A stretch of 64,000 bases of DNA from a virus (Duplodnaviria; Caudoviricetes): IMG/VR virus record IMGVR_UViG_3300032007_000009, one strand, 5' to 3'. A program made the position numbers and the translations under genes. Positions 1 to 64,000 of the stretch are shown here, piece after piece. Numbering within the stretch: the first letter of the stretch is position 1; every line of letters starts with the position of its first letter. The notes under the pieces were generated by a model that had not been told where the DNA came from, made no database searches, and saw nothing but the letters and a program-made list of their open reading frames with translations.

Positions 1-1
1 T

Positions 2-157
2 CTAGAACTGGAGAATGATGAAGACTTTTCTGCGTTTAATCATCATAATACATTTAATCTTCATAAAGAAGATATTTATATGAATGAATGGTTTAATGGA
101 GATACTTGGGATGAATCAAATGATAGTTATGAATATTTAGAAATCAAAGTTGGATAA
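2..157 (+). CDS. Partial hypothetical protein (5' truncated by window edge)
   Basis: Open frame LELENDEDF...LEIKVG ending TAA at 155-157. Confidence 0.6.
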   Translation, partial: LELENDEDFSAFNHHNTFNLHKEDIYMNEWFNGDTWDESNDSYEYLEIKVG

Positions 158-158
158 T

Positions 159-440
159 ATGTTAAGTAAGACAAATTCAATTTCATGTGGTCCGTATGTA
201 TTTCAACCAACGAAATATGATGATAATGGGGATTTATATTGTATGATTGTCAAAAGACATACATATACAGATAAAAGAACTAAACATACGTTCGTAAATG
301 ATAAATGTAAATTGACAGGACTATACAAATTTGATGAAAATAAATTTGAAATCATTTATACGACTCCTGAATTTATGAATAGAGGACATAAGAAATTACT
401 AAATTGGTTTTTGAAACAATATGATTGGTACGTAGAATAA
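159..440 (+). CDS. Hypothetical protein
   Basis: ORF track 150..440; ATG at 159 directly after the upstream stop is the likelier start. Confidence 0.6.
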   Translation: MLSKTNSISCGPYVFQPTKYDDNGDLYCMIVKRHTYTDKRTKHTFVNDKCKLTGLYKFDENKFEIIYTTPEFMNRGHKKLLNWFLKQYDWYVE

Positions 441-481
441 TAATTAAATAATATAAGTTAAACAATTAAAATTTATAAAGT

Positions 482-1033
482 ATGAAGAAATTTATTTTTA
501 GTTTTTTGTTTTTGATTTTGTGCTTGACTTGTAATGCACAAATTAACTTTACAAATATGTCAGATGTTGTTCAATGTAATTTGAGTAAAAATGAAATTTA
601 TTCAAATATTATGCAAAATTGGACAAATTTAAACGGAGCAAATCAAAAAGGAATTAATTCTCTTGATTATTGTGATAAAGACGCAGGCGTAATTAATATT
701 AAAACAAAAATTTATTTAGGATGGCATAAAGTTAATATGTTATATGGATATAATGGTTATGCTAATTCAATAATTACATATAGAATTAAAGATAATAAAT
801 ATAAAGTAACATTGGTAACAAATACAGTTACATTTGAATGGTCTGCAGAATCAAATCCAGAATCAGAAACAGTTGATATTAAAGAGCTTTATCCAAAATA
901 TATTGCAAAAACTAAATTATATTATATTAAAAAATCATCAAATGATTTAGTATTAGAAAAAATGCCAAATATTATGAATACTTATTTTAATTTATGTAAA
1001 ACGTTACATATCAATAATGAAGATGATTTTTAA
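482..1033 (+). CDS. Secreted protein, DUF4468-like (Bacteroidota type)
   Basis: Signal peptide MKKFIFSFLFLILCLTCNAQ; SKNEIY...W, DKDAGVI and IKDNKYK pattern. Confidence 0.55.
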   Translation: MKKFIFSFLFLILCLTCNAQINFTNMSDVVQCNLSKNEIYSNIMQNWTNLNGANQKGINSLDYCDKDAGVINIKTKIYLGWHKVNMLYGYNGYANSIITYRIKDNKYKVTLVTNTVTFEWSAESNPESETVDIKELYPKYIAKTKLYYIKKSSNDLVLEKMPNIMNTYFNLCKTLHINNEDDF

Positions 1034-1045
1034 CATAAATATAAC

Positions 1046-1076
1046 AAAGGAGACCTATTTAAATAGGTCTCTTTTT
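1046..1076. terminator. Bidirectional intrinsic terminator
   Basis: GAGACCTATTT/AAATAGGTCTC palindrome with A/T tails between convergent genes. Confidence 0.8.
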
Positions 1077-1079
1077 ATA

Positions 1080-3554
1080 TTAATTATCTAATTCTGAAAT
1101 TGGTTTAATTTTATCTGTATAATTTGATAAATAAGTTTCAGTTTTATAATATTGTAATGATTCATCAGGAACATATATTTGTAAATTATCATTATTTGAA
1201 TTAATAAATATATCATTATTTATAACACAATCAGTACTACGTAATATAAATTTTAAATTTTCATTATGTCCTTCAAATACATAATCATTTATATATTTTA
1301 CAGATGAAGGTATATCAATTAAAGTTAATGATGAGCAATTATTAAATGTAAAATCATTTATTATATTAACAGAATTAGGTATATTTATTGATGTTAAAGA
1401 ATAACAATCAGAAAATACACTTCCTCCTATTGATGTAACAGAATTAGGTATATTTATTGATGTTAAAGAATAACATTGATAAAATGCACTTTGTCCAATT
1501 GATGTTACAGAATTAGGTATATTTATTGATGTTAATGATGTACATCCTTCAAATGCACTTTGTCCAATTGATGTTACAGAATTAGGTATATTTATTGATG
1601 TTAATGATGTACATCCTTCAAATGCGTAATCTCCAATTGATGTTACAGAATTAGGTATGTTAATTGATGTCAATGATGTACATCTACGAAATACACCTTC
1701 TCCAATTGATGTAACAGAATTAGGTATATCTATTGATGTTAATGATGTACATACATAAAATACATAATTACCTATTGATGTTACAGAATTAGGTATGTTA
1801 ATTGATGTCAATGATGTACATCTACAAAATACACTATTACCAATTGATGATACTGAATTACCTAATGTTACTGATGTTAATGAAGTACATCCTTCAAATG
1901 CTTCCCACCCAATTGATGTTACAGAATTAGGTATGTTTATTGATGTTAATGAAGTACATTCATAAAATGCACCTTCTCCTATTGATGTTACAGAATTAGG
2001 TATATCAATTGAAATTACATATCTTGCATAATTTTCATCAAATAATTTATCAATTACTGTTAATTTATGATTAAATATAATTTTTCCAATTCCGTTTTCA
2101 AATGTATGTAATATATTGTTTTCATTAATAAAATTTTTATTTATATCTAATTTTATACGAGCTGTATATGTTATAGTATTATATTCATTTTCAATAAATT
2201 CATATTCTGAAGTTTCTGGTTCTGAATATTCTGAAATTGGTTTAATTTTATCTGCATAATTTGATAAATAAGTTTCGGTTTTATAATATTGTAATGATTC
2301 ATCAGGAACATATATTGATATTAAAGAATAACAATCAGAAAATGCATAATCTCCAATTGATAATAATGAATTACCTAATGTTACTGATGTTAATGATGTA
2401 CAATCAGAAAATGCATAATCTCCAATTGATGTAACAGAATTAGGTATATCTATTGATGTTAATGATGTACAATTACTAAATGCTCCAGAACCAATTGCTG
2501 ATACTGAATTACCTAATGTTACTGATGTTAATGATGTACATCCAGCAAATGCTTCCCACTCAATTGATGTAATTAATGTTTTTGAAATATCAATAGTTTT
2601 AGCTTCAGAAAGATATTTTGGTAATCTTATTATATTATTTTCACAAAGTATTTTACCAATTCCATTTTCAAATGTGTGTATAATATTACCACCAAAATTT
2701 GAATATAATTTATATTCAATATCATCAACATTAATATTTAGTTTTTCATCAGATGTATAAGTTATAGTATTATATTCAGTTTCTGTAATATTATCTGGAA
2801 TATCATCATTTAATATTGTATAATTGTTTGAATGTTGATATAAATCTTCTAAAGAATTAAATGTATTACCAACATTCTTACCAAATATTTTTTTATTATC
2901 TTCTAAAGTATATTGAGATCTACATGAGTCTTTAATATATACATAATTTGGATATAATGAATATAAAGAATTATTTTTAAATTGTATATTATCTCCTATT
3001 ATAATTAATTTTATATTACTTGAATTACTAAATGTAGAAAATGCATAAGGTTCTATTAGTTCAATTGAATTTCCAATATAAACATATTTTAAATATGAAG
3101 AACATTCAGCAAATGAAAAACTTTTAATATATTTAACTGAATCTGGTATAATAATATAACTTAATAATTTACATCCATAAAATGCCTGTTCTTCAATTGA
3201 TATAATAGATTTTGGTAAATTAATTGATTTTAATGATATACAATCTTTAAATGCTTTTGGTGGTATATATGTAACATTATTATCAAATACTATTTTACCA
3301 ATATTATTTGAATGTGTATGATAAATAATATTTGCACCAAAATTTTTATTTTGTAGTTCTATTTTTTTAAATGAATTATACGTTATTGTATTATATTCAT
3401 TTTCTATTACTGGTTGTATTGGTTGTGTTGGTTCTGAATTATTAATTATATTTTCATATTCTTCGTCTGAAATATTTATAGTTTGATTTTGTTTATTTTT
3501 ATAATTTTGTACCATCTTTAACCATAAATATTGAGATCTATTAATTGTTTTCAT
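1080..3554 (-). CDS. BspA-type (LRR_5) leucine-rich repeat protein, three-module architecture
   Basis: Many 23-aa repeats [23 protein letters not shown]; three EYNTITY...IGKI module heads; [12 protein letters not shown] caps. Confidence 0.9.
1091..2316. repeat. 89-bp direct repeat (1091-1179 and 2228-2316) encoding the LRR C-terminal cap
   Basis: Two copies differing at 2 positions. Confidence 0.9.
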
Positions 3555-3621
3555 AATTATAATATTCTATTTTTATTAAAAATAATTAATCTTTATATCT
3601 TATAAAATAATTTACATTTGA

Positions 3622-3628
3622 CTATATT
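3622..3628 (+). promoter_or_regulatory. CTATATT putative early/middle promoter element upstream of DNA polymerase
   Basis: Same heptamer precedes operon heads at 22983, 24067, 26625, 27481, 28977, 37241, 40143, 52408 and 56242. Confidence 0.55.
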
Positions 3629-3667
3629 AAATTTATAAATTTGTAAAGAAAAACACATTAAATTAAA

Positions 3668-3699
3668 ATGGGAGTTGATCCCATATCTCATTAAGAGAT
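3668..3699 (+). promoter_or_regulatory. Tandem hairpins in the DNA polymerase 5' UTR
   Basis: ATGGGA-GTTGA-TCCCAT followed immediately by ATCTC-ATTAA-GAGAT. Confidence 0.45.
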
Positions 3700-3727
3700 T
3701 TACATAAATATATTTTATTAACTTTTT

Positions 3728-6508
3728 ATGATACTTGATAGAACATGGAATAAAAAGGATCAAAAATTAACAATATCTTATATAGATAAGTTAGGTAATC
3801 GTAAATTTTTCTCCAAATATATTCATCACATTAAGTCTTATGAATATGATGCAAATGGAGAATTTCCAACATGGAATGGTAAACGCGCAAATAAAGTATT
3901 TAAAGATACTTTAAATTATACTCCAAATGAGTTTGATATTTTGGAATTTATGTATGAATTACCAAAAGAATTAAATTCTGAAATGCATGCTCAATATTTT
4001 CCAAAACTTTACACGTTTGATATAGAAACCGAAATTAGTTCAGAATTCCCAGACCCAAATAAAGCAGAACAAAAAGTAACTGCTATATCTTTAGTTGGGC
4101 CTGATTTGTCATGTATTGTTTATGGACTTCATAAACTTAATGATGATCAAATTGCATTATTTAAGAAAAGATATTTAGATTGGATTCAAGAAAATGAATT
4201 CGCAAGAGATTTTGTTAAATCTCAAGGAAAAGAACCAAAAGTATTATATCAGTATTTTGCTACTGAGGAGGAAATGTTAACTCATTTCTTTACAGTGATT
4301 ATTCCAAAGATAGGTTGTTTAGCAGGATGGAATAGTTATGGATTCGACTGGTGTTATTTAGTTAATCGTATTAAACGTTTGTTTGGACAAAATGTTGCAA
4401 TGAATATGATTCGTAAGGCTTCTCCAACTGGTGAAATTAAACAATATAGTTGGGAAGAAGTTGGTGGTGAAAAGAAAAGATGTCCAGGCCCATGTCATTC
4501 AATTATTTTGGATTATATGGAAATCGTAAAAGGATATGATTATATATTAAGACCTTATGAATCTTATTCTTTAGATTGGGTAGGTAATGCTGCAGTTAAA
4601 GCTCATAAGATTAAATATCAAGGAACTTTGCAAGACTTATATGAACGAGACCCAGAATGGTATTATTTCTATAATGCTGTCGATAGTCTTATCACAATGT
4701 TGATTCATTATAAGTTGAAATCAATTGAATCTCCTTGTGCTGTATCGTCAGTAACATTGGTTCCATTACAAGCAGCATTTGGACAGGTTGCATTAGGTAC
4801 TGCAAATGTATTTGAAGAGTTCTATAATAAAGGAATGAAAGTTGTATGGGACTATGATTCAATTGAAAGAACAAAGATTCCATACGAAGGTGCATTTTGT
4901 GGTTGTGTCCCAGGCCGATATGAATTTACAGTTTGTTTTGACTTTGCATCGCTTTATCCATCTCAGGTAAGAACTTGTAATTTGTCATTTGAGAACTTCT
5001 ATGAAAATAAAGTTGGTCCTGATAGTTTTGGTAGATATACAACAATGAAATGGACTGAAGCAGATCTTGAAAGATTTAGAAAAGATCCAAATTACTTTGT
5101 TACTGTTATGGGTAATGTATATAAGAATGATCAAGACTATGCATTCCGTCGTATTCAAGCAAACCTTAAAGTATTGCGTGATAAATACAAATATACAGGA
5201 CAGAGAATTGAAGCAGAATTGATAGTTGAAATTGATAATATCTTAAAGCATAATAATGAACATATAACATTCCATCAAGATATTATTGATTTGATTAAAG
5301 ATAAATTTAATAAGGTTCAAGAGGATCTTTATAATATGTCTGAAGATGAACTTAAGAAATTTAGAGTTGAATGTGAAGATCTTCGTCACGAATATTCATT
5401 GCTTGAGCTTGCACATAAGGTCTTGATGAATGGTTTGTATGGAGCATGTGCTAATCAATTCTTCTTCTTCTTTAATGCTTCTCTTGCTGCAGATATTACA
5501 GGTGAGTGCCGTCAATTGACAAAAGGTATGTGGCATAATCTTGAAGAATGGTTCCATGAAGGTATCTGGGAACGTAAAGATCTTTGGGAGAAGTTTGAAT
5601 TTGCTCTTGATGAATCAAAGCATGATTGGTTTAGAAAACAAACTGTAAGCTGCTATAGTGATACAGATTCAGTTTATGTAACATTTGGCAATTTCTTTAA
5701 GTGTATGACTCCAGAATATAGGAAGTTATATGATACAGAACGTAAGAAAGTTGATTGGGTATTAAAATATTGTAAGGAATTCCAAGATAAACTTAATAAT
5801 AAGTGGTGTGAAGAAATGTATAATCCTCGTCATGGTAAGAATGTTCATGAGTTTGAATTGGAGACAATATCTTATGCACAAATTTGTATTAAAAAGAAAA
5901 AGTATCTTAAAGGATATGCATTCGTTAAAGGAAAATATTATGATGAACCAAAAGTATCGGGTACAGGTATAGAATTGATTAAATCAACAACTCCTAAACT
6001 TTGTAGAACAATACTTAAAGATCTTATGAATAGTCTTATGTTTGACTATCATGAAGAAAATAGAACTGAATATATTATGTCATTTAATAATAAAATTCAG
6101 GAATATAGAAAACAATTTTATAAAGCACCTATTGAAGATATATCACAATCTGTAGGAGTCGGTGATTATAAGAAATATGTAATAAATGATAAAGGGATAT
6201 TAGAATTAGGAAAACAATGTCCTGTATCAGTTCAAGCTATTGCAAGATTTAATTATTTGGCAAATAAGAATAATGAAAGTAATAAATGTCAGTATTCTGG
6301 AAAAATTAAATATTATAATATTCGTATTAACGAAAAACAAGAAGGTTATTTCGGATTCCCTGCTGGTGAATTACCTTCATGGGCACCACAAATGGATAAA
6401 TTAACACAATGGCAAAAAACTGTAATTGATCCTATTAATAGATTTTTGGAAGTTATGGATATTCCAAAAGTAAATGCATCAAATACAGTTCAATTATCAT
6501 TATTCTAA
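3728..6508 (+). CDS. Family B DNA polymerase with 3'-5' exonuclease (gp43-like)
   Basis: ExoI FDIETE, ExoII GWNSYGFD, ExoIII YNAVD, motif A DFASLYPS, motif B KVLMNGLYG, motif C YSDTDS; C-terminal QLSLF. Confidence 0.97.
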   Translation: MILDRTWNKKDQKLTISYIDKLGNRKFFSKYIHHIKSYEYDANGEFPTWNGKRANKVFKDTLNYTPNEFDILEFMYELPKELNSEMHAQYFPKLYTFDIETEISSEFPDPNKAEQKVTAISLVGPDLSCIVYGLHKLNDDQIALFKKRYLDWIQENEFARDFVKSQGKEPKVLYQYFATEEEMLTHFFTVIIPKIGCLAGWNSYGFDWCYLVNRIKRLFGQNVAMNMIRKASPTGEIKQYSWEEVGGEKKRCPGPCHSIILDYMEIVKGYDYILRPYESYSLDWVGNAAVKAHKIKYQGTLQDLYERDPEWYYFYNAVDSLITMLIHYKLKSIESPCAVSSVTLVPLQAAFGQVALGTANVFEEFYNKGMKVVWDYDSIERTKIPYEGAFCGCVPGRYEFTVCFDFASLYPSQVRTCNLSFENFYENKVGPDSFGRYTTMKWTEADLERFRKDPNYFVTVMGNVYKNDQDYAFRRIQANLKVLRDKYKYTGQRIEAELIVEIDNILKHNNEHITFHQDIIDLIKDKFNKVQEDLYNMSEDELKKFRVECEDLRHEYSLLELAHKVLMNGLYGACANQFFFFFNASLAADITGECRQLTKGMWHNLEEWFHEGIWERKDLWEKFEFALDESKHDWFRKQTVSCYSDTDSVYVTFGNFFKCMTPEYRKLYDTERKKVDWVLKYCKEFQDKLNNKWCEEMYNPRHGKNVHEFELETISYAQICIKKKKYLKGYAFVKGKYYDEPKVSGTGIELIKSTTPKLCRTILKDLMNSLMFDYHEENRTEYIMSFNNKIQEYRKQFYKAPIEDISQSVGVGDYKKYVINDKGILELGKQCPVSVQAIARFNYLANKNNESNKCQYSGKIKYYNIRINEKQEGYFGFPAGELPSWAPQMDKLTQWQKTVIDPINRFLEVMDIPKVNASNTVQLSLF

Positions 6509-6514
6509 ACAAAC

Positions 6515-6545
6515 AAAAGGTATACTATAAAAGTATACCTTTTTT
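6515..6545. terminator. Bidirectional intrinsic terminator
   Basis: AAAAGGTATACT-ATAAA-AGTATACCTTTT. Confidence 0.8.
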
Positions 6546-6570
6546 ATATTAAATTAATTTATTTTATTTA

Positions 6571-7212
6571 TTAATCACCTGTTTCAAAACCACCACTACT
6601 TACTTTACTAAAATATTTTGTAACTACTTCACTTAGTTTTTCATCTTTAATAGCAATTGCCTTTATAACTGTACTAGTATTTAATGTAATTGATTCATTA
6701 TATAAAGTACTTTCTGAATTAGGTTCAGTATTATCTATTGTATAATAAATATTTGCTCCTTCAGGACCACTAATTGTTACTTGTGTTGTTCCAGTAAATT
6801 CAGTTTCACCACTTATTATTGGAGCTTCAATAGTTTCTACTTCAACCTCTGCGGTTGATCCTGTTGCTCCAGTAGCTCCAGTTGGTCCTTGTGGTTCAGT
6901 TACTCCAGTTACACCTGTTGCTCCAGTTGGTCCTTGTGGTTCAGTTACTCCAGTTACACCAGTAGCTCCAGTTGGTCCTTGTGGTTCAGTTACTCCAGTT
7001 ACACCTGTTGCTCCAGTTGGTCCTTGTGGTTCAGTTACTCCTTCTGATGTAGTACTTGGTGTATTAGCAGCACCTGCAGGAACATACCAATCATTTGCAG
7101 CCATTGTAGCATCATATCTTGTTAAACCAGTTGCTGCGGTGAATTTTTCTTCATCAGTCATACCAGAAGTTTGAACTCCCATTATTTCTAGTCTTTCTTC
7201 TATTCTACTCAT
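6571..7212 (-). CDS. Virion-surface/fibre-associated protein with 15-aa tandem repeats and a C-terminal Fn3-associated (CHB_HEX_C-like) Ig-like domain
   Basis: About 4x [15 protein letters not shown]; APIIS...VTIS...[10 protein letters not shown]...LY...IKAIAIK. Confidence 0.7.
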
Positions 7213-7282
7213 TTTTATTTAATGTTATATTTCTATATAATTAATAATAAATATTTATTTAATTTAAATTATGTTTTTTACT

Positions 7283-7313
7283 AAAATAGGATATCCGAAG
7301 ATATCCTATTTTT
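7283..7313. terminator. Intrinsic terminator
   Basis: AAAATAGGATATC-CGAA-GATATCCTATTTT. Confidence 0.8.
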
Positions 7314-7330
7314 ACATAGATATTTTATTT

Positions 7331-10300
7331 TTAAGCACCTGTAGCACCTGTAGCACCATTTTCAAGTGTAGTAATTCTACCTTCAAGATAATTAATGTAT
7401 GCAACCAATGATTCATATGTTAATGATGAATTATTAGTTAAATTAGATAATACACCAATTCTAGAATTCAAATCAGTTAAAGCAGTTGCAACAACTTCTT
7501 CATTATCAATAACGTCTTCCTTAAGTGCATATTGATTTAATACTGAATCATCAAATGTACCTGTATCACCCTTTGGACCAGTTGCACCTTGAGCACCAGT
7601 ATCACCCTTTGGACCAGTTGCACCTTGAGCACCAGTATCACCCTTTGGACCAGTTGCACCTTGAGCACCAGTATCACCCTTTGGACCAGTTGCACCATCA
7701 GCACCAGTATCACCTTTGATACCTGTTACTTCCCCATGTTCACTAATCCAATCAGCAATTTCTTTTAATGTATCTAATTCTTCAGGAGCAGCCCCAACTA
7801 AATCTTCTATCTTTTGATCAACATAACCAGTTGTAGCATAATTAGCTAATGCAGATGAATCAAATGTACCTGTATCACCCTTAGGACCTTGAGGACCAGT
7901 TGCACCAGTATCTCCCTTAGGACCAGTTATACCTTGTGCACCTGTATCACCTTTTGCTCCAGTATCACCCTTTGGACCAGTTGCACCAGTATCTCCCTTT
8001 GGACCAGTTGCACCATCAGCACCAGTATCACCCTTTGGACCTTGTGGACCAGTTGGACCTTGTGGACCAACTACACCTTCTCCACCTTCTACACTACCTA
8101 GTATTTCTTGTACTTTTTCATCTACATATCCTGTTGTAGCATAATTAGCTAATGCAGATGAATCAAATGTTCCTGTATCACCTTTTGGACCTTGTGGACC
8201 AGTTGCACCAGTATCACCCTTAGGACCAGTTATACCTTGTGCTCCAGTATCACCTTTAGCACCATCAGCACCTGTATCACCCTTTGGACCTTGTGGACCA
8301 GTTGCACCAGTATCACCCTTAGGACCTTGTGCTCCAGTATCACCCTTAGGACCAGTTATACCTTGTAAACCTGTATCTCCTTTAGGACCTTGTAAACCTG
8401 TATCACCCTTAGGACCTTGTGGACCAGTATCACCTTTAGCACCATCAGCACCTGTATCACCCTTAGGACCTTGTGGACCAGTATCACCTTTAGCACCATC
8501 AGCACCTGTATCACCCTTAGGACCTTGTGGACCAGTATCACCTTTAGCACCATCAGCACCTGTATCACCTTTGATACCTGTTACTTCACCATGTTCGGAT
8601 ACCCAGTCAGCAATTTCTTTTAATGTATCTAATTCTTCAGGAGCAGCCCCAACTAAAGCTTCTATCTTTTGATCAACATAACCAGTTGTAGCATAATTAG
8701 CTAATGCAGATGAATCAAATGTACCAGTATCACCCTTTGGACCTTGTTCACCAGTGTCTCCCTTAGGACCTTGTGCACCATCAACGCCTTGACGTCCGTC
8801 AGTACCTTTTAATGATTCAAGCCATTCTTCTTGTGATAATGCATCTTTAACAAATTCAATTCTGAAATCTTCGATGTTTGCAAGTAATTCATTACCTTCA
8901 ACAGAATCAGTAAATTGTGTTAAACCTAAATCTTCAGGAATACTAATTAAACCATAAGTACGATCCACAAATACACCAGTACCTTGAGCATTAGCATCAG
9001 TTTGTTCAACCTTATCAGATGGTTTCCAGGTAAGTTTTTCTTCTCCTTGATAATAAACTTTAATAGTTGTCTTACCATCGAAGTTATGATTAATTACCAA
9101 CCATGGGAACCAATGTGGTCCGTATGGAGGCCATGTTTCACCATCGTGAGAAGCTTCAGATAAGTTATTGTTATAATAATCTTCTAATTGATTATGACGA
9201 GCTTCATTAAAATTAGTATGATCAACTATTATAGCATTGTTATATATTGAAACTAATAAATCAAGATATAATTCATAAGCAGATTTACCATCAGCGCCTG
9301 CAGCACCAGTATCTCCTTTTTCACCTTGAAGACCTTGAGCACCAGTTTCACCTTTAAGAGAAGCAATCCATTCTTCTTCAGATAATGCTTTTACTTCTTC
9401 TTGAGCTTCTTGTATTAATTCAACAGTTACCCATATATCAATAGGATCATTTTCTAAAGTATATAATTGAATTGGATCATTTGTTGCTAAAGCAGTAGCA
9501 ATATTGAATTGTTGACCAACGAAATCAGTAGCATTAGGATCTGTTGAATTATTTGAAATTACTTCAATAGTTGCACCACCTGCACGCATTTCAATTACCT
9601 TAGCTTGACCTTCACCATATTTAACTTCTTTATTAGAATTGTTCCAAGATTCAAATGCATAAATAGTAGGTTGAGCTTCTTGTTCATTTACTGTATCTTT
9701 ATAAATATCATATGCAGATTTACCATCAGCACCTGCAGCACCAGTGTCACCCTTTGGACCTTGTGTTCCAGTTTCACCACTAATTTGAGGAAGATTATTG
9801 ATTCTTTCATCTAAATCAGCTAACGCAGTTGCAGTTACGCGTGAAGCTTCTTCAAAATCTTCAATACTAACTTTTTCAGAAATTGTTTGTAATAAACTAT
9901 CTAATGCATTATCATTTTCAGATAATTTAGATGCAATTTCTTCCAAAGTGTCGAGTGCTGCAGGAGCAGCACCAACAACACTCTGTATAGCATTTTGAAC
10001 ATCAGTAGCAGTTTGGAACTGACTTATAGATTCTGCTAATGTATCTAATGCAGTTTTTGTTGCATAACGTTCATCAGCATCAGCAGTTCTTAAAGCATAA
10101 TCTTTAATGAAACCTAATAAGTTTTTAACTGTTTCTAATGTTTCTAATTGATCTTCATCTAAACTAGCAGTACCATTACCAATATTATTTTTAATCCAAC
10201 TAATTAATTGACCAGTTGTATTAATAATAGTATTTTCATCAATTTCCATCCCATTCCAATCAATGCTTACTGCATCAACAATAGGATTACCTTTACCTGC

Positions 10301-10405
10301 AGCAATTTTACCTTCTGAGCTATTGGTGATTTTTCCACCAATCATTGTAGCTGCACCCAAATTAATATTTGTAAAATTAATACCGTTTTGATTTAATGAT
10401 ACCAT
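7331..10405 (-). CDS. Collagen-like tail fibre/whisker protein
   Basis: Long G-X-Y runs ([10 protein letters not shown]); repeated [21 protein letters not shown]...EEWIASLKG and [18 protein letters not shown] fibre motifs. Confidence 0.85.
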
Positions 10406-10432
10406 AATTTATATTATCTTATATTTAATTTT

Positions 10433-12259
10433 TTAATAAATAATCATACCAAATTCATCTCTTTGTTCAGTATAGATATTATATGTAACTTCATTAATTG
10501 TTACTGTTCCTATATTAGTAAAACTACTTGTTATGTCTGTTCCTAATCCATCTTTAACACGTAATGTACCTGGGAATGCAATATAATAATCTACAGAATT
10601 ATAATCAGGATTTAATACAATTGTATGAGTTTGTGCATCATAAGTATATCCATCTAATGTTGTACCAATTAATCTCCAACCAGTTGATGCTTCTGTAACT
10701 GGATTTGTAGTGGCATCATATTCAGTAGCTAAATCATTAGCAATAACTGTTTCTGCAGTTGGTTGTGTTAAACCGATGTACCAATACAAATCTTTTGGTT
10801 GTGGTTCTGGTTCATCACCACCTGGTTCATCACTACCCGATTCATCTTTATAATAAACTGTTGCAGAGAAATCAATGTCACTATCTTTATATATATTATA
10901 TGTAATATTTTCTATAGTAACTACATTGAATGGATTTCCAAATATTGGAGCTCCAGAAGCATCTTCACAAGTAAATACTTGAGGTAATATTACAAAATAA
11001 TCAACTGAACTAAAATCAGTAGTTATTGTAATTGTTTCAGGTATTAATGAATTAGTTTTTGTATATGAATTTAATGGATTTTCAATTTTTCTCCAACCAA
11101 ATCCTGAAGTAACAAAATTCATATTATTGAAATCTGTTGGTAATTCTGTACCAATATACCAATAACCATAAACTGTTGTTGGAACTATTACTTCTTCAGA
11201 ACTTGTCATAATGATATTTAATCTTGAAGTATCGTCATTAATAATTTCAACTACATCATTTGAAACTCTCCATAATGCATATGTTTCTGAATTAACATAA
11301 ACATCCTTAACAAATACAAATCTTGTATCAACAGTTTGCTTATCTGCCATAACAGGAGTTAATAAGTTCTTAGGAGTTACTACATACCAAGTCTTTTGTG
11401 TAGAACGACTATCAATACCTTTAATTAAATAATTAACACCATCAATTTCTGTATACTTAACAATATGCCATGAATTTGGTTCACTATCAGTTAACATATC
11501 ATCAGTAAGTGTAATATTAATTGATGAACCATCAAATGGATAATTTTGTCCTGCATACCAATATTTTGCTGTATTATCCACTGGATTAACTGGTGGAACA
11601 TTTCCATTAGTAATTGAATTAATTTCTTCAGTTACTTCTTCAGTTGTATTATTGATTGCTTCAGAAGCATTTTCAATTTCAGTAATAGTATTTTCAAGTT
11701 CGTTAATTCTTTCATTTAATGAACCTTCTTTATCAACATCAGTACCTGTGTTACCACTATTAGGAATAAATGTATCAAATATTTCTTTAGCGGCATCATA
11801 TTCATCTTTACGATTCAAAACTTCCTTTCTATTATCTTCTAATAATATATTGGCATCAGCTAAAATTGCATTTAATTTTTCTAATTGATTTTCTGCATTC
11901 GCCTTATTGTTATTAGCAGATATTACATTACCACCGTTTTGATAAATACCATCGGTATCGTTCAATCTAAGTTTTTCGTCAATTTCTTTAAGTTTATTGT
12001 ATATTACTTTATCATTTGTAAATTCTACAAGTTTATTATTAAGAAGTTGACGTAAAGCAAGTGCTCCATTTAATGCAGCATCAGCATTATTTATTGCATC
12101 TTCAATTTTTGATATAATTGAATTTGCTGAAACAATTATTGCTTCAACATCAGCAACATTTTGTTGAGCTTCATTATAATTTTTCTGAGCATTTGTCTTA
12201 TCAACATATGCACTACCAACGGCACCTACATATATTTGAACTTTCTTTATTTTACTCAT
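10433..12259 (-). CDS. Fibre-associated protein: N-terminal coiled coil plus three repeated YWY[AI]G beta-rich domains
   Basis: Heptad-rich N-half; YWYAG/YWYIG/YWYIG repeats; cotranscribed with the collagen fibre gene. Confidence 0.55.
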   Translation of the reverse strand: MSKIKKVQIYVGAVGSAYVDKTNAQKNYNEAQQNVADVEAIIVSANSIISKIEDAINNADAALNGALALRQLLNNKLVEFTNDKVIYNKLKEIDEKLRLNDTDGIYQNGGNVISANNNKANAENQLEKLNAILADANILLEDNRKEVLNRKDEYDAAKEIFDTFIPNSGNTGTDVDKEGSLNERINELENTITEIENASEAINNTTEEVTEEINSITNGNVPPVNPVDNTAKYWYAGQNYPFDGSSINITLTDDMLTDSEPNSWHIVKYTEIDGVNYLIKGIDSRSTQKTWYVVTPKNLLTPVMADKQTVDTRFVFVKDVYVNSETYALWRVSNDVVEIINDDTSRLNIIMTSSEEVIVPTTVYGYWYIGTELPTDFNNMNFVTSGFGWRKIENPLNSYTKTNSLIPETITITTDFSSVDYFVILPQVFTCEDASGAPIFGNPFNVVTIENITYNIYKDSDIDFSATVYYKDESGSDEPGGDEPEPQPKDLYWYIGLTQPTAETVIANDLATEYDATTNPVTEASTGWRLIGTTLDGYTYDAQTHTIVLNPDYNSVDYYIAFPGTLRVKDGLGTDITSSFTNIGTVTINEVTYNIYTEQRDEFGMIIY

Positions 12260-12390
12260 ATTTTTTATAATATTTTTATAAGATTATTTCTTTAAATAAA
12301 ATGCTTATAGCACTTTATTAAATATATTTATATATAAAAATAAAAAAGAATGAATTAAAAAAATAAAAATATTATAAAAATCAAACATAA

Positions 12391-12422
12391 AAAAATGAGT
12401 AACAATTAAGTTACTCATTTTT
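12391..12422. terminator. Intrinsic terminator after the lysis genes
   Basis: AAAAATGAGTAAC-AATTAA-GTTACTCATTTT. Confidence 0.75.
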
Positions 12423-12425
12423 ATA

Positions 12426-13112
12426 TTACCATGATATTAATGAATATGTTACAGACCCACCAACTGTTAATCCATGTTTTTTACCTATAAAATCATATCC
12501 ATAAGTAATTGATGGACCAAAATGCCAATGTTTTTGTTTTTTTGTTGATAATCTAAATCCAGATAACTCTTTATATTTTACATAAGGATTTGTTGACTTA
12601 ACATAAATTTCATTATTTTTATCAATACCAACAGTATAATCAAAATTCATTATATCCTTAGTAATCTTAACTCCTAAACTATCATTATTATATTTTACAT
12701 TTCCTTCTAATATTCTAAAATCATTATTGAAATTAAAATCTTTTGAAAATCCTTTAGTTATAGTATCATGTTGTATAATGTATGCAGTATCTTTTAATTC
12801 ATTTTCAATTGTACCATTAACATATACTATTGAAGAAACTTTACCTTTTATTTTTAATTCTTCAATTTCATTATAAAGATTTTCATTTAATAATTTAAGA
12901 GTTTTTACATCAGATTCAAATGCTCGTTTTGTAGCAACTAAATTTCCATTTGAGGTTTTATAATACTTAATTGTATCATTTAATGCCTCGATGTTATTTT
13001 TATATTCTCCACTTACATTTGAACAACTGTTAATTGCAGTAAATAAACTAACACATAATACTAAGATTATTAGTATATATATAATATGTGTTTTTATGTT
13101 ACCAAAGTTCAT
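12426..13112 (-). CDS. Putative spanin-like lysis protein (N-terminal TM, coiled coil, C-terminal beta-signal)
   Basis: IIYILIILVLCVSLF TM; coiled coil; ends FGPSITYGYDF...VGGSVTYSLISW; downstream of endolysin. Confidence 0.55.
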   Translation of the reverse strand: MNFGNIKTHIIYILIILVLCVSLFTAINSCSNVSGEYKNNIEALNDTIKYYKTSNGNLVATKRAFESDVKTLKLLNENLYNEIEELKIKGKVSSIVYVNGTIENELKDTAYIIQHDTITKGFSKDFNFNNDFRILEGNVKYNNDSLGVKITKDIMNFDYTVGIDKNNEIYVKSTNPYVKYKELSGFRLSTKKQKHWHFGPSITYGYDFIGKKHGLTVGGSVTYSLISW

Positions 13113-13130
13113 TCATATCATTATATATTT

Positions 13131-13778
13131 TTATAAGTTATTATATTCTTTTTGTAAAGAATTAATTTTTGTAGACCTTTTAATATTCAAATATGCTATT
13201 GTTAGTTCTTTTTCATATCTAGGATTTGATGCATATCTACCACCACCCTTAGTTACATATTTAGTTAATAAATGTTGTTCTGTTTTACCTTTAACTAAAT
13301 AATATTTTTTTAGAACTTGACAATAATGATTAATTGCTTTATCATAAGAATCATATTTATGTTTCATAACACCAAACATTGATCTTTTAGATGATTCTCT
13401 ACCAATACCCATAGTACCGAAATTAGTTTCAATTTGTGTCTGGGCCATCATAAAGCATATATCAATATTATGATCTAAACCAAATTGTACTAAATATTTT
13501 GGAATGAATTTGTTTGATTTAGGAGCCTTCCTATTTATGTATTTACTAACTGCACTGATTAATTCAGCTTTAATACTATCTTTATAATATACAGAATCAT
13601 ATTGTATTATATTTGGTATTGTTTTTTGTACTACACATGTTTTCTGAATATTATTTTCATTCTGATTAGTTATATTTGAACTACCATATACATATGATAA
13701 ACAAAAAATAACTAAAAATATTAATACAAAAAAAGATCTCTTGATTCTCTTGAATCTCGTGTTGTTTGTTTGTTCCAT
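13131..13778 (-). CDS. GH73 glucosaminidase-type endolysin with N-terminal TM/signal anchor
   Basis: AQTQIETNFG catalytic Glu motif, SMFG, YASNPRY (YATDPxY-like); hydrophobic SFFVLIFLVIFCLSYVYG. Confidence 0.8.
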   Translation of the reverse strand: MEQTNNTRFKRIKRSFFVLIFLVIFCLSYVYGSSNITNQNENNIQKTCVVQKTIPNIIQYDSVYYKDSIKAELISAVSKYINRKAPKSNKFIPKYLVQFGLDHNIDICFMMAQTQIETNFGTMGIGRESSKRSMFGVMKHKYDSYDKAINHYCQVLKKYYLVKGKTEQHLLTKYVTKGGGRYASNPRYEKELTIAYLNIKRSTKINSLQKEYNNL

Positions 13779-13982
13779 AATTATTGTTTTACATTTTAAG
13801 CTTATATTTACCGCCTTATTATAAAACTCCTGTCACAAGTATATATAACTCGACTTAGCCAAAACTTTACACAACTTTCTGTGCAAATGTCACTTCATTT
13901 GACTCTTGAAAATCTAGTTGCTAAACTATATTTTATAATATAGTACTTTTATAAAAATAATAAATTTATATTATTTTAAATT

Positions 13983-13991
13983 TTATTTTTA
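13983..13991 (+). promoter_or_regulatory. TTATTTTTA putative late-promoter element
   Basis: Same nonamer lies 22-45 nt upstream of starts 3554(-), 14014, 20074, 26531(-), 30162, 52356(-), 58227(-) and 59768(-), and farther upstream of 12259(-) and 13778(-). Confidence 0.5.
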
Positions 13992-14013
13992 TAAAAAGGT
14001 ATATATTATAGAG

Positions 14014-14478
14014 GTGAGCAAGATATACGAAAATAAAATAAAAAATAATAAACCAAAAAGGAATAGTCGTTACCATCAAGGATATGTTCCACAAAAATTC
14101 TGTAGTAAATTATTTCAATCTGTAAAAGGTGAACCAATCATATATCGTTCAGGTTTAGAACTACAATTTATACAGTTTTGTGAGAATAATCCAAAGATAC
14201 GAAAATGGGCAAGTGAACCTATTAGTATTAAATATAAATGTAGATTAGATGGCAATGAACATGATTATTACCCAGATTATGTTTTGGAAACAATAGATGG
14301 AAGTAAAATAATAGTTGAAGTAAAACCTTATGGTCAAACAATAAAACCCGATGCAGTTGATTCATTATGGCTTAAAGAAGCATGGATACGAAATTGCGAT
14401 AAATGGAAAGCTGCAAATGAATTTGCTGAAAAAAATAATGCAAAATTTATAATAGTTACAGAAAAATTTTTTGAATAA
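14014..14478 (+). CDS. Head completion nuclease (T4 gp4-like, TnsA-N fold)
   Basis: YRSGLE, WASEP, YYPDY, VEVKP, KWKAA and IVTE motifs. Confidence 0.85.
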   Translation: MSKIYENKIKNNKPKRNSRYHQGYVPQKFCSKLFQSVKGEPIIYRSGLELQFIQFCENNPKIRKWASEPISIKYKCRLDGNEHDYYPDYVLETIDGSKIIVEVKPYGQTIKPDAVDSLWLKEAWIRNCDKWKAANEFAEKNNAKFIIVTEKFFE

Positions 14479-14596
14479 CATTAATATAAATAAATTTAAT
14501 GTTTGATGAATACCCTTTATAAGAAAATTACCAAAATGCTATTTATAAAAAATTTTAATCGATAAAAAATATCTAAATAAATTATATCAAAATATA

Positions 14597-14923
14597 ATGA
14601 AAACTATAGATAAATATATTATAGAAAAATCTGAAGTAAATGAATTTTTTAAAAAACAAGATGAGTTTACAAAAAAGATGATTAATATGTGGAAAAAGGA
14701 TGAACGTCTTAAACCATTTGATCTATATTTTAAATGGAAGAATCATGATATATCTACTGGGGAGTGGAGAAAAATAAGCAAAGAAAATATTCGTAAAATG
14801 AGATTTACAGCATCAGATATGCTTAATGATGAATATGATAAAGAAAACCCAGATGAAGAATTAATACAGATATTAGATGCAATAGAAATGGAACTTATAA
14901 ATATAGAAGGTCTTTTTAAATAA
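14597..14923 (+). CDS. Hypothetical protein with capsid-targeting-like N-terminus
   Basis: MKTIDKYIIE. Confidence 0.6.
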   Translation: MKTIDKYIIEKSEVNEFFKKQDEFTKKMINMWKKDERLKPFDLYFKWKNHDISTGEWRKISKENIRKMRFTASDMLNDEYDKENPDEELIQILDAIEMELINIEGLFK

Positions 14924-15375
14924 TGATTTATATAACACCAGATAATAAAAAAAGAAAAAATAATAAATATAAATCAATATTTTTTGCAGGAACTATAGAT
15001 AATGGAAATTCTATAAATTGGCAGGAAGAACTTTCTAAATTATTGGAACAACTTAATGTCAATATATATAGTCCAAGATGTTTAAATTGGAATCCTAATT
15101 GTACAAAGAATGAATTAATTAATCAGATTAAATGGGAGCAAAAACATTTAGATAATTCCGATATGATTATTATGGTTTTATTAGATAATTCAAAATCTCC
15201 TGTTAGTTTACTTGAATTAGGGTTATATGCAAAAAGTAAAAAGATAATAGTTTTTTGTACAGATAAATTTTATAGATATGATAATGTACAATTAACATGT
15301 GAAAAATATAATATACCATTAATTAATAGTACAGATATTGATATAATAGTAGAAAACATAATTAAATATATATAA
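14923..15375 (+). CDS. Nucleoside 2-deoxyribosyltransferase-like protein
   Basis: SIFFAGTI, WQ, SPR, QIKWE, SPVSLLELG. Confidence 0.8.
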   Translation: MIYITPDNKKRKNNKYKSIFFAGTIDNGNSINWQEELSKLLEQLNVNIYSPRCLNWNPNCTKNELINQIKWEQKHLDNSDMIIMVLLDNSKSPVSLLELGLYAKSKKIIVFCTDKFYRYDNVQLTCEKYNIPLINSTDIDIIVENIIKYI

Positions 15376-15899
15376 TGAAACGATTATCATATATTATAGA
15401 AAAGGGTATAGAAAAGGGTGGAGCTAAAATTACTAACTCTGTTGATAATACTGATGAATATGATACAGTAAAACAAATTACTCAAGATACAGAAACACAT
15501 TATGTATCTGATTATGGGGATTCATCAAGATTATTAGATACTATGCGAGAACTTGGTCTTTTAGAGAAAGATCATGGTGATGGCGGTGTTTTATATCCTA
15601 ATGGATTGCAAGGTATATTAACTTATTGGTTAAGTTTTTCAAATATGCCTACATTATGTCGATTCTTAGTAGCATTTGATAAATATGCTGAGAAATTCTC
15701 TTACGATAAAGTTCATGATGGACAATGGCATATGTGTTTCGATATTCATGATGATCCTTTAACTGGTGTTGATAATAAGACAGTTACATATTTATTACAA
15801 TATAAATCAAAAACAAAGGATCTTGATGAAATTGATAAAGCTATTGATGATTTATGTGAAGAACTAAAAAATAAATGGGGTGATTATCCAGGAAAATAA
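15375..15899 (+). CDS. Hypothetical protein with capsid-targeting-like N-terminus
   Basis: MKRLSYIIE. Confidence 0.6.
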   Translation: MKRLSYIIEKGIEKGGAKITNSVDNTDEYDTVKQITQDTETHYVSDYGDSSRLLDTMRELGLLEKDHGDGGVLYPNGLQGILTYWLSFSNMPTLCRFLVAFDKYAEKFSYDKVHDGQWHMCFDIHDDPLTGVDNKTVTYLLQYKSKTKDLDEIDKAIDDLCEELKNKWGDYPGK

Positions 15900-15903
15900 A
15901 TTA

Positions 15904-16014
15904 ATGAAATAGAAACATAAAGATTTAAAATAAAATATATAGAGGTAATATATCAAATATACTGCTTATATTTGTAAAGTCTGTGAAAAATGGCATTTAG
16001 GAATTAAAAAATAA
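15904..16014 (+). pseudogene. Decayed small zinc-ribbon gene
   Basis: One frame reads MK*KHKDLK*NI*R*YIKYTAYICKVCEKWHLGIKK* (YxCxxCxxWHxG motif). Confidence 0.45.
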
Positions 16015-16041
16015 ATTAAATAAATAAATACATAAACAATT

Positions 16042-16809
16042 ATGAAATATATAAAAAAATATGAAAATGGTACAGCATATAATGCTGATAGTTTAATATT
16101 ACCTAATATATCTTTAATATCATCAGATAATAGTTTACATATGAATCCTGATACTAATACATCTTCTCAATATGATTATGTTGAAATAGGAGGAATTAAA
16201 TGGGCTACAAAAAATTTAGGTGCAACAAGAATAGGAGATTATGGATTATTTTTCCAATGGGGTGATACACAAGGTTATACTTATCAACAATTACTTAATA
16301 ATGAACATAATTTATCGATAGAAAATCATACATTATATAATTCTGAATCTAATAATTCAGAAGATGCAATTATAAAATATAATGAGACAGATCAAAAAGA
16401 AGAATTAGAATTAATTGATGATCCTGTTCATGCAGCATTAGGTGGTAATTGGAGAACACCAACTGAAACTGAATATATTACTTTATTTGAACATACAAAA
16501 CAAATATGGGTATATAATTATAATAATACAATTGGTGGTCTTTTACTTATTGATAGTAGTGATGGTGGTAAACAATTATATTTTCCTGCATGTGGGTATT
16601 TTGAACCAATTAATGCATCTCAAAATAATTGGGAGAGTAGTAACGAATATGCTAAATATTTGACTAGTACCGTATCTGGATTTTGTAATGGTATTGAAGT
16701 TGATATTATGGAATTCTTTGAAGATAAAGATGACTATCCTATTAATTATACTAATTTTACTTATGCATTACCAGTTCGAGGTATAATAGATGATAATTTA
16801 AATAATTAA
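16042..16809 (+). CDS. Fib_succ_major/CLec-like domain protein with MKY[IL]K leader
   Basis: YVEIGGIKWATKNLGA, YGLFFQWG, GGNWRTPT, LYFPACG, LPVRG. Confidence 0.7.
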   Translation: MKYIKKYENGTAYNADSLILPNISLISSDNSLHMNPDTNTSSQYDYVEIGGIKWATKNLGATRIGDYGLFFQWGDTQGYTYQQLLNNEHNLSIENHTLYNSESNNSEDAIIKYNETDQKEELELIDDPVHAALGGNWRTPTETEYITLFEHTKQIWVYNYNNTIGGLLLIDSSDGGKQLYFPACGYFEPINASQNNWESSNEYAKYLTSTVSGFCNGIEVDIMEFFEDKDDYPINYTNFTYALPVRGIIDDNLNN

Positions 16810-16811
16810 AT

Positions 16812-17615
16812 ATGACATCTTGTATAGTTACATTTATAAAAAATGAACATGAATATCTTGACGAATGGATTCAATATCATTTGAATTTAGGTATAAATCA
16901 TATATTTATATTTGAAGATATTGATAGTTTAAGTCATAAAAAAATTATTGACAAATATTCTTCAGATAATGTTACATTAAATAATGTATCAATATTAAAT
17001 ATTAATAAATCTAATTATGGGCATAGTTGGGATAAACTTAGACAAGATATATATTTTAGATTTGGATTGTTCTGGGTTAAAACCAATTATACCTATAATT
17101 GGTGTTTTCCTATTGATAATGATGAATATATAACTTTATCTAATAATGATTATACATTAGTATCTATTTTAAATAAATATTCTGATTATGATGCTGTAGT
17201 ATTATATTGGCAAAACTATAATGCTAATGGACATATAACAAAACCTGATTATACAAATAATGGACTTATTGAGACTTATACTCAAAAATGTGAACGACCA
17301 CATAAAGATCCTAATTGGAAGAATACTAAAATAATGTATAATATGAAAACATATAAAAAATATTATTATATAGCTTCACATTCATTTTATAAATTAATTA
17401 ATTGGTGTAAATCAGATTTTTCAAAAGAATTAGGCAATATTACATATGATAATATTTATTTAAGACATTATATTACTAAATCATGGGAAGAATATGTTTG
17501 GAAATTAAAAGTTAGAGGGATGTTTCATGTAAACCATAGAAATTATGATGATTTTTTTATAATAAATAAAGATTTAATTTCAAGAAAAGATGAATTAATC
17601 AAAATGATAAATTAA
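16812..17615 (+). CDS. Glycosyltransferase (GT2/GT92-like)
   Basis: IKNEHEYLDEWIQYHLNLG, DxD (IDNDEY), HYITKSWEEY. Confidence 0.85.
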   Translation: MTSCIVTFIKNEHEYLDEWIQYHLNLGINHIFIFEDIDSLSHKKIIDKYSSDNVTLNNVSILNINKSNYGHSWDKLRQDIYFRFGLFWVKTNYTYNWCFPIDNDEYITLSNNDYTLVSILNKYSDYDAVVLYWQNYNANGHITKPDYTNNGLIETYTQKCERPHKDPNWKNTKIMYNMKTYKKYYYIASHSFYKLINWCKSDFSKELGNITYDNIYLRHYITKSWEEYVWKLKVRGMFHVNHRNYDDFFIINKDLISRKDELIKMIN

Positions 17616-17636
17616 TAAATAATAGTATATTATATT

Positions 17637-18131
17637 ATGAAATCAATTAATAATTTTTTAACAGAAGAAAAATTAGAAAATATTTATACCAATTTGGCAA
17701 AAGGTACAATTTTATATATTGTACTAGATAAAGATAAATGGACAGATAATAGTAATAAACATAAATGTTATCAAATAACAGTTAAAGATGTTACAAATAG
17801 AGGTAAAGAAACTTTATTTAGTGGAAATAAAGTAAATACTACTTCTGTTACACTTGAATCAAATCCATTTAAGATATCTAACTTTTTAATATTTGATAAA
17901 CAAAATGAAACAAAAAAGGAATTTTTTGTAAAACGTATACATGCAGAAGGATCAATTTGGTATTTTGCAGGAATATCTAAAGAAGCAGTTATCAGTGCTT
18001 TAGATTCTAAATATCGTAAACAATTAGAAGAAGTAGATGATAAGATATTAAAACTTCAAAAGGATATTGAAGAGTTAAATACAGAAAAACAACAAATTGA
18101 AGATAAATTAAAAATTGAACTCGAAGATTAA
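17637..18131 (+). CDS. Hypothetical protein with capsid-targeting-like N-terminus and C-terminal coiled coil
   Basis: MKSINNFLTE. Confidence 0.6.
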   Translation: MKSINNFLTEEKLENIYTNLAKGTILYIVLDKDKWTDNSNKHKCYQITVKDVTNRGKETLFSGNKVNTTSVTLESNPFKISNFLIFDKQNETKKEFFVKRIHAEGSIWYFAGISKEAVISALDSKYRKQLEEVDDKILKLQKDIEELNTEKQQIEDKLKIELED

Positions 18132-18133
18132 TA

Positions 18134-18601
18134 ATGAAAAGATATTCAGAGTTATTTGAAAATAAAGACGATATTAAACATTACGTAGATGGTATTTTAG
18201 TATCTGAGGATAATAGAATACTAATTTTACGTCGTGCTAATTATATGAAGTTATTTGGTGGTTGTTGGGGATTTGTTGGTGGCTCTATAGATAAAAAAGA
18301 TAAAGATAGTAAATCTGCTATTATAAGAGAAATTAAAGAAGAGACAGGTTTAGAACTAACATTTAACGAACAACAAAAAATGAAATCTATAGATAAACAA
18401 GGACATGAAAAAGAAGATGGTTCAATAGGTTCTGATACAGAATATTGGTTAATCCAATTAGAAACAACTCCAGATATTAAAATATCTCGTGAACATTCAA
18501 AATATGAATGGGTTGGACCTGAAGAAATAAAAGAACGTAATCGTAAATTTATGTCAGATGTTTTTCATTACATACAAAAATATTTTAACGGTGATTTGTA
18601 A
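18134..18601 (+). CDS. Nudix hydrolase with capsid-targeting-like N-terminus
   Basis: Nudix box GG...AIIREIKEETGL; SREHSKYEW; MKRYSELFE. Confidence 0.9.
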   Translation: MKRYSELFENKDDIKHYVDGILVSEDNRILILRRANYMKLFGGCWGFVGGSIDKKDKDSKSAIIREIKEETGLELTFNEQQKMKSIDKQGHEKEDGSIGSDTEYWLIQLETTPDIKISREHSKYEWVGPEEIKERNRKFMSDVFHYIQKYFNGDL

Positions 18602-19266
18602 TGCCAATTATACATAAACCTGAACAAACAACATTAGGACACGTTTTTGATCTTAAGTCATTAGATAAGAAGGTATATACAGATGAAGAAATTAAATCTT
18701 TCAGATTGGATGAATCAATAAATAATCATCCATTAGCAAGAAAACCAACCTCTATAAGATCTAAATTAGCGTATAAAGAAATATTAAGAAACTTAAAACC
18801 AACAAAGAAATATGTATTACCTGGACAGGTAGTATTATTTAATTATTCACAACCAAAATTTAAGGAAGAACTTGAATATTATGATAATTATCCATTTTGT
18901 ATAAGTTTTGGTATTATAAGAACTGAAGATGGTAATATTCGTGAATGCATGTTAAATCTCCATTATTATCCCCCATTTACAAGAGCACGAATATTACAAC
19001 AAGTATTTACACATTTTAGACCATATTTTGAAAAATATTTTAATGAAGCAGGTACAAAACCAAATACTGTTATGTCTTATTCAATGTTAAAACATTTACT
19101 TAAGGTTAATCAGAAAATTGCATTTGGAACAAAAATGTATATTCCTGTACTTAGAGGTATTACATATAATATTCCTTCAAGGTTATTCCCAACAGCCTTT
19201 TACACAGAAGGTAAATTTAGTAAAGCAACATTACAACAAATATATCATTTTTGGAGACAATTTTAA
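18601..19266 (+). CDS. DNA end protector (T4 gp2-like)
   Basis: PGQVVLFNY...LEYYDNYP...LNLHYYPPFTRARIL. Confidence 0.75.
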   Translation: MPIIHKPEQTTLGHVFDLKSLDKKVYTDEEIKSFRLDESINNHPLARKPTSIRSKLAYKEILRNLKPTKKYVLPGQVVLFNYSQPKFKEELEYYDNYPFCISFGIIRTEDGNIRECMLNLHYYPPFTRARILQQVFTHFRPYFEKYFNEAGTKPNTVMSYSMLKHLLKVNQKIAFGTKMYIPVLRGITYNIPSRLFPTAFYTEGKFSKATLQQIYHFWRQF

Positions 19267-19268
19267 TT

Positions 19269-20030
19269 ATGAAATACTTAAAACTTTTTTCAACACAAAC
19301 TCAATATCAATCATATATAAAAAATAATTGGATATCTCCACATATCTATAAAATACAAGAAAATAAAAATGTTGATTATGAAGATAAATATATACCACTT
19401 GAATACATAAGTAGTACTCAAACAGGTGGACAGTATATTGATTTAGGATGTCATTTAATGGAAAACACTGACGATATTAAAATTGATATTAAATTTAATA
19501 TTAAAGGTGTAGGTAAATCATCTTCAGGTGGCGATCCTAATTTGGCAACATTAATTTCATCACAACCAGAAGTTAGTCCATGGCCAGGATTTATATTGAG
19601 ACGTCAAGCGGTGGATAATTATAGAATTCATTTACAAACAAAATGGCAGTTTACAAATTCTGCAAAACGAGTTGGTGATGCTAAATATGATTCTAAATAT
19701 TTATCATATGTACAATCTGCTAATAATTGGATAAGTGTTGATTATCCAGGTATATATGAGTTTACAGAAATATTAGATAACATACCACAATCACAAGTCA
19801 ATGATTGTACATGTACATTATTCTGTGCATTAGATAGTTCAAATAATCCTTTTAGATATTGTTATGCTGATTTATATTATTTGAAATTTACAAAGGGAGA
19901 AACTGTTGTAAGAGATTTAGTTCCTGTTTTAAATAAACGTAATATTCCTGGTTTATATGACAAAGTAAATAAAAAATTCTATCCATCACAAGGAGATACA
20001 AATTTTGTAGCTGGTCCTATAAAATCATAA
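19269..20030 (+). CDS. Putative lectin-like (beta-sandwich) virion adhesin with MKY[IL]K leader
   Basis: ATG at 19269; EYISST..GQYIDLG...VRDLVPV...GLYDKVNKKFY...FVAGP pattern typical of phage fibre-tip domains. Confidence 0.55.
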   Translation: MKYLKLFSTQTQYQSYIKNNWISPHIYKIQENKNVDYEDKYIPLEYISSTQTGGQYIDLGCHLMENTDDIKIDIKFNIKGVGKSSSGGDPNLATLISSQPEVSPWPGFILRRQAVDNYRIHLQTKWQFTNSAKRVGDAKYDSKYLSYVQSANNWISVDYPGIYEFTEILDNIPQSQVNDCTCTLFCALDSSNNPFRYCYADLYYLKFTKGETVVRDLVPVLNKRNIPGLYDKVNKKFYPSQGDTNFVAGPIKS

Positions 20031-20073
20031 ATAAATTTTATTTTTATAAAATACTTATATAAATAATGAATAT

Positions 20074-20664
20074 ATGAAAGATTTAAGAACATTTATATAT
20101 GAATCATCTAATGAATTAATATCAATGATTAAAAGAATGATGGGTTCAGTTGATTATAATAAATTGCAATCGTGTTCTGAGCAAGATCAAGATAAATTTG
20201 ATAAACAAAAAGAAAATGAACTTTTAATTACAAAAGATTTTAATGAAGGTGATTTTACAATTATTGGAACTACTGAATATTATTCAAAAGTAAAAGATGG
20301 TGATTTTAATAAATTAAGTATAAAAGAAAAAAGTAAATTTAATACTCAAAATGGCGACTTAATTATTATGAAAAATGATAAACCAGTTTATTTTATTGAT
20401 GTTAAGATATCTGATAAATATTTAGGAACAATATCATTAGGATCATTAGTTAATTTCAATAAGGACGGATATTATCTTTTAATTTGTAAAACTGGTAAAT
20501 TCTTTAAAGTAATATCACATAAAGAAGTGGAAGATGCCGTTAAAAATAATAAACTTAATTTAAATGCTCCTGTTGATTCATATAAAGGATATGATGTAAA
20601 ATGGGAAGGTGAAGATATGACATCTGAATGGTTTATTAAAGGAAATGATCTTAGAAAAATATAA
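20074..20664 (+). CDS. Putative PD-(D/E)XK nuclease-fold protein with capsid-targeting-like N-terminus
   Basis: MKDLRTFIYE; GDLII...FIDVK. Confidence 0.5.
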   Translation: MKDLRTFIYESSNELISMIKRMMGSVDYNKLQSCSEQDQDKFDKQKENELLITKDFNEGDFTIIGTTEYYSKVKDGDFNKLSIKEKSKFNTQNGDLIIMKNDKPVYFIDVKISDKYLGTISLGSLVNFNKDGYYLLICKTGKFFKVISHKEVEDAVKNNKLNLNAPVDSYKGYDVKWEGEDMTSEWFIKGNDLRKI

Positions 20665-20672
20665 TTATAATT

Positions 20673-21728
20673 ATGAAAAGATTTAGTCAAATAAATGAAG
20701 TATGTGCTACATCTTCAAAAAATCCTGGAAATTTATTAGTCAATACAGGAGTAACTAATCATTATACACCTATTCAAAATATATTAACAAATATTAAAAA
20801 TCTTTATTGTGTACAATTAGGTATTGTTGCAGATCAAGGTGAAGATGGAGTTTCTATTAAGTTAACTAGTTCATTATTTACAAATGAGCGTAAGGTTAAT
20901 GAATTATTATATACATGTCTTTATAATGATGTCAATTTTGAACAGTCTTCATTAGCTGCATATATACAAGCACAAGGATTAACTAAAATAACTAATGTTA
21001 ATATTGGAGGATATATTATTGTTTATTTTTCACCTGATGATATATCTACTGCAGAAGATCCATATTCAATGTGTAAATCATGTTGTCCAACTCCTGAAGA
21101 AGCTTGTGAATCAATTTTAGATGAATTTGAAATTACATCTATGATTAAAGAAGATGATGGTGAGGAAGAAGTAAAGAATATAACTTTAGAAAAAATAATG
21201 GAACTTATTGATTCTAAAGATAAAGTTAAAGCTGCTAAACAATTAGAATTATTAGTATCTCAAGAAATTAGTTTACCACGTGAATTTTATTTTGCTGCTA
21301 TTAAATTTAAGACTGATGACGAAGCAATAGCATTACGTTGGAAATATACTAAGAAGCTTCCTGGGGGTAAATCAACAGAAAATACTCGTTCAATTCTTCA
21401 TATATTTGGTAAAGGAGATGAAGGAATATGGGTACAAGATTTTGCTGAAGATTCTATTGTTACATTACCTGATGAAGTTAAGAAACTTATTGAATCAGTA
21501 TTAGATTTATTAGAAGCTAAAGAAACTGATGACCCTTCAATCTTTAAACTTGATGGTGAACGTAGAGAACGTAAGGATGATGAAGATGATAAAGATAAGG
21601 ATGATGACAATAAAGACGATAAAAATAAAGACAATAATAAAGAAGAAAAGAAAGATAAGAAGACTGATGATAATGATGACGATGGTGAAGATGATTCTTC
21701 TCGTGGTGATGATACAGATCTTCTTTAA
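20673..21728 (+). CDS. Putative prohead core/internal protein with D/K-rich tail
   Basis: MKRFSQINE; internal IKE site; highly charged C-terminus. Confidence 0.5.
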   Translation: MKRFSQINEVCATSSKNPGNLLVNTGVTNHYTPIQNILTNIKNLYCVQLGIVADQGEDGVSIKLTSSLFTNERKVNELLYTCLYNDVNFEQSSLAAYIQAQGLTKITNVNIGGYIIVYFSPDDISTAEDPYSMCKSCCPTPEEACESILDEFEITSMIKEDDGEEEVKNITLEKIMELIDSKDKVKAAKQLELLVSQEISLPREFYFAAIKFKTDDEAIALRWKYTKKLPGGKSTENTRSILHIFGKGDEGIWVQDFAEDSIVTLPDEVKKLIESVLDLLEAKETDDPSIFKLDGERRERKDDEDDKDKDDDNKDDKNKDNNKEEKKDKKTDDNDDDGEDDSSRGDDTDLL

Positions 21729-21741
21729 TTAAATATAAATT

Positions 21742-22101
21742 ATGAAAGATATTCGTATATTCTTGGAAGGTAAGACTATTGATGAAGTAACAATAAAAGA
21801 TATCAAAATAAAAAAAGAAGTTGATGTTGTATATTATTGCTATGATAAAGAATCATTAGATAAAGTTTCAAAACAATATGAACATGTTGGTAAGTATTGG
21901 ATAGATAAAGGTTTCTTCCTTGCAACATTAAAGAATAAATCAACATGGGTTGTTAATATGGATAAAGAATTTCATATGCATACTTGGAGACCTAATGCTG
22001 ATTTTATTGAATATAATGATAATGAAGAAGAATATACATATAAAGAACTTCTTGAATTACTTGAAAAAGGAGAAACAATGCTAGTTGTGATTAATAAATA
22101 A
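21742..22101 (+). CDS. Hypothetical protein with capsid-targeting-like N-terminus
   Basis: MKDIRIFLE. Confidence 0.6.
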   Translation: MKDIRIFLEGKTIDEVTIKDIKIKKEVDVVYYCYDKESLDKVSKQYEHVGKYWIDKGFFLATLKNKSTWVVNMDKEFHMHTWRPNADFIEYNDNEEEYTYKELLELLEKGETMLVVINK

Positions 22102-22118
22102 TATATATAAATAAAATT

Positions 22119-22661
22119 ATGAAAAAATTAAATGAATACATATCAATTAACGAAGGTGTAAAATTACCTGATGATAAACTTAATATCATTGAAAAATTTT
22201 TAAATGATGAAAATAGATATGACTTTAATAAAACTATTGTTTGTGATGTATTAAATCAGTTTGATAATGTAGCAACAGAAATTATTGCAGATATTGCGGG
22301 ATATTTAGTTGAAGCATACATTTGGGATCAAATGCATAAACTTATTACTAATAAAGAATTTTGTGATGTATGGTTTGATGGTAATAATAAGAGTAGTGAA
22401 GAATTTAAATTAAGTCCTTTGGCAAGACGAAACAATAAAGATAATAATGGATCTGCAATATATTGGGATTTTACTATTAATGGAATAGATGAAAAATTTG
22501 AAATTAAAGCACGTTCAACAAAAGAAGGTAAGAAAAATGGTGGATATCGTTTTACTGTAAATCAATCATCAGATAAAAATTTGATTTATATTTTAGTTGA
22601 ATATTCAATATCTGGAGATGAAATTAATATAGGAAATATTAAAATAACAAGAAAATTATAA
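22119..22661 (+). CDS. Putative PD-(D/E)XK nuclease-fold protein with capsid-targeting-like N-terminus
   Basis: MKKLNEYISINE; GYLVE...WDFT...FEIKAR. Confidence 0.5.
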   Translation: MKKLNEYISINEGVKLPDDKLNIIEKFLNDENRYDFNKTIVCDVLNQFDNVATEIIADIAGYLVEAYIWDQMHKLITNKEFCDVWFDGNNKSSEEFKLSPLARRNNKDNNGSAIYWDFTINGIDEKFEIKARSTKEGKKNGGYRFTVNQSSDKNLIYILVEYSISGDEINIGNIKITRKL

Positions 22662-22679
22662 ATATATAAAACGACATAA

Positions 22680-22880
22680 ATGAAATCATTAGAAGAATTT
22701 GTTATTGAATCGGAAAAACAAAATGAAGATGTATTTGTTGTTTATTTTGGAGATGGTGTAATGGAAAATTTCTATTATACTGAAGATGAAGCAAAAGCTA
22801 AAGTCGAAGAATTAAATAAAGAAAATTCTGATGCAAAGGCTTCATATAAAAAAGAATCAAAATCAAAAATTGAAAAATAA
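22680..22880 (+). CDS. Small protein with capsid-targeting-like N-terminus
   Basis: MKSLEEFVIE. Confidence 0.6.
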   Translation: MKSLEEFVIESEKQNEDVFVVYFGDGVMENFYYTEDEAKAKVEELNKENSDAKASYKKESKSKIEK

Positions 22881-22904
22881 AATATTTAATATAATATATA
22901 GTTA

Positions 22905-22931
22905 AGTAGGATATCATTGAGATATCCTACT
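22905..22931. terminator. Intrinsic terminator closing the 14-23 kb late block
   Basis: AGTAGGATATC-ATTGA-GATATCCTACT; same stem core as 7283. Confidence 0.75.
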
Positions 22932-23015
22932 ATTTGTTTATATATTTGTTTATAACATATTGAATTATTTAAATAATTATTTCTATATTAAAACTGTTAA
23001 TTAATATTAATAATT

Positions 23016-23483
23016 ATGAAAGTATTTAGATTAAGACATAAAAAATATAAAGGAGATGTTGTTTTTGGTCTTCCTTCACCTTATAATGAAAGTGTAGGTG
23101 AAAAAAAGATTAATGAATTATTTAGTAAGATGAAACCATGGATGCATGCTGTACCTTATTATAAGAAAAGTAAATTTAGTTTTGTTTCATCTAATGCAAT
23201 ATTAACATTTTTAAATAATGGTAAGTTTACTGAAGAAGAATTGAATGATGTAAATAATAGTTTCTATGTTGAAATATATGAAGTAGAGATTTGGAGTGCA
23301 GGATTATCTAAATTTTTATGTACATATTTTGATGATGAAATAATTCCTGATACATATGATACTATTACTATAAAAGAATTAATTAATTGGACATATAAAA
23401 CTGTTTATCAGGATCCAGTTCCAAAAGCAGATATTAACTTGAGTAAAACATCATATTATTCAGATGTTAAATTGTATTATTAA
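23016..23483 (+). CDS. Hypothetical protein
   Basis: ORF preceded by CTATATT at 22983. Confidence 0.6.
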   Translation: MKVFRLRHKKYKGDVVFGLPSPYNESVGEKKINELFSKMKPWMHAVPYYKKSKFSFVSSNAILTFLNNGKFTEEELNDVNNSFYVEIYEVEIWSAGLSKFLCTYFDDEIIPDTYDTITIKELINWTYKTVYQDPVPKADINLSKTSYYSDVKLYY

Positions 23484-23531
23484 TTTAATGATTATTATTT
23501 AAATTATAATTATAAATTTAATTTTTAAACT

Positions 23532-24011
23532 ATGAAATTTGGAAAAGATTTTTTGTTTAAAGAGTTAGTTAACACATTTGCGTATACTACAGCAACTCAA
23601 AATAGAGATGTATATACAGATGTAAGTATTAATGGTAGACGTTATACAAAATACGGTACATTGCAAGCTGTAACCTTTGTAGGTAATTTGTATAAGACTG
23701 GAGTTAAGGGTGATGGTTATCTTAAGGAAGATGGCGCTCCAGTAAATAAAAATGAAAAGTATGTATTGTCAATTGGTATGTCTAAACAGCATCCTTGCGA
23801 TACAAAGGTAAATAAAGAGTTAGGATATGAAATGGCAATGATGAATGCACTTAATAATCCTATCATTTTAATTGAAATTAATGATAAGTTTACTTATCGT
23901 CGTTTCAGAAATATTGTGGAAGATTATTTAAACACAATAAAACTAGAATTTATTAAAACAAAGCAAGAAATAATTGCTGAGGGTGGAAATCCTAAAAAAT
24001 ATAATAGATAA
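23532..24011 (+). CDS. Hypothetical protein
   Basis: ORF with genome-typical codon usage. Confidence 0.6.
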   Translation: MKFGKDFLFKELVNTFAYTTATQNRDVYTDVSINGRRYTKYGTLQAVTFVGNLYKTGVKGDGYLKEDGAPVNKNEKYVLSIGMSKQHPCDTKVNKELGYEMAMMNALNNPIILIEINDKFTYRRFRNIVEDYLNTIKLEFIKTKQEIIAEGGNPKKYNR

Positions 24012-24018
24012 TAGTTAT

Positions 24019-24046
24019 AGACCTAATTTTATATTAGGTCTTTTTT
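24019..24046 (+). terminator. Intrinsic terminator
   Basis: AGACCTAAT-TTTAT-ATTAGGTCT followed by a T-run. Confidence 0.75.
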
Positions 24047-24104
24047 AATATTTTTACAGAGTAAAACTATATTACAAAATATAAAAATATATGATATATA
24101 ATTA

Positions 24105-24866
24105 ATGAAAATTTTTAATGCATTTGGAATAATACCAACTAATACTTATTCATCAGCTGGTTCTGATTATTATATTCCTAATTTGAAAGATGAAAAGGAA
24201 ATCGAAGTAGCACTTAAGGCATTTGAAAAATCTTACGGAAAGACAACAGAAGAAATTGCTGAGATATACAATGAATTTAAAAAGACTTATGATCATATTG
24301 AAGAAGCTGCAAACTTAACTCATTTATTCTTAGCAACATATAATAAACAACTTGAGGCATTCAAGAAAAATAGTCTTGAAAGAGCAGTAACATTCTTTAT
24401 TAATAATTATGTAGTATATGATGTTAAGAAACATGTTGTAGGTATTGCAATGAAATTAAACGATACTTTGTTTATTAATTCAGGTGTTAAAGTTGCACTT
24501 ACTACTGCTTGGAATAATCATGGACCTAATACCGATAATTTATTAAAACTATTAGAAGCATTGGGTATTGGTATTTCAGGTTTATATGTAAATAAATCAG
24601 GTTGTGGTAATCGTGGATGGGATGTTCGCGCATGTTTGGTTGATGAAGATTATGCAGGATATGTACATCTTTCACAGTCATATACAAAGGATTTATTAGA
24701 TGAAGGACAAAATATTATTTATTGTGGTGATAAGTTAGTACAAATGATGCTTATTCCAATTATTCATACAAAATATGTTGATTCTACTGAAGCTGAATAT
24801 AATAAAATCATGGAAAATTCAAAACGTGGAGATTCAGGATTTGGTAGTTCAGATGTAAAACATTAA
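24105..24866 (+). CDS. dut: Trimeric dUTPase with large insertions
   Basis: Motifs I SAGSD, II NKSG, III VDEDYAG, IV GDKLVQ, V RGDSGFGSS. Confidence 0.9.
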   Translation: MKIFNAFGIIPTNTYSSAGSDYYIPNLKDEKEIEVALKAFEKSYGKTTEEIAEIYNEFKKTYDHIEEAANLTHLFLATYNKQLEAFKKNSLERAVTFFINNYVVYDVKKHVVGIAMKLNDTLFINSGVKVALTTAWNNHGPNTDNLLKLLEALGIGISGLYVNKSGCGNRGWDVRACLVDEDYAGYVHLSQSYTKDLLDEGQNIIYCGDKLVQMMLIPIIHTKYVDSTEAEYNKIMENSKRGDSGFGSSDVKH

Positions 24867-24876
24867 TATTCAAACA

Positions 24877-25281
24877 ATGCAAAAAATTGAATGTACAGTT
24901 AAAGATATTCCACAAGAAATAATGTGGAGTGATTTATTTGAATTTAGACTTAAAACAGGTGATATAAGATTTACTGAATGTGTAAATAATGTTGCATTTG
25001 GAAATAATAAAAATACAATATATATATCATTTATTGATTGGGGTGATGATTATCATATTATTGAACATATAAAACAAGAAAATTTTAATGATGGAATTGA
25101 AATTGCTTTAGCTGATAGATGTGGTTCAGTTGTTGCATTATTTGAATTTAATGATTGTATTATTAAAGATATTGCTTCAATTATTCTTGATTATTGTGGA
25201 AATTATAAAACACCAAAAAATCGTTATATTGCTTCAATTGAATATAATAAAGTTTATAAAATAAAACCAGATGAAGAATGA
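24877..25281 (+). CDS. Possible tail-tube (gp19-like) fold paralogue
   Basis: LADRCGSVVALFEFNDC...LDY resembles the tube-protein C-terminal pattern. Confidence 0.35.
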   Translation: MQKIECTVKDIPQEIMWSDLFEFRLKTGDIRFTECVNNVAFGNNKNTIYISFIDWGDDYHIIEHIKQENFNDGIEIALADRCGSVVALFEFNDCIIKDIASIILDYCGNYKTPKNRYIASIEYNKVYKIKPDEE

Positions 25282-25451
25282 TTACTCCAGGATTGTTATC
25301 AGAATTATATGATAAAGCAAAAGTCAATTATGAATTAGCAGAGAATGATTATTTATCAACAGATGATATTGATTATTTGAAAGAGATGTGTGTTCATTCA
25401 GGAGAAATGCTTGCATACGGAAAATTATTAGAAATGTTAATACATGAATAA
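25278..25451 (+). CDS. Small hypothetical protein (57 aa, not in ORF track)
   Basis: MITPGLLSELYDK...LIHE; overlaps flanking stop and start codons. Confidence 0.55.
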   Translation: MITPGLLSELYDKAKVNYELAENDYLSTDDIDYLKEMCVHSGEMLAYGKLLEMLIHE

Positions 25452-25773
25452 GAAGAAAATTTATATATCATTACCTATTGCTTTTCAAGAAGATACTGTT
25501 TATGATAGAAATAATCAAGCTAAAGAATATCTTCAAAGAAAATATAGAAAATATGAATGGGTATCTCCAATAGATTCCAATCATATTGATGATGAAGCAT
25601 TGGGAAATCATTTAGCTATTGAACGTACTGCATATTATATGGGTAAAGATATTGAACAAGTAATTCTTTGTGATGCAATACTTATGTGTCCTGGATGGGA
25701 AAATTCAAAGGGATGTAAATGTGAGAAATATGTTGCTGAAACTTACGGTAAAGAAGTATTATATATGAAATAG
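25444..25773 (+). CDS. DUF4406/NDT-like protein
   Basis: IYISLPI...CDAILMCPGWENSKGCKCE. Confidence 0.8.
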   Translation: MNKKKIYISLPIAFQEDTVYDRNNQAKEYLQRKYRKYEWVSPIDSNHIDDEALGNHLAIERTAYYMGKDIEQVILCDAILMCPGWENSKGCKCEKYVAETYGKEVLYMK

Positions 25774-25774
25774 A

Positions 25775-25802
25775 AAATGGGAAGTTTTAAAGCTTCCCAT
25801 TT
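25775..25802. terminator. Bidirectional terminator
   Basis: AAATGGGAAG...CTTCCCATTT between convergent genes. Confidence 0.75.
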
Positions 25803-25803
25803 G

Positions 25804-26103
25804 TTATGGTAATATATCAGTTAAATAACACCACTTATCTTGATCTGTTAATTTTTTTCTATTATTATCAGCAGTATATTCACCATCATTCATATAATCT
25901 GCAATTTTGACATTATTATATTTATCATAGTGCTTCTTATTATTAATTTCTCCACCAACAATAATAATTATAGGTATAATTTTATTATATTCTTTATCAC
26001 CAGGTTTAATAAATGATGAATCTTCTGGTAATTCAGAACCATTATGCCATAAATTTTTAGTATCAATTTTTGATTCTAAAATAAATTCATTAATATTTTT
26101 CAT
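25804..26103 (-). CDS. Hypothetical (DUF551-like) protein with capsid-targeting-like N-terminus
   Basis: MKNINEFILE; WH...ELP...WCYLTDILP. Confidence 0.55.
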   Translation of the reverse strand: MKNINEFILESKIDTKNLWHNGSELPEDSSFIKPGDKEYNKIIPIIIIVGGEINNKKHYDKYNNVKIADYMNDGEYTADNNRKKLTDQDKWCYLTDILP

Positions 26104-26126
26104 GTATTTCGTAAAAATATATTTTA

Positions 26127-26531
26127 TTAAAAATTATTTGAAACTAATAAGAATGATGTATCATCTCCTTCTGTTGAACTTCCATTAATAATTATTACAT
26201 CTTTAAAATTAAATTTAAATATTTCAAATTCTGGTTCATCTTCATCTTCACCAATTGGAATATAATTTCCATCTTCCCAATAATCATTATCTGACATCCA
26301 TTCAGAAAAATCTCCAGTTACCATTGCAGATTCCCCATATGAAAATGTTAAATTTGTATCTACATTTTCAAATATTTCATTTATATCACTATTCTTTATT
26401 TTTTTATAAAAATTTTTAACTAATTTTTTTGCTTCTTCAAATGAAACATTTGTATTATCAAAATCAATATTTTTTAAGATTTTTGATAATTCATTTTTAT
26501 TTTCTAAAATAAACTCTTTTAAGTTTTTCAT
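26127..26531 (-). CDS. Acidic hypothetical protein with capsid-targeting-like N-terminus
   Basis: MKNLKEFILE; TTATTTTTA upstream at 26556-26564. Confidence 0.6.
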   Translation of the reverse strand: MKNLKEFILENKNELSKILKNIDFDNTNVSFEEAKKLVKNFYKKIKNSDINEIFENVDTNLTFSYGESAMVTGDFSEWMSDNDYWEDGNYIPIGEDEDEPEFEIFKFNFKDVIIINGSSTEGDDTSFLLVSNNF

Positions 26532-26647
26532 ATTATTATTTTATTTATTTATATTTAAAAATAAATTAAACAAACAAATATATACTATTAAATTTGAATT
26601 TTTTAAATAATATGCATTAACTTACTATATTATAATATAATTTTATT

Positions 26648-26730
26648 GAAGCCGGCATACTAGAAATAGTCACTGCGACAGTCGGGCATATTTTTTTTAC
26701 TTATGTAGAAAAAGTATGTCCGATTTTTTA
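26648..26730 (+). ncRNA. Candidate structured leader RNA/attenuator or sRNA
   Basis: GC-rich island after CTATATT; ACTA-GAAA-TAGT hairpin; terminator-like TCGGGCATAT...GTATGTCCGA plus T-run. Confidence 0.45.
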
Positions 26731-26756
26731 TGTTTAAAAATATATGATTTTTTATT

Positions 26757-26900
26757 ATGGGTTATTACAGTAAAGGTTATCAAAGGGCTTTAGAAGCAGC
26801 TGGAGGAGATGAATCAAAAGTTCATAAAAATTATGGGTGGTATGGATCACCAACAGGAACTGAATATGACGATGATGGACGTCCAATTCCATTTACTTAA
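26757..26900 (+). CDS. Microprotein (47 aa)
   Basis: MGYYSKGYQRALEAAGGDES...RPIPFT. Confidence 0.6.
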   Translation: MGYYSKGYQRALEAAGGDESKVHKNYGWYGSPTGTEYDDDGRPIPFT

Positions 26901-26928
26901 ATTTATAAATAATATATTAGTTTTATTT

Positions 26929-27039
26929 ATGAAAGATAATTTTGAAATTAAATTTGAATGGAATATTATAGACCACAAAAATGTAGAAAGAATTGGAACT
27001 ATGTATTGTTTCAAAATATGCGAAATAAATATAAATTAA
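26929..27039 (+). CDS. Microprotein (36 aa)
   Basis: MKDNFEIKFEW...EININ; likely true start within track ORF 26809. Confidence 0.45.
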   Translation: MKDNFEIKFEWNIIDHKNVERIGTMYCFKICEININ

Positions 27040-27046
27040 TTAAATT

Positions 27047-27166
27047 ATGACAGAAGAAGAAATTAAAAGACATGAAACTTGGTATAACCAATATTTTGGA
27101 TATACACATTTAACACCAGAAAGAGAATGTAGAAGAGGTGCATTAACTACAAAATCAAAATATTAA
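27047..27166 (+). CDS. Microprotein (39 aa)
   Basis: MTEEEIKRHETWYNQYFG...KSKY. Confidence 0.55.
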   Translation: MTEEEIKRHETWYNQYFGYTHLTPERECRRGALTTKSKY

Positions 27167-27172
27167 TTAATT

Positions 27173-27283
27173 ATGGCAACAGTTAATAGTGAAGATTTAC
27201 AAAAACAGAAAAATGACCCAGTTATTTATAATGACAAAGGTCACATTACACATGTTCCTGATTGGGCTTATAGTGATATGTAA
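27173..27283 (+). CDS. Microprotein (36 aa)
   Basis: MATVNSEDLQK...HVPDWAYSDM. Confidence 0.55.
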   Translation: MATVNSEDLQKQKNDPVIYNDKGHITHVPDWAYSDM

Positions 27284-27286
27284 AAT

Positions 27287-27412
27287 ATGACATTAGATGA
27301 AGCTATTGAACATTGTAAAGAAAAGGTAAATGATACTTATTGTGGTCAAGATCATTTACAACTTATGAATTGGTTATTGGAACTTAAATCTTTAAAAAGA
27401 GCTAATATCTAA
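27287..27412 (+). CDS. Microprotein (41 aa)
   Basis: MTLDEAIEHCKEK...CGQDHLQLMNWLLELK. Confidence 0.65.
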   Translation: MTLDEAIEHCKEKVNDTYCGQDHLQLMNWLLELKSLKRANI

Positions 27413-27429
27413 ATTAGCTCTTTTTTTTT
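27394..27429 (+). terminator. Intrinsic terminator
   Basis: AAAAAGAGCTAAT-ATCTAA-ATTAGCTCTTTTT. Confidence 0.8.
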
Positions 27430-27514
27430 CATTTAATTTATTAAAAAATTAAATAATATTTAAATTTTTATTAGACAATACTATATTATATTTATAATCA
27501 AACAAATATAAATT

Positions 27515-27649
27515 ATGAATACTTTTAATGTTTTTATTGGAATCTGTTTAGGTTTTATTGGTCTGATGTGGTTGAAAATGGATTATGATTGTGGAAATCC
27601 TAATTCAACTTGGAAAGATTTCTTTAAATATTTTTGGTATAATTGTTAA
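27515..27649 (+). CDS. Small membrane protein (44 aa)
   Basis: MNTFNVFIGICLGFIGLMWL; CTATATT at 27481. Confidence 0.55.
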   Translation: MNTFNVFIGICLGFIGLMWLKMDYDCGNPNSTWKDFFKYFWYNC

Positions 27650-27661
27650 TAAGTAAATAAT

Positions 27662-27949
27662 ATGACACTTGATGAGGAAATGAAGCTTTGGGAAGACCGT
27701 TCAAATGATGAGTTCGGTCAGATCCTAACAAAGATTAAAGAAGCAACTAAGGATTATTTATATTCTTGGGAAGAATACGGTATTGAACAGAATATTCTTT
27801 CAATATATATTACTGGATATTCTTTAGATGGAGACCGTAAATATACTGCAACTCATATTATGGATATTTTGATTAATTACGATATTTATAATAATTATAA
27901 GAATGTTAAGACATTAGTAAATAAATTAATTAAACTTGCATATAAGTAA
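27662..27949 (+). CDS. Hypothetical protein
   Basis: ORF track. Confidence 0.6.
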   Translation: MTLDEEMKLWEDRSNDEFGQILTKIKEATKDYLYSWEEYGIEQNILSIYITGYSLDGDRKYTATHIMDILINYDIYNNYKNVKTLVNKLIKLAYK

Positions 27950-28355
27950 TATTATGATTAGACTTCAAAAGAAAATAAATGGATATTTTAATTGTTTAGA
28001 TAGTCAAATGTTAGAATATAATGTAGTTTTCGAATGTGTATTTATATATAATATTTTTGATTATTTTAAAGTTAAGAAAAATACTTCTATATTAATTAAT
28101 ATTATTGAACAAAATGTTAAAGATGTTATTTCTAATAATAGAATTAAATATTTTAATAAAGATAATTTAAATTCATATCAAAAAGAATGTAGTAAGTATA
28201 TTGATTTAAAGAAAACTAACAAAGCTCAAAGAAATATAGAAAATATTATTAAAGATCAATTATCAAAAAAATTCTTAGAATATAATTATAATATTGTTAA
28301 ATTTCAGATAATGCCATGTGATATATGTCATTCATTAAGAGCTGTATTAAGTTAA
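27936..28355 (+). CDS. Hypothetical protein (start probably ATG 27954)
   Basis: ORF track. Confidence 0.5.
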   Translation: MHISNIMIRLQKKINGYFNCLDSQMLEYNVVFECVFIYNIFDYFKVKKNTSILINIIEQNVKDVISNNRIKYFNKDNLNSYQKECSKYIDLKKTNKAQRNIENIIKDQLSKKFLEYNYNIVKFQIMPCDICHSLRAVLS

Positions 28356-28362
28356 TATTGAA

Positions 28363-28938
28363 ATGAAATTAAAAGGTAAATCTAGAAATCAAGCAAAAAC
28401 AATTATAAAACATATTGAATCACTCGGTGGAAAATTTCAACGAGAATGTCCTGGAGGTTCAATATATTGTTCATTAAATGCTATACGTCAAATTCGTATA
28501 TCTGACCATATAGCATTAAAAGGTGATATTGATAGAATAGATATTATTATTAAAGATTCTCAATATTTATGTATTTATTATAGAGATATTAAGATATATA
28601 ATAATATAAGTAAAGTTAAACAATGGATTGAAAATGTTGAATATACTATTGCAATAATATTAAGGAATATGGCTACAGTTAATATGATAAGTAGTCGTGA
28701 GTATGAATTTCAAATAGATAAATTAAAAAAGGAAATTAATCTTAAAGAACAGAAATGTAAAGAATATAAAGAAACTATAAAAAATATTAAATTAAAAAAT
28801 ACTGAATTAAGTAATCAGTTAACTTCTAAAACGGCAAAATTAGAAAGAGCTAGAAAATCTATTGAAAAAAATACTAAATATATTGAATTATACCAAAAAT
28901 TATTATCAGAATATAATAAATTAAAAAATAATTCATAA
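28363..28938 (+). CDS. Hypothetical protein with IRISDH motif and C-terminal coiled coil
   Basis: ORF track. Confidence 0.55.
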   Translation: MKLKGKSRNQAKTIIKHIESLGGKFQRECPGGSIYCSLNAIRQIRISDHIALKGDIDRIDIIIKDSQYLCIYYRDIKIYNNISKVKQWIENVEYTIAIILRNMATVNMISSREYEFQIDKLKKEINLKEQKCKEYKETIKNIKLKNTELSNQLTSKTAKLERARKSIEKNTKYIELYQKLLSEYNKLKNNS

Positions 28939-29018
28939 ATAATGTAATAATTTTATAATTGAACAATATAGTTAATCTATATTTTATATAATGTTAAACT
29001 AAATATATTTTTTAAAAG

Positions 29019-30041
29019 ATGAGAAAATTTATTTTATGTTTGGTCATCATGTTTATGACCGTGTTTAGTGCTAATGCACAAATTGCTACAGAGAATTCAA
29101 ATGGGTTGGATAATGTTTATGTTGGTGTTACTGCCGGTGCATCTACACCACTTGATTTTAATTCAGTATTCCCAGTTAATCCTGCAGTAGGTGTTAAGAT
29201 TGGTAAGGAATTTACTCCTATCTTTGGATTTGAAGTAGAAGGTTTGGCTGTATTGAATGATAATCATTTTACAGATCTTAAGACAACAGTTAAGGCAACA
29301 AATCTTAATGTAAGTGGAGTATTTAATCTTTCTAATGTATTCTTTGGTTATGAAGGTAGACCACGTGTATTTGAAGTTAAGACAAATACAGGTATTGGTT
29401 GGCTTTATTACTGGAAGACTAATAAGAGTGCTTTAAGTTCTAAAACTGGTGTAGATTTTGTATTCAATATTGGAAAGCAACGCGCACATTCAATTATTGT
29501 TACACCAGCAATTTATTGGAATCTTAATAAACTTACTAATTTGGAATTTAATAAGCACAATGCTCAATTTGCTTTAATGGCTTCTTATATTTATCACTTC
29601 AAGACATCTAACGGAACACATCATTTTAAGACTTATGATATTGGAGCAATGACTGATGAGATTAATCGTTTGAATGATGAGCTTGCAAAGAAACCAAAGG
29701 AAGTTGTTGTAGAAAAGGTTGTTAATGTACCTGTTAAGTTGGATGAACGTGCAACAGGATTCGGTGTTAACGAAACAATTTATTTTGCATATGATAGTGA
29801 TAAGTTAGATGCTCGTGCAAAGGAAACTCTTGATAAACTTGGAGAAAATGGTGTTTATGCAATTGATGCATATGCTTCAAGTGAGGGTTCAACAGAGTAT
29901 AACTTGAAACTTTCTCAACGTCGTGCTGATGCAGTAAAGACATATCTTGAAGGTCGTGGTGCACGTGTTGATTCTGCTATTGGACATGGTGTACAATTTG
30001 GTACAACAACTGGTCGTGTAGCAATTGTTAGACTAAAGTAA
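29019..30041 (+). CDS. OmpA-family outer membrane protein (Bacteroidota type)
   Basis: Signal peptide ...SANAQ; beta-barrel N-domain; C-terminal IYFAYDS, YASSEG, YNLKLSQRRADAVK. Confidence 0.9.
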   Translation: MRKFILCLVIMFMTVFSANAQIATENSNGLDNVYVGVTAGASTPLDFNSVFPVNPAVGVKIGKEFTPIFGFEVEGLAVLNDNHFTDLKTTVKATNLNVSGVFNLSNVFFGYEGRPRVFEVKTNTGIGWLYYWKTNKSALSSKTGVDFVFNIGKQRAHSIIVTPAIYWNLNKLTNLEFNKHNAQFALMASYIYHFKTSNGTHHFKTYDIGAMTDEINRLNDELAKKPKEVVVEKVVNVPVKLDERATGFGVNETIYFAYDSDKLDARAKETLDKLGENGVYAIDAYASSEGSTEYNLKLSQRRADAVKTYLEGRGARVDSAIGHGVQFGTTTGRVAIVRLK

Positions 30042-30066
30042 TAATTTTATAATATTTTATTTTAGT

Positions 30067-30099
30067 AAAGAGTATACTTTTAAAGTATACTCTTTTTTT
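30067..30099 (+). terminator. Intrinsic terminator
   Basis: AAAGAGTATACTTT-T-AAAGTATACTCTTT plus T-run. Confidence 0.8.
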
Positions 30100-30161
30100 A
30101 TGCCTTTAATTAATAATCATATTTATTTTTATTTATATAATATGATATTTATTAAATTTAT

Positions 30162-33100
30162 ATGAGTAAATTTACAAACAATATAAAAAATGGATCACAT
30201 GGTGTTTTAAATGCATTAGGATTAAATTATTTAGAAAATAATAGTAGATTTGGATCAAAAACAAATACAATTACTCCAGGTGCACAAGGCGATATTAATA
30301 TGGTTGCATTATTTGCAGGTTTAGCTTTGGGTTTATATGATATAGGAAATATAAACCCTAATACCACTCCTGATAGATTTTATGAAACAATTAAAGGTTC
30401 AAAAAGTAAATCTATATATTGTTTAACAAAGAATATTTTTTCTACGTTATCAGAAACAAAAACTATTTTAATATCTATTAGAGATATATTAAAAACAAAT
30501 AATAAATCAAATGTATCTACTAATATTAGTAACTCATCAGAAAAAACATCTATGATGGTATCTACTCAAGAAATAAAATTTGATGAAAAAAGTGCTAAAG
30601 CATTTAACAATATTATTGATGGTATTATTAAACTTTTAAGTGCTTCAAATATTGATGATGCTAACATAAGGAAGTTTAAAGATATTATTGGGAACAATAA
30701 ATCAGATTTAAATGAATTATTTACAAATATTTCTAGTATCATTAATGGGGGGAATAATATTACTGGAGATATTGAAAAAATAGGAGATGCATTAAACTTA
30801 TTGAATTCAATATTAGATATTAAAAAAATAAATAGAAAATCATTAGATTATTTAGCTAAAGAAACTGGTGAAAATGGAACTATTGATATTATATTTAAAA
30901 ACATTATAAAATTATGTTCATCCGAAGTAACATTAAATAAAAATATTAATATATTAAAAAATATATTTGAATCATTATCAGTTGTAGCAAATATTGGATT
31001 AATACAAAGACAAAATATTAAAAAATCAGTAAAGTTTATAAAAAATGATATAATTGATTCATTAAAAGAAATAATTGAAAAAATTAATGATATTAGTGGA
31101 GGATATAATGAATTAGAAATTTCTATATCTAATTTAACTTCAATATTTAATTGTATTGCAGATATTCCCGAAATTGGTTTAAAAAAAAGATTATTACTTA
31201 GAAGAAATATTTTGTTTTTTAAAAATTATCTATTAGATTCAATTATAAGTATATTAAATTCTCTTATAAAAGTATCTAATAATGCTAATAAAGAAGGTAA
31301 TGAAGCATTAACAATTTTAAATAATCTTTTCAATACAATATTTAAAGTTGTTGATTTTAATTTTATAACTTTAATTAAATTAGACTTTAAACTTAGATAT
31401 TTAGAATCAATTATACGACAAAATATTTTTGAATCATTATTACAATCTATTATAAAAGAATCTTCAAATATTAAAAATAGTGAAGGGTCTTTAGAAGATC
31501 TTAATGATTTCTTTTTTACATTAGGAGATTTAGTAGAATTCATAAATAATATGGATTTAAAAAGTACAGGTTTTAAATTATTGTTCATAAATAAAAGTAT
31601 AATTGGTAATATTATTAATACAATTGAACTTTATAATAATTTATTAAGTGGTCAACAGATAAATTTAGATTCATTAAATAATATTAAAGTATTTTTTGAA
31701 AAATTTATTTCTGTTAGTGAAACAATCTTAAAAATAAAATATAAAGAATTATATAAAAACTTAAATGATTTAGATGAATTGATTGTATTAATGAGTCATT
31801 TAGAAGATTTACCAGATGAAAAACATTTAACAAATTTTCAAAATAGTTTAACAGAAATACTAAGTGCATTTAGTTTATATAATAATACTGAATTATCTCA
31901 AATTTTAGTATATTGTGAAGACAATATTGAAAAAGTAAACAATATTGTAATATCTCTTAATGATATAATTAAAAAATGGCCAACATTTAATAAAGATACT
32001 AGTAAGTTATCTGAATTTTTAAATGATGGTTTAGCAACTATTGTAGAAAGTTTTTCATCAAAAGGATCAATAGGTAAAAATTTAAATCAATTATCATTTA
32101 CAAAGGGTAAATTAGAAAATTTTAAAAATATTGAAGAATTTATAGATATTTTAGTTAAAATTAATGAAAGAACAATTCTTTTTAAGAACAATCCTTTACA
32201 AGGACTTGAAAATTCAACAGAAAGTTTAGTAAATATAATTAATAAATTTAAAAATGTAAAACAAGAAAATGTAGATAAAGCAAACACTGCAGTAAAAGGT
32301 TTATTACAAGTTATAACAATAAGTGCGGCAGTATTATTGATTGGTGCTTTAGCAATGACACAAATTAAATTAAGTAATTTAATAATGTTTACTGTTGTTT
32401 TAAGTGCTTTTATATATGGTATATCTACTATATTTAGTAAAATTAATTTAAAAGATGTAGAATTAAATATAGATACAGTTAAATCATTAATTATATTTAT
32501 AGGAGGGTGTGCAGCAATTTTACTAATAGGTTCATATGCAATGAATTTTATAGAACCTGCAGGTTTACTATTATTTAGTGTAGTTTTAGGAGTATTTCTT
32601 TTAGGTGTATCTACTGCCATCAGAATTGCATCTAAAAATTTAAAAGAATTAAAACAAATTATTAGTGATTATATAGATTTAATTACTGTGTGTGCAGGTT
32701 TATTGATATTTGGTTCACTTATAATGAAAATAATTAATTTAGGTGATATTACATTATTTATAGGTGGATTATTTATGATGATTGTTGGAACAGGTACAGC
32801 ATTTTATATTATTAATGAGTTATTTGATGGAAAACAAGATATATTAAAAAATATACATTTATTTAGTGAAAGTGTATTATTATTAGGAATGACATTAACT
32901 ATAGGATCATTGATTTCTTCAATGATTGGATTAGATAAAGTATTTGGGTTTACAACAATATTATCTGGCTTCATTATTATAATGGGAGGTATTTTCTGGG
33001 GATTATCTAAATTTGCAGGAGATAAAAAGGTATTTGATGATATAAAGAAATTTGGAGAAATGGTTGCATTATGTGGTGCAATATTAGTATTAGGCTCATT

Positions 33101-36100
33101 ATTGTCTGCATATTTATCATTCGAAAGTTTAATGAAGTTTACTGGTGCATTAATGTTATTTGTTACTTTAACAATGTTACCATTTTTAATATTTAAAAAA
33201 ATATCTTCAACTGTATTTGTTGGTGCACGTGATTTTGCAATATTAATGGGTATATCTACTGCAGTTATGTTAGTAGGATCATTATTTGTTAAAGATTTTG
33301 AACGTGTTAAAAATTCAATATTATTTGGTTTAGCATTAGGAGGATTTATTTTAATTATAACATTTGCATTTAAGTTTGCTGCAAAAGAAATCAAATCATC
33401 AATTGGTACAGCATTAGGATTTATAGTATTAGTTACTTTATCTACATTATTGTTATATATCGGGGCCGAAATAATGTCAGAAAAAGATACAGTAGAAAAT
33501 GCATTAATATTTGTAGGAGTAATGGCATTGTTTATTGGTGGTATGGGATTAATACTTGGTCTTATGGGACATTTCTGGAAAGAAATTGGTTTAGGATTAT
33601 TATGTGCAGTTGGTATAATGGCAATAATGGTTGTTGGTGGAATGTTAGTATTATATATAAATCAGATAAATAAAGAAGTTAGTTGGGGAGATGTTTTAGA
33701 AGGTGTGGGAAAAATATTTGCAGTTATAATATTAGCAGGTTTAGCAATAGGTGTAATTGGTGGAATATTGTTAGGTACAGGTGGATTGGCTGCTGGTGTA
33801 TTAATCGTTGGTGCAATAGCAGTATTGGGTATATCATTTGTTACACGTTTAGCTGCAAAAACCGTTAAAGAAATTATTGAAGTTACAAAAGATTTAAATA
33901 CTGAAGGCGCTAAGACTTCTATTGATAAATTATTTGATACATTAGGATATATTGCATCAAAAATGGTTCATATTTTTGATACAGAAAAAACAACAGGATT
34001 TGGTATATTTAATGGTTTAGTTAATACTAGTAAAAAAATTAAAAAGGGTATTGAATTAATGGGAGCAATTGCCGTGTATAAACAAATGGGTGAAATGCTT
34101 GCAGTACTTGCAGAAGGTGTAAAATGCTGGGCCGTTATGAAAATACCAACAAAATTTGACGACAAAGGTAAACCAACTGGATTTACCACACTTGCAGATA
34201 AAGATTTAACACAAATGTCAAATAATATATTAAGAGTTTTATTATCATTAGGACTTGCAATTACAAGTGTATATGATTCTGCACAAGGTAAAGAGATATT
34301 TGAAAAATCTTGGGGAGGTTTAGGAAATTCACCATTTGAAATTATAGTTAAGTCAATGTCAAAAACTGGTGTGATGCTAAGTTCAATTGCTTTAGGTGTA
34401 CAGCAATGGGCAAACTTAAAAGTACCTACAGAATTTGATAAAAATGGTAAACCAAAAGGATACATTTCATTATCTGATAAAGTTTTAACACAATGTGCAA
34501 CAAATATTCAAAATGTTTTAGAAGCAATTGGTAATGCATTAGTTAATACTGTTAAACAAAATCCTGAAATATTTAAAGATGGTGGTTTATTTAAAGATTC
34601 TCCTATAATGAATGCTGCTAAAGCAATGAAATTAATGGGTGAAACATTAAATCTTACAGCACATGTAATTGGTTGTTATGCATCAGGTAAATTTCCACAA
34701 TTGGATAAAGAAGGTAAACTTACATCATATGTAGATGTAACTGAACAAAGTATATGGTTAGCAGGATATAAAATTCAAACTGTATTAGAATGCATTGGAA
34801 ATGCTATTAAGAATACTGTTAATAACCCAGAAAACCAGGATATATTTAAAGATTCATTAGCTACTAATGCACCTGCAATGGTTGCGGCTAAAGCAATCAA
34901 TCAAATGGCTTCAGCATTAAATACTATAATTGATGTATTATCAAAGTTAAAAGATCTTAAATTAGAAGATTTAAACTTAGAAAATACAAAAAAGAAAATT
35001 GGGGATATTGTTAAATGGGCTATAGAAGTATTAAATATATTTACAAAAAAAGAATTTTTAGTAGATGGTAAAAATATAGCAAATACTGGTAGAGGAAATG
35101 GTGCATGGGATAAAATAGTTAATTGGTGGTCTGGTGATCAAACTGTTGGGGATTATATTAATGAAAATTTACCTGGTATGGAAAAATCCATAAATGGTAT
35201 AAATAATATTGCAAAAAATATTACAAATGTTGTTCAAACATTAAATGAATTAGGTAAACAAATAGCATCTAATAACTTATCTGCTATTAATGATAGTAAT
35301 AAAAAATTATTAATTGAGAAAATTGGAAAAATTATTGATATACAAAATAGTATTAGATCTATTGGTGATAATAAATTAGTAAACCTTAATAGATATATAA
35401 TATATAATGATAAAGTTATTAATGTAATTAAAAAAATAACTGATGTTGTTAAACAATATGATAATTTAATTAAAATAATAAATGAATCTAAAGCAATAAA
35501 TAAATCTAAATTAAATAATTTCTTTACATTATCTAAAACTGTTAATAATATTGCACAGTCATTAAATATTAATTATGGAAAAACTAATTCTAAACATTTT
35601 GATTTACTTTGTGAAGGATTGAAGAAGATATATTCAACATTTAATGAGTTTGAAGAAACTAAAGGATTTAAGTCATATGCTAATGATGTGTCTAACTTTA
35701 TAGAAAAAATTAATTCATTAGATTTAAATAAACTATCACAAATGAATTCTCTTATTAAATCAATGAATGAGTTAGCATCTAAGATGAATGGTTTAGATAA
35801 ATTAAGTGAAGCATTAAGTGATAATTTAACATTAGTATTGAGAGAATTATTATACCAGTTACAAAAGGCAGAAGCATCAATAAATAATGCCCATAAACTT
35901 CAAGAAAAACGTAGAGAATTAATCCAAGATTCAATTTATAAGATTAAGAACATAATGGATAAACATATGATTGTTGAAGTATATAATAAATCTGAAGATA
36001 ATAATACAGATTATAAATATGCATCATTAAATGGTTCTACAATATCACCAAGTACTAGTACAAGTAGTACATCGACTAATTCTGTAGCTGAATCAGTTTC

Positions 36101-36242
36101 ATCAACACCAGAATTAACTTCACCAGAAAATGCGGGATCTACAGAATTATCAAAAAATACAGAATCAAATAAAGATGAAACATTAACAAAAGATGCATTT
36201 ATTAATTTAATGAGACAACATATGAAATTATGGGATGCGTAA
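30162..36242 (+). CDS. Tape-measure-like protein (2026 aa) with long hydrophobic multi-TM-like region
   Basis: Large helical protein; ~500-aa hydrophobic middle; repeated WAxxKxPxxFDxxGKP units; TTATTTTTA upstream. Confidence 0.7.
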   Translation: MSKFTNNIKNGSHGVLNALGLNYLENNSRFGSKTNTITPGAQGDINMVALFAGLALGLYDIGNINPNTTPDRFYETIKGSKSKSIYCLTKNIFSTLSETKTILISIRDILKTNNKSNVSTNISNSSEKTSMMVSTQEIKFDEKSAKAFNNIIDGIIKLLSASNIDDANIRKFKDIIGNNKSDLNELFTNISSIINGGNNITGDIEKIGDALNLLNSILDIKKINRKSLDYLAKETGENGTIDIIFKNIIKLCSSEVTLNKNINILKNIFESLSVVANIGLIQRQNIKKSVKFIKNDIIDSLKEIIEKINDISGGYNELEISISNLTSIFNCIADIPEIGLKKRLLLRRNILFFKNYLLDSIISILNSLIKVSNNANKEGNEALTILNNLFNTIFKVVDFNFITLIKLDFKLRYLESIIRQNIFESLLQSIIKESSNIKNSEGSLEDLNDFFFTLGDLVEFINNMDLKSTGFKLLFINKSIIGNIINTIELYNNLLSGQQINLDSLNNIKVFFEKFISVSETILKIKYKELYKNLNDLDELIVLMSHLEDLPDEKHLTNFQNSLTEILSAFSLYNNTELSQILVYCEDNIEKVNNIVISLNDIIKKWPTFNKDTSKLSEFLNDGLATIVESFSSKGSIGKNLNQLSFTKGKLENFKNIEEFIDILVKINERTILFKNNPLQGLENSTESLVNIINKFKNVKQENVDKANTAVKGLLQVITISAAVLLIGALAMTQIKLSNLIMFTVVLSAFIYGISTIFSKINLKDVELNIDTVKSLIIFIGGCAAILLIGSYAMNFIEPAGLLLFSVVLGVFLLGVSTAIRIASKNLKELKQIISDYIDLITVCAGLLIFGSLIMKIINLGDITLFIGGLFMMIVGTGTAFYIINELFDGKQDILKNIHLFSESVLLLGMTLTIGSLISSMIGLDKVFGFTTILSGFIIIMGGIFWGLSKFAGDKKVFDDIKKFGEMVALCGAILVLGSLLSAYLSFESLMKFTGALMLFVTLTMLPFLIFKKISSTVFVGARDFAILMGISTAVMLVGSLFVKDFERVKNSILFGLALGGFILIITFAFKFAAKEIKSSIGTALGFIVLVTLSTLLLYIGAEIMSEKDTVENALIFVGVMALFIGGMGLILGLMGHFWKEIGLGLLCAVGIMAIMVVGGMLVLYINQINKEVSWGDVLEGVGKIFAVIILAGLAIGVIGGILLGTGGLAAGVLIVGAIAVLGISFVTRLAAKTVKEIIEVTKDLNTEGAKTSIDKLFDTLGYIASKMVHIFDTEKTTGFGIFNGLVNTSKKIKKGIELMGAIAVYKQMGEMLAVLAEGVKCWAVMKIPTKFDDKGKPTGFTTLADKDLTQMSNNILRVLLSLGLAITSVYDSAQGKEIFEKSWGGLGNSPFEIIVKSMSKTGVMLSSIALGVQQWANLKVPTEFDKNGKPKGYISLSDKVLTQCATNIQNVLEAIGNALVNTVKQNPEIFKDGGLFKDSPIMNAAKAMKLMGETLNLTAHVIGCYASGKFPQLDKEGKLTSYVDVTEQSIWLAGYKIQTVLECIGNAIKNTVNNPENQDIFKDSLATNAPAMVAAKAINQMASALNTIIDVLSKLKDLKLEDLNLENTKKKIGDIVKWAIEVLNIFTKKEFLVDGKNIANTGRGNGAWDKIVNWWSGDQTVGDYINENLPGMEKSINGINNIAKNITNVVQTLNELGKQIASNNLSAINDSNKKLLIEKIGKIIDIQNSIRSIGDNKLVNLNRYIIYNDKVINVIKKITDVVKQYDNLIKIINESKAINKSKLNNFFTLSKTVNNIAQSLNINYGKTNSKHFDLLCEGLKKIYSTFNEFEETKGFKSYANDVSNFIEKINSLDLNKLSQMNSLIKSMNELASKMNGLDKLSEALSDNLTLVLRELLYQLQKAEASINNAHKLQEKRRELIQDSIYKIKNIMDKHMIVEVYNKSEDNNTDYKYASLNGSTISPSTSTSSTSTNSVAESVSSTPELTSPENAGSTELSKNTESNKDETLTKDAFINLMRQHMKLWDA

Positions 36243-36265
36243 TAAAAAATATATAAAAGCGAGTT

Positions 36266-36445
36266 ATGAAATATTATAATATGTATTATAAAAATATGAA
36301 AATAAATAATCGTCCACTTAAAGATGAAGATTTAGAACCTATATTTAATTCAAAAAAATATATTATTAAACATAATTCATTAACAAATAAAAATGAACAG
36401 ATACCATTATCTGAAATACAATTAATAAAAACTATAGTAATATAA
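36266..36445 (+). CDS. Small hypothetical protein (59 aa, not in ORF track)
   Basis: MKYYNMYYKNMKINNRPL...KTIVI fills the gap between neighbours. Confidence 0.55.
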   Translation: MKYYNMYYKNMKINNRPLKDEDLEPIFNSKKYIIKHNSLTNKNEQIPLSEIQLIKTIVI

Positions 36446-36446
36446 T

Positions 36447-37082
36447 ATGTTTACATTAAGAGGAAGACAAGATGGATTTAGATTATTATTACCTAAAGAT
36501 TTTCTATGTCCAGAAATAGAAGAAAAATATACTAAAATACTTAAAGAAAAACATAGTTTCTTTATAACTCCAATAGATTTTGTAAATGAAACTATACAGA
36601 AAGTTGAAGTATTAGGTTTTGTAAATGGCACAATTCAACAGCAACAATCATATAGAGGAGAAAAACCATTAATTAAACCTAATAGAATTAAACAGAATGA
36701 TTTTATGTATCCTTCAGGAGATTATAGTTATCGTTCTGAAGTTTCTCCTATATCATTAATGGATAAAACATTAAATATTACATTTAGACACACAATAGGT
36801 TTTTTAAATTATTTTATATTATTTGAAAATTTTTGGTATTTATTTTCTCGTGATAGAAATTATGATGAAATAACAGATCAATTTAATGTTGATATAATTA
36901 ATGAAAAAGGCTCTATATATTCTAGAATTATATTATATCATCCATTAATGAATGGAATGGACATGCTTAGTTTAGATTATACTCAACCAATAGCACAAGT
37001 ACAATCATTTAATATTGAATTTAAATATTCTAATTTTGACTTTGAATTTATTGAGATAGAAGAGGATATTACAAGGTCTTAG
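36447..37082 (+). CDS. Putative tail tube/baseplate-initiator-like structural protein
   Basis: Follows tape measure; ends SLDY...FNIEFKYSNFDF, tube-fold-like. Confidence 0.4.
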   Translation: MFTLRGRQDGFRLLLPKDFLCPEIEEKYTKILKEKHSFFITPIDFVNETIQKVEVLGFVNGTIQQQQSYRGEKPLIKPNRIKQNDFMYPSGDYSYRSEVSPISLMDKTLNITFRHTIGFLNYFILFENFWYLFSRDRNYDEITDQFNVDIINEKGSIYSRIILYHPLMNGMDMLSLDYTQPIAQVQSFNIEFKYSNFDFEFIEIEEDITRS

Positions 37083-37170
37083 ACTATATCTAGATCATCT
37101 TCTAATGGGTTTAAACTAAATATGTAAATATATTTTATTGGACCAATAATTACTTTAATAGAAGAGGATT

Positions 37171-37220
37171 AAATAGTAAATATTTTTATAATTTTAATTT
37201 TATAAAAATGTTTACTATTT
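37171..37220. terminator. 20-bp-stem AT-rich hairpin
   Basis: AAATAGTAAATATTTTTATA / TATAAAAATGTTTACTATTT. Confidence 0.55.
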
Positions 37221-37295
37221 TATTTTGTATTTTAATATAACTATATTTTATTATAAAGTACAAAAATAATATTTAACAAATATATTAAATTAAGT

Positions 37296-38597
37296 ATGTC
37301 ATACGAAAAATTAAAATGGTGCGCTATACAACCATTAACTGGTGGTATGTATTTAGGTGCAGAAAAGGTTATGGGACATCCCGCAGAATTTATTCTTTCA
37401 TATCCAGGATTAGGTGATTATAAAGTAGATAAGAAGACTAATGAAATTTCTACAGTTAGTAATGAATATCATTTAATGAAATATTTAGATAAAGTTGGAA
37501 GACGTCCTGAATATAAAGTATTTGATAGAAAGATGTTTCAAAATGATAATGATTTGGAACCTACTATTATAAATAGTGATCTTTGGACTATAAATAAAGA
37601 TAAGGATTTGGATTTTTCAAATATGCATTTAGTAGTTGCTGTACCTGTATGTTCAGGTTTATCTACTGTTACAGCATGTTCACAAGATACTAAAGATACA
37701 CGAAATTGTAATATGGTTTGGATATCTAGATATGTTCTTAATGTAATTAAACCAAATATATATGTATTCGAAAATGCACCAACTTTTATGAGTAAGAGTG
37801 GTGATAGAGTACGTATTCAGTTAGAAGATATAGCAAAAAATACTAATTATTCTATATGTTATTATAGAACAGATACTAAATATCATGATAATTGTCAACG
37901 ACGTAAAAGAACTTTTATAGTTTTTTATAAAAAGGATTATTCTCCACAAATGGGATATGAACATATTGAAACTAATTGGAAAGAGTATCTTAGTAGAATT
38001 CCTGCAGATGCTACGCAAAATGAACCATTCTCATTTGAATATATAAATTGGCTTAATAAGTATTTTGTAGATTATCTTAAAGAAAAACTTGGTGATAACT
38101 GGAGATCTGAAATTGATTATGATTCATATAAATATATTATAGAAGGTAATAGATTTGCTGAAGTAAAAGATTATGTTAAGTCTCGTGAAGATATATCTAA
38201 TGATATAAAAGAAAAATGTTTTAAGGCATTAGATTTTATGAAATCTAAAGTAGATAATCATAAAGGTTTTTGGCATAAGATGCCAGGTCTTATGAAAGAA
38301 ACAGATAATGTACCTGCTATAATGTTTAGTACAATTCAAGGTTGTTTACATCCTACTGAAGATAGATTATTTACTCCTCGTGAATGTTTACATTTTATGG
38401 GTCATCCACATGATTTTGAATTGCAAGGAAATCCAAATAGAATGTATCCTCAAATAGGTCAGAATGTACCAGTAAGAACTGCATATTGGATTGTTTCAGA
38501 AGCAATGAAATCATTTAATAAAGAAAATGATTTAGAAGAAAAGAAAACAATTAGATTTTTCGATAATATTAAACAAGAAGAAGTAAAATATGAGTAA
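37296..38597 (+). CDS. C5 cytosine DNA methyltransferase
   Basis: LTGGMYLG (I), PVCSGLS (IV), FENAP (VI), QRRKRTF (VIII), RECLHFMGHP (IX), QIGQNVP (X). Confidence 0.85.
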   Translation: MSYEKLKWCAIQPLTGGMYLGAEKVMGHPAEFILSYPGLGDYKVDKKTNEISTVSNEYHLMKYLDKVGRRPEYKVFDRKMFQNDNDLEPTIINSDLWTINKDKDLDFSNMHLVVAVPVCSGLSTVTACSQDTKDTRNCNMVWISRYVLNVIKPNIYVFENAPTFMSKSGDRVRIQLEDIAKNTNYSICYYRTDTKYHDNCQRRKRTFIVFYKKDYSPQMGYEHIETNWKEYLSRIPADATQNEPFSFEYINWLNKYFVDYLKEKLGDNWRSEIDYDSYKYIIEGNRFAEVKDYVKSREDISNDIKEKCFKALDFMKSKVDNHKGFWHKMPGLMKETDNVPAIMFSTIQGCLHPTEDRLFTPRECLHFMGHPHDFELQGNPNRMYPQIGQNVPVRTAYWIVSEAMKSFNKENDLEEKKTIRFFDNIKQEEVKYE

Positions 38598-38709
38598 TTT
38601 TTTAATTATATTGGGTACTATATTTGGTATAATAAGTATAATAAGTATTGTCTTATTTATTTATGAAATAAGACGTGCTCCATTATTACCACCTGATGTA
38701 GATTTTTAA
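38590..38709 (+). CDS. Small single-TM protein (39 aa)
   Basis: MSNFLIILGTIFGIISIISIVLFIYEIRRAP. Confidence 0.55.
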   Translation: MSNFLIILGTIFGIISIISIVLFIYEIRRAPLLPPDVDF

Positions 38710-38730
38710 TTAATTTAAAATATAAATAAT

Positions 38731-40083
38731 ATGTTAACAAATAAAATAGGTTATTCTTATAACGATTTAACTATCGTTCCATCAATAATTTCAGACGTTG
38801 CTTCACGTTCTGAGTGTAATCCATTTATTGAAAATACTAAAAATCGGTTACCAATATTTGCGTCACCAATGGCAAGTGTTGTTTCTGAAAATAATGTTGA
38901 TGTATTTTTAGAAAATGGAATTACACCAATATTACCAAGAAACATTGATATTAAAATTCGTAAAAAAGAAATGTTAAATCAAACGTGGGTTGCATTATCA
39001 TTAAAAGAATTTGAAGAATTATTCATAAGATATGCAATTGATAGAGAAGGTGATTTTAGAACCCATTATTTTATTGTTGTAGATATTGCAAATGGACATA
39101 TGTTATCTTTATATGATAAATGTATTAAAGCTAAAGAGTTGGCTATAAAATATGGATATAAATTAACTATTATGACCGGTAATATTGCTAATCCTCAAAC
39201 ATATGAATGGATATGTAGAAATGCTCGTTATGAAAATAAAAGTGAAGGTGCATTAGCTATAGATTTTATTCGTGTGGGTATAGGAGGAGGCTCGGGTTGT
39301 ATAACTGCTAGTAATGTGTCTATTCATTATCCTCAAGCATCATTAATAAATGATTGTATTAAAGTTAAAAAAAGACTTTTAAATGAATATGAAGATATAA
39401 GTGCATATTCAAAAGCCCCAAGATTTAAGGAAGAAGATTTTCCTAAAATTGTAGCTGACGGTGGTATTCGTAATTATGACCATGTTATTAAAGCATTAGC
39501 TTTAGGTGCAGATTATGTTATGATAGGAAGCGTGTTTGCACAATGTATTGAATCGGCTGGTGCAAAATTTATAAGAAATAGTAAAGTATCTTTCGGAGTA
39601 CCTATTAATAGATATAAGAATTTTAGAATTGATACAGAAGAAAATGTCTATGGATATGATACTGATGAATATATTGAAGAAAACATTAAATCTTATAAAA
39701 CTGAATTAGATAATATTAAAGCCAAAGTTAATCTAGGTACATTATTACCAAATGATGCAGAATATAAATTGGCAATATTACAATACAATGAAAAAATAAA
39801 TAAGCTTAAGGAAGAAAAATTTATTGGACAACTTGATGTTAAGTTTTTTGGGATGGCGTCTGCAGATGGTCAAAAATCTATATCTGGTAAGAAAACTAAA
39901 ACATCAGAAGGAATTACTAAATATTTACCAGTTAAATATACATTAGCAGGTTGGGTTGAAAATATGATTAGTTATTTACGTTCTGCAATGTCATATACAG
40001 ATTGTAAAACATTAAAAGAATTTATTGGAACACCCGAATTAATTGTTAATAGTATATCGGAAATACAAGCAGTAAATAAATAA
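38731..40083 (+). CDS. IMP dehydrogenase/GMP reductase family protein (no CBS domains)
   Basis: ASPMASV, VDIANGH, GNIA, RVGIGGGSGCIT (catalytic Cys), ADGGI, LRSAMSY. Confidence 0.9.
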   Translation: MLTNKIGYSYNDLTIVPSIISDVASRSECNPFIENTKNRLPIFASPMASVVSENNVDVFLENGITPILPRNIDIKIRKKEMLNQTWVALSLKEFEELFIRYAIDREGDFRTHYFIVVDIANGHMLSLYDKCIKAKELAIKYGYKLTIMTGNIANPQTYEWICRNARYENKSEGALAIDFIRVGIGGGSGCITASNVSIHYPQASLINDCIKVKKRLLNEYEDISAYSKAPRFKEEDFPKIVADGGIRNYDHVIKALALGADYVMIGSVFAQCIESAGAKFIRNSKVSFGVPINRYKNFRIDTEENVYGYDTDEYIEENIKSYKTELDNIKAKVNLGTLLPNDAEYKLAILQYNEKINKLKEEKFIGQLDVKFFGMASADGQKSISGKKTKTSEGITKYLPVKYTLAGWVENMISYLRSAMSYTDCKTLKEFIGTPELIVNSISEIQAVNK

Positions 40084-40103
40084 TTTTAATACAAATAATT
40101 TAT

Positions 40104-40171
40104 AAAAAATATGTTTGATTATTTAATAATATATAAAAAATACTATATTATAAATATCAAACATATTTTTT
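40104..40171. repeat. 16-bp perfect inverted repeat enclosing a CTATATT element
   Basis: AAAAAATATGTTTGAT (40104-40119) / ATCAAACATATTTTTT (40156-40171). Confidence 0.75.
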
Positions 40172-40218
40172 TATGAAAGCAATTATAAAAGAATCATTAA
40201 TTATAAAACAATAAAGGA

Positions 40219-40446
40219 ATGAGTTTTTTGAAATTTGATATTGATGATGCAAAAGAATATTTATTTGATGAATTAAATTTTAGAAATAGTCGTCAATCAA
40301 AATATTACCCAAGAGAAAATGTAAATAGTGCATATGATGTATTTAATATTCTTAGTGATTATTATATGATTAGTAAGGATGAAGATTTTTATTTAGATTT
40401 AATACAATATTTAAGAGATAATAAAAAATTGAATGCATGGAAATAA
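40219..40446 (+). CDS. Hypothetical protein
   Basis: ORF track. Confidence 0.55.
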   Translation: MSFLKFDIDDAKEYLFDELNFRNSRQSKYYPRENVNSAYDVFNILSDYYMISKDEDFYLDLIQYLRDNKKLNAWK

Positions 40447-40715
40447 CTCACGAAAGAATATTTGATTTCAAGGATCATGAATATATTCCTGCCCATCATG
40501 ATCCGAAGGATCCTGGTTATTATATGACTATTCGTTGTGGTCTTTCAGGTATTTATACTCAACTTGATGAATGGAAGGATAATAAATGGCAAGTAGGAAT
40601 TACTGATGATTCGAAAGTTATTGCATGGGCACGGGAGCAAATCACTGAACAACAAGTTCGTGATTGGTGTAATGCTCTTAGAGAAAAAGTAAACGAAAAA
40701 TATAAAAAGTCATGA
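40437..40715 (+). CDS. Hypothetical protein
   Basis: ORF track; overlaps the rtcB start (ATGA). Confidence 0.6.
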   Translation: MEITHERIFDFKDHEYIPAHHDPKDPGYYMTIRCGLSGIYTQLDEWKDNKWQVGITDDSKVIAWAREQITEQQVRDWCNALREKVNEKYKKS

Positions 40716-42028
40716 TAGAATTAATTGGAAAATATACAAAAGCAATCATATATGCAGAAACAATTGAAGAAGGCGTTTATGGACAGGTATATGATATAAT
40801 AAATTGTCCAGCATTTGAAGGACAGAAGGTTATATGTATGCCTGATGTTCATGTTGGAAAATCAGGTCCTTGTGGACTTGTTGCAACAATCGGAGACTAT
40901 GTTTGTCCTGAGCATATTGGAGTTGATATTGGTTGTACAGTATCAATGATGATATTGGATAAGAAGGTTCCTGTTGAGAAATATGCAGAGTTTGAAAGAC
41001 GTATTAAGAATAAGATTCCATTTGGTTTTAATTTACAAGGTCACGTGGTTATTGATGAAAAGGAATTTAGAAAGTTCTTGACACAAGGATTTAATAAGTA
41101 CCGTAACTATTGGCCAGAAATGCTAATGGATCTTCCAGACCAAGTAACTGAAAAATGGATATCAGATCAACTTAAGAGATTGAACATGGATGAAGGTGTT
41201 TTTTATAAGTCACTTGCAACAGTTGGTGGCGGTAATCATTTTATTGAATATGATGAACAGGAAGATGGAGATTTAGCTGGTATTACACTTCACTTCGGTT
41301 CACGTAACTTTGGTGTTAAGGTTTGTAAGTATTGGATGCAAAAGACAACTCAACCAATGTCAAAGGATGAGATGAAGGAAGCAATGGAAAACTTCAAGAA
41401 GAATTATAAGGCTACTCATACAAATATGAAGGAATTCCAAAATGCAAAGGATGAGTTCATTAAGAAGATTAAGGAGAACCATATTAATGGTTATCTTTCT
41501 GGTGAGTATATGAAGGGTTATTTGATGGATATGTGTTTTGCTCAGCTTTACGCACAGTTTAATCATATGTCTGTTCAAAAGATAATTAAAGAACTTTTGA
41601 TTAAATATGGTATTAAAGAAGTACGTACTATTACATCAACTCATAATTTTGTAGATTTGCATGATCATACTTTACGTAAATCAGCTATTCGTTCTTATGT
41701 AGGCGAAGAGATGCTTGTTCCATTCAATATGAGAGATGGAGTTGCAATCTGTGAGGGACTTTCAAATTCAGATTGGTTAAATTCTTGTGCACATGGTGCT
41801 GGTCGAAAGATGTCAAGATCTAAGGCAAAAGCAAATATATCAATGAAGGAGTTTGAGGATTCAATGAAAAATGTTTACTCAACTACAGTTTGTAAAGGAA
41901 CACTTGATGAGTCACCTATGGCCTATAAGGACACTACTGAAATTAAAGACTTAATTACTGAAACATGTAAGATTAAGTTTATGATGATTCCTAAGATTAA
42001 TATTAAGGCTGCAGATGGTGGGGATTGA
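40712..42028 (+). CDS. rtcB: RtcB RNA 3'-phosphate/5'-OH ligase
   Basis: MPDVHVG, GVDIGC, GGGNHFIE, HFGSR, HNF, SCAHGAGRKMSR, DESPMAYK. Confidence 0.95.
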   Translation: MIELIGKYTKAIIYAETIEEGVYGQVYDIINCPAFEGQKVICMPDVHVGKSGPCGLVATIGDYVCPEHIGVDIGCTVSMMILDKKVPVEKYAEFERRIKNKIPFGFNLQGHVVIDEKEFRKFLTQGFNKYRNYWPEMLMDLPDQVTEKWISDQLKRLNMDEGVFYKSLATVGGGNHFIEYDEQEDGDLAGITLHFGSRNFGVKVCKYWMQKTTQPMSKDEMKEAMENFKKNYKATHTNMKEFQNAKDEFIKKIKENHINGYLSGEYMKGYLMDMCFAQLYAQFNHMSVQKIIKELLIKYGIKEVRTITSTHNFVDLHDHTLRKSAIRSYVGEEMLVPFNMRDGVAICEGLSNSDWLNSCAHGAGRKMSRSKAKANISMKEFEDSMKNVYSTTVCKGTLDESPMAYKDTTEIKDLITETCKIKFMMIPKINIKAADGGD

Positions 42029-42079
42029 TTTTCTCACCATTTGTACTATTTTCATCATATAAGAAAACAATACAATATT

Positions 42080-42208
42080 ATGATAGATACTATATTTACC
42101 TTTAAGATTTTTGGAATAGAATTTGGAATGTATAGACATTTTAAAACTTGGTGGTTTAATAATGGTTATATAAGAGAATTTATGTGGTGGTATATTTATA
42201 AAGAATAA
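42080..42208 (+). CDS. Aromatic-rich microprotein (42 aa)
   Basis: MIDTIFTFKIFGIEFG...WWYIYKE. Confidence 0.5.
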   Translation: MIDTIFTFKIFGIEFGMYRHFKTWWFNNGYIREFMWWYIYKE

Positions 42209-42210
42209 TA

Positions 42211-42519
42211 ATGAAAACAATTTATAGAGTTATAGAAATAGTAACCAAGTATAAACACAATATGTGTTATCCTGATGAAGTATATAATAGTCAATATGAT
42301 TTGAAAGATTGTAAGTCTCAAAAATCAGCATTGAAATTTCTTAAAGATAAATATGAAGAATTTGAAAAGAAGAATAATGCAACAACATATCAATATGAGG
42401 AGGCCCGTTATACAAAATTAAAAGAACATACTTGGAAATATCAAACTATATATGATATGTATCATTCTGATGATTATCAGATATTAAATTTTTCTATTAT
42501 TAAAATTTATTTAGATTAA
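42211..42519 (+). CDS. Hypothetical protein
   Basis: ORF track. Confidence 0.55.
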   Translation: MKTIYRVIEIVTKYKHNMCYPDEVYNSQYDLKDCKSQKSALKFLKDKYEEFEKKNNATTYQYEEARYTKLKEHTWKYQTIYDMYHSDDYQILNFSIIKIYLD

Positions 42520-42521
42520 TT

Positions 42522-43217
42522 ATGTGGGTAGATGTAAATGATATTAAAATGGAAATGATTCACGTTAATAAAGACGGGGAATCAAAAATTGGATATATTA
42601 GAAATATAGGTGGTATGAATTTTACACAGAGTACTGTCTATGTTGATGTATATGAAGAGCCAAATCCAAGAGGCAAATATAAAGTATATGAATATAAACA
42701 TATTGAAGAATTAAAAGACAAATATAATGTACCCGTTGAAGTTGATGTTAGCCAATCTGTAGCAAATATTATTGCAAATACAAAAATTATTCAGGGAAGA
42801 TATAATGCCTGTATTAATAATTCTGTAAACACATTTGAACAGGCTGAGAAAAACTTCATTGAAAAACTAATTGTTGAAATTGATGTTAAGTTACAAGAAT
42901 ATATGGACATTCATAAAAACATTGATTTCAAAAAGGATGTAAAGGGACATTATTATGATGTTGAAAGTCTTGTAAGATATGATGAATGGCCTGAATTTAA
43001 AAAGTATTTGGAATTTATTGATTGTGCATATTATAATATTGAAGAGAAGTTAACTTCATTTATGAGTAAATCATTAAAGAAATATGGTTTTCCAATAGAG
43101 AACATTTTTGAATATTATGATCATGGATGGCTTAGATATAAGTTAATGGATTTCAGAGCAAAAGGTGGTGGATTAACAATTGGAGAAAATTACGAAGATT
43201 ATAAAAATGATAATTAG
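42522..43217 (+). CDS. Hypothetical protein
   Basis: ORF track. Confidence 0.6.
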   Translation: MWVDVNDIKMEMIHVNKDGESKIGYIRNIGGMNFTQSTVYVDVYEEPNPRGKYKVYEYKHIEELKDKYNVPVEVDVSQSVANIIANTKIIQGRYNACINNSVNTFEQAEKNFIEKLIVEIDVKLQEYMDIHKNIDFKKDVKGHYYDVESLVRYDEWPEFKKYLEFIDCAYYNIEEKLTSFMSKSLKKYGFPIENIFEYYDHGWLRYKLMDFRAKGGGLTIGENYEDYKNDN

Positions 43218-43320
43218 AGTTGGAGAAGGACAAACACCATCAGGAAAAATACTTGATAGAGGAACTCAAGCATATGTTTATTTAAAACGAAAAGGAATCA
43301 TTAATGAAATTATAATATGA
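43207..43320 (+). CDS. Microprotein (37 aa)
   Basis: MIIRVGEGQTPSGKILDRG; overlaps both neighbours. Confidence 0.5.
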   Translation: MIIRVGEGQTPSGKILDRGTQAYVYLKRKGIINEIII

Positions 43321-43514
43321 GTACACAAGAAATTATTGAAAAATATAATGAAATTCTTCATGATGGCAAACATACATTTGAACAAGCTTATGGATGGATG
43401 ATGTTGGAAAAGAATAAACAAGATTATGAATTTTATTTGAAAACAGGAATGCATTTATGTAATGATTATGCATTTTTATATCCTGAAAGCATTTGTAGTT
43501 ATGGAAAGATGTGA
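43317..43514 (+). CDS. Hypothetical protein
   Basis: ORF track. Confidence 0.55.
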   Translation: MSTQEIIEKYNEILHDGKHTFEQAYGWMMLEKNKQDYEFYLKTGMHLCNDYAFLYPESICSYGKM

Positions 43515-43611
43515 ATATAGCTGGGATTGCCCATTTTGGGTATATTGTAATGGTGATAAAGAATATGCATGTAAAATGAATTTCTGTCCAAACGAGTTAG
43601 AAGATGAATGA
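43501..43611 (+). CDS. Cys-rich microprotein (36 aa)
   Basis: MERCEYSWDCPFWVYC...C...C. Confidence 0.45.
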   Translation: MERCEYSWDCPFWVYCNGDKEYACKMNFCPNELEDE

Positions 43612-43948
43612 ATTATTAACTAGAGAAGAATTTAAGAAACAAGTATTTGCAAAAACAAATGGTAAATGTTGTGTTCCTGGTTGTAATCATGATGCTATAG
43701 ATGCCCATCATATAATGGATCGTAAACTTTGGAAAAATGGTGGTTATTATCTTTCAAATGGGGCAGCATTATGTAGTAAGCATCATCTTGATGCTGAACA
43801 AGGTAGAATAACACCACGACAATGTTTTATGTATATGAAACAAGACCCATATCATACAAATGAACCAGATAAAATTAAAGAATATTTAACATATTCAGAA
43901 TATATGAATTTACTATTAAATGATAAATTAAATAAGTGGGGAGATTAG
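43604..43948 (+). CDS. HNH endonuclease-like protein
   Basis: CCVPGC...DAHHI...NGAALCSKHH. Confidence 0.8.
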   Translation: MNELLTREEFKKQVFAKTNGKCCVPGCNHDAIDAHHIMDRKLWKNGGYYLSNGAALCSKHHLDAEQGRITPRQCFMYMKQDPYHTNEPDKIKEYLTYSEYMNLLLNDKLNKWGD

Positions 43949-44004
43949 TCTTAAAGGACATGAAGAAGTAAAGAAAGAATTTGAAACAAAACAATTATCA
44001 TAGT

Positions 44005-44247
44005 ATGAAGAAACTTATATTACTTGCACTTGCAGCTGTGATAATAGCTGGGTGTGATGTGAAACAATCAGATGGAACATATAAACCATATTCTTATAGA
44101 ACTTATATAATAGATTCTTGTGAATATGTCGGGTATGCAACAGGCTCTCAATGTGACTATCTTGCTCACAAAGGTAACTGCCATTTCTGCAAAGAGCGCA
44201 GGCAAAAGGAGTTAGAAGAGTTGGTAATTAAGTTAAAGGAGAAATAA
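44005..44247 (+). CDS. Lipoprotein
   Basis: MKKLILLALAAVIIAG-C lipobox; IDSCEY...HKGNC. Confidence 0.7.
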   Translation: MKKLILLALAAVIIAGCDVKQSDGTYKPYSYRTYIIDSCEYVGYATGSQCDYLAHKGNCHFCKERRQKELEELVIKLKEK

Positions 44248-44544
44248 CTATGGCAACAATTAAGAAACTTATATTATTATCACTTACAGCCTTGATGATG
44301 GTTGGGTGTGGTGATAATATGGCATTAGAAGGTTTGGATGTCATTAATGGAACAAAATATGTAGTAACATTAAAAAGTAAAAAACCTAAAGAGTTCACTT
44401 ATAATCTTATTAAAGTAGGTGGTATGGACTGGTATGATTATTCTTATAGTGATACCACGGATTTTAATATTGGAGATACCTTAGTGATAACTGTTAGAAG
44501 GGTTAGTAATCAAATAAAGGAGAAATAACTATGGTAACAATTAA
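44234..44544 (+). repeat. 30-bp direct repeat at gene junctions (44234-44263 and 44515-44544)
   Basis: TAAAGGAGAAATAACTATGG[C/T]AACAATTAA with 1 mismatch. Confidence 0.9.
44250..44528 (+). CDS. Lipoprotein
   Basis: MATIKKLILLSLTALMMVG-C lipobox. Confidence 0.7.
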   Translation: MATIKKLILLSLTALMMVGCGDNMALEGLDVINGTKYVVTLKSKKPKEFTYNLIKVGGMDWYDYSYSDTTDFNIGDTLVITVRRVSNQIKEK

Positions 44545-44950
44545 ATCACACAGTGACTTGCAACAGTCAAAGAAGTTGGCAGAGATACTGCCACTTGAAA
44601 GTGCGGATATGGTATATTTTGGCATTCATCAAGGTATGGATGGTAAATATTATCTGAGTGGAACTAACACTGAAGAAGATGTTGTTCCCATTTATAAAAA
44701 TCTCTGTACTAAAGTATTTACAAAAACAACTACGAACGATATTATTTGTATGTTACCTTGTTGGTCGCTTGTAGCACTGCTTGGTGTCATAAGAGAAAAA
44801 ATAGGTTATACCCTTTATGGTGTTAACAATGTATATATGTCTTGTAACCTTGGTGACAAACCTTGGAAACTTGAAACAGAAGTATATGACAACGAAGTTG
44901 ATGCTTGTGTAGCTATGATTGAGAAATTAAATGAAGAAAACTTGTTGTGA
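44531..44950 (+). CDS. Hypothetical phage protein
   Basis: QSKKLAEILPLESADM...PCWSL. Confidence 0.6.
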   Translation: MVTIKSHSDLQQSKKLAEILPLESADMVYFGIHQGMDGKYYLSGTNTEEDVVPIYKNLCTKVFTKTTTNDIICMLPCWSLVALLGVIREKIGYTLYGVNNVYMSCNLGDKPWKLETEVYDNEVDACVAMIEKLNEENLL

Positions 44951-45177
44951 TTATGAAATATAGAATTGTAGGTAAATATAAAAATAACAAACTTATTTAT
45001 AAAGTTCAAGAAAACCCTTTATTTGGATTTCCTTTATTTTGGACAACTGTTACTTATTGGGGACCTGAAGCACCTCATCCCGATTTAGTTATACCTGGAT
45101 GCTGTACTGTTAATTGTGTTTTTAGTAATAGTGAAGATGCAGAAAAATGTCTTAATGGATTAATGAATAAATTATGA
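44947..45177 (+). CDS. Hypothetical protein
   Basis: ORF track; ATG 44953 possible. Confidence 0.5.
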   Translation: MIMKYRIVGKYKNNKLIYKVQENPLFGFPLFWTTVTYWGPEAPHPDLVIPGCCTVNCVFSNSEDAEKCLNGLMNKL

Positions 45178-46190
45178 AAGAACTATCAATTAAAGAAAAG
45201 GCAAAAGCCTATGACAATGTGCGTGATAAAATTGCAATAAGATTTGGTTCTAATGTTGCGAAAGAAATCTTTTCTGAGTATGAAGATAGTGAAGATGAGA
45301 GGATAAGGAAAAGTATAATACATCTTGTGAAAAAATCTCACGAACAAGGTGGGTATGCTTTACATAAAGATGAATCAGAAAAGATGCTTGATTGGCTTGA
45401 AAAGCAATGTGAGCAGAAACCTGTTGAACTATATAATGGTGATGACTATGGTATTGATGGTCTATGGCACGCGCAGCGAATACTTGAAAAGACACTTGGT
45501 AAGGTTGATGGCTACCAAAGTGATGATGGTATATTGGAGCATAAGTGTGCTATTAGTGCCGTTAATGAATTATCTAAGCAGAAACCCGTAGTACCAAAGT
45601 TTATAGTTGGCGATACTGTTAGAGCAAAAACAATGAATGATTTTGTATTTACCATTAAGGATATTACAGATAAGCAGTATATAGATACTAATGGTGGTAA
45701 ATTTGACATAGAAGGGCAAGACTATTTAGAACTTATTGAGCAGAAGTCTTCTTGGAGTGAAGAGGATAAAGAAATTATAAACAATATTGGAGAATACCTC
45801 AATTGCTATGGGAACTATATTGCGGATAAGAATGAAGAAAAAGCAGCTAAAATTTATAAGTCTGCTGACTGGCTTAAATCATTTAAAGGTAGAGTTCAAT
45901 CAAAGCAAGAGTTGAGTAAAGAGGATGAAGATGCTATTGCACAAGCTATACTAGCTCTTGAATCTATGTATGACCCAGATTACCCTGAAAGACATTATGC
46001 TGGATATACTCTTACATTCGACAAGGCTGCCGAAAGACTCAAATCCCTCAGGCATCAAAATAGGTGGAAGCCGAGTGAAGAACAGATTAAAGCAGTTGAA
46101 GATGCAATAGAATTTTTAGGTTGCACGAAGAAAGTTAGAGAAGATTTAAAGTCGTTACATGGACAATTAAAGAAACTAATGGAGGAATAG
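45174..46190 (+). CDS. Modular hypothetical protein with SEDERIR/WSEED/WKPSEEQ repeats
   Basis: Repeated [WL]S[EK]ED...WLKS units. Confidence 0.6.
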   Translation: MKELSIKEKAKAYDNVRDKIAIRFGSNVAKEIFSEYEDSEDERIRKSIIHLVKKSHEQGGYALHKDESEKMLDWLEKQCEQKPVELYNGDDYGIDGLWHAQRILEKTLGKVDGYQSDDGILEHKCAISAVNELSKQKPVVPKFIVGDTVRAKTMNDFVFTIKDITDKQYIDTNGGKFDIEGQDYLELIEQKSSWSEEDKEIINNIGEYLNCYGNYIADKNEEKAAKIYKSADWLKSFKGRVQSKQELSKEDEDAIAQAILALESMYDPDYPERHYAGYTLTFDKAAERLKSLRHQNRWKPSEEQIKAVEDAIEFLGCTKKVREDLKSLHGQLKKLMEE

Positions 46191-46311
46191 TTATGATGTG
46201 CAGAATGTTTGACGATACAAAGAAAAAATGTCAAGAAGCTTAATGTGAAAATTGCAAAGATAAATCTTGGACGAATTAAACAAGTAATAGATAAATTTAA
46301 AGAATAATATT

Positions 46312-47145
46312 ATGTTAACATTAGATGAAAAAATAGAATTAGCATATTGGATTATTGATCATAACAATAATGTTGCATTGACTGGATCATTATATGTATA
46401 TCTTAAATGTAAAGAATTAAATATTCCTTATCCTTTAGATAGGGAACCACAAGACATAGATATATTAGTTAATTATGATAAAGTTAAAGATGATGAAGAA
46501 TTTCCTGTATGTTTTTGTTTACCTCCTTTTATAGAAGAAGTTGAAATGAATAAACTAGATTTTGATTATCCAATTATAGGAAGGTTTACATATAGGGGAA
46601 CTAAAATAGAATTTCTTTATTCAGATAATTTTAGAAGTAAGTTTACTGAAACTAAGGAATTTGTTTTAAATAGAAATCGTGGTTATAGAGATATAAAATA
46701 TTGGGATTTTGGACTTATGTTTGATCTTATTGGTGCAAAACAATATTTTATGAAAATTGATTCAAATCCTGAATATTTAAATAAGACCCGTAATGATATT
46801 GATAAACTATTCAATATGATTAATGAATCTAATTATGACTGGGAATCTGAATATATAGAAATACTTAAATATTATATTATAAATAATAAATCACTAAAAA
46901 CATATAAAGATTATGGGCGTATTTGTATAGAAGGATGGATTTGGGATAATATAGTTAAGGGAGATTCTGAATTAATAAAATGGTTTTCTTTAGTATCATC
47001 GATAGATGTTGATTTTATTAAAAACAATAAGGATAAGTTTACACAATTTAATGTAAACTATTTACATTGTCTTAATTTTTTAGATGATCATAATACCTCA
47101 ATTATTAAAGATATTGTAAAAAACAGAAAAACCGAGTTATTATGA
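46312..47145 (+). CDS. Putative nucleotidyltransferase (pol-beta superfamily)
   Basis: ALTGSL...DIDIL motif. Confidence 0.6.
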   Translation: MLTLDEKIELAYWIIDHNNNVALTGSLYVYLKCKELNIPYPLDREPQDIDILVNYDKVKDDEEFPVCFCLPPFIEEVEMNKLDFDYPIIGRFTYRGTKIEFLYSDNFRSKFTETKEFVLNRNRGYRDIKYWDFGLMFDLIGAKQYFMKIDSNPEYLNKTRNDIDKLFNMINESNYDWESEYIEILKYYIINNKSLKTYKDYGRICIEGWIWDNIVKGDSELIKWFSLVSSIDVDFIKNNKDKFTQFNVNYLHCLNFLDDHNTSIIKDIVKNRKTELL

Positions 47146-47417
47146 AACATCCTATTCAAGTAACATTTTTTGATATAACAACATCTTCAATGAGGTCATT
47201 AGATACATTTGATAACATTGTAGGTACAGGAAAAAATTGTAAATATAATTTTATTCCAATTCCTCATAAAGGCGATATTGTTAATTTCGCAAAAGATGGT
47301 GAATTTGATAAACCATCACAAAACTATAAAGTTATTGAAATAAATTATTCATATAAACATTTATTTGATCCTAATTATATTTTTACATATGTTAAAGTAT
47401 TTGTAAAGAGATTATGA
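47142..47417 (+). CDS. Hypothetical protein
   Basis: ORF track. Confidence 0.55.
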   Translation: MKHPIQVTFFDITTSSMRSLDTFDNIVGTGKNCKYNFIPIPHKGDIVNFAKDGEFDKPSQNYKVIEINYSYKHLFDPNYIFTYVKVFVKRL

Positions 47418-48076
47418 AATATCCAAGAACATATCATTTACCATATTCACCAGGAGCAACTAAGGATGATAAGAAACTTCAGGATGATTGGTTTAAAAAC
47501 TATATAGGGGAAGAGATTGTTATAACAGCTAAACTTGATGGTGAAAATATTCATATGAATCAAAAAGGATGTTATGCAAGATCTAATGGTAATGTAACTA
47601 CTTCTCCATGGTCACGAAATATATGGGACCCTCAAGAAGGTCTTTATTGGAAAATTAAACAGTTTATTGGAGAAGATGAAACTATTTATGGGGAAAATCT
47701 TTATGGTGAACATTCAATTCATTATAATAAGTTAACTGATTATTTTCATTTATTTGCAGTAAATGATGGAGTTAATTGGTATTCTTGGGATGATGTCAAA
47801 ATGATGGCAGATATTATGAATATTCCTACAGTACCAGAATTATGGAGAGGAAGAATTTATAATGAAAATGAATTACATAAATTAGTTGAAAAATATGTGC
47901 ATGAATCTGAATGGTATGGAGATACACGTGAAGGTGTAGTCATAAGAAGAACAGATTCATTTAAAATAGAAGATTTCTCTAAATATGTTTGTAAATGGGT
48001 TCGAAAGGATCATGTACAAACAGATGAACATTGGACAAAGAATTGGAAAAAGGCAGAATTAATAAATAATATATAA
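47414..48076 (+). CDS. ATP-dependent RNA ligase family protein
   Basis: KYPRTYHLP, adenylation motif KLDGEN, YGE, EGVVIR, KWVR. Confidence 0.85.
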   Translation: MKYPRTYHLPYSPGATKDDKKLQDDWFKNYIGEEIVITAKLDGENIHMNQKGCYARSNGNVTTSPWSRNIWDPQEGLYWKIKQFIGEDETIYGENLYGEHSIHYNKLTDYFHLFAVNDGVNWYSWDDVKMMADIMNIPTVPELWRGRIYNENELHKLVEKYVHESEWYGDTREGVVIRRTDSFKIEDFSKYVCKWVRKDHVQTDEHWTKNWKKAELINNI

Positions 48077-48086
48077 AATTAAATAT

Positions 48087-48407
48087 ATGAGAGTTACATT
48101 TGAAAATTATAAAGATATTATACCTAAAAATAATCATGGTTTGATTGAAAGTTTATTAGTAGATCTCTTTGAATTGAATACTGAGCTTGAGACTATTCAA
48201 GAACCATATAGAAAGTTATATATTGATTATATAACAGAACATACAGAATATTCTCCTGAACGAACAGATCCATGTCCAGATTATTATGGAATGTATAAAT
48301 TAGTATTTGAAAAAAATCCTTATGAAAGTATAGGTACTGAAATGACTATTGAAGAATTAGATAATGCATTATGTGTATTGATTAATTTTGTTGAATTTAA
48401 GTTGTAA
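48087..48407 (+). CDS. Hypothetical protein
   Basis: ORF track. Confidence 0.55.
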   Translation: MRVTFENYKDIIPKNNHGLIESLLVDLFELNTELETIQEPYRKLYIDYITEHTEYSPERTDPCPDYYGMYKLVFEKNPYESIGTEMTIEELDNALCVLINFVEFKL

Positions 48408-48445
48408 TAAATCTATTTTTATATAAACAAATTTAGTGTATAAAA

Positions 48446-48658
48446 ATGAGAAATATAACATATACTGAAGCATTAAATATTGCAAGAAAAAAAGGTTTAG
48501 AATATGAAATTGCAAGAGCAATTAATGAACAAGGATTAAGTCCATGGGAAGCATTATATGAATGGGATTTAGTATCATATGAAGCTTATGATGTAAATGA
48601 TTATTCATCAGGTGCTGCTCAATATAATGAAGCTGATTTTGTTAATGTTTATAATTAA
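48446..48658 (+). CDS. Hypothetical protein
   Basis: ORF track. Confidence 0.6.
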   Translation: MRNITYTEALNIARKKGLEYEIARAINEQGLSPWEALYEWDLVSYEAYDVNDYSSGAAQYNEADFVNVYN

Positions 48659-48667
48659 TTATGAATT

Positions 48668-49258
48668 ATGAAAATAAATACTACTTGGTCACAACAAGAT
48701 TGGAATAATGCACTTAAAAAGGTTTGGAAATTATCCAGAGATTTTGAAGAGATATTAAATTTTGGTTTAGAAAATAATTTTATAACTTCTTCAGATATTA
48801 TTCATGCATCAGATATGTATAAAGATCCAAATAAAGAATATGATGATGAAGAATTAAAAGAAATTCTTGATAATAGTAATATTTATGATATTATGAAGAT
48901 TCTTCAAGAAAAATATTCTTTAAATGAAATTCTTGATGAATTATCTTCTGATGAAATATTAGATAATATAGATGCACGTGATAGATTAGATTCATTGGAG
49001 AATACTTGGGAATTGGAACAACATGATGAAGAAACTAAAGAAATTATATATAAAGAATATATTGATGAATGGATAGATCAATGTGAAATTACTGAAAGAA
49101 CTTCAATAAATAATTTATCAAATATCAATGGAGATGAATTACATAAATTTATATGTGATGTTATTGGTTGTGGATATTATGACCAAAATGAATTCGATAA
49201 ATGTTTAAAGAAATTTAAAGATAAATTAAATAAAAACTCTTATGGTGTTAAATATTAA
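48668..49258 (+). CDS. Acidic hypothetical protein
   Basis: ORF track; D/E-rich. Confidence 0.6.
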   Translation: MKINTTWSQQDWNNALKKVWKLSRDFEEILNFGLENNFITSSDIIHASDMYKDPNKEYDDEELKEILDNSNIYDIMKILQEKYSLNEILDELSSDEILDNIDARDRLDSLENTWELEQHDEETKEIIYKEYIDEWIDQCEITERTSINNLSNINGDELHKFICDVIGCGYYDQNEFDKCLKKFKDKLNKNSYGVKY

Positions 49259-49556
49259 AAAATATATCATAATTTTATTTTTTGTATTTATATTAACATT
49301 GTATTCATGTAATATTGATAATAAAAATAATACAATAAATATTTCAAAAGATTCTATATTAACTGGAAAATATAAAACAGAATATATCATACATTATAAT
49401 TCAAATTGGAATGTAAAGTGTGAAATTTATTCAGATAAAGAAGTTTATACATGTTCATTTCAAGGAACAAATTTTTTATTAGAAAAAGATAATTCTGAAG
49501 AAATATTATCTACAACAGCACCAATTCAAATCATTAAATCCGAAATAATAAAATGA
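49242..49556 (+). CDS. Putative lipoprotein
   Basis: Hydrophobic N-terminus ending LYS-C. Confidence 0.55.
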   Translation: MVLNIKKYIIILFFVFILTLYSCNIDNKNNTINISKDSILTGKYKTEYIIHYNSNWNVKCEIYSDKEVYTCSFQGTNFLLEKDNSEEILSTTAPIQIIKSEIIK

Positions 49557-49981
49557 AAGAAGAAAAAATTACAAAAAGAATTAAAGAACTTCAAAGTGAT
49601 ACAAAGTATACTTTTAAGTTAACTAATGAGATTATTAATTTGGTTTATAGAACTGCAGTAGAAGATTTATCAAAAGATATTAAAGAATCTAATAAAGTAA
49701 AAGATGAAGATGTTATAATTACATCATCAAAAGATCTTAATAAAAAATTTGGTTCAAAGGAAGTAACATATACAAAAGAACAATTAAAAGCTGAAATTCA
49801 AAATAATATACAAAAAACAAAACGTGATATATATTTAGAATTATTGAAAAAAATTGAATCTGAAACTGATTTAATGAATATTTATATCTTTATAAAAGAA
49901 AAATGTAAAGAGTATGGAGAACCAGGAATTAGGAATGAATACAATAATCAACGACGTTTAAGAGAAAATCCATGGATGTGA
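49553..49981 (+). CDS. Hypothetical protein
   Basis: ORF track. Confidence 0.55.
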   Translation: MKEEKITKRIKELQSDTKYTFKLTNEIINLVYRTAVEDLSKDIKESNKVKDEDVIITSSKDLNKKFGSKEVTYTKEQLKAEIQNNIQKTKRDIYLELLKKIESETDLMNIYIFIKEKCKEYGEPGIRNEYNNQRRLRENPWM

Positions 49982-50047
49982 TTTGATTCCGTTTGAATAT
50001 ACATACATATTGCGATAAATACGCATCAACCGAATAAAAAAGATTTA

Positions 50048-50308
50048 ATGAATTTTATGGGAAATATATTTCCGGAGAAAAAGAAAATAAGGAAGGAACG
50101 AACTAAAGAACAAAATTTATTATTTATACGACCTTATTGTTGGTATGATGATGGGACAAAATGGAAAGAATGCAATATGCCATGGGCAGATAAATGTAAT
50201 GGTAATATTCATTGGTGTTCTCATTTGAAATATAAATGGCTTGCATCATTACCAGAAAATAAACGTAATGAATATGTTAAACGTACTACATTAAAATATT
50301 TAAAGTAA
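50048..50308 (+). CDS. Cys-rich hypothetical protein
   Basis: ORF track. Confidence 0.55.
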   Translation: MNFMGNIFPEKKKIRKERTKEQNLLFIRPYCWYDDGTKWKECNMPWADKCNGNIHWCSHLKYKWLASLPENKRNEYVKRTTLKYLK

Positions 50309-50559
50309 TGAAAACAAGACTATTAAAACAACTTCGTAAAGAATCTTGGAACAAATATGAAGTAAGAAAAAGTGATGCAATAAATTGTCAAGATAAACCT
50401 TGGCATATATATACAAGTCATAATACATGTTTAGCATATCATGAATATAAAACACGAGAAGAAGCAATAGAAGCAGTAAAATTACTTTGGCATGATGTAG
50501 CAGAAAAATATTTATGGGATCATCGAGACCAAAGAAAACGAAATAAATATCCTTGGTAA
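50308..50559 (+). CDS. Hypothetical protein
   Basis: ORF track. Confidence 0.55.
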   Translation: MKTRLLKQLRKESWNKYEVRKSDAINCQDKPWHIYTSHNTCLAYHEYKTREEAIEAVKLLWHDVAEKYLWDHRDQRKRNKYPW

Positions 50560-50933
50560 TTATGAAAGTTTGGTTGAATGATTTAAAAGAAGGTGATATA
50601 TTTTATTTTATTATAAGACATAATATATATAAATGTGAGCATCTCGGAGATGCTCATAATATAAATTATAAAATGCCACGTATAAAATATAAAATACTTG
50701 AAAATAATAATTTAGATTATTTAGGAGAACGTGAAACATTTGTAAATCAGTATGTATATGATGATTATACATCTGCTGTTGAAGGAATTATAGAAATTAT
50801 AAAAGAAGATATTTCATATGCTAATAATTCTATAGATAAATTTAGAAATGAAATTAATTATTATGAATTACAATTAAAAAATCTAAAAGAATTATTAGAT
50901 AAATATAATAAAATATATAAAAATACAAATTAA
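50553..50933 (+). CDS. Hypothetical protein
   Basis: ORF track; ATG 50562 likely. Confidence 0.55.
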   Translation: MVIMKVWLNDLKEGDIFYFIIRHNIYKCEHLGDAHNINYKMPRIKYKILENNNLDYLGERETFVNQYVYDDYTSAVEGIIEIIKEDISYANNSIDKFRNEINYYELQLKNLKELLDKYNKIYKNTN

Positions 50934-51020
50934 ATTCAATGGTTAATAAAGAAACTATGACTGCAGATATTTCAAAAATGTTTGAAGATTATGATAAAAA
51001 TACAATAACTACAGATCAGG

Positions 51021-51146
51021 ATGCAATATATAAGCAATAATGATGAATGGGTAGATTATCCTTATATTGGAATTGGTGAAAAACCTTATTCTAAAAATAA
51101 AAAGAAATTAACTGAAGAACAATTAGAACGTATTCTAGGAGGTTAA
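51021..51146 (+). CDS. Microprotein (41 aa) ending in LTEEQLERILGG
   Basis: Open frame between neighbouring small ORFs. Confidence 0.5.
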   Translation: MQYISNNDEWVDYPYIGIGEKPYSKNKKKLTEEQLERILGG

Positions 51147-51149
51147 TAT

Positions 51150-51311
51150 ATGAATTTAAAAGATTATGATATATTTGTAGATTTTGGTAACGGTGATAAA
51201 TTCTATTTAAAAGATTTTATCATTAATGAAGAAAATAAAAAAATAATATTTAAAGGATGTAAAGGTCAAATGACATGGGTTAAGATTGATGCTTTATATC
51301 CAGTAAAATAA
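51150..51311 (+). CDS. Microprotein (53 aa)
   Basis: MNLKDYDIFVDFGNGDKF...LYPVK. Confidence 0.55.
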   Translation: MNLKDYDIFVDFGNGDKFYLKDFIINEENKKIIFKGCKGQMTWVKIDALYPVK

Positions 51312-51330
51312 TTATATTAATTTAGACAAA

Positions 51331-51358
51331 ATGAAGGACATACTAGTATGTCCTTCAT
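51331..51358. terminator. Perfect 28-bp palindrome between convergent genes
   Basis: ATGAAGGACATACT/AGTATGTCCTTCAT. Confidence 0.75.
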
Positions 51359-51393
51359 GAATATGAAATGTAATGTAATAACTAAATAAATAA

Positions 51394-52356
51394 TTAATAA
51401 GTAAGCATAGCAATAACATAGTAGTTATTGCCCTTAGTGTAGTTGTGGATATCGCCATTATCAGTATCAACAACATATGCGTGCCATGTACTACTTTCTG
51501 TCGAGCTCCAATGTCGGTTATTAGCTAACGAATTAACACAATCAGTTGAATATATTGCAGAAATTTGTGTTAACTTAGTATTAATATCGTCACGTAAAGC
51601 AACTATCATACTCATTTCACCACCCGCACCAAGATACCAATCACCTGCATTTGTTCCTACAGTATGATAGCGAGCACAACAACAAGCAGCAGGAGTATAA
51701 CCTACATTTGAATTATTTGTTATTGATGTATCTGTCATCCATGTTGACTGTGATGTTGCAGTAGCAAGAATCTTATCTGTTTTGTTTTTACCATCTATAT
51801 CTGTTACTATATATTGATTTACTGTACCTAATGCAGATATATTCCATTCATTATTTGCATCGAATACAGAAGGAATTAAACTAGATGTTTGTGTTTGCTA
51901 TGGTGTAGTTAAATAACCAGAACCATATATATCCCATTGATATACTTTTCCTATGTTATCAATTGTAGACATATCAGTTCCATTATTACCCCAACCCATA
52001 CCTTGTGCTGTTAATGATCCCGTTTCTGGTGTTGTATAATTCATATATTTAAGTGACATAAAACGAGCAGGTTCATTCTCGCCAAAGAATCCAGTTCCTG
52101 CGACACAAAGTCCAATTGGAGTATAACCCAAGCTTGGATCTAATATAGTTGAGTCAACCTTCTTGTTTCCTGCAGCATTAGCATAAAGTATATCTAATAT
52201 ATTATATGATGGTGGTGCAATATATGTATTATAGTGTACTTCATTTTGCTGCTTACAAAATGATACAACATCTTTACCCTCTGTTTCCATAAAAATAGAA
52301 CTAACTAAATATGCTTCATATAAAGAATGTTTAGAAAAGCGTTTAAGATATTTCAT
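51394..52356 (-). pseudogene. CLec-fold receptor-binding-like gene (DGR-target-like) interrupted by one in-frame TAG at 51898-51900; pseudogene or readthrough
   Basis: Track ORFs 52356..51898 and 51738..51394 are in frame and joined by 53 open codons; C-terminus GDWYL...E...WSSTE...AY...K...YVIAM. Confidence 0.75.
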
Positions 52357-52443
52357 AATATTAATATTTCATAATATATATTTATTTAAAAATAAAACTT
52401 AAAAGTTCTATATTAAGAATAATATTTGACTTATTATGTATAT

Positions 52444-54300
52444 ATGAATATTAGCAAAAAAATAATTGAAATTAATGTTAAAGAATGGGTATCAAATAAA
52501 ATAGATACTGAATTTGAATTCAGAGAATATCAATTAGAAGCAATTGTAGATATAATTTATAATATTGTTAATAACGAAAATAAGAATATTGTTATTGAAG
52601 CACCTACAGGTTCAGGTAAATCTTTAATAAATATTATTTCTGCTGGTGTGTTATATGAATATTTTGGGTTAACATCATATATATTAGTTTCTGATTTATT
52701 TTTATGGGAGCAATATGATAAATTTATTCAGAATCATAAAAAGATGAATTTTGCTTCGATAAAAGGTCAAACAGGTAATTATACATGTTTATTAAATAAA
52801 GAAGATATTAGAAATGCTGATTGTAGAATGTCAGGTATTTCTTGGGCATCTATGTTTAAACCTGAAAATGTAAAAAAATTTGGATATGATTGTGCATATC
52901 GTTGCGAATATCTTAAAGCACGTAAAAAAGCAGTTAATTCAAACGTATGTTTAATGACATATCAGTTGTTTTTGTTTACTATGAATAATGCTTCGTTTAA
53001 TGAAGACATAAATGGCAATCAAATATTTAAAAATCACGATATAATATTTTGTGATGAATGCCATAATATACCTGGAATTGTTCAAAACCAATATTCTCCA
53101 TGTATAAAAGAAACTGATTTTGAAAAAATATATGATTTATATGATTATGCTTTCAATAGTCAATTAGATTTATTTGATGATACTTCAAAATATCAGATAG
53201 TAACTAAATTCAATAAAGAAACATTAAAGAATACTTTTGAACAAATTTGGAATGTATTTAAAGATCCTAATGTTTCTAAAAATGATGATTTATTAAATAT
53301 GAAAAAATATGAAAGTATCATCATTAACTTTTTAGATGTATGTACAAGTATTGAACAGAACATATCATATAGAAAAAAAACACATCAAGCGATATCTAAT
53401 GATGATATAAAGTTATTTAAGACATGTACATGGTTTCATAATTATATGTGTTTTTGGAGTGATTTCAATACTGCTATAAATGATGCTGGACCAGAGTATT
53501 TAATTAAAGATGTATCTATTATAAATGCAGATCAATCAACAAGTGTTTCTTTTAGATGTACAAAAGAAGACTTTATGGTTTATAGATATTTATTGACACG
53601 AGCAAAATATAAAGTGATGGTATCTGCTACAGTTGGTGGTAAAGAAGCATACAGTGAAAATATGGGATTTAGATACACAGAAGATAAAGATTCATTATTT
53701 CATGTAATACCATCAACATTTGATTTTACAAAATCTCCTATTCATTTTTTCAATAAATTCAAGATGTCTTTCAGAGAAAAGGAAACATCATTTAATTATT
53801 TAAAGACGGTTATATATTCTATTTGTAAAACAAAGTTTAATGATAAAAAAGGAATAATACAAACAGGCTCTTATGTATTTGCAAAACGATTATATGATGA
53901 AGCACCATTAGAAGTACAACAACGAATGCTACTTTATAATGGTTCTAAAGAAAAAACTACTTGTATTAAAATACATGAATTTTCTGAAAATACAATATTA
54001 GTTGGTCCAACGCTTAATGAAGGTATTGATTTACCTGGTGATGAATGTAGATTTATCATAATACTTAAAGTTCCATATCCTAATTTAACAGATACACTTG
54101 TTAAAGAAAAACTGAAGTTATTTCCGCATTGGTATAATTCTACGGCATCAAATGAAATCATACAAGGAATTGGACGTGGTGTTAGATTTAATGGAGATTG
54201 GTGTGTTTCATATATACTTGATGCATGTTTTTGGAAATTATATTTAGATACACAAGACCAGTATTCAGACGAATTTAAAAATAGATTGAATATAATATGA
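52444..54300 (+). CDS. DinG/XPD-family SF2 helicase
   Basis: Q-motif REYQ, APTGSGKS, FeS-type Cys, DECH, SAT, EGIDLPG, KVPYP, QGIGRGVR. Confidence 0.9.
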   Translation: MNISKKIIEINVKEWVSNKIDTEFEFREYQLEAIVDIIYNIVNNENKNIVIEAPTGSGKSLINIISAGVLYEYFGLTSYILVSDLFLWEQYDKFIQNHKKMNFASIKGQTGNYTCLLNKEDIRNADCRMSGISWASMFKPENVKKFGYDCAYRCEYLKARKKAVNSNVCLMTYQLFLFTMNNASFNEDINGNQIFKNHDIIFCDECHNIPGIVQNQYSPCIKETDFEKIYDLYDYAFNSQLDLFDDTSKYQIVTKFNKETLKNTFEQIWNVFKDPNVSKNDDLLNMKKYESIIINFLDVCTSIEQNISYRKKTHQAISNDDIKLFKTCTWFHNYMCFWSDFNTAINDAGPEYLIKDVSIINADQSTSVSFRCTKEDFMVYRYLLTRAKYKVMVSATVGGKEAYSENMGFRYTEDKDSLFHVIPSTFDFTKSPIHFFNKFKMSFREKETSFNYLKTVIYSICKTKFNDKKGIIQTGSYVFAKRLYDEAPLEVQQRMLLYNGSKEKTTCIKIHEFSENTILVGPTLNEGIDLPGDECRFIIILKVPYPNLTDTLVKEKLKLFPHWYNSTASNEIIQGIGRGVRFNGDWCVSYILDACFWKLYLDTQDQYSDEFKNRLNII

Positions 54301-54545
54301 CATTGATAATAATTAAAATTGTATTATTTATATTATTAATAAGAATAATTTTCTTGACGATTGGACATTTAGTTATTGTATTTTATAAAGATGCGACAAA
54401 AATGGCTGTTAAAGAAATAATAAAAGATCCTGAAGATTTTGTAAGATCTGAACATATATGTAAGTTTATGTATAATATGATTTGGTTCTATTTGTTTATC
54501 AAAATTCTTATAGGAGTATTTTCTAATCAAATAACAATTAATTAA
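54297..54545 (+). CDS. Small membrane protein (2 TM)
   Basis: Two hydrophobic segments. Confidence 0.55.
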   Translation: MTLIIIKIVLFILLIRIIFLTIGHLVIVFYKDATKMAVKEIIKDPEDFVRSEHICKFMYNMIWFYLFIKILIGVFSNQITIN

Positions 54546-54547
54546 CT

Positions 54548-55204
54548 ATGAATGAAAGTAAGACAATATTTTTTATATTAGATTCTTTTGAATTATATGA
54601 TTTTAAAAAATTATATAATAATTTAGATTATGTATGTTGTTATTCTTATATTGATACTGAATATGCAATTGATAATAAAATACTAAATATCGTAACATAT
54701 GATATTGGACATCTATCATTTGATTTAGAAACATTAGGATATAAAATATTTATTGGGTATAATGGTAAATATAAACATTTTACAGTTGGAATGTCTACTA
54801 CAAATGGTAAAGAACTTAGATTTGGGCATAATCTCAGAAAACTTTTGATTGCAGGAGCTTTAGATAATGATTTAGGAATTGAACGAAAAAAATTTTATTA
54901 TGATATGAATAAATCAACATCAGAATTATTAGCAGAACAATTAACAAAAGAAAAATTAGAAGATATATCATCTCTTCCCGAATATTACAAAGGCAAACAT
55001 CAATATGATCCAACACCAGAAGATTTTGAAATTATCAAAAAACTATTAAAAGGATTTAAAGAAAATGATGGATGTTCATATTATACTAATGATTTTGGAC
55101 AAATATTTGTAAAAACAAACTCTGCGTCATGGAAAGCATTAGCTGGTAGAGAATGGTTAATAGATAAAGATAAAATGACTTGTAAATTAATAGCAATGAA
55201 TTAA
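54548..55204 (+). CDS. Hypothetical protein
   Basis: ORF track. Confidence 0.6.
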   Translation: MNESKTIFFILDSFELYDFKKLYNNLDYVCCYSYIDTEYAIDNKILNIVTYDIGHLSFDLETLGYKIFIGYNGKYKHFTVGMSTTNGKELRFGHNLRKLLIAGALDNDLGIERKKFYYDMNKSTSELLAEQLTKEKLEDISSLPEYYKGKHQYDPTPEDFEIIKKLLKGFKENDGCSYYTNDFGQIFVKTNSASWKALAGREWLIDKDKMTCKLIAMN

Positions 55205-55206
55205 TT

Positions 55207-55662
55207 ATGTGGATTAAAGAATTAATTAAACAATTATTTTGTAAACATGAATATTATTTTGTTCGTAATATTTATGGAGACGAAATAAATTTGCATGGAG
55301 GATATCGTTCCGAATGGAAATGTAAGAAATGTGGTAAAATTGAATATCGAAAGTATTTACAAACAACTACAATACTTGATAAACTCGAAAAATTGTATGA
55401 TGAATATTATAAAAACAAATATGCTGAATGGTGTTCATTAAGATCTGAAACATTAAATCATATGCTTGAAGTAATGATAGATAATGCAAAGAATGGATTA
55501 TGTTATGCAGACTTTGTTTTATTCTGTGAAGAAAAACATAATGATAAAAATTATTATGAAAAATGGTTTGATGAAAACAAACTTAAATATGAAAGCAAAC
55601 TTTTAGGTAATGAAAAATGTGATGAATGTAATAAGTATGAATTTCACATTCGTTGGAGATAA
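55207..55662 (+). CDS. Zinc-ribbon (DUF1660-like N-terminus) protein
   Basis: LFCKHEY...CKKCGK. Confidence 0.55.
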   Translation: MWIKELIKQLFCKHEYYFVRNIYGDEINLHGGYRSEWKCKKCGKIEYRKYLQTTTILDKLEKLYDEYYKNKYAEWCSLRSETLNHMLEVMIDNAKNGLCYADFVLFCEEKHNDKNYYEKWFDENKLKYESKLLGNEKCDECNKYEFHIRWR

Positions 55663-55674
55663 AATTAAAATATT

Positions 55675-56058
55675 ATGAATAAAACAAATTATCATTTAAC
55701 ACAAGGTATTAGAATATATTCTATTGATTATTTAATTAATAATGAATTAACTGAAACAGATTTAGCACATCTTTTTGATACACCAAGTCTGAAATATTCA
55801 ATTATTATTGGTATGTTTAGATTTATTAATAGTAAAAAACGTAATAGTGATATTGTTAAACTAATTACAAAAAATAATAAATGGATATTCAATAATGAAT
55901 GGACTGAAGACCAATTCTTAACATTTGAAAATCAATTAGTACAATTATATAAAAATATTTATTACTATGGAGATAGAAAAGCTTTATCTATGGCTCAAAA
56001 CTTCATGATTATGTATGGGTTTAAAGTAAAAAATAATAACATTAATTTAGATAAATAA
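55675..56058 (+). CDS. Hypothetical protein
   Basis: ORF track. Confidence 0.55.
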   Translation: MNKTNYHLTQGIRIYSIDYLINNELTETDLAHLFDTPSLKYSIIIGMFRFINSKKRNSDIVKLITKNNKWIFNNEWTEDQFLTFENQLVQLYKNIYYYGDRKALSMAQNFMIMYGFKVKNNNINLDK

Positions 56059-56114
56059 TATGTAAAATATTTTTTATGATAAAACATATTAAAATTCATT
56101 CATAGATAGCATTT

Positions 56115-56202
56115 ATTCATCTTCTAAGCTTATAAAAATAGTTTTTAATATAATTTATAATATCACAAAAATAAACGTTTTTCATAAGCTTAGAAGATGA
56201 AT
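56115..56202. repeat. 19-bp perfect inverted repeat with 50-bp spacer
   Basis: ATTCATCTTCTAAGCTTAT (56115-56133) / ATAAGCTTAGAAGATGAAT (56184-56202). Confidence 0.85.
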
Positions 56203-56285
56203 TTTTTAATTAAATATTTTGTAATAAAAAAATAAATTTTACTATATTTAAATATTATATCCACAAAAATATAAATATATATAAC

Positions 56286-56921
56286 GTGGAAATTTTTATA
56301 GGAATTGATCCTTCATTAAATAGTACTGGATTATGTTTACAATTTTATGAAGACAATAAGTTTGTTAAAGATATGTATTATATTGTGAAACCTAATAAAT
56401 TAACTAAAAAAGAATTGGCAGCACAAGATAATATAATTAATTTTGATTATGCTTTATATGAAAAGATAGATCTTGATATGTATAAAGATAATAATTTATT
56501 TTCTGAATATTGGAAAACTATTAATATGATACGAATAGTTAAGACTATTAAAGAATGTATTAAAGATAATATTCAAGGAAGAAAAAATTATAAATTATAT
56601 ATAGTACAAGAAGGAATTAGTTATGGATCATCAATAAGAACAAAATCAGTATTTGATTTAGCAGGATTAAATTATATGATTCGTAATGAATTCATTGAAA
56701 AAGAAAATGTAGTATTATTTATTGCGCCTCCTACACATATAAAGAAATTTGCTACAGGTATAGGTAATTGTAAAAAAGAACAAGTTATAGAATTATTTAA
56801 GACAACACATAATGAGTTAACAGAAAAACTACCTAAAGTTGATGATATTGCTGATGCATATTATATGAGTCAATATGCGAGACATTTATATTTAGAAAAC
56901 AACAAAGAGGATAACGATTAA
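56286..56921 (+). CDS. ruvC: RuvC-like Holliday junction resolvase
   Basis: IGIDPSLNSTG, VQEG, PTHIKKFATG.G...K, DDIADA. Confidence 0.85.
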   Translation: MEIFIGIDPSLNSTGLCLQFYEDNKFVKDMYYIVKPNKLTKKELAAQDNIINFDYALYEKIDLDMYKDNNLFSEYWKTINMIRIVKTIKECIKDNIQGRKNYKLYIVQEGISYGSSIRTKSVFDLAGLNYMIRNEFIEKENVVLFIAPPTHIKKFATGIGNCKKEQVIELFKTTHNELTEKLPKVDDIADAYYMSQYARHLYLENNKEDND

Positions 56922-56932
56922 GTTATCCTCTT
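56905..56932. terminator. Bidirectional terminator
   Basis: AAGAGGATAAC-GATTAA-GTTATCCTCTT. Confidence 0.75.
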
Positions 56933-56952
56933 ATTTATTTATTTCAAATATA

Positions 56953-58227
56953 TTATTTCTTATTTTCTTCTAACATTCTTAAATCTTTTGCAACTTTATT
57001 GAGTAACATAAGTTTTACTGGATCATTTTTACATTGTTCTGCAAGCATAGCTATCTTTTTCTTACGAATTGAATATTGTGCTTCTTTATTTGCTTCAAGT
57101 TGTTCTTTAATTTGTTGTGCTTCTGGATCTAATTTCTTACAATCTTCATTAATTCTATCTTCAAACATTGATTTAAGATCTATACCTGAAACTTTAATAA
57201 CATCATTCAATGCTTCTGCCATATAATCATAGTTCTTTGTGAATGAACCAGAATGAACAGAATTAAATACTGTCAAATTAACATTATCTTTTCCTTCAAT
57301 AATTGCACATGTTGTACCATTCATTGAAGAAAGAATCTTACAATTATCTATTAAAACTATATTTTCAATATTTTCAAATACTGTTGCAATTGCAGAAGAA
57401 ACCTTCATTAATTGCATCTTTTCATTCATTGGTAATACTTTTGATAAATTGTTGCAATATTCAACAAATGCAATGTGATCTTCAAATTTTTCAGAAATGT
57501 TAGGAGCAGTGAATTCTAAAACATTTTCATTGATTTCAAAACGATATGTTCCACGTGCACCCTTATATTCATAATAAATATTTTCACCGTTACGTCCGAA
57601 ATTTTCTAACAATGTATTTACTTTATTAAATGTTTCATCTTCACATTCTTTAACCAATTCTACTTTACTTTCACCAATCTTAAATACTGAACCATAAGCT
57701 TTAAAGAATGATTCCTTAGCTTCATTAGTAAATACATAACTAATTGGATTAACTACAGTATAATTAGGAGTTTGAGCTTCTGTAATTTGAGTCTTGTAAA
57801 CTTCTTTGCAGATAGCACGGAATTCAGGAATGTACTGAATATTCTTTAAAGAACCTGCCTTAATGTAACTAATTACTTCAGCTTCATTCATTTCAAGAAG
57901 TTTTTCAACTTGTTGAACACCAAGTTTATTGATGTAATTGTAAGTTGAATTATTTGCAGAGATACTTTCACATGCAGACGCAAGTTTCCAAGATATGTTA
58001 TTTTCTTTAATAAACTTATTTACAGATTCTAAAATATTGGTTAAACCTGTATCAAAACCGTACTTAGATGCTTCTGCAACAAAGCCATTAACTAGTGAAC
58101 AAGATATAGGATTATTATAACAAAATCCTTTATATCTACTAAGCATTTCCTTACCTGCCTCTGTTATAGCCTCTGTCTTTGTAATAAGTTCGGCAAAGTT
58201 AAGGTTTGTCAATAATTTTTCGCTCAT
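56953..58227 (-). CDS. Putative head core/structural protein
   Basis: Likely start MSEKLL at 58227; TTATTTTTA upstream; several IxE sites (ITE, INE). Confidence 0.5.
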   Translation of the reverse strand: MSEKLLTNLNFAELITKTEAITEAGKEMLSRYKGFCYNNPISCSLVNGFVAEASKYGFDTGLTNILESVNKFIKENNISWKLASACESISANNSTYNYINKLGVQQVEKLLEMNEAEVISYIKAGSLKNIQYIPEFRAICKEVYKTQITEAQTPNYTVVNPISYVFTNEAKESFFKAYGSVFKIGESKVELVKECEDETFNKVNTLLENFGRNGENIYYEYKGARGTYRFEINENVLEFTAPNISEKFEDHIAFVEYCNNLSKVLPMNEKMQLMKVSSAIATVFENIENIVLIDNCKILSSMNGTTCAIIEGKDNVNLTVFNSVHSGSFTKNYDYMAEALNDVIKVSGIDLKSMFEDRINEDCKKLDPEAQQIKEQLEANKEAQYSIRKKKIAMLAEQCKNDPVKLMLLNKVAKDLRMLEENKK

Positions 58228-58349
58228 ACTTATATATTTGTTATATTTATAGATTTCTTTAATATAATTAAAAATAATTATTTCTAATATATATAAAAAT
58301 AAAATAAAATAAAAAATTATATACAATTTCTTATATTTTTTAAATTATC

Positions 58350-59042
58350 TTATTTAAATTCGTTTGGATCATCATAACCTAATTGAGATTCTGCTCTCTT
58401 CTTAAGTTCATCTTCATGTCCAAAATAGTTTTTTGCTAAAATTGGATAACAGTCATAATATTTAACATCATAATCATAATGGAAATCCATTCTAAACATA
58501 TTTACTTGTTGGTCAGTATTCTTTCCACGTTTTCCTTTAAAGTCAAATACTTCAAATGTATCAGGATTCCATCTATCATATATAATCAAATCACGTTCTT
58601 CTACATCATCAGGATCAATATCTTCTCCTTTACGTCCTTGAATATAATTATCTGATTCTTTATATGCTTTATATTGTTTTTCAATTTCAGTTAAATCAAA
58701 TTGCTTAATCCAATCTAAATTGATTTTTTGTTTTTCTAACTTATCATGATTACTTAAAAAGAAACCTCTAAATCCTTTTTCTGTTGATAAACCATATTTC
58801 TTATAAATTTGATATATCATTGATTTAGGCCAAGTTGATTTAGTTATAAATTTCTTAAATGTTGTACGTAATTCTGTTTGATTATCTAATGAAATTTTTT
58901 GGCCTTTCATATCTTCACAGAATCTTTTAATATTCATTAATACTTCAGATGCTTCAGAATCTTTAATATTAAAAACATTATTTAATGTAAGTCCTTCATT
59001 AAGTTGAAATGATTCTTTTATAAATTCTAAAATTGATTTCAT
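58350..59042 (-). CDS. Hypothetical protein with capsid-targeting-like N-terminus
   Basis: MKSILEFIKESFQLNE. Confidence 0.6.
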   Translation of the reverse strand: MKSILEFIKESFQLNEGLTLNNVFNIKDSEASEVLMNIKRFCEDMKGQKISLDNQTELRTTFKKFITKSTWPKSMIYQIYKKYGLSTEKGFRGFFLSNHDKLEKQKINLDWIKQFDLTEIEKQYKAYKESDNYIQGRKGEDIDPDDVEERDLIIYDRWNPDTFEVFDFKGKRGKNTDQQVNMFRMDFHYDYDVKYYDCYPILAKNYFGHEDELKKRAESQLGYDDPNEFK

Positions 59043-59072
59043 ATAATTTAGTATAATTTTATAAATAAAATA

Positions 59073-59468
59073 TTAATCTTTTTCTATCAAATTCCATATT
59101 ATATCAAAATCTTCTTTATTAAATATAGGGTAAAAAAATCTATTGATAAATATTCCTAATACATAAGATGAATTAGAATTATTTTTCTTAATATAATCAT
59201 TAAGGTATCCATCATATGTATTTACTTCATTTCCTTCAGAATTAATAGACTTCATAAATTTTGTTCTATACCAAGATAAATTTCCATTATCACTGATTAA
59301 GAACATTGGTTTTCTTGACCAATCATGTTTTTTATTATCCCACCCTTTAACACGTTTAATTATTGATCCCCAAATAGAATTATCATCTGTACTTAATGCA
59401 TTTAATATTTGAGTATCTATTTTATTATCTGATTTGTCTTCTTTAATTAATTCAGTTAAATTCTTCAT
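59073..59468 (-). CDS. Hypothetical protein with capsid-targeting-like N-terminus
   Basis: MKNLTELIKE. Confidence 0.6.
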   Translation of the reverse strand: MKNLTELIKEDKSDNKIDTQILNALSTDDNSIWGSIIKRVKGWDNKKHDWSRKPMFLISDNGNLSWYRTKFMKSINSEGNEVNTYDGYLNDYIKKNNSNSSYVLGIFINRFFYPIFNKEDFDIIWNLIEKD

Positions 59469-59480
59469 ATTTATTATTTA

Positions 59481-59768
59481 TTATAATTTCCATCCCATAT
59501 ACCCACAGATGACTCCCATGACTAATTTAGATGATAATAAACTACCGAATGAACCTTTAGGATCACAACCTAAAGCTTTACATATAGCAGCACCTAATTT
59601 AGGACCCAAAGTAGAACCAAATGCTAATCCACCTAAAGCTCCTAATATTCCTTCATCTATAGGTAAATTGTTTTCTTTTGCTTCTTGTAATTTTTGAATT
59701 ATACTATCATATGATAATACTTCATTAATTTGAGATTTATCTTTAACAATTTCTTCTATTGATTTCAT
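59481..59768 (-). CDS. Glycine-zipper membrane-active protein with capsid-targeting-like N-terminus
   Basis: MKSIEEIVKDKSQINE...IDE-GILGALGGLAFGSTLG... Confidence 0.6.
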   Translation of the reverse strand: MKSIEEIVKDKSQINEVLSYDSIIQKLQEAKENNLPIDEGILGALGGLAFGSTLGPKLGAAICKALGCDPKGSFGSLLSSKLVMGVICGYMGWKL

Positions 59769-59831
59769 AAACAAATGTTTAAATTTATATTTAAAAATAA
59801 AACAAATAATTAATTTAGAAAAATAAATAAA

Positions 59832-61820
59832 TTAAGGTATTGGTTGAATTCTACTTGAAACATTTGACCATTGTGACTTATATGTATTAACAGCAGATGA
59901 AGGTACATATATAATATATGAAGCTTGATTAAATTGAGAAGTTCCTGAACGTGTTGGTGGTATTAATGAATTGAATGTTATTGATGTTAATGATGTACAG
60001 CCAGCAAAACACCCATCACCAAGAGATGTAACTGATTCAGGAATATCTAAGTTTCCTGTTAAACTACTACAATTATAAAAACACCATGATCCTATAGATG
60101 TTAATTCTGAGTTTAAAGTTCCAATAGATGTTAATGATGTACATCCATAAAATGCAACATTACCTATTGATTCACATGAAGATACATCAATAGAAGTTAT
60201 ACTAGAACATCCATAAAATGCGCCTGAACCTATTGATGTACATGAAGATAAATTTATTGTACCTTGATATGTTAATAAATTACATCCAAAAAATGCTCTT
60301 TGATTTATTTGAACTATATTTTCCCATGTAATATTTATTGTTGTTAATTTACTACATCCTTCGAAAATGTTGTCAGGTATAGTTGTTATTGGAGGTAATG
60401 AAATAGATTGTAAATTTTTACAATTAAAAAATACATTTCTACCTATTGATGTCAAATTAGAACTAAGTGTACCTATTGATGTTAATGATGTACATCCATA
60501 AAATGCAGAATTTCCAATTGATGTACATGAAGATATATTGATAGAAGTTATACTAGAACATCCACTAAATGCACCTTCTCCTATTGATGTACATGTAGAT
60601 AAATTTATTGTATCTTGATATGTTAATAAACTACATCCAAAAAATGATCTTTTATTTATTTGAACTATATTTTCCCATGTAATATTTGCTGTTGTTAATT
60701 TACTACATCCTTCGAAAATGCTTTCAGGTATAGTTGTTATTGCAGGCAATGAAGCCGATTGTAAATTTGTACAATTAAAAAATACATTTTTACCGGGATA
60801 TGCACTTGTAAATGAAGATAAATTAGGTAAGTTAATTGATTGCAAACTAGTACATTTGTTAAATGCATAATTTCCAATATTAACTACATTAGGAATAATT
60901 GCACTACTTAAATTAGTACATCCATAAAATGCACCACCACCTATTGAGGTTAATTTTGGAAAATTAATTGATGTTAATGATGTACAACCACTACATGCGT
61001 TACTATTACTTATAGTTTCTAAATTTGGAAAATCTAATTCTTCTAATGATGAGCATTTAAATAAATATTCATGAGATATTGTTTTAATATTAATTCCATT
61101 TGTTATATGTTTTAAATTTGTACAATTATAAAAAGAACATAATGTTTCTTGTATTTCAGGTAATTTAACAGATGTAAGATTTGTATTATTATTAAAACCT
61201 AATGCTTCTTTTCTATCATTATTAATTACTGTTATATTTGAAAAATCAAAATCTCCAATTAAATTACAACCAGTAAACACACCACCACCACAACGTGTAA
61301 TGTTTTGATAATTTTTTAATATTGTTAAATTTGTACATCCTGAGAAATTTCCCCTATCATCAAGATCAGTAATATTTATTAAATCAATATCAGTTAAATT
61401 AGTACATTGTTTAAAACATTCAGATGGTAATGTATGTATATTAATAAAATATTTAAATTCATCAAAGCTACCAATAGATTTTCCATAAAATCTTTTATGT
61501 ACTGTTACTGTAGCTGATCTAGCATTAGTAATTGTAAGTCCATTATCTCCATTACCAAACATTTCAACACAAACGGCTTCTGTATTAGGATCTGCAAATC
61601 TTATATATGGATCATTAGTTGAAATAATGTATAAATCTTCAAACTTTTGTGTTAAAAAGTTTATTGCATCAATATAACCATGTGTTATTTCTACACGACC
61701 ACATAAATATTGTTCAACATTATCATCTAAACCTTTACATAACTGATATAAGAATTCAATTATGTTTTCATTAATTGGTTTTGTAATTTCATTATTTTGT
61801 GATATACTTAATTTAATCAT
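59832..61820 (-). CDS. BspA-type (LRR_5) leucine-rich repeat protein
   Basis: [16 protein letters not shown] repeats; IRFADP...FDEFKYF N-domain; IYVPSSAVNTYK cap; 117-aa tandem duplication. Confidence 0.9.
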   Translation of the reverse strand: MIKLSISQNNEITKPINENIIEFLYQLCKGLDDNVEQYLCGRVEITHGYIDAINFLTQKFEDLYIISTNDPYIRFADPNTEAVCVEMFGNGDNGLTITNARSATVTVHKRFYGKSIGSFDEFKYFINIHTLPSECFKQCTNLTDIDLINITDLDDRGNFSGCTNLTILKNYQNITRCGGGVFTGCNLIGDFDFSNITVINNDRKEALGFNNNTNLTSVKLPEIQETLCSFYNCTNLKHITNGINIKTISHEYLFKCSSLEELDFPNLETISNSNACSGCTSLTSINFPKLTSIGGGAFYGCTNLSSAIIPNVVNIGNYAFNKCTSLQSINLPNLSSFTSAYPGKNVFFNCTNLQSASLPAITTIPESIFEGCSKLTTANITWENIVQINKRSFFGCSLLTYQDTINLSTCTSIGEGAFSGCSSITSINISSCTSIGNSAFYGCTSLTSIGTLSSNLTSIGRNVFFNCKNLQSISLPPITTIPDNIFEGCSKLTTINITWENIVQINQRAFFGCNLLTYQGTINLSSCTSIGSGAFYGCSSITSIDVSSCESIGNVAFYGCTSLTSIGTLNSELTSIGSWCFYNCSSLTGNLDIPESVTSLGDGCFAGCTSLTSITFNSLIPPTRSGTSQFNQASYIIYVPSSAVNTYKSQWSNVSSRIQPIP

Positions 61821-61837
61821 TATGATATAAAAAATAT

Positions 61838-63523
61838 TTATATAAAATATATGTCAATATCTTTAGCTATTATAGAATTTTTCTTACCATTAATAATATC
61901 TGATTTATCAGGATAAATTTTAAATCCTCCATGTAATATTGGTACTTCCATTTTTGAATCTACTTGAATATTTCCAACTGAATCTAATCCAGGTAATATT
62001 GAATTTTCATAAATATGTTTTACAGGAATATAATGATATGTACCATTATGTGATTGTATTTCATATTTAATATAATAATTATCATAAAAAGCTTTTTCTG
62101 CAGTTTCTGATATTATATCCATGTCTAATGATAATATGTTTTCACAGTTATCAATACATAAACTTATAAGTTCAGATTTTGCAATAAATTGTGTTGAATC
62201 TTTAAGATTAATAAAATATTCACATAATGTTTTTCTTATGGAAGATTTAATTGTATCTTTATTATATACATTATCTGCTTTAACATAACACATTATTGCA
62301 TATTTTCTAATTATAGGGTCTTTAAATGATATTGATATACCCGCAAAAGATTTCTTTGAATTTTCTAATGTATTACAAATCATTTCTTTTTGTTCAGATG
62401 ACAATATGAATTCTGAATCTTTTATATTAAAATAGTCTTCAATATCTTTTATTTGATTCTTTGTATTTGTTAAACAAACAACATTCATTACCATACTATT
62501 AGATTCTGTCCAACAACTAACATAACCAATAAATGAAAAGCGTTTAAAGAATAATCTAAAATTATCTTCAGATGCTAATACTAATGAACGTGAATTTGTA
62601 CCTATCATATTTCTAATAAATTCAATACTATCTGATTCTTTTCCTCCAGATATACAAGTTAATACTGATAATGTCATATAATCATTTATATTGACAGAAT
62701 TACCTAATGCATCAGACCCATATTCTCTAAATGTAAAATCATAAATATCTGTAGATGATATATTTCCATTTTCTCCAGAATGTTTTAGATATTCTATATT
62801 AACAGTATCGCCTTCTTGTAATATTGTTCCATATGTTTCATTTCCAAATATTACATCAAATGCATTATCATATCCAATACTGATAAAATATTCATGACCA
62901 TTTTCTGTCATATCATATAAATTTCCAACTTCTGTCCATTCTTCTCCATTAACTTTAACTGTTATATATTGTCTATCAAATAATTGCAAAGTTGAACAGT
63001 GTACAGCTTCTAATGCAGTTCCTTGTGCTGCATATGTAAATTGTTCAAACACACCTTGAACAATTTTGAATTCATGAGTCATTAATGGTTTTGAAACATC
63101 AAATGAATATACATTTGTAGGTAATACTATTGAATATACAAAACCAGAATTTCTATTCATAACAGTAGTATGATTATTAATATATACTTTTGTGGTTTTT
63201 GAATCTAAACCATTATTTATTTGAAGTTTACCTAATAATATTCCTGATGCTGCAGATCCATAATAAGCTTCAAATCCAGATATTTTCGCTAATGAATATA
63301 CAGATTGTTTACGAGATGCTTTAAATATATTTTGTTCAGTTAATGCATCTTCTATATAAAACATTATGTTTTCCATAATGCCTTTCATACCATTAAATAT
63401 TATTCCAAATATTTGAGTATTTGAATATTGTAAACCTAAACTATTAAAAGCTTTAGATAAATAACTATTAATAGTACTATCAAAATTTTCAAAATTAGTT
63501 TCTATTGTCTTAAATAATTTCAT
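61838..63523 (-). CDS. Baseplate wedge subunit (gp6/baseplate-J-like)
   Basis: SVYSLAKISG, VIFGNETYG, G..GN, GGKESDSIEFIR...LVLASEDNF; adjacent to gp25-like gene. Confidence 0.75.
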   Translation of the reverse strand: MKLFKTIETNFENFDSTINSYLSKAFNSLGLQYSNTQIFGIIFNGMKGIMENIMFYIEDALTEQNIFKASRKQSVYSLAKISGFEAYYGSAASGILLGKLQINNGLDSKTTKVYINNHTTVMNRNSGFVYSIVLPTNVYSFDVSKPLMTHEFKIVQGVFEQFTYAAQGTALEAVHCSTLQLFDRQYITVKVNGEEWTEVGNLYDMTENGHEYFISIGYDNAFDVIFGNETYGTILQEGDTVNIEYLKHSGENGNISSTDIYDFTFREYGSDALGNSVNINDYMTLSVLTCISGGKESDSIEFIRNMIGTNSRSLVLASEDNFRLFFKRFSFIGYVSCWTESNSMVMNVVCLTNTKNQIKDIEDYFNIKDSEFILSSEQKEMICNTLENSKKSFAGISISFKDPIIRKYAIMCYVKADNVYNKDTIKSSIRKTLCEYFINLKDSTQFIAKSELISLCIDNCENILSLDMDIISETAEKAFYDNYYIKYEIQSHNGTYHYIPVKHIYENSILPGLDSVGNIQVDSKMEVPILHGGFKIYPDKSDIINGKKNSIIAKDIDIYFI

Positions 63524-63534
63524 ATTATAAATAA

Positions 63535-63879
63535 TTAACGGAATTCATAATTTCTTTCTATAGAATTATTCTCGTTATCATCATATATTTTTATCTTAAC
63601 CTGATATATAAATCTATATTCACCTTTTACTACATCTACATCTATATCTACATTAAGTTCATTTAAATAAACTGTATCTACAATTTTACTTTGTATATAT
63701 TTCTTTAATGCGTCTGTTGATGGAGATATTTGCCATGAAAACTGTTCAAAATCACATCCAAATTGTGGATATCCAATTAGTTCAGTTAATTCTGTATTAA
63801 ATAATATATCTAATTCTTGTACTGCTTCATCTAATTTATTTCTTATGAATACTCTGCCATCTAATGCTAAATCTATCAT
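63535..63879 (-). CDS. Baseplate gp25-like protein
   Basis: ILFNTELTELIGYPQFGCD motif and size. Confidence 0.7.
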   Translation of the reverse strand: MIDLALDGRVFIRNKLDEAVQELDILFNTELTELIGYPQFGCDFEQFSWQISPSTDALKKYIQSKIVDTVYLNELNVDIDVDVVKGEYRFIYQVKIKIYDDNENNSIERNYEFR

Positions 63880-63907
63880 AATATAAATACATTATTTTAT
63901 AAAAAAA

Positions 63908-64000
63908 TTAATAAATAACCCAGTTACCAGATGATATATATTCATCATCTTGATTAGTTATATTATAATATCCCGATTCTTCATTTAATAAAGAAGCATT
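63908..64000 (-). CDS. Partial CDS (3' end; start beyond window)
   Basis: Open frame ...NQDDEYISSGNWVIY*. Confidence 0.55.
   Translation of the reverse strand, partial: NASLLNEESGYYNITNQDDEYISSGNWVIY

Follow-up and report, generated by a model that had tools for sequence, protein, structure and literature searches.

A shared N-terminal leader probably corresponds to the T4 capsid targeting sequence on many unrelated late proteins of a rumen phage

The N-terminus shared by a set of otherwise unrelated proteins of a large, uncultured, T4-related rumen phage is probably a T4-type capsid targeting sequence (CTS), and its form suggests that the phage head would carry a large and changeable protein cargo. 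The leader appears to be of the T4 kind and is found on more than 30 unrelated proteins: at least 32 in the phage of this record and at least 34 in a relative, compared with three such internal proteins in T4. The window is a stretch of 64,000 nucleotides from the record IMGVR_UViG_3300032007_000009, which is 236 kb long, 83% complete and contains 314 called ORFs. The portal, a marker of the lineage, belongs to the T4 gp20 type, and the host is probably a member of the Bacteroidota, given the absence of Shine-Dalgarno sites from the genes and the Bacteroidota-type lipoprotein signals. A preliminary description of the window had listed fourteen tagged N-termini; all fourteen have ATG starts and exactly the peptides listed, at the heads of ORFs of 66 to 351 aa.

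The leader lies at the very start of the proteins and has the consensus M-K-x-(I/L)-x-x-(Y/F)-(I/L)-x-E. A strict pattern (^MK.[ILVFMY]..[ILVFYM][ILVFMT].[ED]) run on the called ORFs matched 27 of 314 in the record and 34 of 588 in a relative. For the record, 0.22 matches were expected when residues 2-30 were shuffled (2000 times, with at most 3 matches) and the pattern's own internal rate predicts 0.29, so the leader is indeed commoner than in shuffled sequences, with an enrichment at protein starts of about 100-fold over shuffles in two genomes. At the DNA level the pattern gave 31 matches in G000, 57 in the relative G001 and 9 in T4, with 1 control match in each of the first two. A count made without imposing the hydrophobic positions gave Glu at position 10 in 79 of the 271 proteins of the record phage and G001 that start with MK, against 8-35 at any other position. 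Among these 79 proteins, hydrophobic residues occupy positions 4, 7 and 8 in 92, 76 and 87%, respectively (background 43%), and position 11 is Ser, Gly or Ala in 47. The 61 strict matches have Ile, Leu or Val at position 8 in all but one case (60/61), Glu at position 10 in 58 and Asp in 3, and Ser, Gly or Ala at position 11 in 39. The leader occurs in 9-residue, 10-residue, double-site and 22-residue extended (MKQITSYIQEGLRINKNT) forms, giving a range of 9-22 residues.

It could be argued that the shared start reflects a nucleotide or translation constraint on the late mRNAs of an AT-rich phage that lacks Shine-Dalgarno sites, or descent from one paralogous family. The AAA at codon 2 of almost all tagged genes, their AT-rich starts and the presence of one truly paralogous tagged trio would fit such an origin, but we consider it extremely improbable. 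Codons differ at the conserved leader positions (ATA, ATT or TTA; TAT or TTT) while the class of residue is kept, and this variety indicates that it is the protein that is constrained. Within the extended-leader subfamily, all four CTN codons are used for Leu12, in DNA that is otherwise nearly identical. The motif is also missing from untagged late genes, the DNA upstream of the tagged genes is not conserved, and the tagged bodies have unrelated folds. The preliminary description had stated that the sequences after the tag are dissimilar, and an all-versus-all BLASTP of residues 21 to the end (E<1e-3) bore this out, with no similarity among the fourteen; genome-wide, the bodies were related by BLASTP in a single paralogous trio outside the window. 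Folds that bear the leader include NUDIX, PD-(D/E)XK-like, ferritin/Dps, MoxR AAA+, polynucleotide kinase, GNAT, HAD and Pol-beta nucleotidyltransferase, and the Pfam and PHROG families differ among the tagged proteins. The leader is thus a portable module on unrelated folds.

The first block of tagged genes (+ strand) opens with an untagged gene at 14014..14478 that has a GTG start and encodes a TnsA-like endonuclease N-terminal domain (Pfam PF08722, E=5.9e-18). We take its product to be a candidate head-completion nuclease like T4 gp4. It is followed by tagged orphans of 108 aa (14597..14923, MKTIDKYIIE), whose G001 homolog is tagged too, 174 aa (15375..15899, with the 9-residue form MKRLSYIIE) and 164 aa (17637..18131, MKSINNFLTE), and by a tagged NUDIX hydrolase of 155 aa (18134..18601, MKRYSELFE) in which the NUDIX domain begins at residue 19 (PF00293, E=3.3e-14). 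In the middle of the tagged block, 18601..19266 encodes an untagged, head-associated DNA end protector like T4 gp2 (tblastn with the PTm1 gp297 'DNA end protector protein', E=9e-17). The tagged 196-aa protein at 20074..20664 (MKDLRTFIYE) probably has a PD-(D/E)XK nuclease fold according to its AlphaFold2 (AF2) model (pLDDT 89) and Foldseek and VIA comparisons. The fold is marked by an alpha-beta core with acidic residues and a Lys arranged as D...(D/E)xK. Nearly all of its top hits in both searches are nucleases of this fold, with middling VIA Z scores that do not exceed 7.2 (D212 nuclease 7.2, R.SwaI 7.1, another restriction enzyme 6.0); D95, D109 and K111 are invariant, and the leader is kept in all 15 aligned sequences from a family with 137 homologs. 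Next is a tagged 351-aa member of a conserved family (20673..21728, MKRFSQINE) with 599 homologs; it has an insert rich in Cys and a tail that is extremely acidic. It is followed by tagged orphans of 119 aa (21742..22101, MKDIRIFLE), 180 aa (22119..22661, MKKLNEYISINE, with Glu at position 12 after I-N) and 66 aa (22680..22880, MKSLEEFVIE).

The tagged genes of the other two blocks are on the - strand. The second block holds tagged orphans of 99 aa (25804..26103, MKNINEFILE) and 134 aa (26127..26531, MKNLKEFILE). The third holds a 230-aa orphan (58350..59042) in which MKSILEFIKE is followed by a second site, Q-L-N-E-G, a 131-aa orphan (59073..59468, MKNLTELIKE), and a 95-aa protein (59481..59768, MKSIEEIVKD) with Asp at position 10 and a second site, Q-I-N-E, at positions 13-16. 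Just downstream of this tagged trio, 56953..58227 (-) encodes an untagged 424-aa protein with its own copy of the promoter-like motif described below (58292-58302). In density of (I/L/V)-x-E-(S/G/A) sites this protein ranks second in the proteome; around residue 23 it also has a conserved (I/L/V/M)-T-E-(A/S)-G site, and it is a candidate for a protease-processed head or core protein.

The preliminary description had placed a common motif at the heads of the tagged blocks, and TTATTTTTA(T/A)A is found upstream of each head. This late-type, promoter-like motif (motif A) heads the first block at 13983..13991 (+), where it was read directly, lies directly upstream of the sub-block that begins at 20074 (20038..20048, +; genome position 158318), and heads the second block at 26554..26564 (-; genome position 164844) and the third at 59790..59800 (-), just downstream of fiber-like and gp6-like baseplate wedge genes. 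Elsewhere in the genome it also heads portal, baseplate and fiber operons. The near-absence of the tag from units with the CTATATT motif (motif B), also part of the preliminary description, holds genome-wide: 28 tagged genes belong to motif-A units and none to CTATATT units (late-versus-early enrichment, Fisher p = 8e-13), and the remaining 4 follow the motif at 13983, where the ORF caller missed the first gene of the block with its GTG start. Judged from promoter class, the tagged genes appear to be confined to late or structural transcription units, with none early. The tagged blocks are interleaved with the T4 gp4-like and gp2-like genes and adjoin baseplate genes.

[quoted passage not shown] Both ipII and ipIII of T4 begin with MKTYQEFIAE, as the preliminary description stated. 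The CTS of IPI, IPII and IPIII is reviewed in PMC9026906 and PMC3012670; in the former, residues 4 and 7 are assigned to targeting and residues 8 and 10 to processing, with gp21 cutting after L/I-x-E. The leader described here is alike in being an MK leader of about 10 residues with hydrophobic positions 4, 7 and 8, Glu10 and, as read from sequence, the same L/I-x-E logic; the likeness extends to inferred late expression with head genes, to placement on unrelated, fast-evolving proteins, and to a lineage with a gp20-type portal and, in relatives, an S77 protease. It differs from the T4 system in its 9-residue and extended 22-residue leaders and in the fusion of protease and scaffold within the clade. 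Whereas the internal proteins of T4 are small and have been characterized as basic, many of the tagged proteins here are acidic (pI 4-6) and some are recognizable enzymes, which reach 411 aa.

Beyond the motif, its enrichment, its portability and its restriction to late operons, we infer docking, cleavage, retention and ejection. The leader, about 10 residues long, would probably form an amphipathic helix with positions 4, 7 and 8 on its hydrophobic face and would dock late proteins, once they are synthesized, onto the scaffolding core as the prohead assembles. A prohead protease of the gp21 type (Peptidase S77) would then remove it by cutting after (I/L)-x-Glu10, and some proteins would also be cut at a second site, x-N-E, a few residues further on. 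The mature proteins would remain in the head alongside the DNA. Within this clade of rumen jumbo phages the leader has spread to some 30-45 unrelated proteins per genome, or about 10% of genes, including several enzymes. Many of these proteins would probably pass into the host together with the DNA and act early there, in takeover or counter-defense, and the few conserved ones are more likely to be head or core components.

An alternative is that the leader is read by a machine other than the prohead, such as a MoxR AAA+/vWA-metallopeptidase module or another protease, or that it acts as a late-timing degron. A tagged MoxR ATPase is encoded among tagged genes at genome positions 2718-3953, and such an ATPase is an unusual cargo for a head and counts against the head-cargo reading; in addition, next to the portal is a 143-aa ORF with a match to a PHROG that carries the annotation 'protease'. 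The gene starts that match the strict pattern in T4 are those of ipII, ipIII and gp61.1, the last a small ORF in the early replication cluster that begins with MKTFKEFIKE, so the peptide can occur outside known head proteins and the motif, not being fully specific, is by itself no proof of head location. This alternative is nevertheless very unlikely in our view, because the leader matches the experimentally mapped T4 CTS position by position, the tagged genes are co-located with head genes, a leader of the same kind is present on internal capsid proteins of phage PAU, and the scaffold and capsid proteins of relatives have a matching cleavage motif.

The gp21-like prohead protease that the preliminary description proposed to locate was found in relatives and not in the record itself: no S77 protease, capsid, sheath or tube gene turned up in the 236-kb, 83%-complete record, even when all six frames were searched with a clade-specific HMM, and G001 and G003, with portals 79-85% identical, carry a PF03420 S77 protease above the Pfam cut-off. 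In G001 this gene is beside one for a PF07068 gp23-like capsid protein, and by comparison with such relatives the record phage would have a cognate gp21-type protease and capsid gene. The protease family has 2621 homologs, and one contig of 467,517 bp is the longest both for a homolog of the 20074 protein and for an S77 protease cluster. Protease and scaffold are joined in a single fusion protein in this clade; the fusion has L-I-Y-E at residues 7-10 and is crowded with (I/L/V)-x-E sites, with an (I/L/V)-x-E-(S/G/A) density (2.98 versus 0.27 per 100 aa) at the top of its proteome. In all 16 related IMG/VR contigs, 1-4 tagged ORFs lie no more than 10 kb from the portal.

Sphingomonas phage PAU (GenBank NC_019521), whose portal is the closest cultured relative of the record phage's portal in the phage collection, has about 20 proteins that start with MK(T/S)(L/I)xx(L/M)(Y/F)E(A/S), often followed by K-L-N-E-(A/S). 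According to database annotations, these include four of the five proteins termed 'internal capsid protein' and the scaffold, and the tagged genes cluster around the portal, protease and capsid genes. Unlike the leader of the record phage, that of PAU has Glu at position 9 and is far more uniform, and its protease and scaffold are separate genes; no paper describing it was found in the literature searched. The capsid proteins of PAU and PTm1 have K-L-N-E-S and Q-I-T-E-S near residue 20. A clear expansion of the tag was not seen in PTm1, Lak-B4 or LR756500, all of which share the portal type.

It is also possible that the leader does target the prohead and that most tagged proteins are core or scaffold parts degraded or expelled at maturation, like T4 gp22, gp67 and gp68. 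The PAU scaffold bears the leader, the conserved 20673 family with its acidic tail is core-like, cleavage motifs are dense in both the 424-aa neighbor and the fused scaffold, and jumbo capsids may need extra core mass. We nonetheless regard this explanation as unlikely. Most tagged proteins, unlike a scaffold, have few internal (I/L)-x-E sites (0-5 each) and an ordinary density of the stricter motif, and the NUDIX, polynucleotide kinase, nuclease-like, GNAT and ferritin proteins have no obvious scaffolding role. The tagged set also turns over quickly, which would be odd for assembly parts: homologs were found in a relative with a portal about 85% identical for 9 of 32 tagged proteins versus 45% of untagged proteins, albeit at p=0.09 only. 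The preliminary description had envisaged a portable tag on an exchangeable set of effectors. Portability stands, given the unrelated bodies, and exchangeability is not supported for at least two of the fourteen, the 20074 and 20673 proteins, which are widely conserved; the latter family would fit a core part of the head better than an exchangeable effector.

Cargo carried in the head, the reading we favor, has parallels in other phages. In phiKZ, 201phi2-1 and SPN3US, a diverged homolog of gp21 cuts many head-internal proteins, some of which are ejected into the host, on the C-terminal side of Glu, and the propeptides are mostly longer than 100 residues and lack a shared short leader (PMC5694885). 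These giants are a different lineage, and the leader described here is short, shared and of the T4 form. The phiKZ-type class of inner-body and ejection proteins was rejected as a match, since leaders of 9-22 residues that are shared among proteins are not long propeptides. Polyvalent proteins of phages and conjugative elements, as far as they are outlined in PMC7824862 (citing Iyer et al.), carry ART and GNAT domains and signal-targeting enzymes and are likewise proposed to deliver enzymatic effector domains with the DNA; as outlined there they are single giant multidomain proteins, whereas the proteins here are separate and small, each with its own tag.

Because proteins packaged in the head act ahead of all phage transcription, they are prime candidates for counter-defense and host takeover, and they are nearly impossible to recognize by homology because they evolve fast. 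A bolder and rather doubtful proposal is that about one-tenth of the proteome in this clade constitutes a 'first-strike' cargo, addressable and quickly exchanged, that reaches the host together with the DNA ahead of any phage gene expression. Such a cargo may include the nuclease-like protein, NUDIX, polynucleotide kinase, nucleotidyltransferase, GNAT, Dps-like ferritin and MoxR ATPase, and the leader classes may sort it by copy number, position or fate. If this is true, injected effectors of uncultured T4-related phages could be listed by means of the leader, a handle that requires only sequence. An address tag that can be read from sequence would let head-packaged proteins be listed directly from metagenomes, and it bears on the use of capsid-targeting tags for protein delivery with engineered phages. 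If the leader is indeed a T4-type capsid targeting sequence, the T4 mechanism scales from three cargo proteins to dozens, enzymes included, and this would bear on the arms races between phages and their hosts in the rumen and gut.

All 14 N-terminal leaders that the preliminary description listed for the window are present exactly as given, and they belong to a curated set of 32 tagged genes in the 235,986-bp record (an IMG/VR virus of 25.8% G+C, estimated to be 83% complete), of which the window covers bases 138281-202280. When the pattern ^MK.[ILVFMY]..[ILVFYM][ILVFMT].[ED] was applied to ORFs from a simple greedy call, it matched 27 of 314 in the record, compared with 0.22 expected when residues 2-30 were shuffled within each protein (maximum of 3 in 2000 trials) and 0.29 expected from how often the pattern occurs internally. 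G001, a related 376-kb record, gave 34 matches among 588 ORFs where 0.35 were expected. Circularity was avoided by conditioning on M1, K2 and E10 only. Glu occupies position 10 in 79 of the 271 MK-start proteins from these two genomes and any other position in 8-35 of them. Within those 79 proteins, a hydrophobic residue stands at position 4 in 92%, at position 7 in 76% and at position 8 in 87% (background of ~43%); hydrophobic residues are avoided at positions 3 and 6, and 47 of the proteins have Ser, Gly or Ala at position 11.

What might account for a shared N-terminus on otherwise dissimilar proteins? Paralogy was rejected, since BLASTP of the bodies of the 32 tagged proteins recovered one paralogous trio only, located outside the window, in keeping with the earlier claim that the sequences after the leader are unrelated. 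A translation-level constraint was likewise rejected because codons differ at the conserved leader positions (ATA/ATT/TTA and TAT/TTT) and the DNA upstream of the tagged genes shows no conservation. A second x-N-E site is found within residues 11-20 in 5 of 32 tagged proteins versus 4 of 282 untagged ones. An extended leader of ~22 residues (~66 nt), MKQITSYIQEGLRINKNTKIxK, is shared as near-identical DNA by six or more genes from two loci far apart (genome 801-2709 and 228866-231131); the sequences diverge abruptly after the leader, and all four CTN codons are used for Leu12. This longer form could represent a second type of address tag or mark the boundary of a recombination cassette. Another shared N-terminus, MKYLK(L/R)F...Y..Y, is found on fibre-like proteins or repeat proteins (some belong to PHROG families 35892 and 18805) encoded at 19269-20030 and 51898-52356 (minus strand) in the window and at genome 51894-52670, 87685-88992 and 218880-220790; it may serve as an attachment domain that exchangeable tail fibres have in common.

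The leader resembles the capsid targeting sequence (CTS) of phage T4. The first ten residues of IPIII are enough for incorporation into the T4 head, CTS residues 4 and 7 are important for targeting and residues 8 and 10 for processing, and gp21 cleaves after L/I-x-E (PMC9026906). These functionally important positions, 4, 7, 8 and 10, are the ones conserved here. Asp at position 10 of the T4 CTS blocks processing and leaves targeting intact (PMC9026906); the protein encoded at 59768 is the only one in the window with Asp10, and it has a second site, Q-I-N-E, at residues 13-16. As stated in the preliminary description, T4 ipII and ipIII both start with MKTYQEFIAE, which tblastn confirmed, and this peptide fits the pattern of the present leader. 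At T4 gene starts, the strict pattern matched ipII, ipIII and gp61.1, and two more matches were internal to genes 43 and 12. The gp61.1 product is a 54-aa hypothetical protein (AF158101.6, 18966-19130) encoded beside the primase gene, and its first residues, MKTFKEFIKE, are a near-perfect CTS. We know of no report that gp61.1 is packaged in the T4 head. Given that gp61.1 starts with a CTS-like peptide, the motif alone is strongly suggestive but is not proof.

The tagged genes are also set apart by their genomic context. Motif A, TTATTTTTA(T/A)A, is located 20-85 nt ahead of the operons for portal, baseplate, fibre and other structural proteins on the minus strand and frequently continues into TATAAATA, the T4 late-promoter consensus; examples in the window are at 13983, 20038, 26564, 58302 and 59800. 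Motif B, (A)CTATATTA, is found ~30-40 nt before the start codons of replication and nucleotide-metabolism genes (for example, at 3622, 22983 and 24067). These promoter-like motifs divide the genes into a structural, putatively late class and a replication, putatively early class. When each gene was assigned to the closest same-strand motif upstream of it, motif A units held 28 tagged and 78 untagged genes and motif B units held 0 tagged and 157 untagged genes (Fisher p = 8e-13), and the arrangement of the tagged genes in three blocks under one of two motifs was thus described correctly from the outset. Four tagged genes left unassigned by the nearest-motif rule lie downstream of the motif at 13983-13991; the first gene after this motif starts with GTG and encodes a TnsA-like endonuclease domain. 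The block containing the TnsA-like gene also encodes a DNA end protector like T4 gp2 (18601-19266), and the third block comes after fibre-like and gp6-like baseplate genes. Two untagged enzymes, a nucleoside 2-deoxyribosyltransferase-like protein (PF15891, E=7e-25) and a family 2/92 glycosyltransferase, are encoded within the late tagged block at 14923-15375 and 16812-17615.

If the leader is removed in the prohead, a gp21-like protease would be expected, and the search for one failed in the record and succeeded in two relatives. Profile searches of the record with PF03420 (the T4 gp21-type Peptidase S77) and PF07068 (the gp23-like capsid protein) gave no match, nor did tblastn with the capsid and protease-scaffold proteins of Tenacibaculum phage PTm1, and a clade-specific protease HMM run in six frames gave only noise, with strong signals from the controls, G001 and PAU gp151. 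Of the three whole related records searched, G001 (98% complete) and G003 have an S77 protease above the Pfam cut-off, and a gp23-like capsid gene lies directly downstream of the protease gene in G001. The G001 module of giant proteins, protease, capsid, sheath and tube (with the protease-scaffold, capsid, sheath and tube genes together at ~199-220 kb there) has no counterpart in the record, as would be the case if a segment were missing. A 289,687-bp contig encodes a protein identical in sequence to the 20074 product, and therefore a fuller assembly of the phage exists. The record does encode a T4 gp20-type portal (genome 94414-96180, minus strand), a terminase, gp6-like and gp25-like baseplate proteins, collagen-like fibres and a family B DNA polymerase. 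Directly downstream of the portal gene, a 143-aa ORF (genome 93963-94394, minus strand) matches phrog_15610, 'protease' (E=3e-28), and gives a faint Peptidase_S49 signal; after it comes a 232-aa protein that weakly matches the gp5/VgrG OB domain.

Candidate cleavage sites point in the same direction. The protease-scaffold protein of G001, from a family of 2621 members at E<=1e-10, has the highest density of (I/L/V)-x-E-(S/G/A) sites in its proteome (2.98 vs 0.27 per 100 aa), as would be expected of a scaffold that is chopped up, and has L-I-Y-E at residues 7-10. The capsid proteins of PAU and PTm1 carry K-L-N-E-S and Q-I-T-E-S at aligned positions near residue 20. An untagged 424-aa protein encoded directly downstream of a tagged trio (56953-58227, minus strand) belongs to a family of 124 representatives that includes PAU gp111, and has the second-highest density of such sites in both genomes (1.4-1.6 vs 0.27 per 100 aa). 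It shares with its closer homologs an (I/L/V/M)-T-E-(A/S)-G site near residue 23 and is probably another prohead protease substrate.

The strongest outside evidence is the record of Sphingomonas phage PAU. In a phage collection, the nearest neighbours of the portal were an uncultured 462-kb phage, PAU, other huge uncultured phages, PTm1 and PTm5, and Lak megaphages; 16 related contigs with portal identities of 73-89% were also fetched. About 20 PAU proteins begin with MK(T/S)(L/I)xx(L/M)(Y/F)E, many of them continuing with K-L-N-E-(A/S), and 13 of these are encoded around the genes for portal, protease, scaffold and capsid. Four of the five PAU proteins with the GenBank note "internal capsid protein" (gp142, gp154, gp199 and gp270) bear the leader, which is evidence at the level of annotation, as does the scaffold, gp152. 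The literature searched contained no paper giving an experimental basis for these notes and no description of the PAU leader or of a multi-dozen CTS repertoire. One degenerate DNA pattern gave 31 hits (and 1 control hit) in the present record, 57 (1) in G001, 9 (0) in T4, 8 (1) in PTm1, 19 (9) in Lak-B4 and 22 (8) in LR756500. No clear expansion of the motif is seen in PTm1, Lak-B4 or LR756500, either around the portal or, by the DNA pattern, across the genome. The large expansion is characteristic of this rumen clade and also of PAU, where the leader has a 9-residue form.

What the tagged proteins do is hinted at by a few families. One of the 14 in the window is a NUDIX hydrolase, and Pfam and PHROGs gave no family for 12. 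Among 65 tagged proteins from the two genomes, these databases recognised ferritin/rubrerythrin (2), DUF285 (3, the paralogs), MoxR AAA+, a polynucleotide-kinase-like P-loop protein, a Pol-beta nucleotidyltransferase, HAD and GNAT. The 196-aa 20074 product has a high-confidence predicted PD-(D/E)XK-like fold with middling match scores and invariant D95, D109 and K111; a protein atlas search returned only unnamed clusters for it and no usable match for the 351-aa product of 20673-21728. The AF2 model of the latter is mediocre (pLDDT 66), with two moderately confident domains, and Foldseek found no credible match to it; members of its family have a Cys-rich insert (CPCPCE-like) that varies and a long, very acidic tail, rich in Asp and Lys, that ends in DDDSRGD..LL. 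It is plausible that most tagged proteins are injected effectors. The main rival explanation is that many are core proteins of the assembly phase. Homologs in G001 were found for 9 of 32 tagged proteins versus 45% of untagged ones (p = 0.09), and these homologs nearly always have the leader. The tagged proteins are not all variable: the 20074 and 20673 families are conserved (137 and 599 homologs), and a leader of this kind is kept in all aligned members (15 and 24, respectively).

The best reading is that a T4-type capsid-targeting propeptide has come to be carried by about one in ten of this phage's genes. That it directs proteins into the prohead and is then removed by an S77 protease we consider likely, on the grounds of analogy and context. 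It has been suggested that phages could use the CTS in evolution to load diverse proteins (PMC9026906). Such a system is of a kind already known and, as far as the literature searched shows, what is new here is its scale, its enzyme cargo, its leader variants and the lineage in which it occurs.

Follow-up and report, generated by a model that had tools for sequence, protein, structure and literature searches.

A shared N-terminal mini-domain on unrelated binding-type proteins of giant gut and rumen phages: a candidate plug for exchangeable adhesins

Three genes of a single rumen phage, coding for proteins with different C-terminal parts, open with what looks like the same stretch of some 40 residues, which raises the question of whether this leader is a genuine module and what it might do for the proteins that carry it. 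The genes lie in a window of 64 kb (the whole stretch of DNA that was analysed) of a 236-kb contig that is 83% complete and has a G+C content of ~24%. A sequence-only reading of the window had noticed the leader at the head of the ORFs at 16042 (+), 19269 (+) and 52356 (-), and had proposed that it docks interchangeable receptor- or glycan-binding heads onto one virion site. The three N-termini read as quoted there, and a regular-expression scan of all ATG-started frames of the window found the leader in these three only. Across the whole contig, three further leader genes, all on the minus strand, start at 52670, 88992 and 220790, for a total of six (genome numbering is used for these three and for a tRNA gene, window numbering for the three genes in Table 1), and the leader consensus is MKYLKKFENHxxYExYIxxxxxxxPNVSxCxxxNEVHYNP. 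An independent profile, for which 148 metagenomic leaders with <50% identity to every leader of this phage were used, matches exactly six of the 414 contig ORFs (E 3.8e-14 to 1.6e-5), always from residue 1, while the next match (E 0.008) is internal to a protein. The genes at 52356, 19269 and 16042 are matched with E-values of 3.8e-14, 7e-11 and 8.2e-10 (the last over residues 1-36), which bears out the claim of a common leader of ~40 residues on three different genes. The search of the genome with a leader HMM that the earlier reading had suggested is thus significant for six ORFs, and the C-terminal domains fused to the leader could be listed from database matches.

In a base of 1.84 billion representative proteins, the leader profile matches 1,792 representative clusters at E<=1e-3 (46 of them at <=1e-10), and the match begins within the first five residues in 139 of the 150 best database matches. 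The fused domains are mostly BspA-type LRRs, the remainder being Lcl_C-like lectins, Ig-like domains and BACON: among 79 longer matches, LRR_5 was found in 49, Lcl_C in 3, Big_2 in 2 and BACON in 1-2. Together with the LamG-type domain described below, this agrees with the proposal that one leader is carried by unrelated binding-type domains. None of the Pfam, PHROGs and NCBIfam models searched matches the leader region, so the family deserves a domain model of its own, and literature searches returned no description of it. The leader is, in our view, a genuine, undescribed module that realises an already known principle.

The carriers are very large phage contigs in all contexts examined. Complete phages of 353-412 kb have 3-7 leader copies per genome, carrier contigs of 46-68 kb are 14-20% fragments of huge genomes, and IMG/VR contigs hold 31 exact-pattern leader stretches, whereas 185,579 species genomes hold only 11, all in gut or rumen MAGs. 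Genes neighbouring leader genes in the carriers include sheath, gp19, PolB, PhoH and XkdV_N; in one relative (G004) the gene neighbourhoods of leader clusters carry no structural annotation. A search of 50,697 GenBank phage records gave no match for a consensus-like leader, for the window DNA or for the product of the second gene, and full-length family members gave payload-only matches, from residue 27 onward, Lak megaphages included. The gp23 model PF07068 has no match in the 83%-complete contig and is present in three relatives; PF07880 (T4 gp9/10) also has no match in the contig, control genomes being equally silent. The family thus appears confined to very large gut/rumen phages, T4-related where this can be checked, whose hosts are probably Bacteroidales/Prevotella.

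Table 1. Leader genes of the window and their features (window numbering; AF2, AlphaFold2)
Feature	Position	Strand	Basis or remark
Leader gene 1, P0001, 255 aa	16042..16809	+	leader plus probable Lcl_C/FISUMP-type lectin-like domain
Leader of gene 1, aa 1-37, short form without 4 helix residues	16042..16152	+	independent-profile alignment
Leader gene 2, P0002, 253 aa	19269..20030	+	AF2 pLDDT 92.9
Leader of gene 2, aa 1-40	19269..19388	+	profile; AF2 model
LamG/pentraxin/concanavalin-type beta-sandwich payload of gene 2, aa 41-253	19389..20027	+	structure alignment
Leader gene 3, P0017, 320 aa with TAG read through	51397..52356	-	P0003 covers the first 152 aa, up to the TAG
Leader of gene 3, aa 1-45, 4-residue insert	52222..52356	-	profile
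In-frame TAG, codon 153 of gene 3	51898..51900	-	Trp here in relative P0016
Lcl_C-like (C-type-lectin-like) domain of gene 3, aa 203-315, downstream of TAG	51412..51750	-	Pfam PF07603

The clearest view of a payload came from gene 2. The ORF lister had started this gene at a TTG at 19251; judged by the N-termini of the family, translation begins instead at the ATG at 19269, 3 nt past the stop of a gp2-like DNA end protector gene. Structure alignment of the predicted payload (VIA-align) gave a Z-score of 12.6 with the LamG domain of PAPP-A (164 aa aligned, rmsd 3.5), 10.8 with pentraxin and 10.6 with laminin G, and many LamG, pentraxin and neurexin LNS domains match residues 41-253 with Z-scores from 12.6 down to 9. 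The payload is therefore best modelled as a LamG/pentraxin-type lectin sandwich, a likeness of fold only. The beta-sandwich that had been suspected from the sequence is confirmed in this form, and the fibre-tip label that had been attached to it falls. More than 160 homologs of this payload were found; the leader is present on 98 of 117, and ~13 have a different N-terminal module of ~30 aa, which is absent from this contig. Within this LamG subfamily, the payload core is more conserved than the leader.

The other two payloads, which had been taken for a Fib_succ/CLec-like and a CLec/DGR-like domain, respectively, are harder to name. For gene 1, the Lcl_C/FISUMP likeness is weak: Lcl_C matches the payload at E 0.084, FISUMP (TIGR02145) gives no match at E<=0.01, and in the nearest ESM Atlas clusters only 14-31% of members carry DUF8237 or Lcl_C. 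A comparison of the gene 1 payload profile with the Lcl_C region of gene 3 was not significant, and neither protein has a sequence match in the PDB. Gene 3 was rejected as a 152-aa protein since the frame runs 167 codons beyond a single in-frame TAG; the read-through product is 79% identical to an uninterrupted relative of 319 aa (P0016), and a tRNA(CUA) is encoded in the contig (genome 82255-82327). A tentative Lcl_C-like label fits gene 3 only if this TAG is read through (PF07603, E 6.1e-6, 26.9 bits, under the 34.9-bit cut-off). The DGR part of the label found no support in the 83%-complete contig, where the final 200-220 nt of gene 3 and of gene 1 each occur only once, with no copy that could serve as a template repeat. 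Separately, a precomputed PF14262 label on another protein, P0008, could not be recovered even with a threshold of E 0.5.

An idea of how leaders and payloads have been recombined came from two LamG paralogs, whose DNA is >=93% identical over nt 8-157 (leader and first strand) and 87% identical to nt 187, roughly 30-70% identical in between, and again ~97% identical over nt 644-703. In other phages, the same LamG-like head also follows an N-terminal module of another kind. These alignments support modularity and the swapping of heads, and the earlier suggestion of gene-swapped heads has stood up well.

The reading we favour, with belief and doubt about evenly weighted, is that the leader is a common plug that attaches interchangeable adhesins to the virion, their heads being exchanged by recombination; attachment to the virion, the nature of the site and the ligands of the heads are what we infer here. 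Leader proteins would be expressed late in the cytoplasm, without an export signal, and the leader would fasten otherwise soluble binding modules (LamG-type lectin, Lcl_C-type lectins, BspA-type LRR and others) onto a repeated site of the assembling virion. The particle would thereby acquire a mixed set of accessory adhesins, the binding parts of which could be exchanged by recombination behind the leader. Late-type expression is partially supported. An exact T4-type TATAAATA lies 8-10 nt upstream of two of the six leader-gene starts, the T4-type late motif is enriched genome-wide at -30 to -8, and in two relatives ATATTTATA is found upstream of both gp23-type capsid genes and of five leader genes; in the relatives, the motif shared by capsid and leader genes is also found upstream of a homing endonuclease. 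As to the payload classes, they are of virion type: in this phage, the gene that immediately follows the one for the baseplate wedge encodes a leaderless LRR_5 protein, and the PHROGs in which Big_2 was matched bear the names structural or major tail protein.

A quite different possibility is that leader proteins are not virion components at all, being instead soluble lectin/LRR factors, released at lysis or intracellular, which might for example mask receptors on debris, bind polysaccharide or mucus or bring about superinfection exclusion, the leader binding another shared partner, perhaps in the host envelope or among the non-structural proteins of the phage. This would fit the dispersal of the leader genes of this phage among replication and nucleotide-metabolism genes (gp2/NUDIX, helicase, DNA polymerase and lysozyme in relatives), outside any structural block. 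It would also fit the divergence of the leaders within one genome, where pairwise identity among the six is only 25-39% and each is nearer to orthologs in other phages than to its sisters (that of gene 3 being nearest the family consensus), a divergence that is unexpected if all fitted one identical site. However, a strictly N-terminal, payload-independent and phage-only module has the usual signature of an assembly anchor, and the late-type promoter motifs on some copies are common to capsid genes in relatives. The proteins also have no export signal. Within residues 1-45, hydrophobic runs reach no more than 2-3 residues, where a Sec or lipoprotein core needs >=7; no hydrophobic core follows a basic N-terminus in the leaders, and no TM-like window is found anywhere in the leader proteins, in agreement with the earlier observation that the leader is not a signal peptide. 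On balance, a non-virion role seems improbable.

AlphaFold2 models the leader as a beta-alpha-beta-beta mini-domain, that is a strand, a helix and a beta-hairpin. This layout was obtained for the leader of gene 3 modelled alone (pLDDT 82), and the same secondary-structure elements are present in the full-length model of the gene 2 protein (strand 4-7, helix 10-19, strands 26-29 and 34-36), with pLDDT of 75-82 across the leader. The leader is thus predicted to be an autonomous N-terminal mini-domain of ~40 residues that would fold alone. Comparison of the leader-only model with PDB representatives gave no significant match (best Z 3.3, with the N-domain of VapB46; Z 3.2 with the collagen XVIII trimerisation domain), and a search of BFVD was empty at E<=0.001. 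In the ESM Atlas, the structure nearest to the model belongs to a viral cluster without annotation (TM 0.72), and a feature search with the leader as query returned no usable match. A trimer prediction with three leader copies (alignment A5) scored 0.01 and gave no answer. A mini-domain that is predicted to fold by itself, and that in every case precedes a beta-rich binding domain on the same chain, might be an intramolecular helper without any docking function, a cap for folding, solubility or oligomerisation. Yet the payload folds are unrelated to each other (LRR solenoid, LamG sandwich, lectin-like alpha/beta) and common without the leader, the same phage encodes leaderless LRR proteins, LamG homologs exist with another N-module, and a general folding aid would not be expected to stay within one giant-phage lineage, all of which makes a mere cap a distinctly poor prospect.

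It is still less probable, and very much so, that the leader represents another type of capsid-targeting signal, one that loads proteins into the head for injection. Like the T4 capsid-targeting sequence, it is a common N-terminal tag on unrelated proteins, and over its first seven residues (M-K-x-[IL]-K-x-[FY]) it looks like the beginning of the T4-type tag. The T4 tag, however, is a 10-residue peptide that ends in [LI]xE and is cut off by the head protease, whereas the leader is a folded domain of 40 residues with no Glu at position 10, and its payloads are extracellular-type binding domains. Triplets of the [IL]xE type occur in the leaders at residue 5, 12 or 29 or not at all, and the family consensus has none; with such inconsistent positions there is no conserved cleavage motif. 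A T4-type capsid-targeting sequence was accordingly rejected, and the leader is separate from the capsid tag, as had been claimed. Finally, a chance product of AT-rich coding (K, Y, I, N and F codons), conceivable in a genome so poor in G+C, is refuted by independent-profile E-values down to 4e-14 with a clear gap to noise and by the matching clusters worldwide, many of them from phages with 36-38% G+C.

If the leader is indeed a plug for adhesins, several systems show what it could resemble. The head fibres of PhicrAss001 sit in hexon pockets of the capsid, to which they attach via residues 1-38 (gp21) or 1-58 (gp29) (Bayfield et al., 2023, PMC10172136). This phage infects gut Bacteroidales, and several different fibres use one type of site, the hexon pocket (PMC10172136). 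The likeness lies in an N-terminal attachment segment of ~40-60 residues followed by a small, outward binding domain, attachment being supposed in our case. No sequence or fold similarity was detected between the two; each PhicrAss001 segment belongs to a single protein, in contrast to the leader, which is found on at least six unrelated payloads per genome. The PhicrAss001 fibres are dimers or trimers.

Exchangeable anchors are also found among receptor-binding proteins, as in BppL on BppU of TP901-1/Tuc2009, the branched tailspikes of G7C and CBA120, and the short conserved N-terminal peptide on second depolymerases of KP32/KP34-type Klebsiella phages. These share with the leader a constant N-terminal adaptor, a variable C-terminal binding head and swaps by recombination. 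They are, however, trimeric baseplate fibres or spikes with known partners (e.g. T4 gp10-like domains), in contrast to the typically monomeric head types (LRR, LamG, lectin-like), dispersed genes and different, uncatalogued mini-domain family seen here. T4 Hoc, a non-essential adhesin present in many copies on the particle, has Ig-like domains proposed to bind mucus glycans. It would be comparable as an adhesin with Ig-like binding domains on a T4-type particle, should the leader proteins be displayed. Hoc, the product of one gene, is attached to the capsid by a C-terminal domain, whereas the leader is an N-terminal module of a multigene family.

In a bolder version of the plug reading, which we think unlikely, giant T4-type particles would offer the mini-domain, as their universal plug, a lattice site repeated hundreds of times, for instance at the hexon centres of an enlarged gp23-type capsid protein or along the sheath. 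Virions would then each be coated with a combination of 3-15 different lectin/LRR-type adhesins. Gene swapping could adjust the make-up of this coat, as could, in this phage, amber suppression of one adhesin, and such a display would be mechanistically unrelated to Hoc.

Should the plug function prove true, the leader would mark the accessory adhesin repertoire of an uncultured lineage of giant gut/rumen phages, in which >1,700 leader protein clusters are annotated at present only as hypothetical or LRR proteins. Determinants of host range and of mucus or fibre binding would then be readable straight from metagenomes, and the leader would offer a small, naturally occurring tag for display on T4-type particles.

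The window covers bases 138281-202280 of a linear IMG/VR contig of 235,986 bp. Six genes of the contig begin with the same N-terminal module of about 40 residues (the leader). A pattern scan finds three such starts in the window and none besides, with N-termini matching those quoted in the sequence-only reading, and the rest of the contig adds three. A profile built independently from 148 metagenomic leaders, each less than 50% identical to any leader of the studied phage, recovers exactly these six ORFs (E 3.8e-14 to 1.6e-5), all from residue 1, the next-best match (E 0.008) being internal to its protein. The similarity is therefore real rather than compositional.

Leader genes and features of their surroundings
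Feature	Position	Strand	Remarks
Leader gene 1 (P0001)	window 16042-16809	+	255 aa
GT2/GT92-like glycosyltransferase gene	window 16812-17615	+	
Leader gene 2 (P0002)	window 19269-20030	+	253 aa
Leader gene 3 (P0017)	window 51397-52356	-	320 aa, read through TAG
In-frame TAG of gene 3	window 51898-51900	-	
Hypervariable end of gene 3	window 51397-51520	-	last ~35 codons
Mini-ORF ATGAAATATTAA	window 52357-52385	-	M-K-Y-stop
Paralog of leader gene 2	genome 52670-51894	-	
BspA-type LRR_5 protein with leader	genome 88992-87685	-	435 aa; LRR_5 E 2e-102
Leader protein of unclassified fold	genome 220790-218880	-	636 aa
tRNA(CUA)	genome 82255-82327		
LRR-type protein without leader	window 1080-3554	-	824 aa; phrog_35892/18805
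Family-B DNA polymerase and collagen-like fibre genes	window 3728-10405		
gp4-like head-closure gene, NUDIX gene and gp2-like DNA end protector	window 14014-19266		
Baseplate block	window 56953-63879	-	
BspA-type LRR_5 protein, leaderless, own different N-terminus	window 59832-61820	-	662 aa; TATAAATA at -22
Baseplate wedge subunit	window 61838-63523	-	phrog_219
Weak gp25-like ORF in baseplate block	window 63535-63879	-	

A search of 1.84 billion representative proteins with a 44-position leader profile matched 1,792 of them at E<=1e-3, of which 46 reach E<=1e-10; the consensus reads M(G)KYLKKFENHxxYExYIxxxxxxxPNVSxCxxxNEVHYNP. The match starts within the first five residues in 139 of the 150 best hits, and most of the other 11 look like mis-called upstream starts. 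None of the Pfam, PHROG and NCBIfam models searched covers the leader. The family members looked up are all metagenomic and lie among phage genes (a 1,177-aa sheath, gp19, PolB, PhoH, XkdV_N); in GenBank phages the payload types are present and the leader was not found. Searching with an exact degenerate DNA version of PNVSxC...VHYNP located 31 stretches in IMG/VR (contigs of 11-435 kb) and 11 among 185,579 species genomes, the latter exclusively in gut or rumen MAGs, mostly of Prevotellaceae or Bacteroidales. In complete phages (353-412 kb) there are 3-7 leader ORFs per genome, and carriers of 46-68 kb are pieces amounting to 14-20% of such large genomes. A gp23-type capsid protein (643-683 aa) is encoded in three of five records searched, namely two of the three complete relatives and one 45%-complete record; it was not found in the studied contig (estimated 83% complete, G+C ~24%).

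In the AlphaFold2 model of P0002, the product of leader gene 2 (122 homologs, pLDDT 92.9), the leader (pLDDT 75-82) forms a strand (4-7), a helix (10-19) and two further strands (26-29 and 34-36), and that of gene 3, modelled alone from 140 family members (pLDDT 82), has the identical strand-helix-hairpin order. A structure search of the leader against PDB, BFVD and annotated Atlas clusters returned no significant relative. As the sequence-only reading had it, the leaders lack a signal peptide and a terminal IxE site: scanning them revealed no signal-peptide core, TM segment or conserved [IL]xE site.

Residues 41-253 of P0002 are predicted to form a LamG/pentraxin/concanavalin-type sandwich (Z 12.6 with PAPP-A LamG, 10.8 with pentraxin, 10.6 with laminin G), with more than 160 homologs. 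Past its TAG, gene 3 stays in frame and encodes an Lcl_C-like domain (E 6e-6, short of the Pfam cut-off), and the payload of P0001, the product of gene 1, shows weak Lcl_C/FISUMP likeness. The proposal of three ligand-binding domains thus seems reasonable as a fold class, binding itself being putative. In the 79 hits that are 180 aa or longer, payloads match LRR_5 (49), LRR_8 (17), Lcl_C (3), Big_2 (2) and BACON (1-2). The glycosyltransferase gene begins 3 nt past the stop of leader gene 1, so that this lectin-like gene and the glycosyltransferase look co-transcribed.

The contig's two LamG paralogs are a DNA mosaic. Identity is at least 93% across the leader and first payload strand (nt 8-157; 87% to nt 187) and again ~97% at nt 644-703; between these conserved ends it is roughly 30-70%, and upstream of the ATG the two are unrelated. 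Among 117 LamG payload homologs, the leader heads 98, and about 13 have a different module of ~30 residues (..i.iG....mYiG..; P0176, P0183, P0232, P0256, P0271 and others, from other phages), which was not found in the studied contig and may be a different anchor. Mosaic paralogs and an alternative N-terminus on the same payload show that leader and head are separable units.

Gene 3 has a single in-frame TAG at a position occupied by Trp in the intact relative P0016; beyond it the frame stays open for 167 codons, with ~90% identity to P0016 through residue 278. Of the 13 contig genes ending in TAG, no other has a frame that continues, and a tRNA(CUA) is encoded. This points either to amber gating, which would make gene 3 the second such gene, or to a nonsense mutation of very recent origin. 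Its C-terminal end is hypervariable, as in lectin-type variable regions (~40% identity to P0016 versus ~90% just upstream); no template repeat was found in the contig. The three-codon mini-ORF, 13-24 nt before the start, duplicates the first three codons of gene 3.

On sequence evidence, namely several gene-content signs (the head-closure, NUDIX and DNA end protector genes, the DNA polymerase and fibre genes, and the baseplate block) and the placement of the T4 late-promoter octamer TATAAATA, the phage is T4-related. The octamer is concentrated 8-30 nt ahead of start codons, and Shine-Dalgarno sequences are absent at start codons throughout the contig, which together imply that late mRNAs have very short leaders, as would fit a Bacteroidota host. 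The leaderless 662-aa LRR_5 gene, which has a late promoter and sits immediately after the baseplate wedge gene, likely encodes a baseplate-attached receptor-binding protein, a context in which this payload class of the leader family appears virion-type. Another big LRR-type protein of the window also lacks the leader.

Does the leader dock its payloads on the virion, at one common site as first proposed? We put the chances of docking at about even. Docking is favoured by a module that sits strictly at the N-terminus whatever the payload, occurs in multiple copies and is restricted to phages, by the absence of an export signal, and by the precedent of the crAss001 head fibres, whose solved structures dock via residues 1-38 and 1-58 (PMC10172136). 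Late-type promoter motifs lend partial support: exact TATAAATA precedes two of the six leader genes, and in two relatives the candidate group promoter ATATTTATA, with a core TATTTATA that equals the T4 late octamer in reverse complement, is found ahead of both genes for gp23-type capsid proteins, of five leader genes and of a homing endonuclease (23 occurrences in 73.6 kb of loci L041-L044, L056 and L057, typically 13-63 nt ahead of starts and, at several leader genes, right after a hairpin terminator). Against docking count identities of only 25-39% among the six leaders, non-structural gene neighbours and the partial nature of the promoter evidence. The main alternative is a non-virion role in which the leader binds some other common partner. 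Pairing a constant N-terminal adaptor with exchangeable heads is an established design among phages. The novelty lies in this mini-domain, to which no model in the searched domain libraries corresponds, in its placement on lectin and LRR modules of typically monomeric kinds, and in its having spread through giant gut phages as a multigene family.
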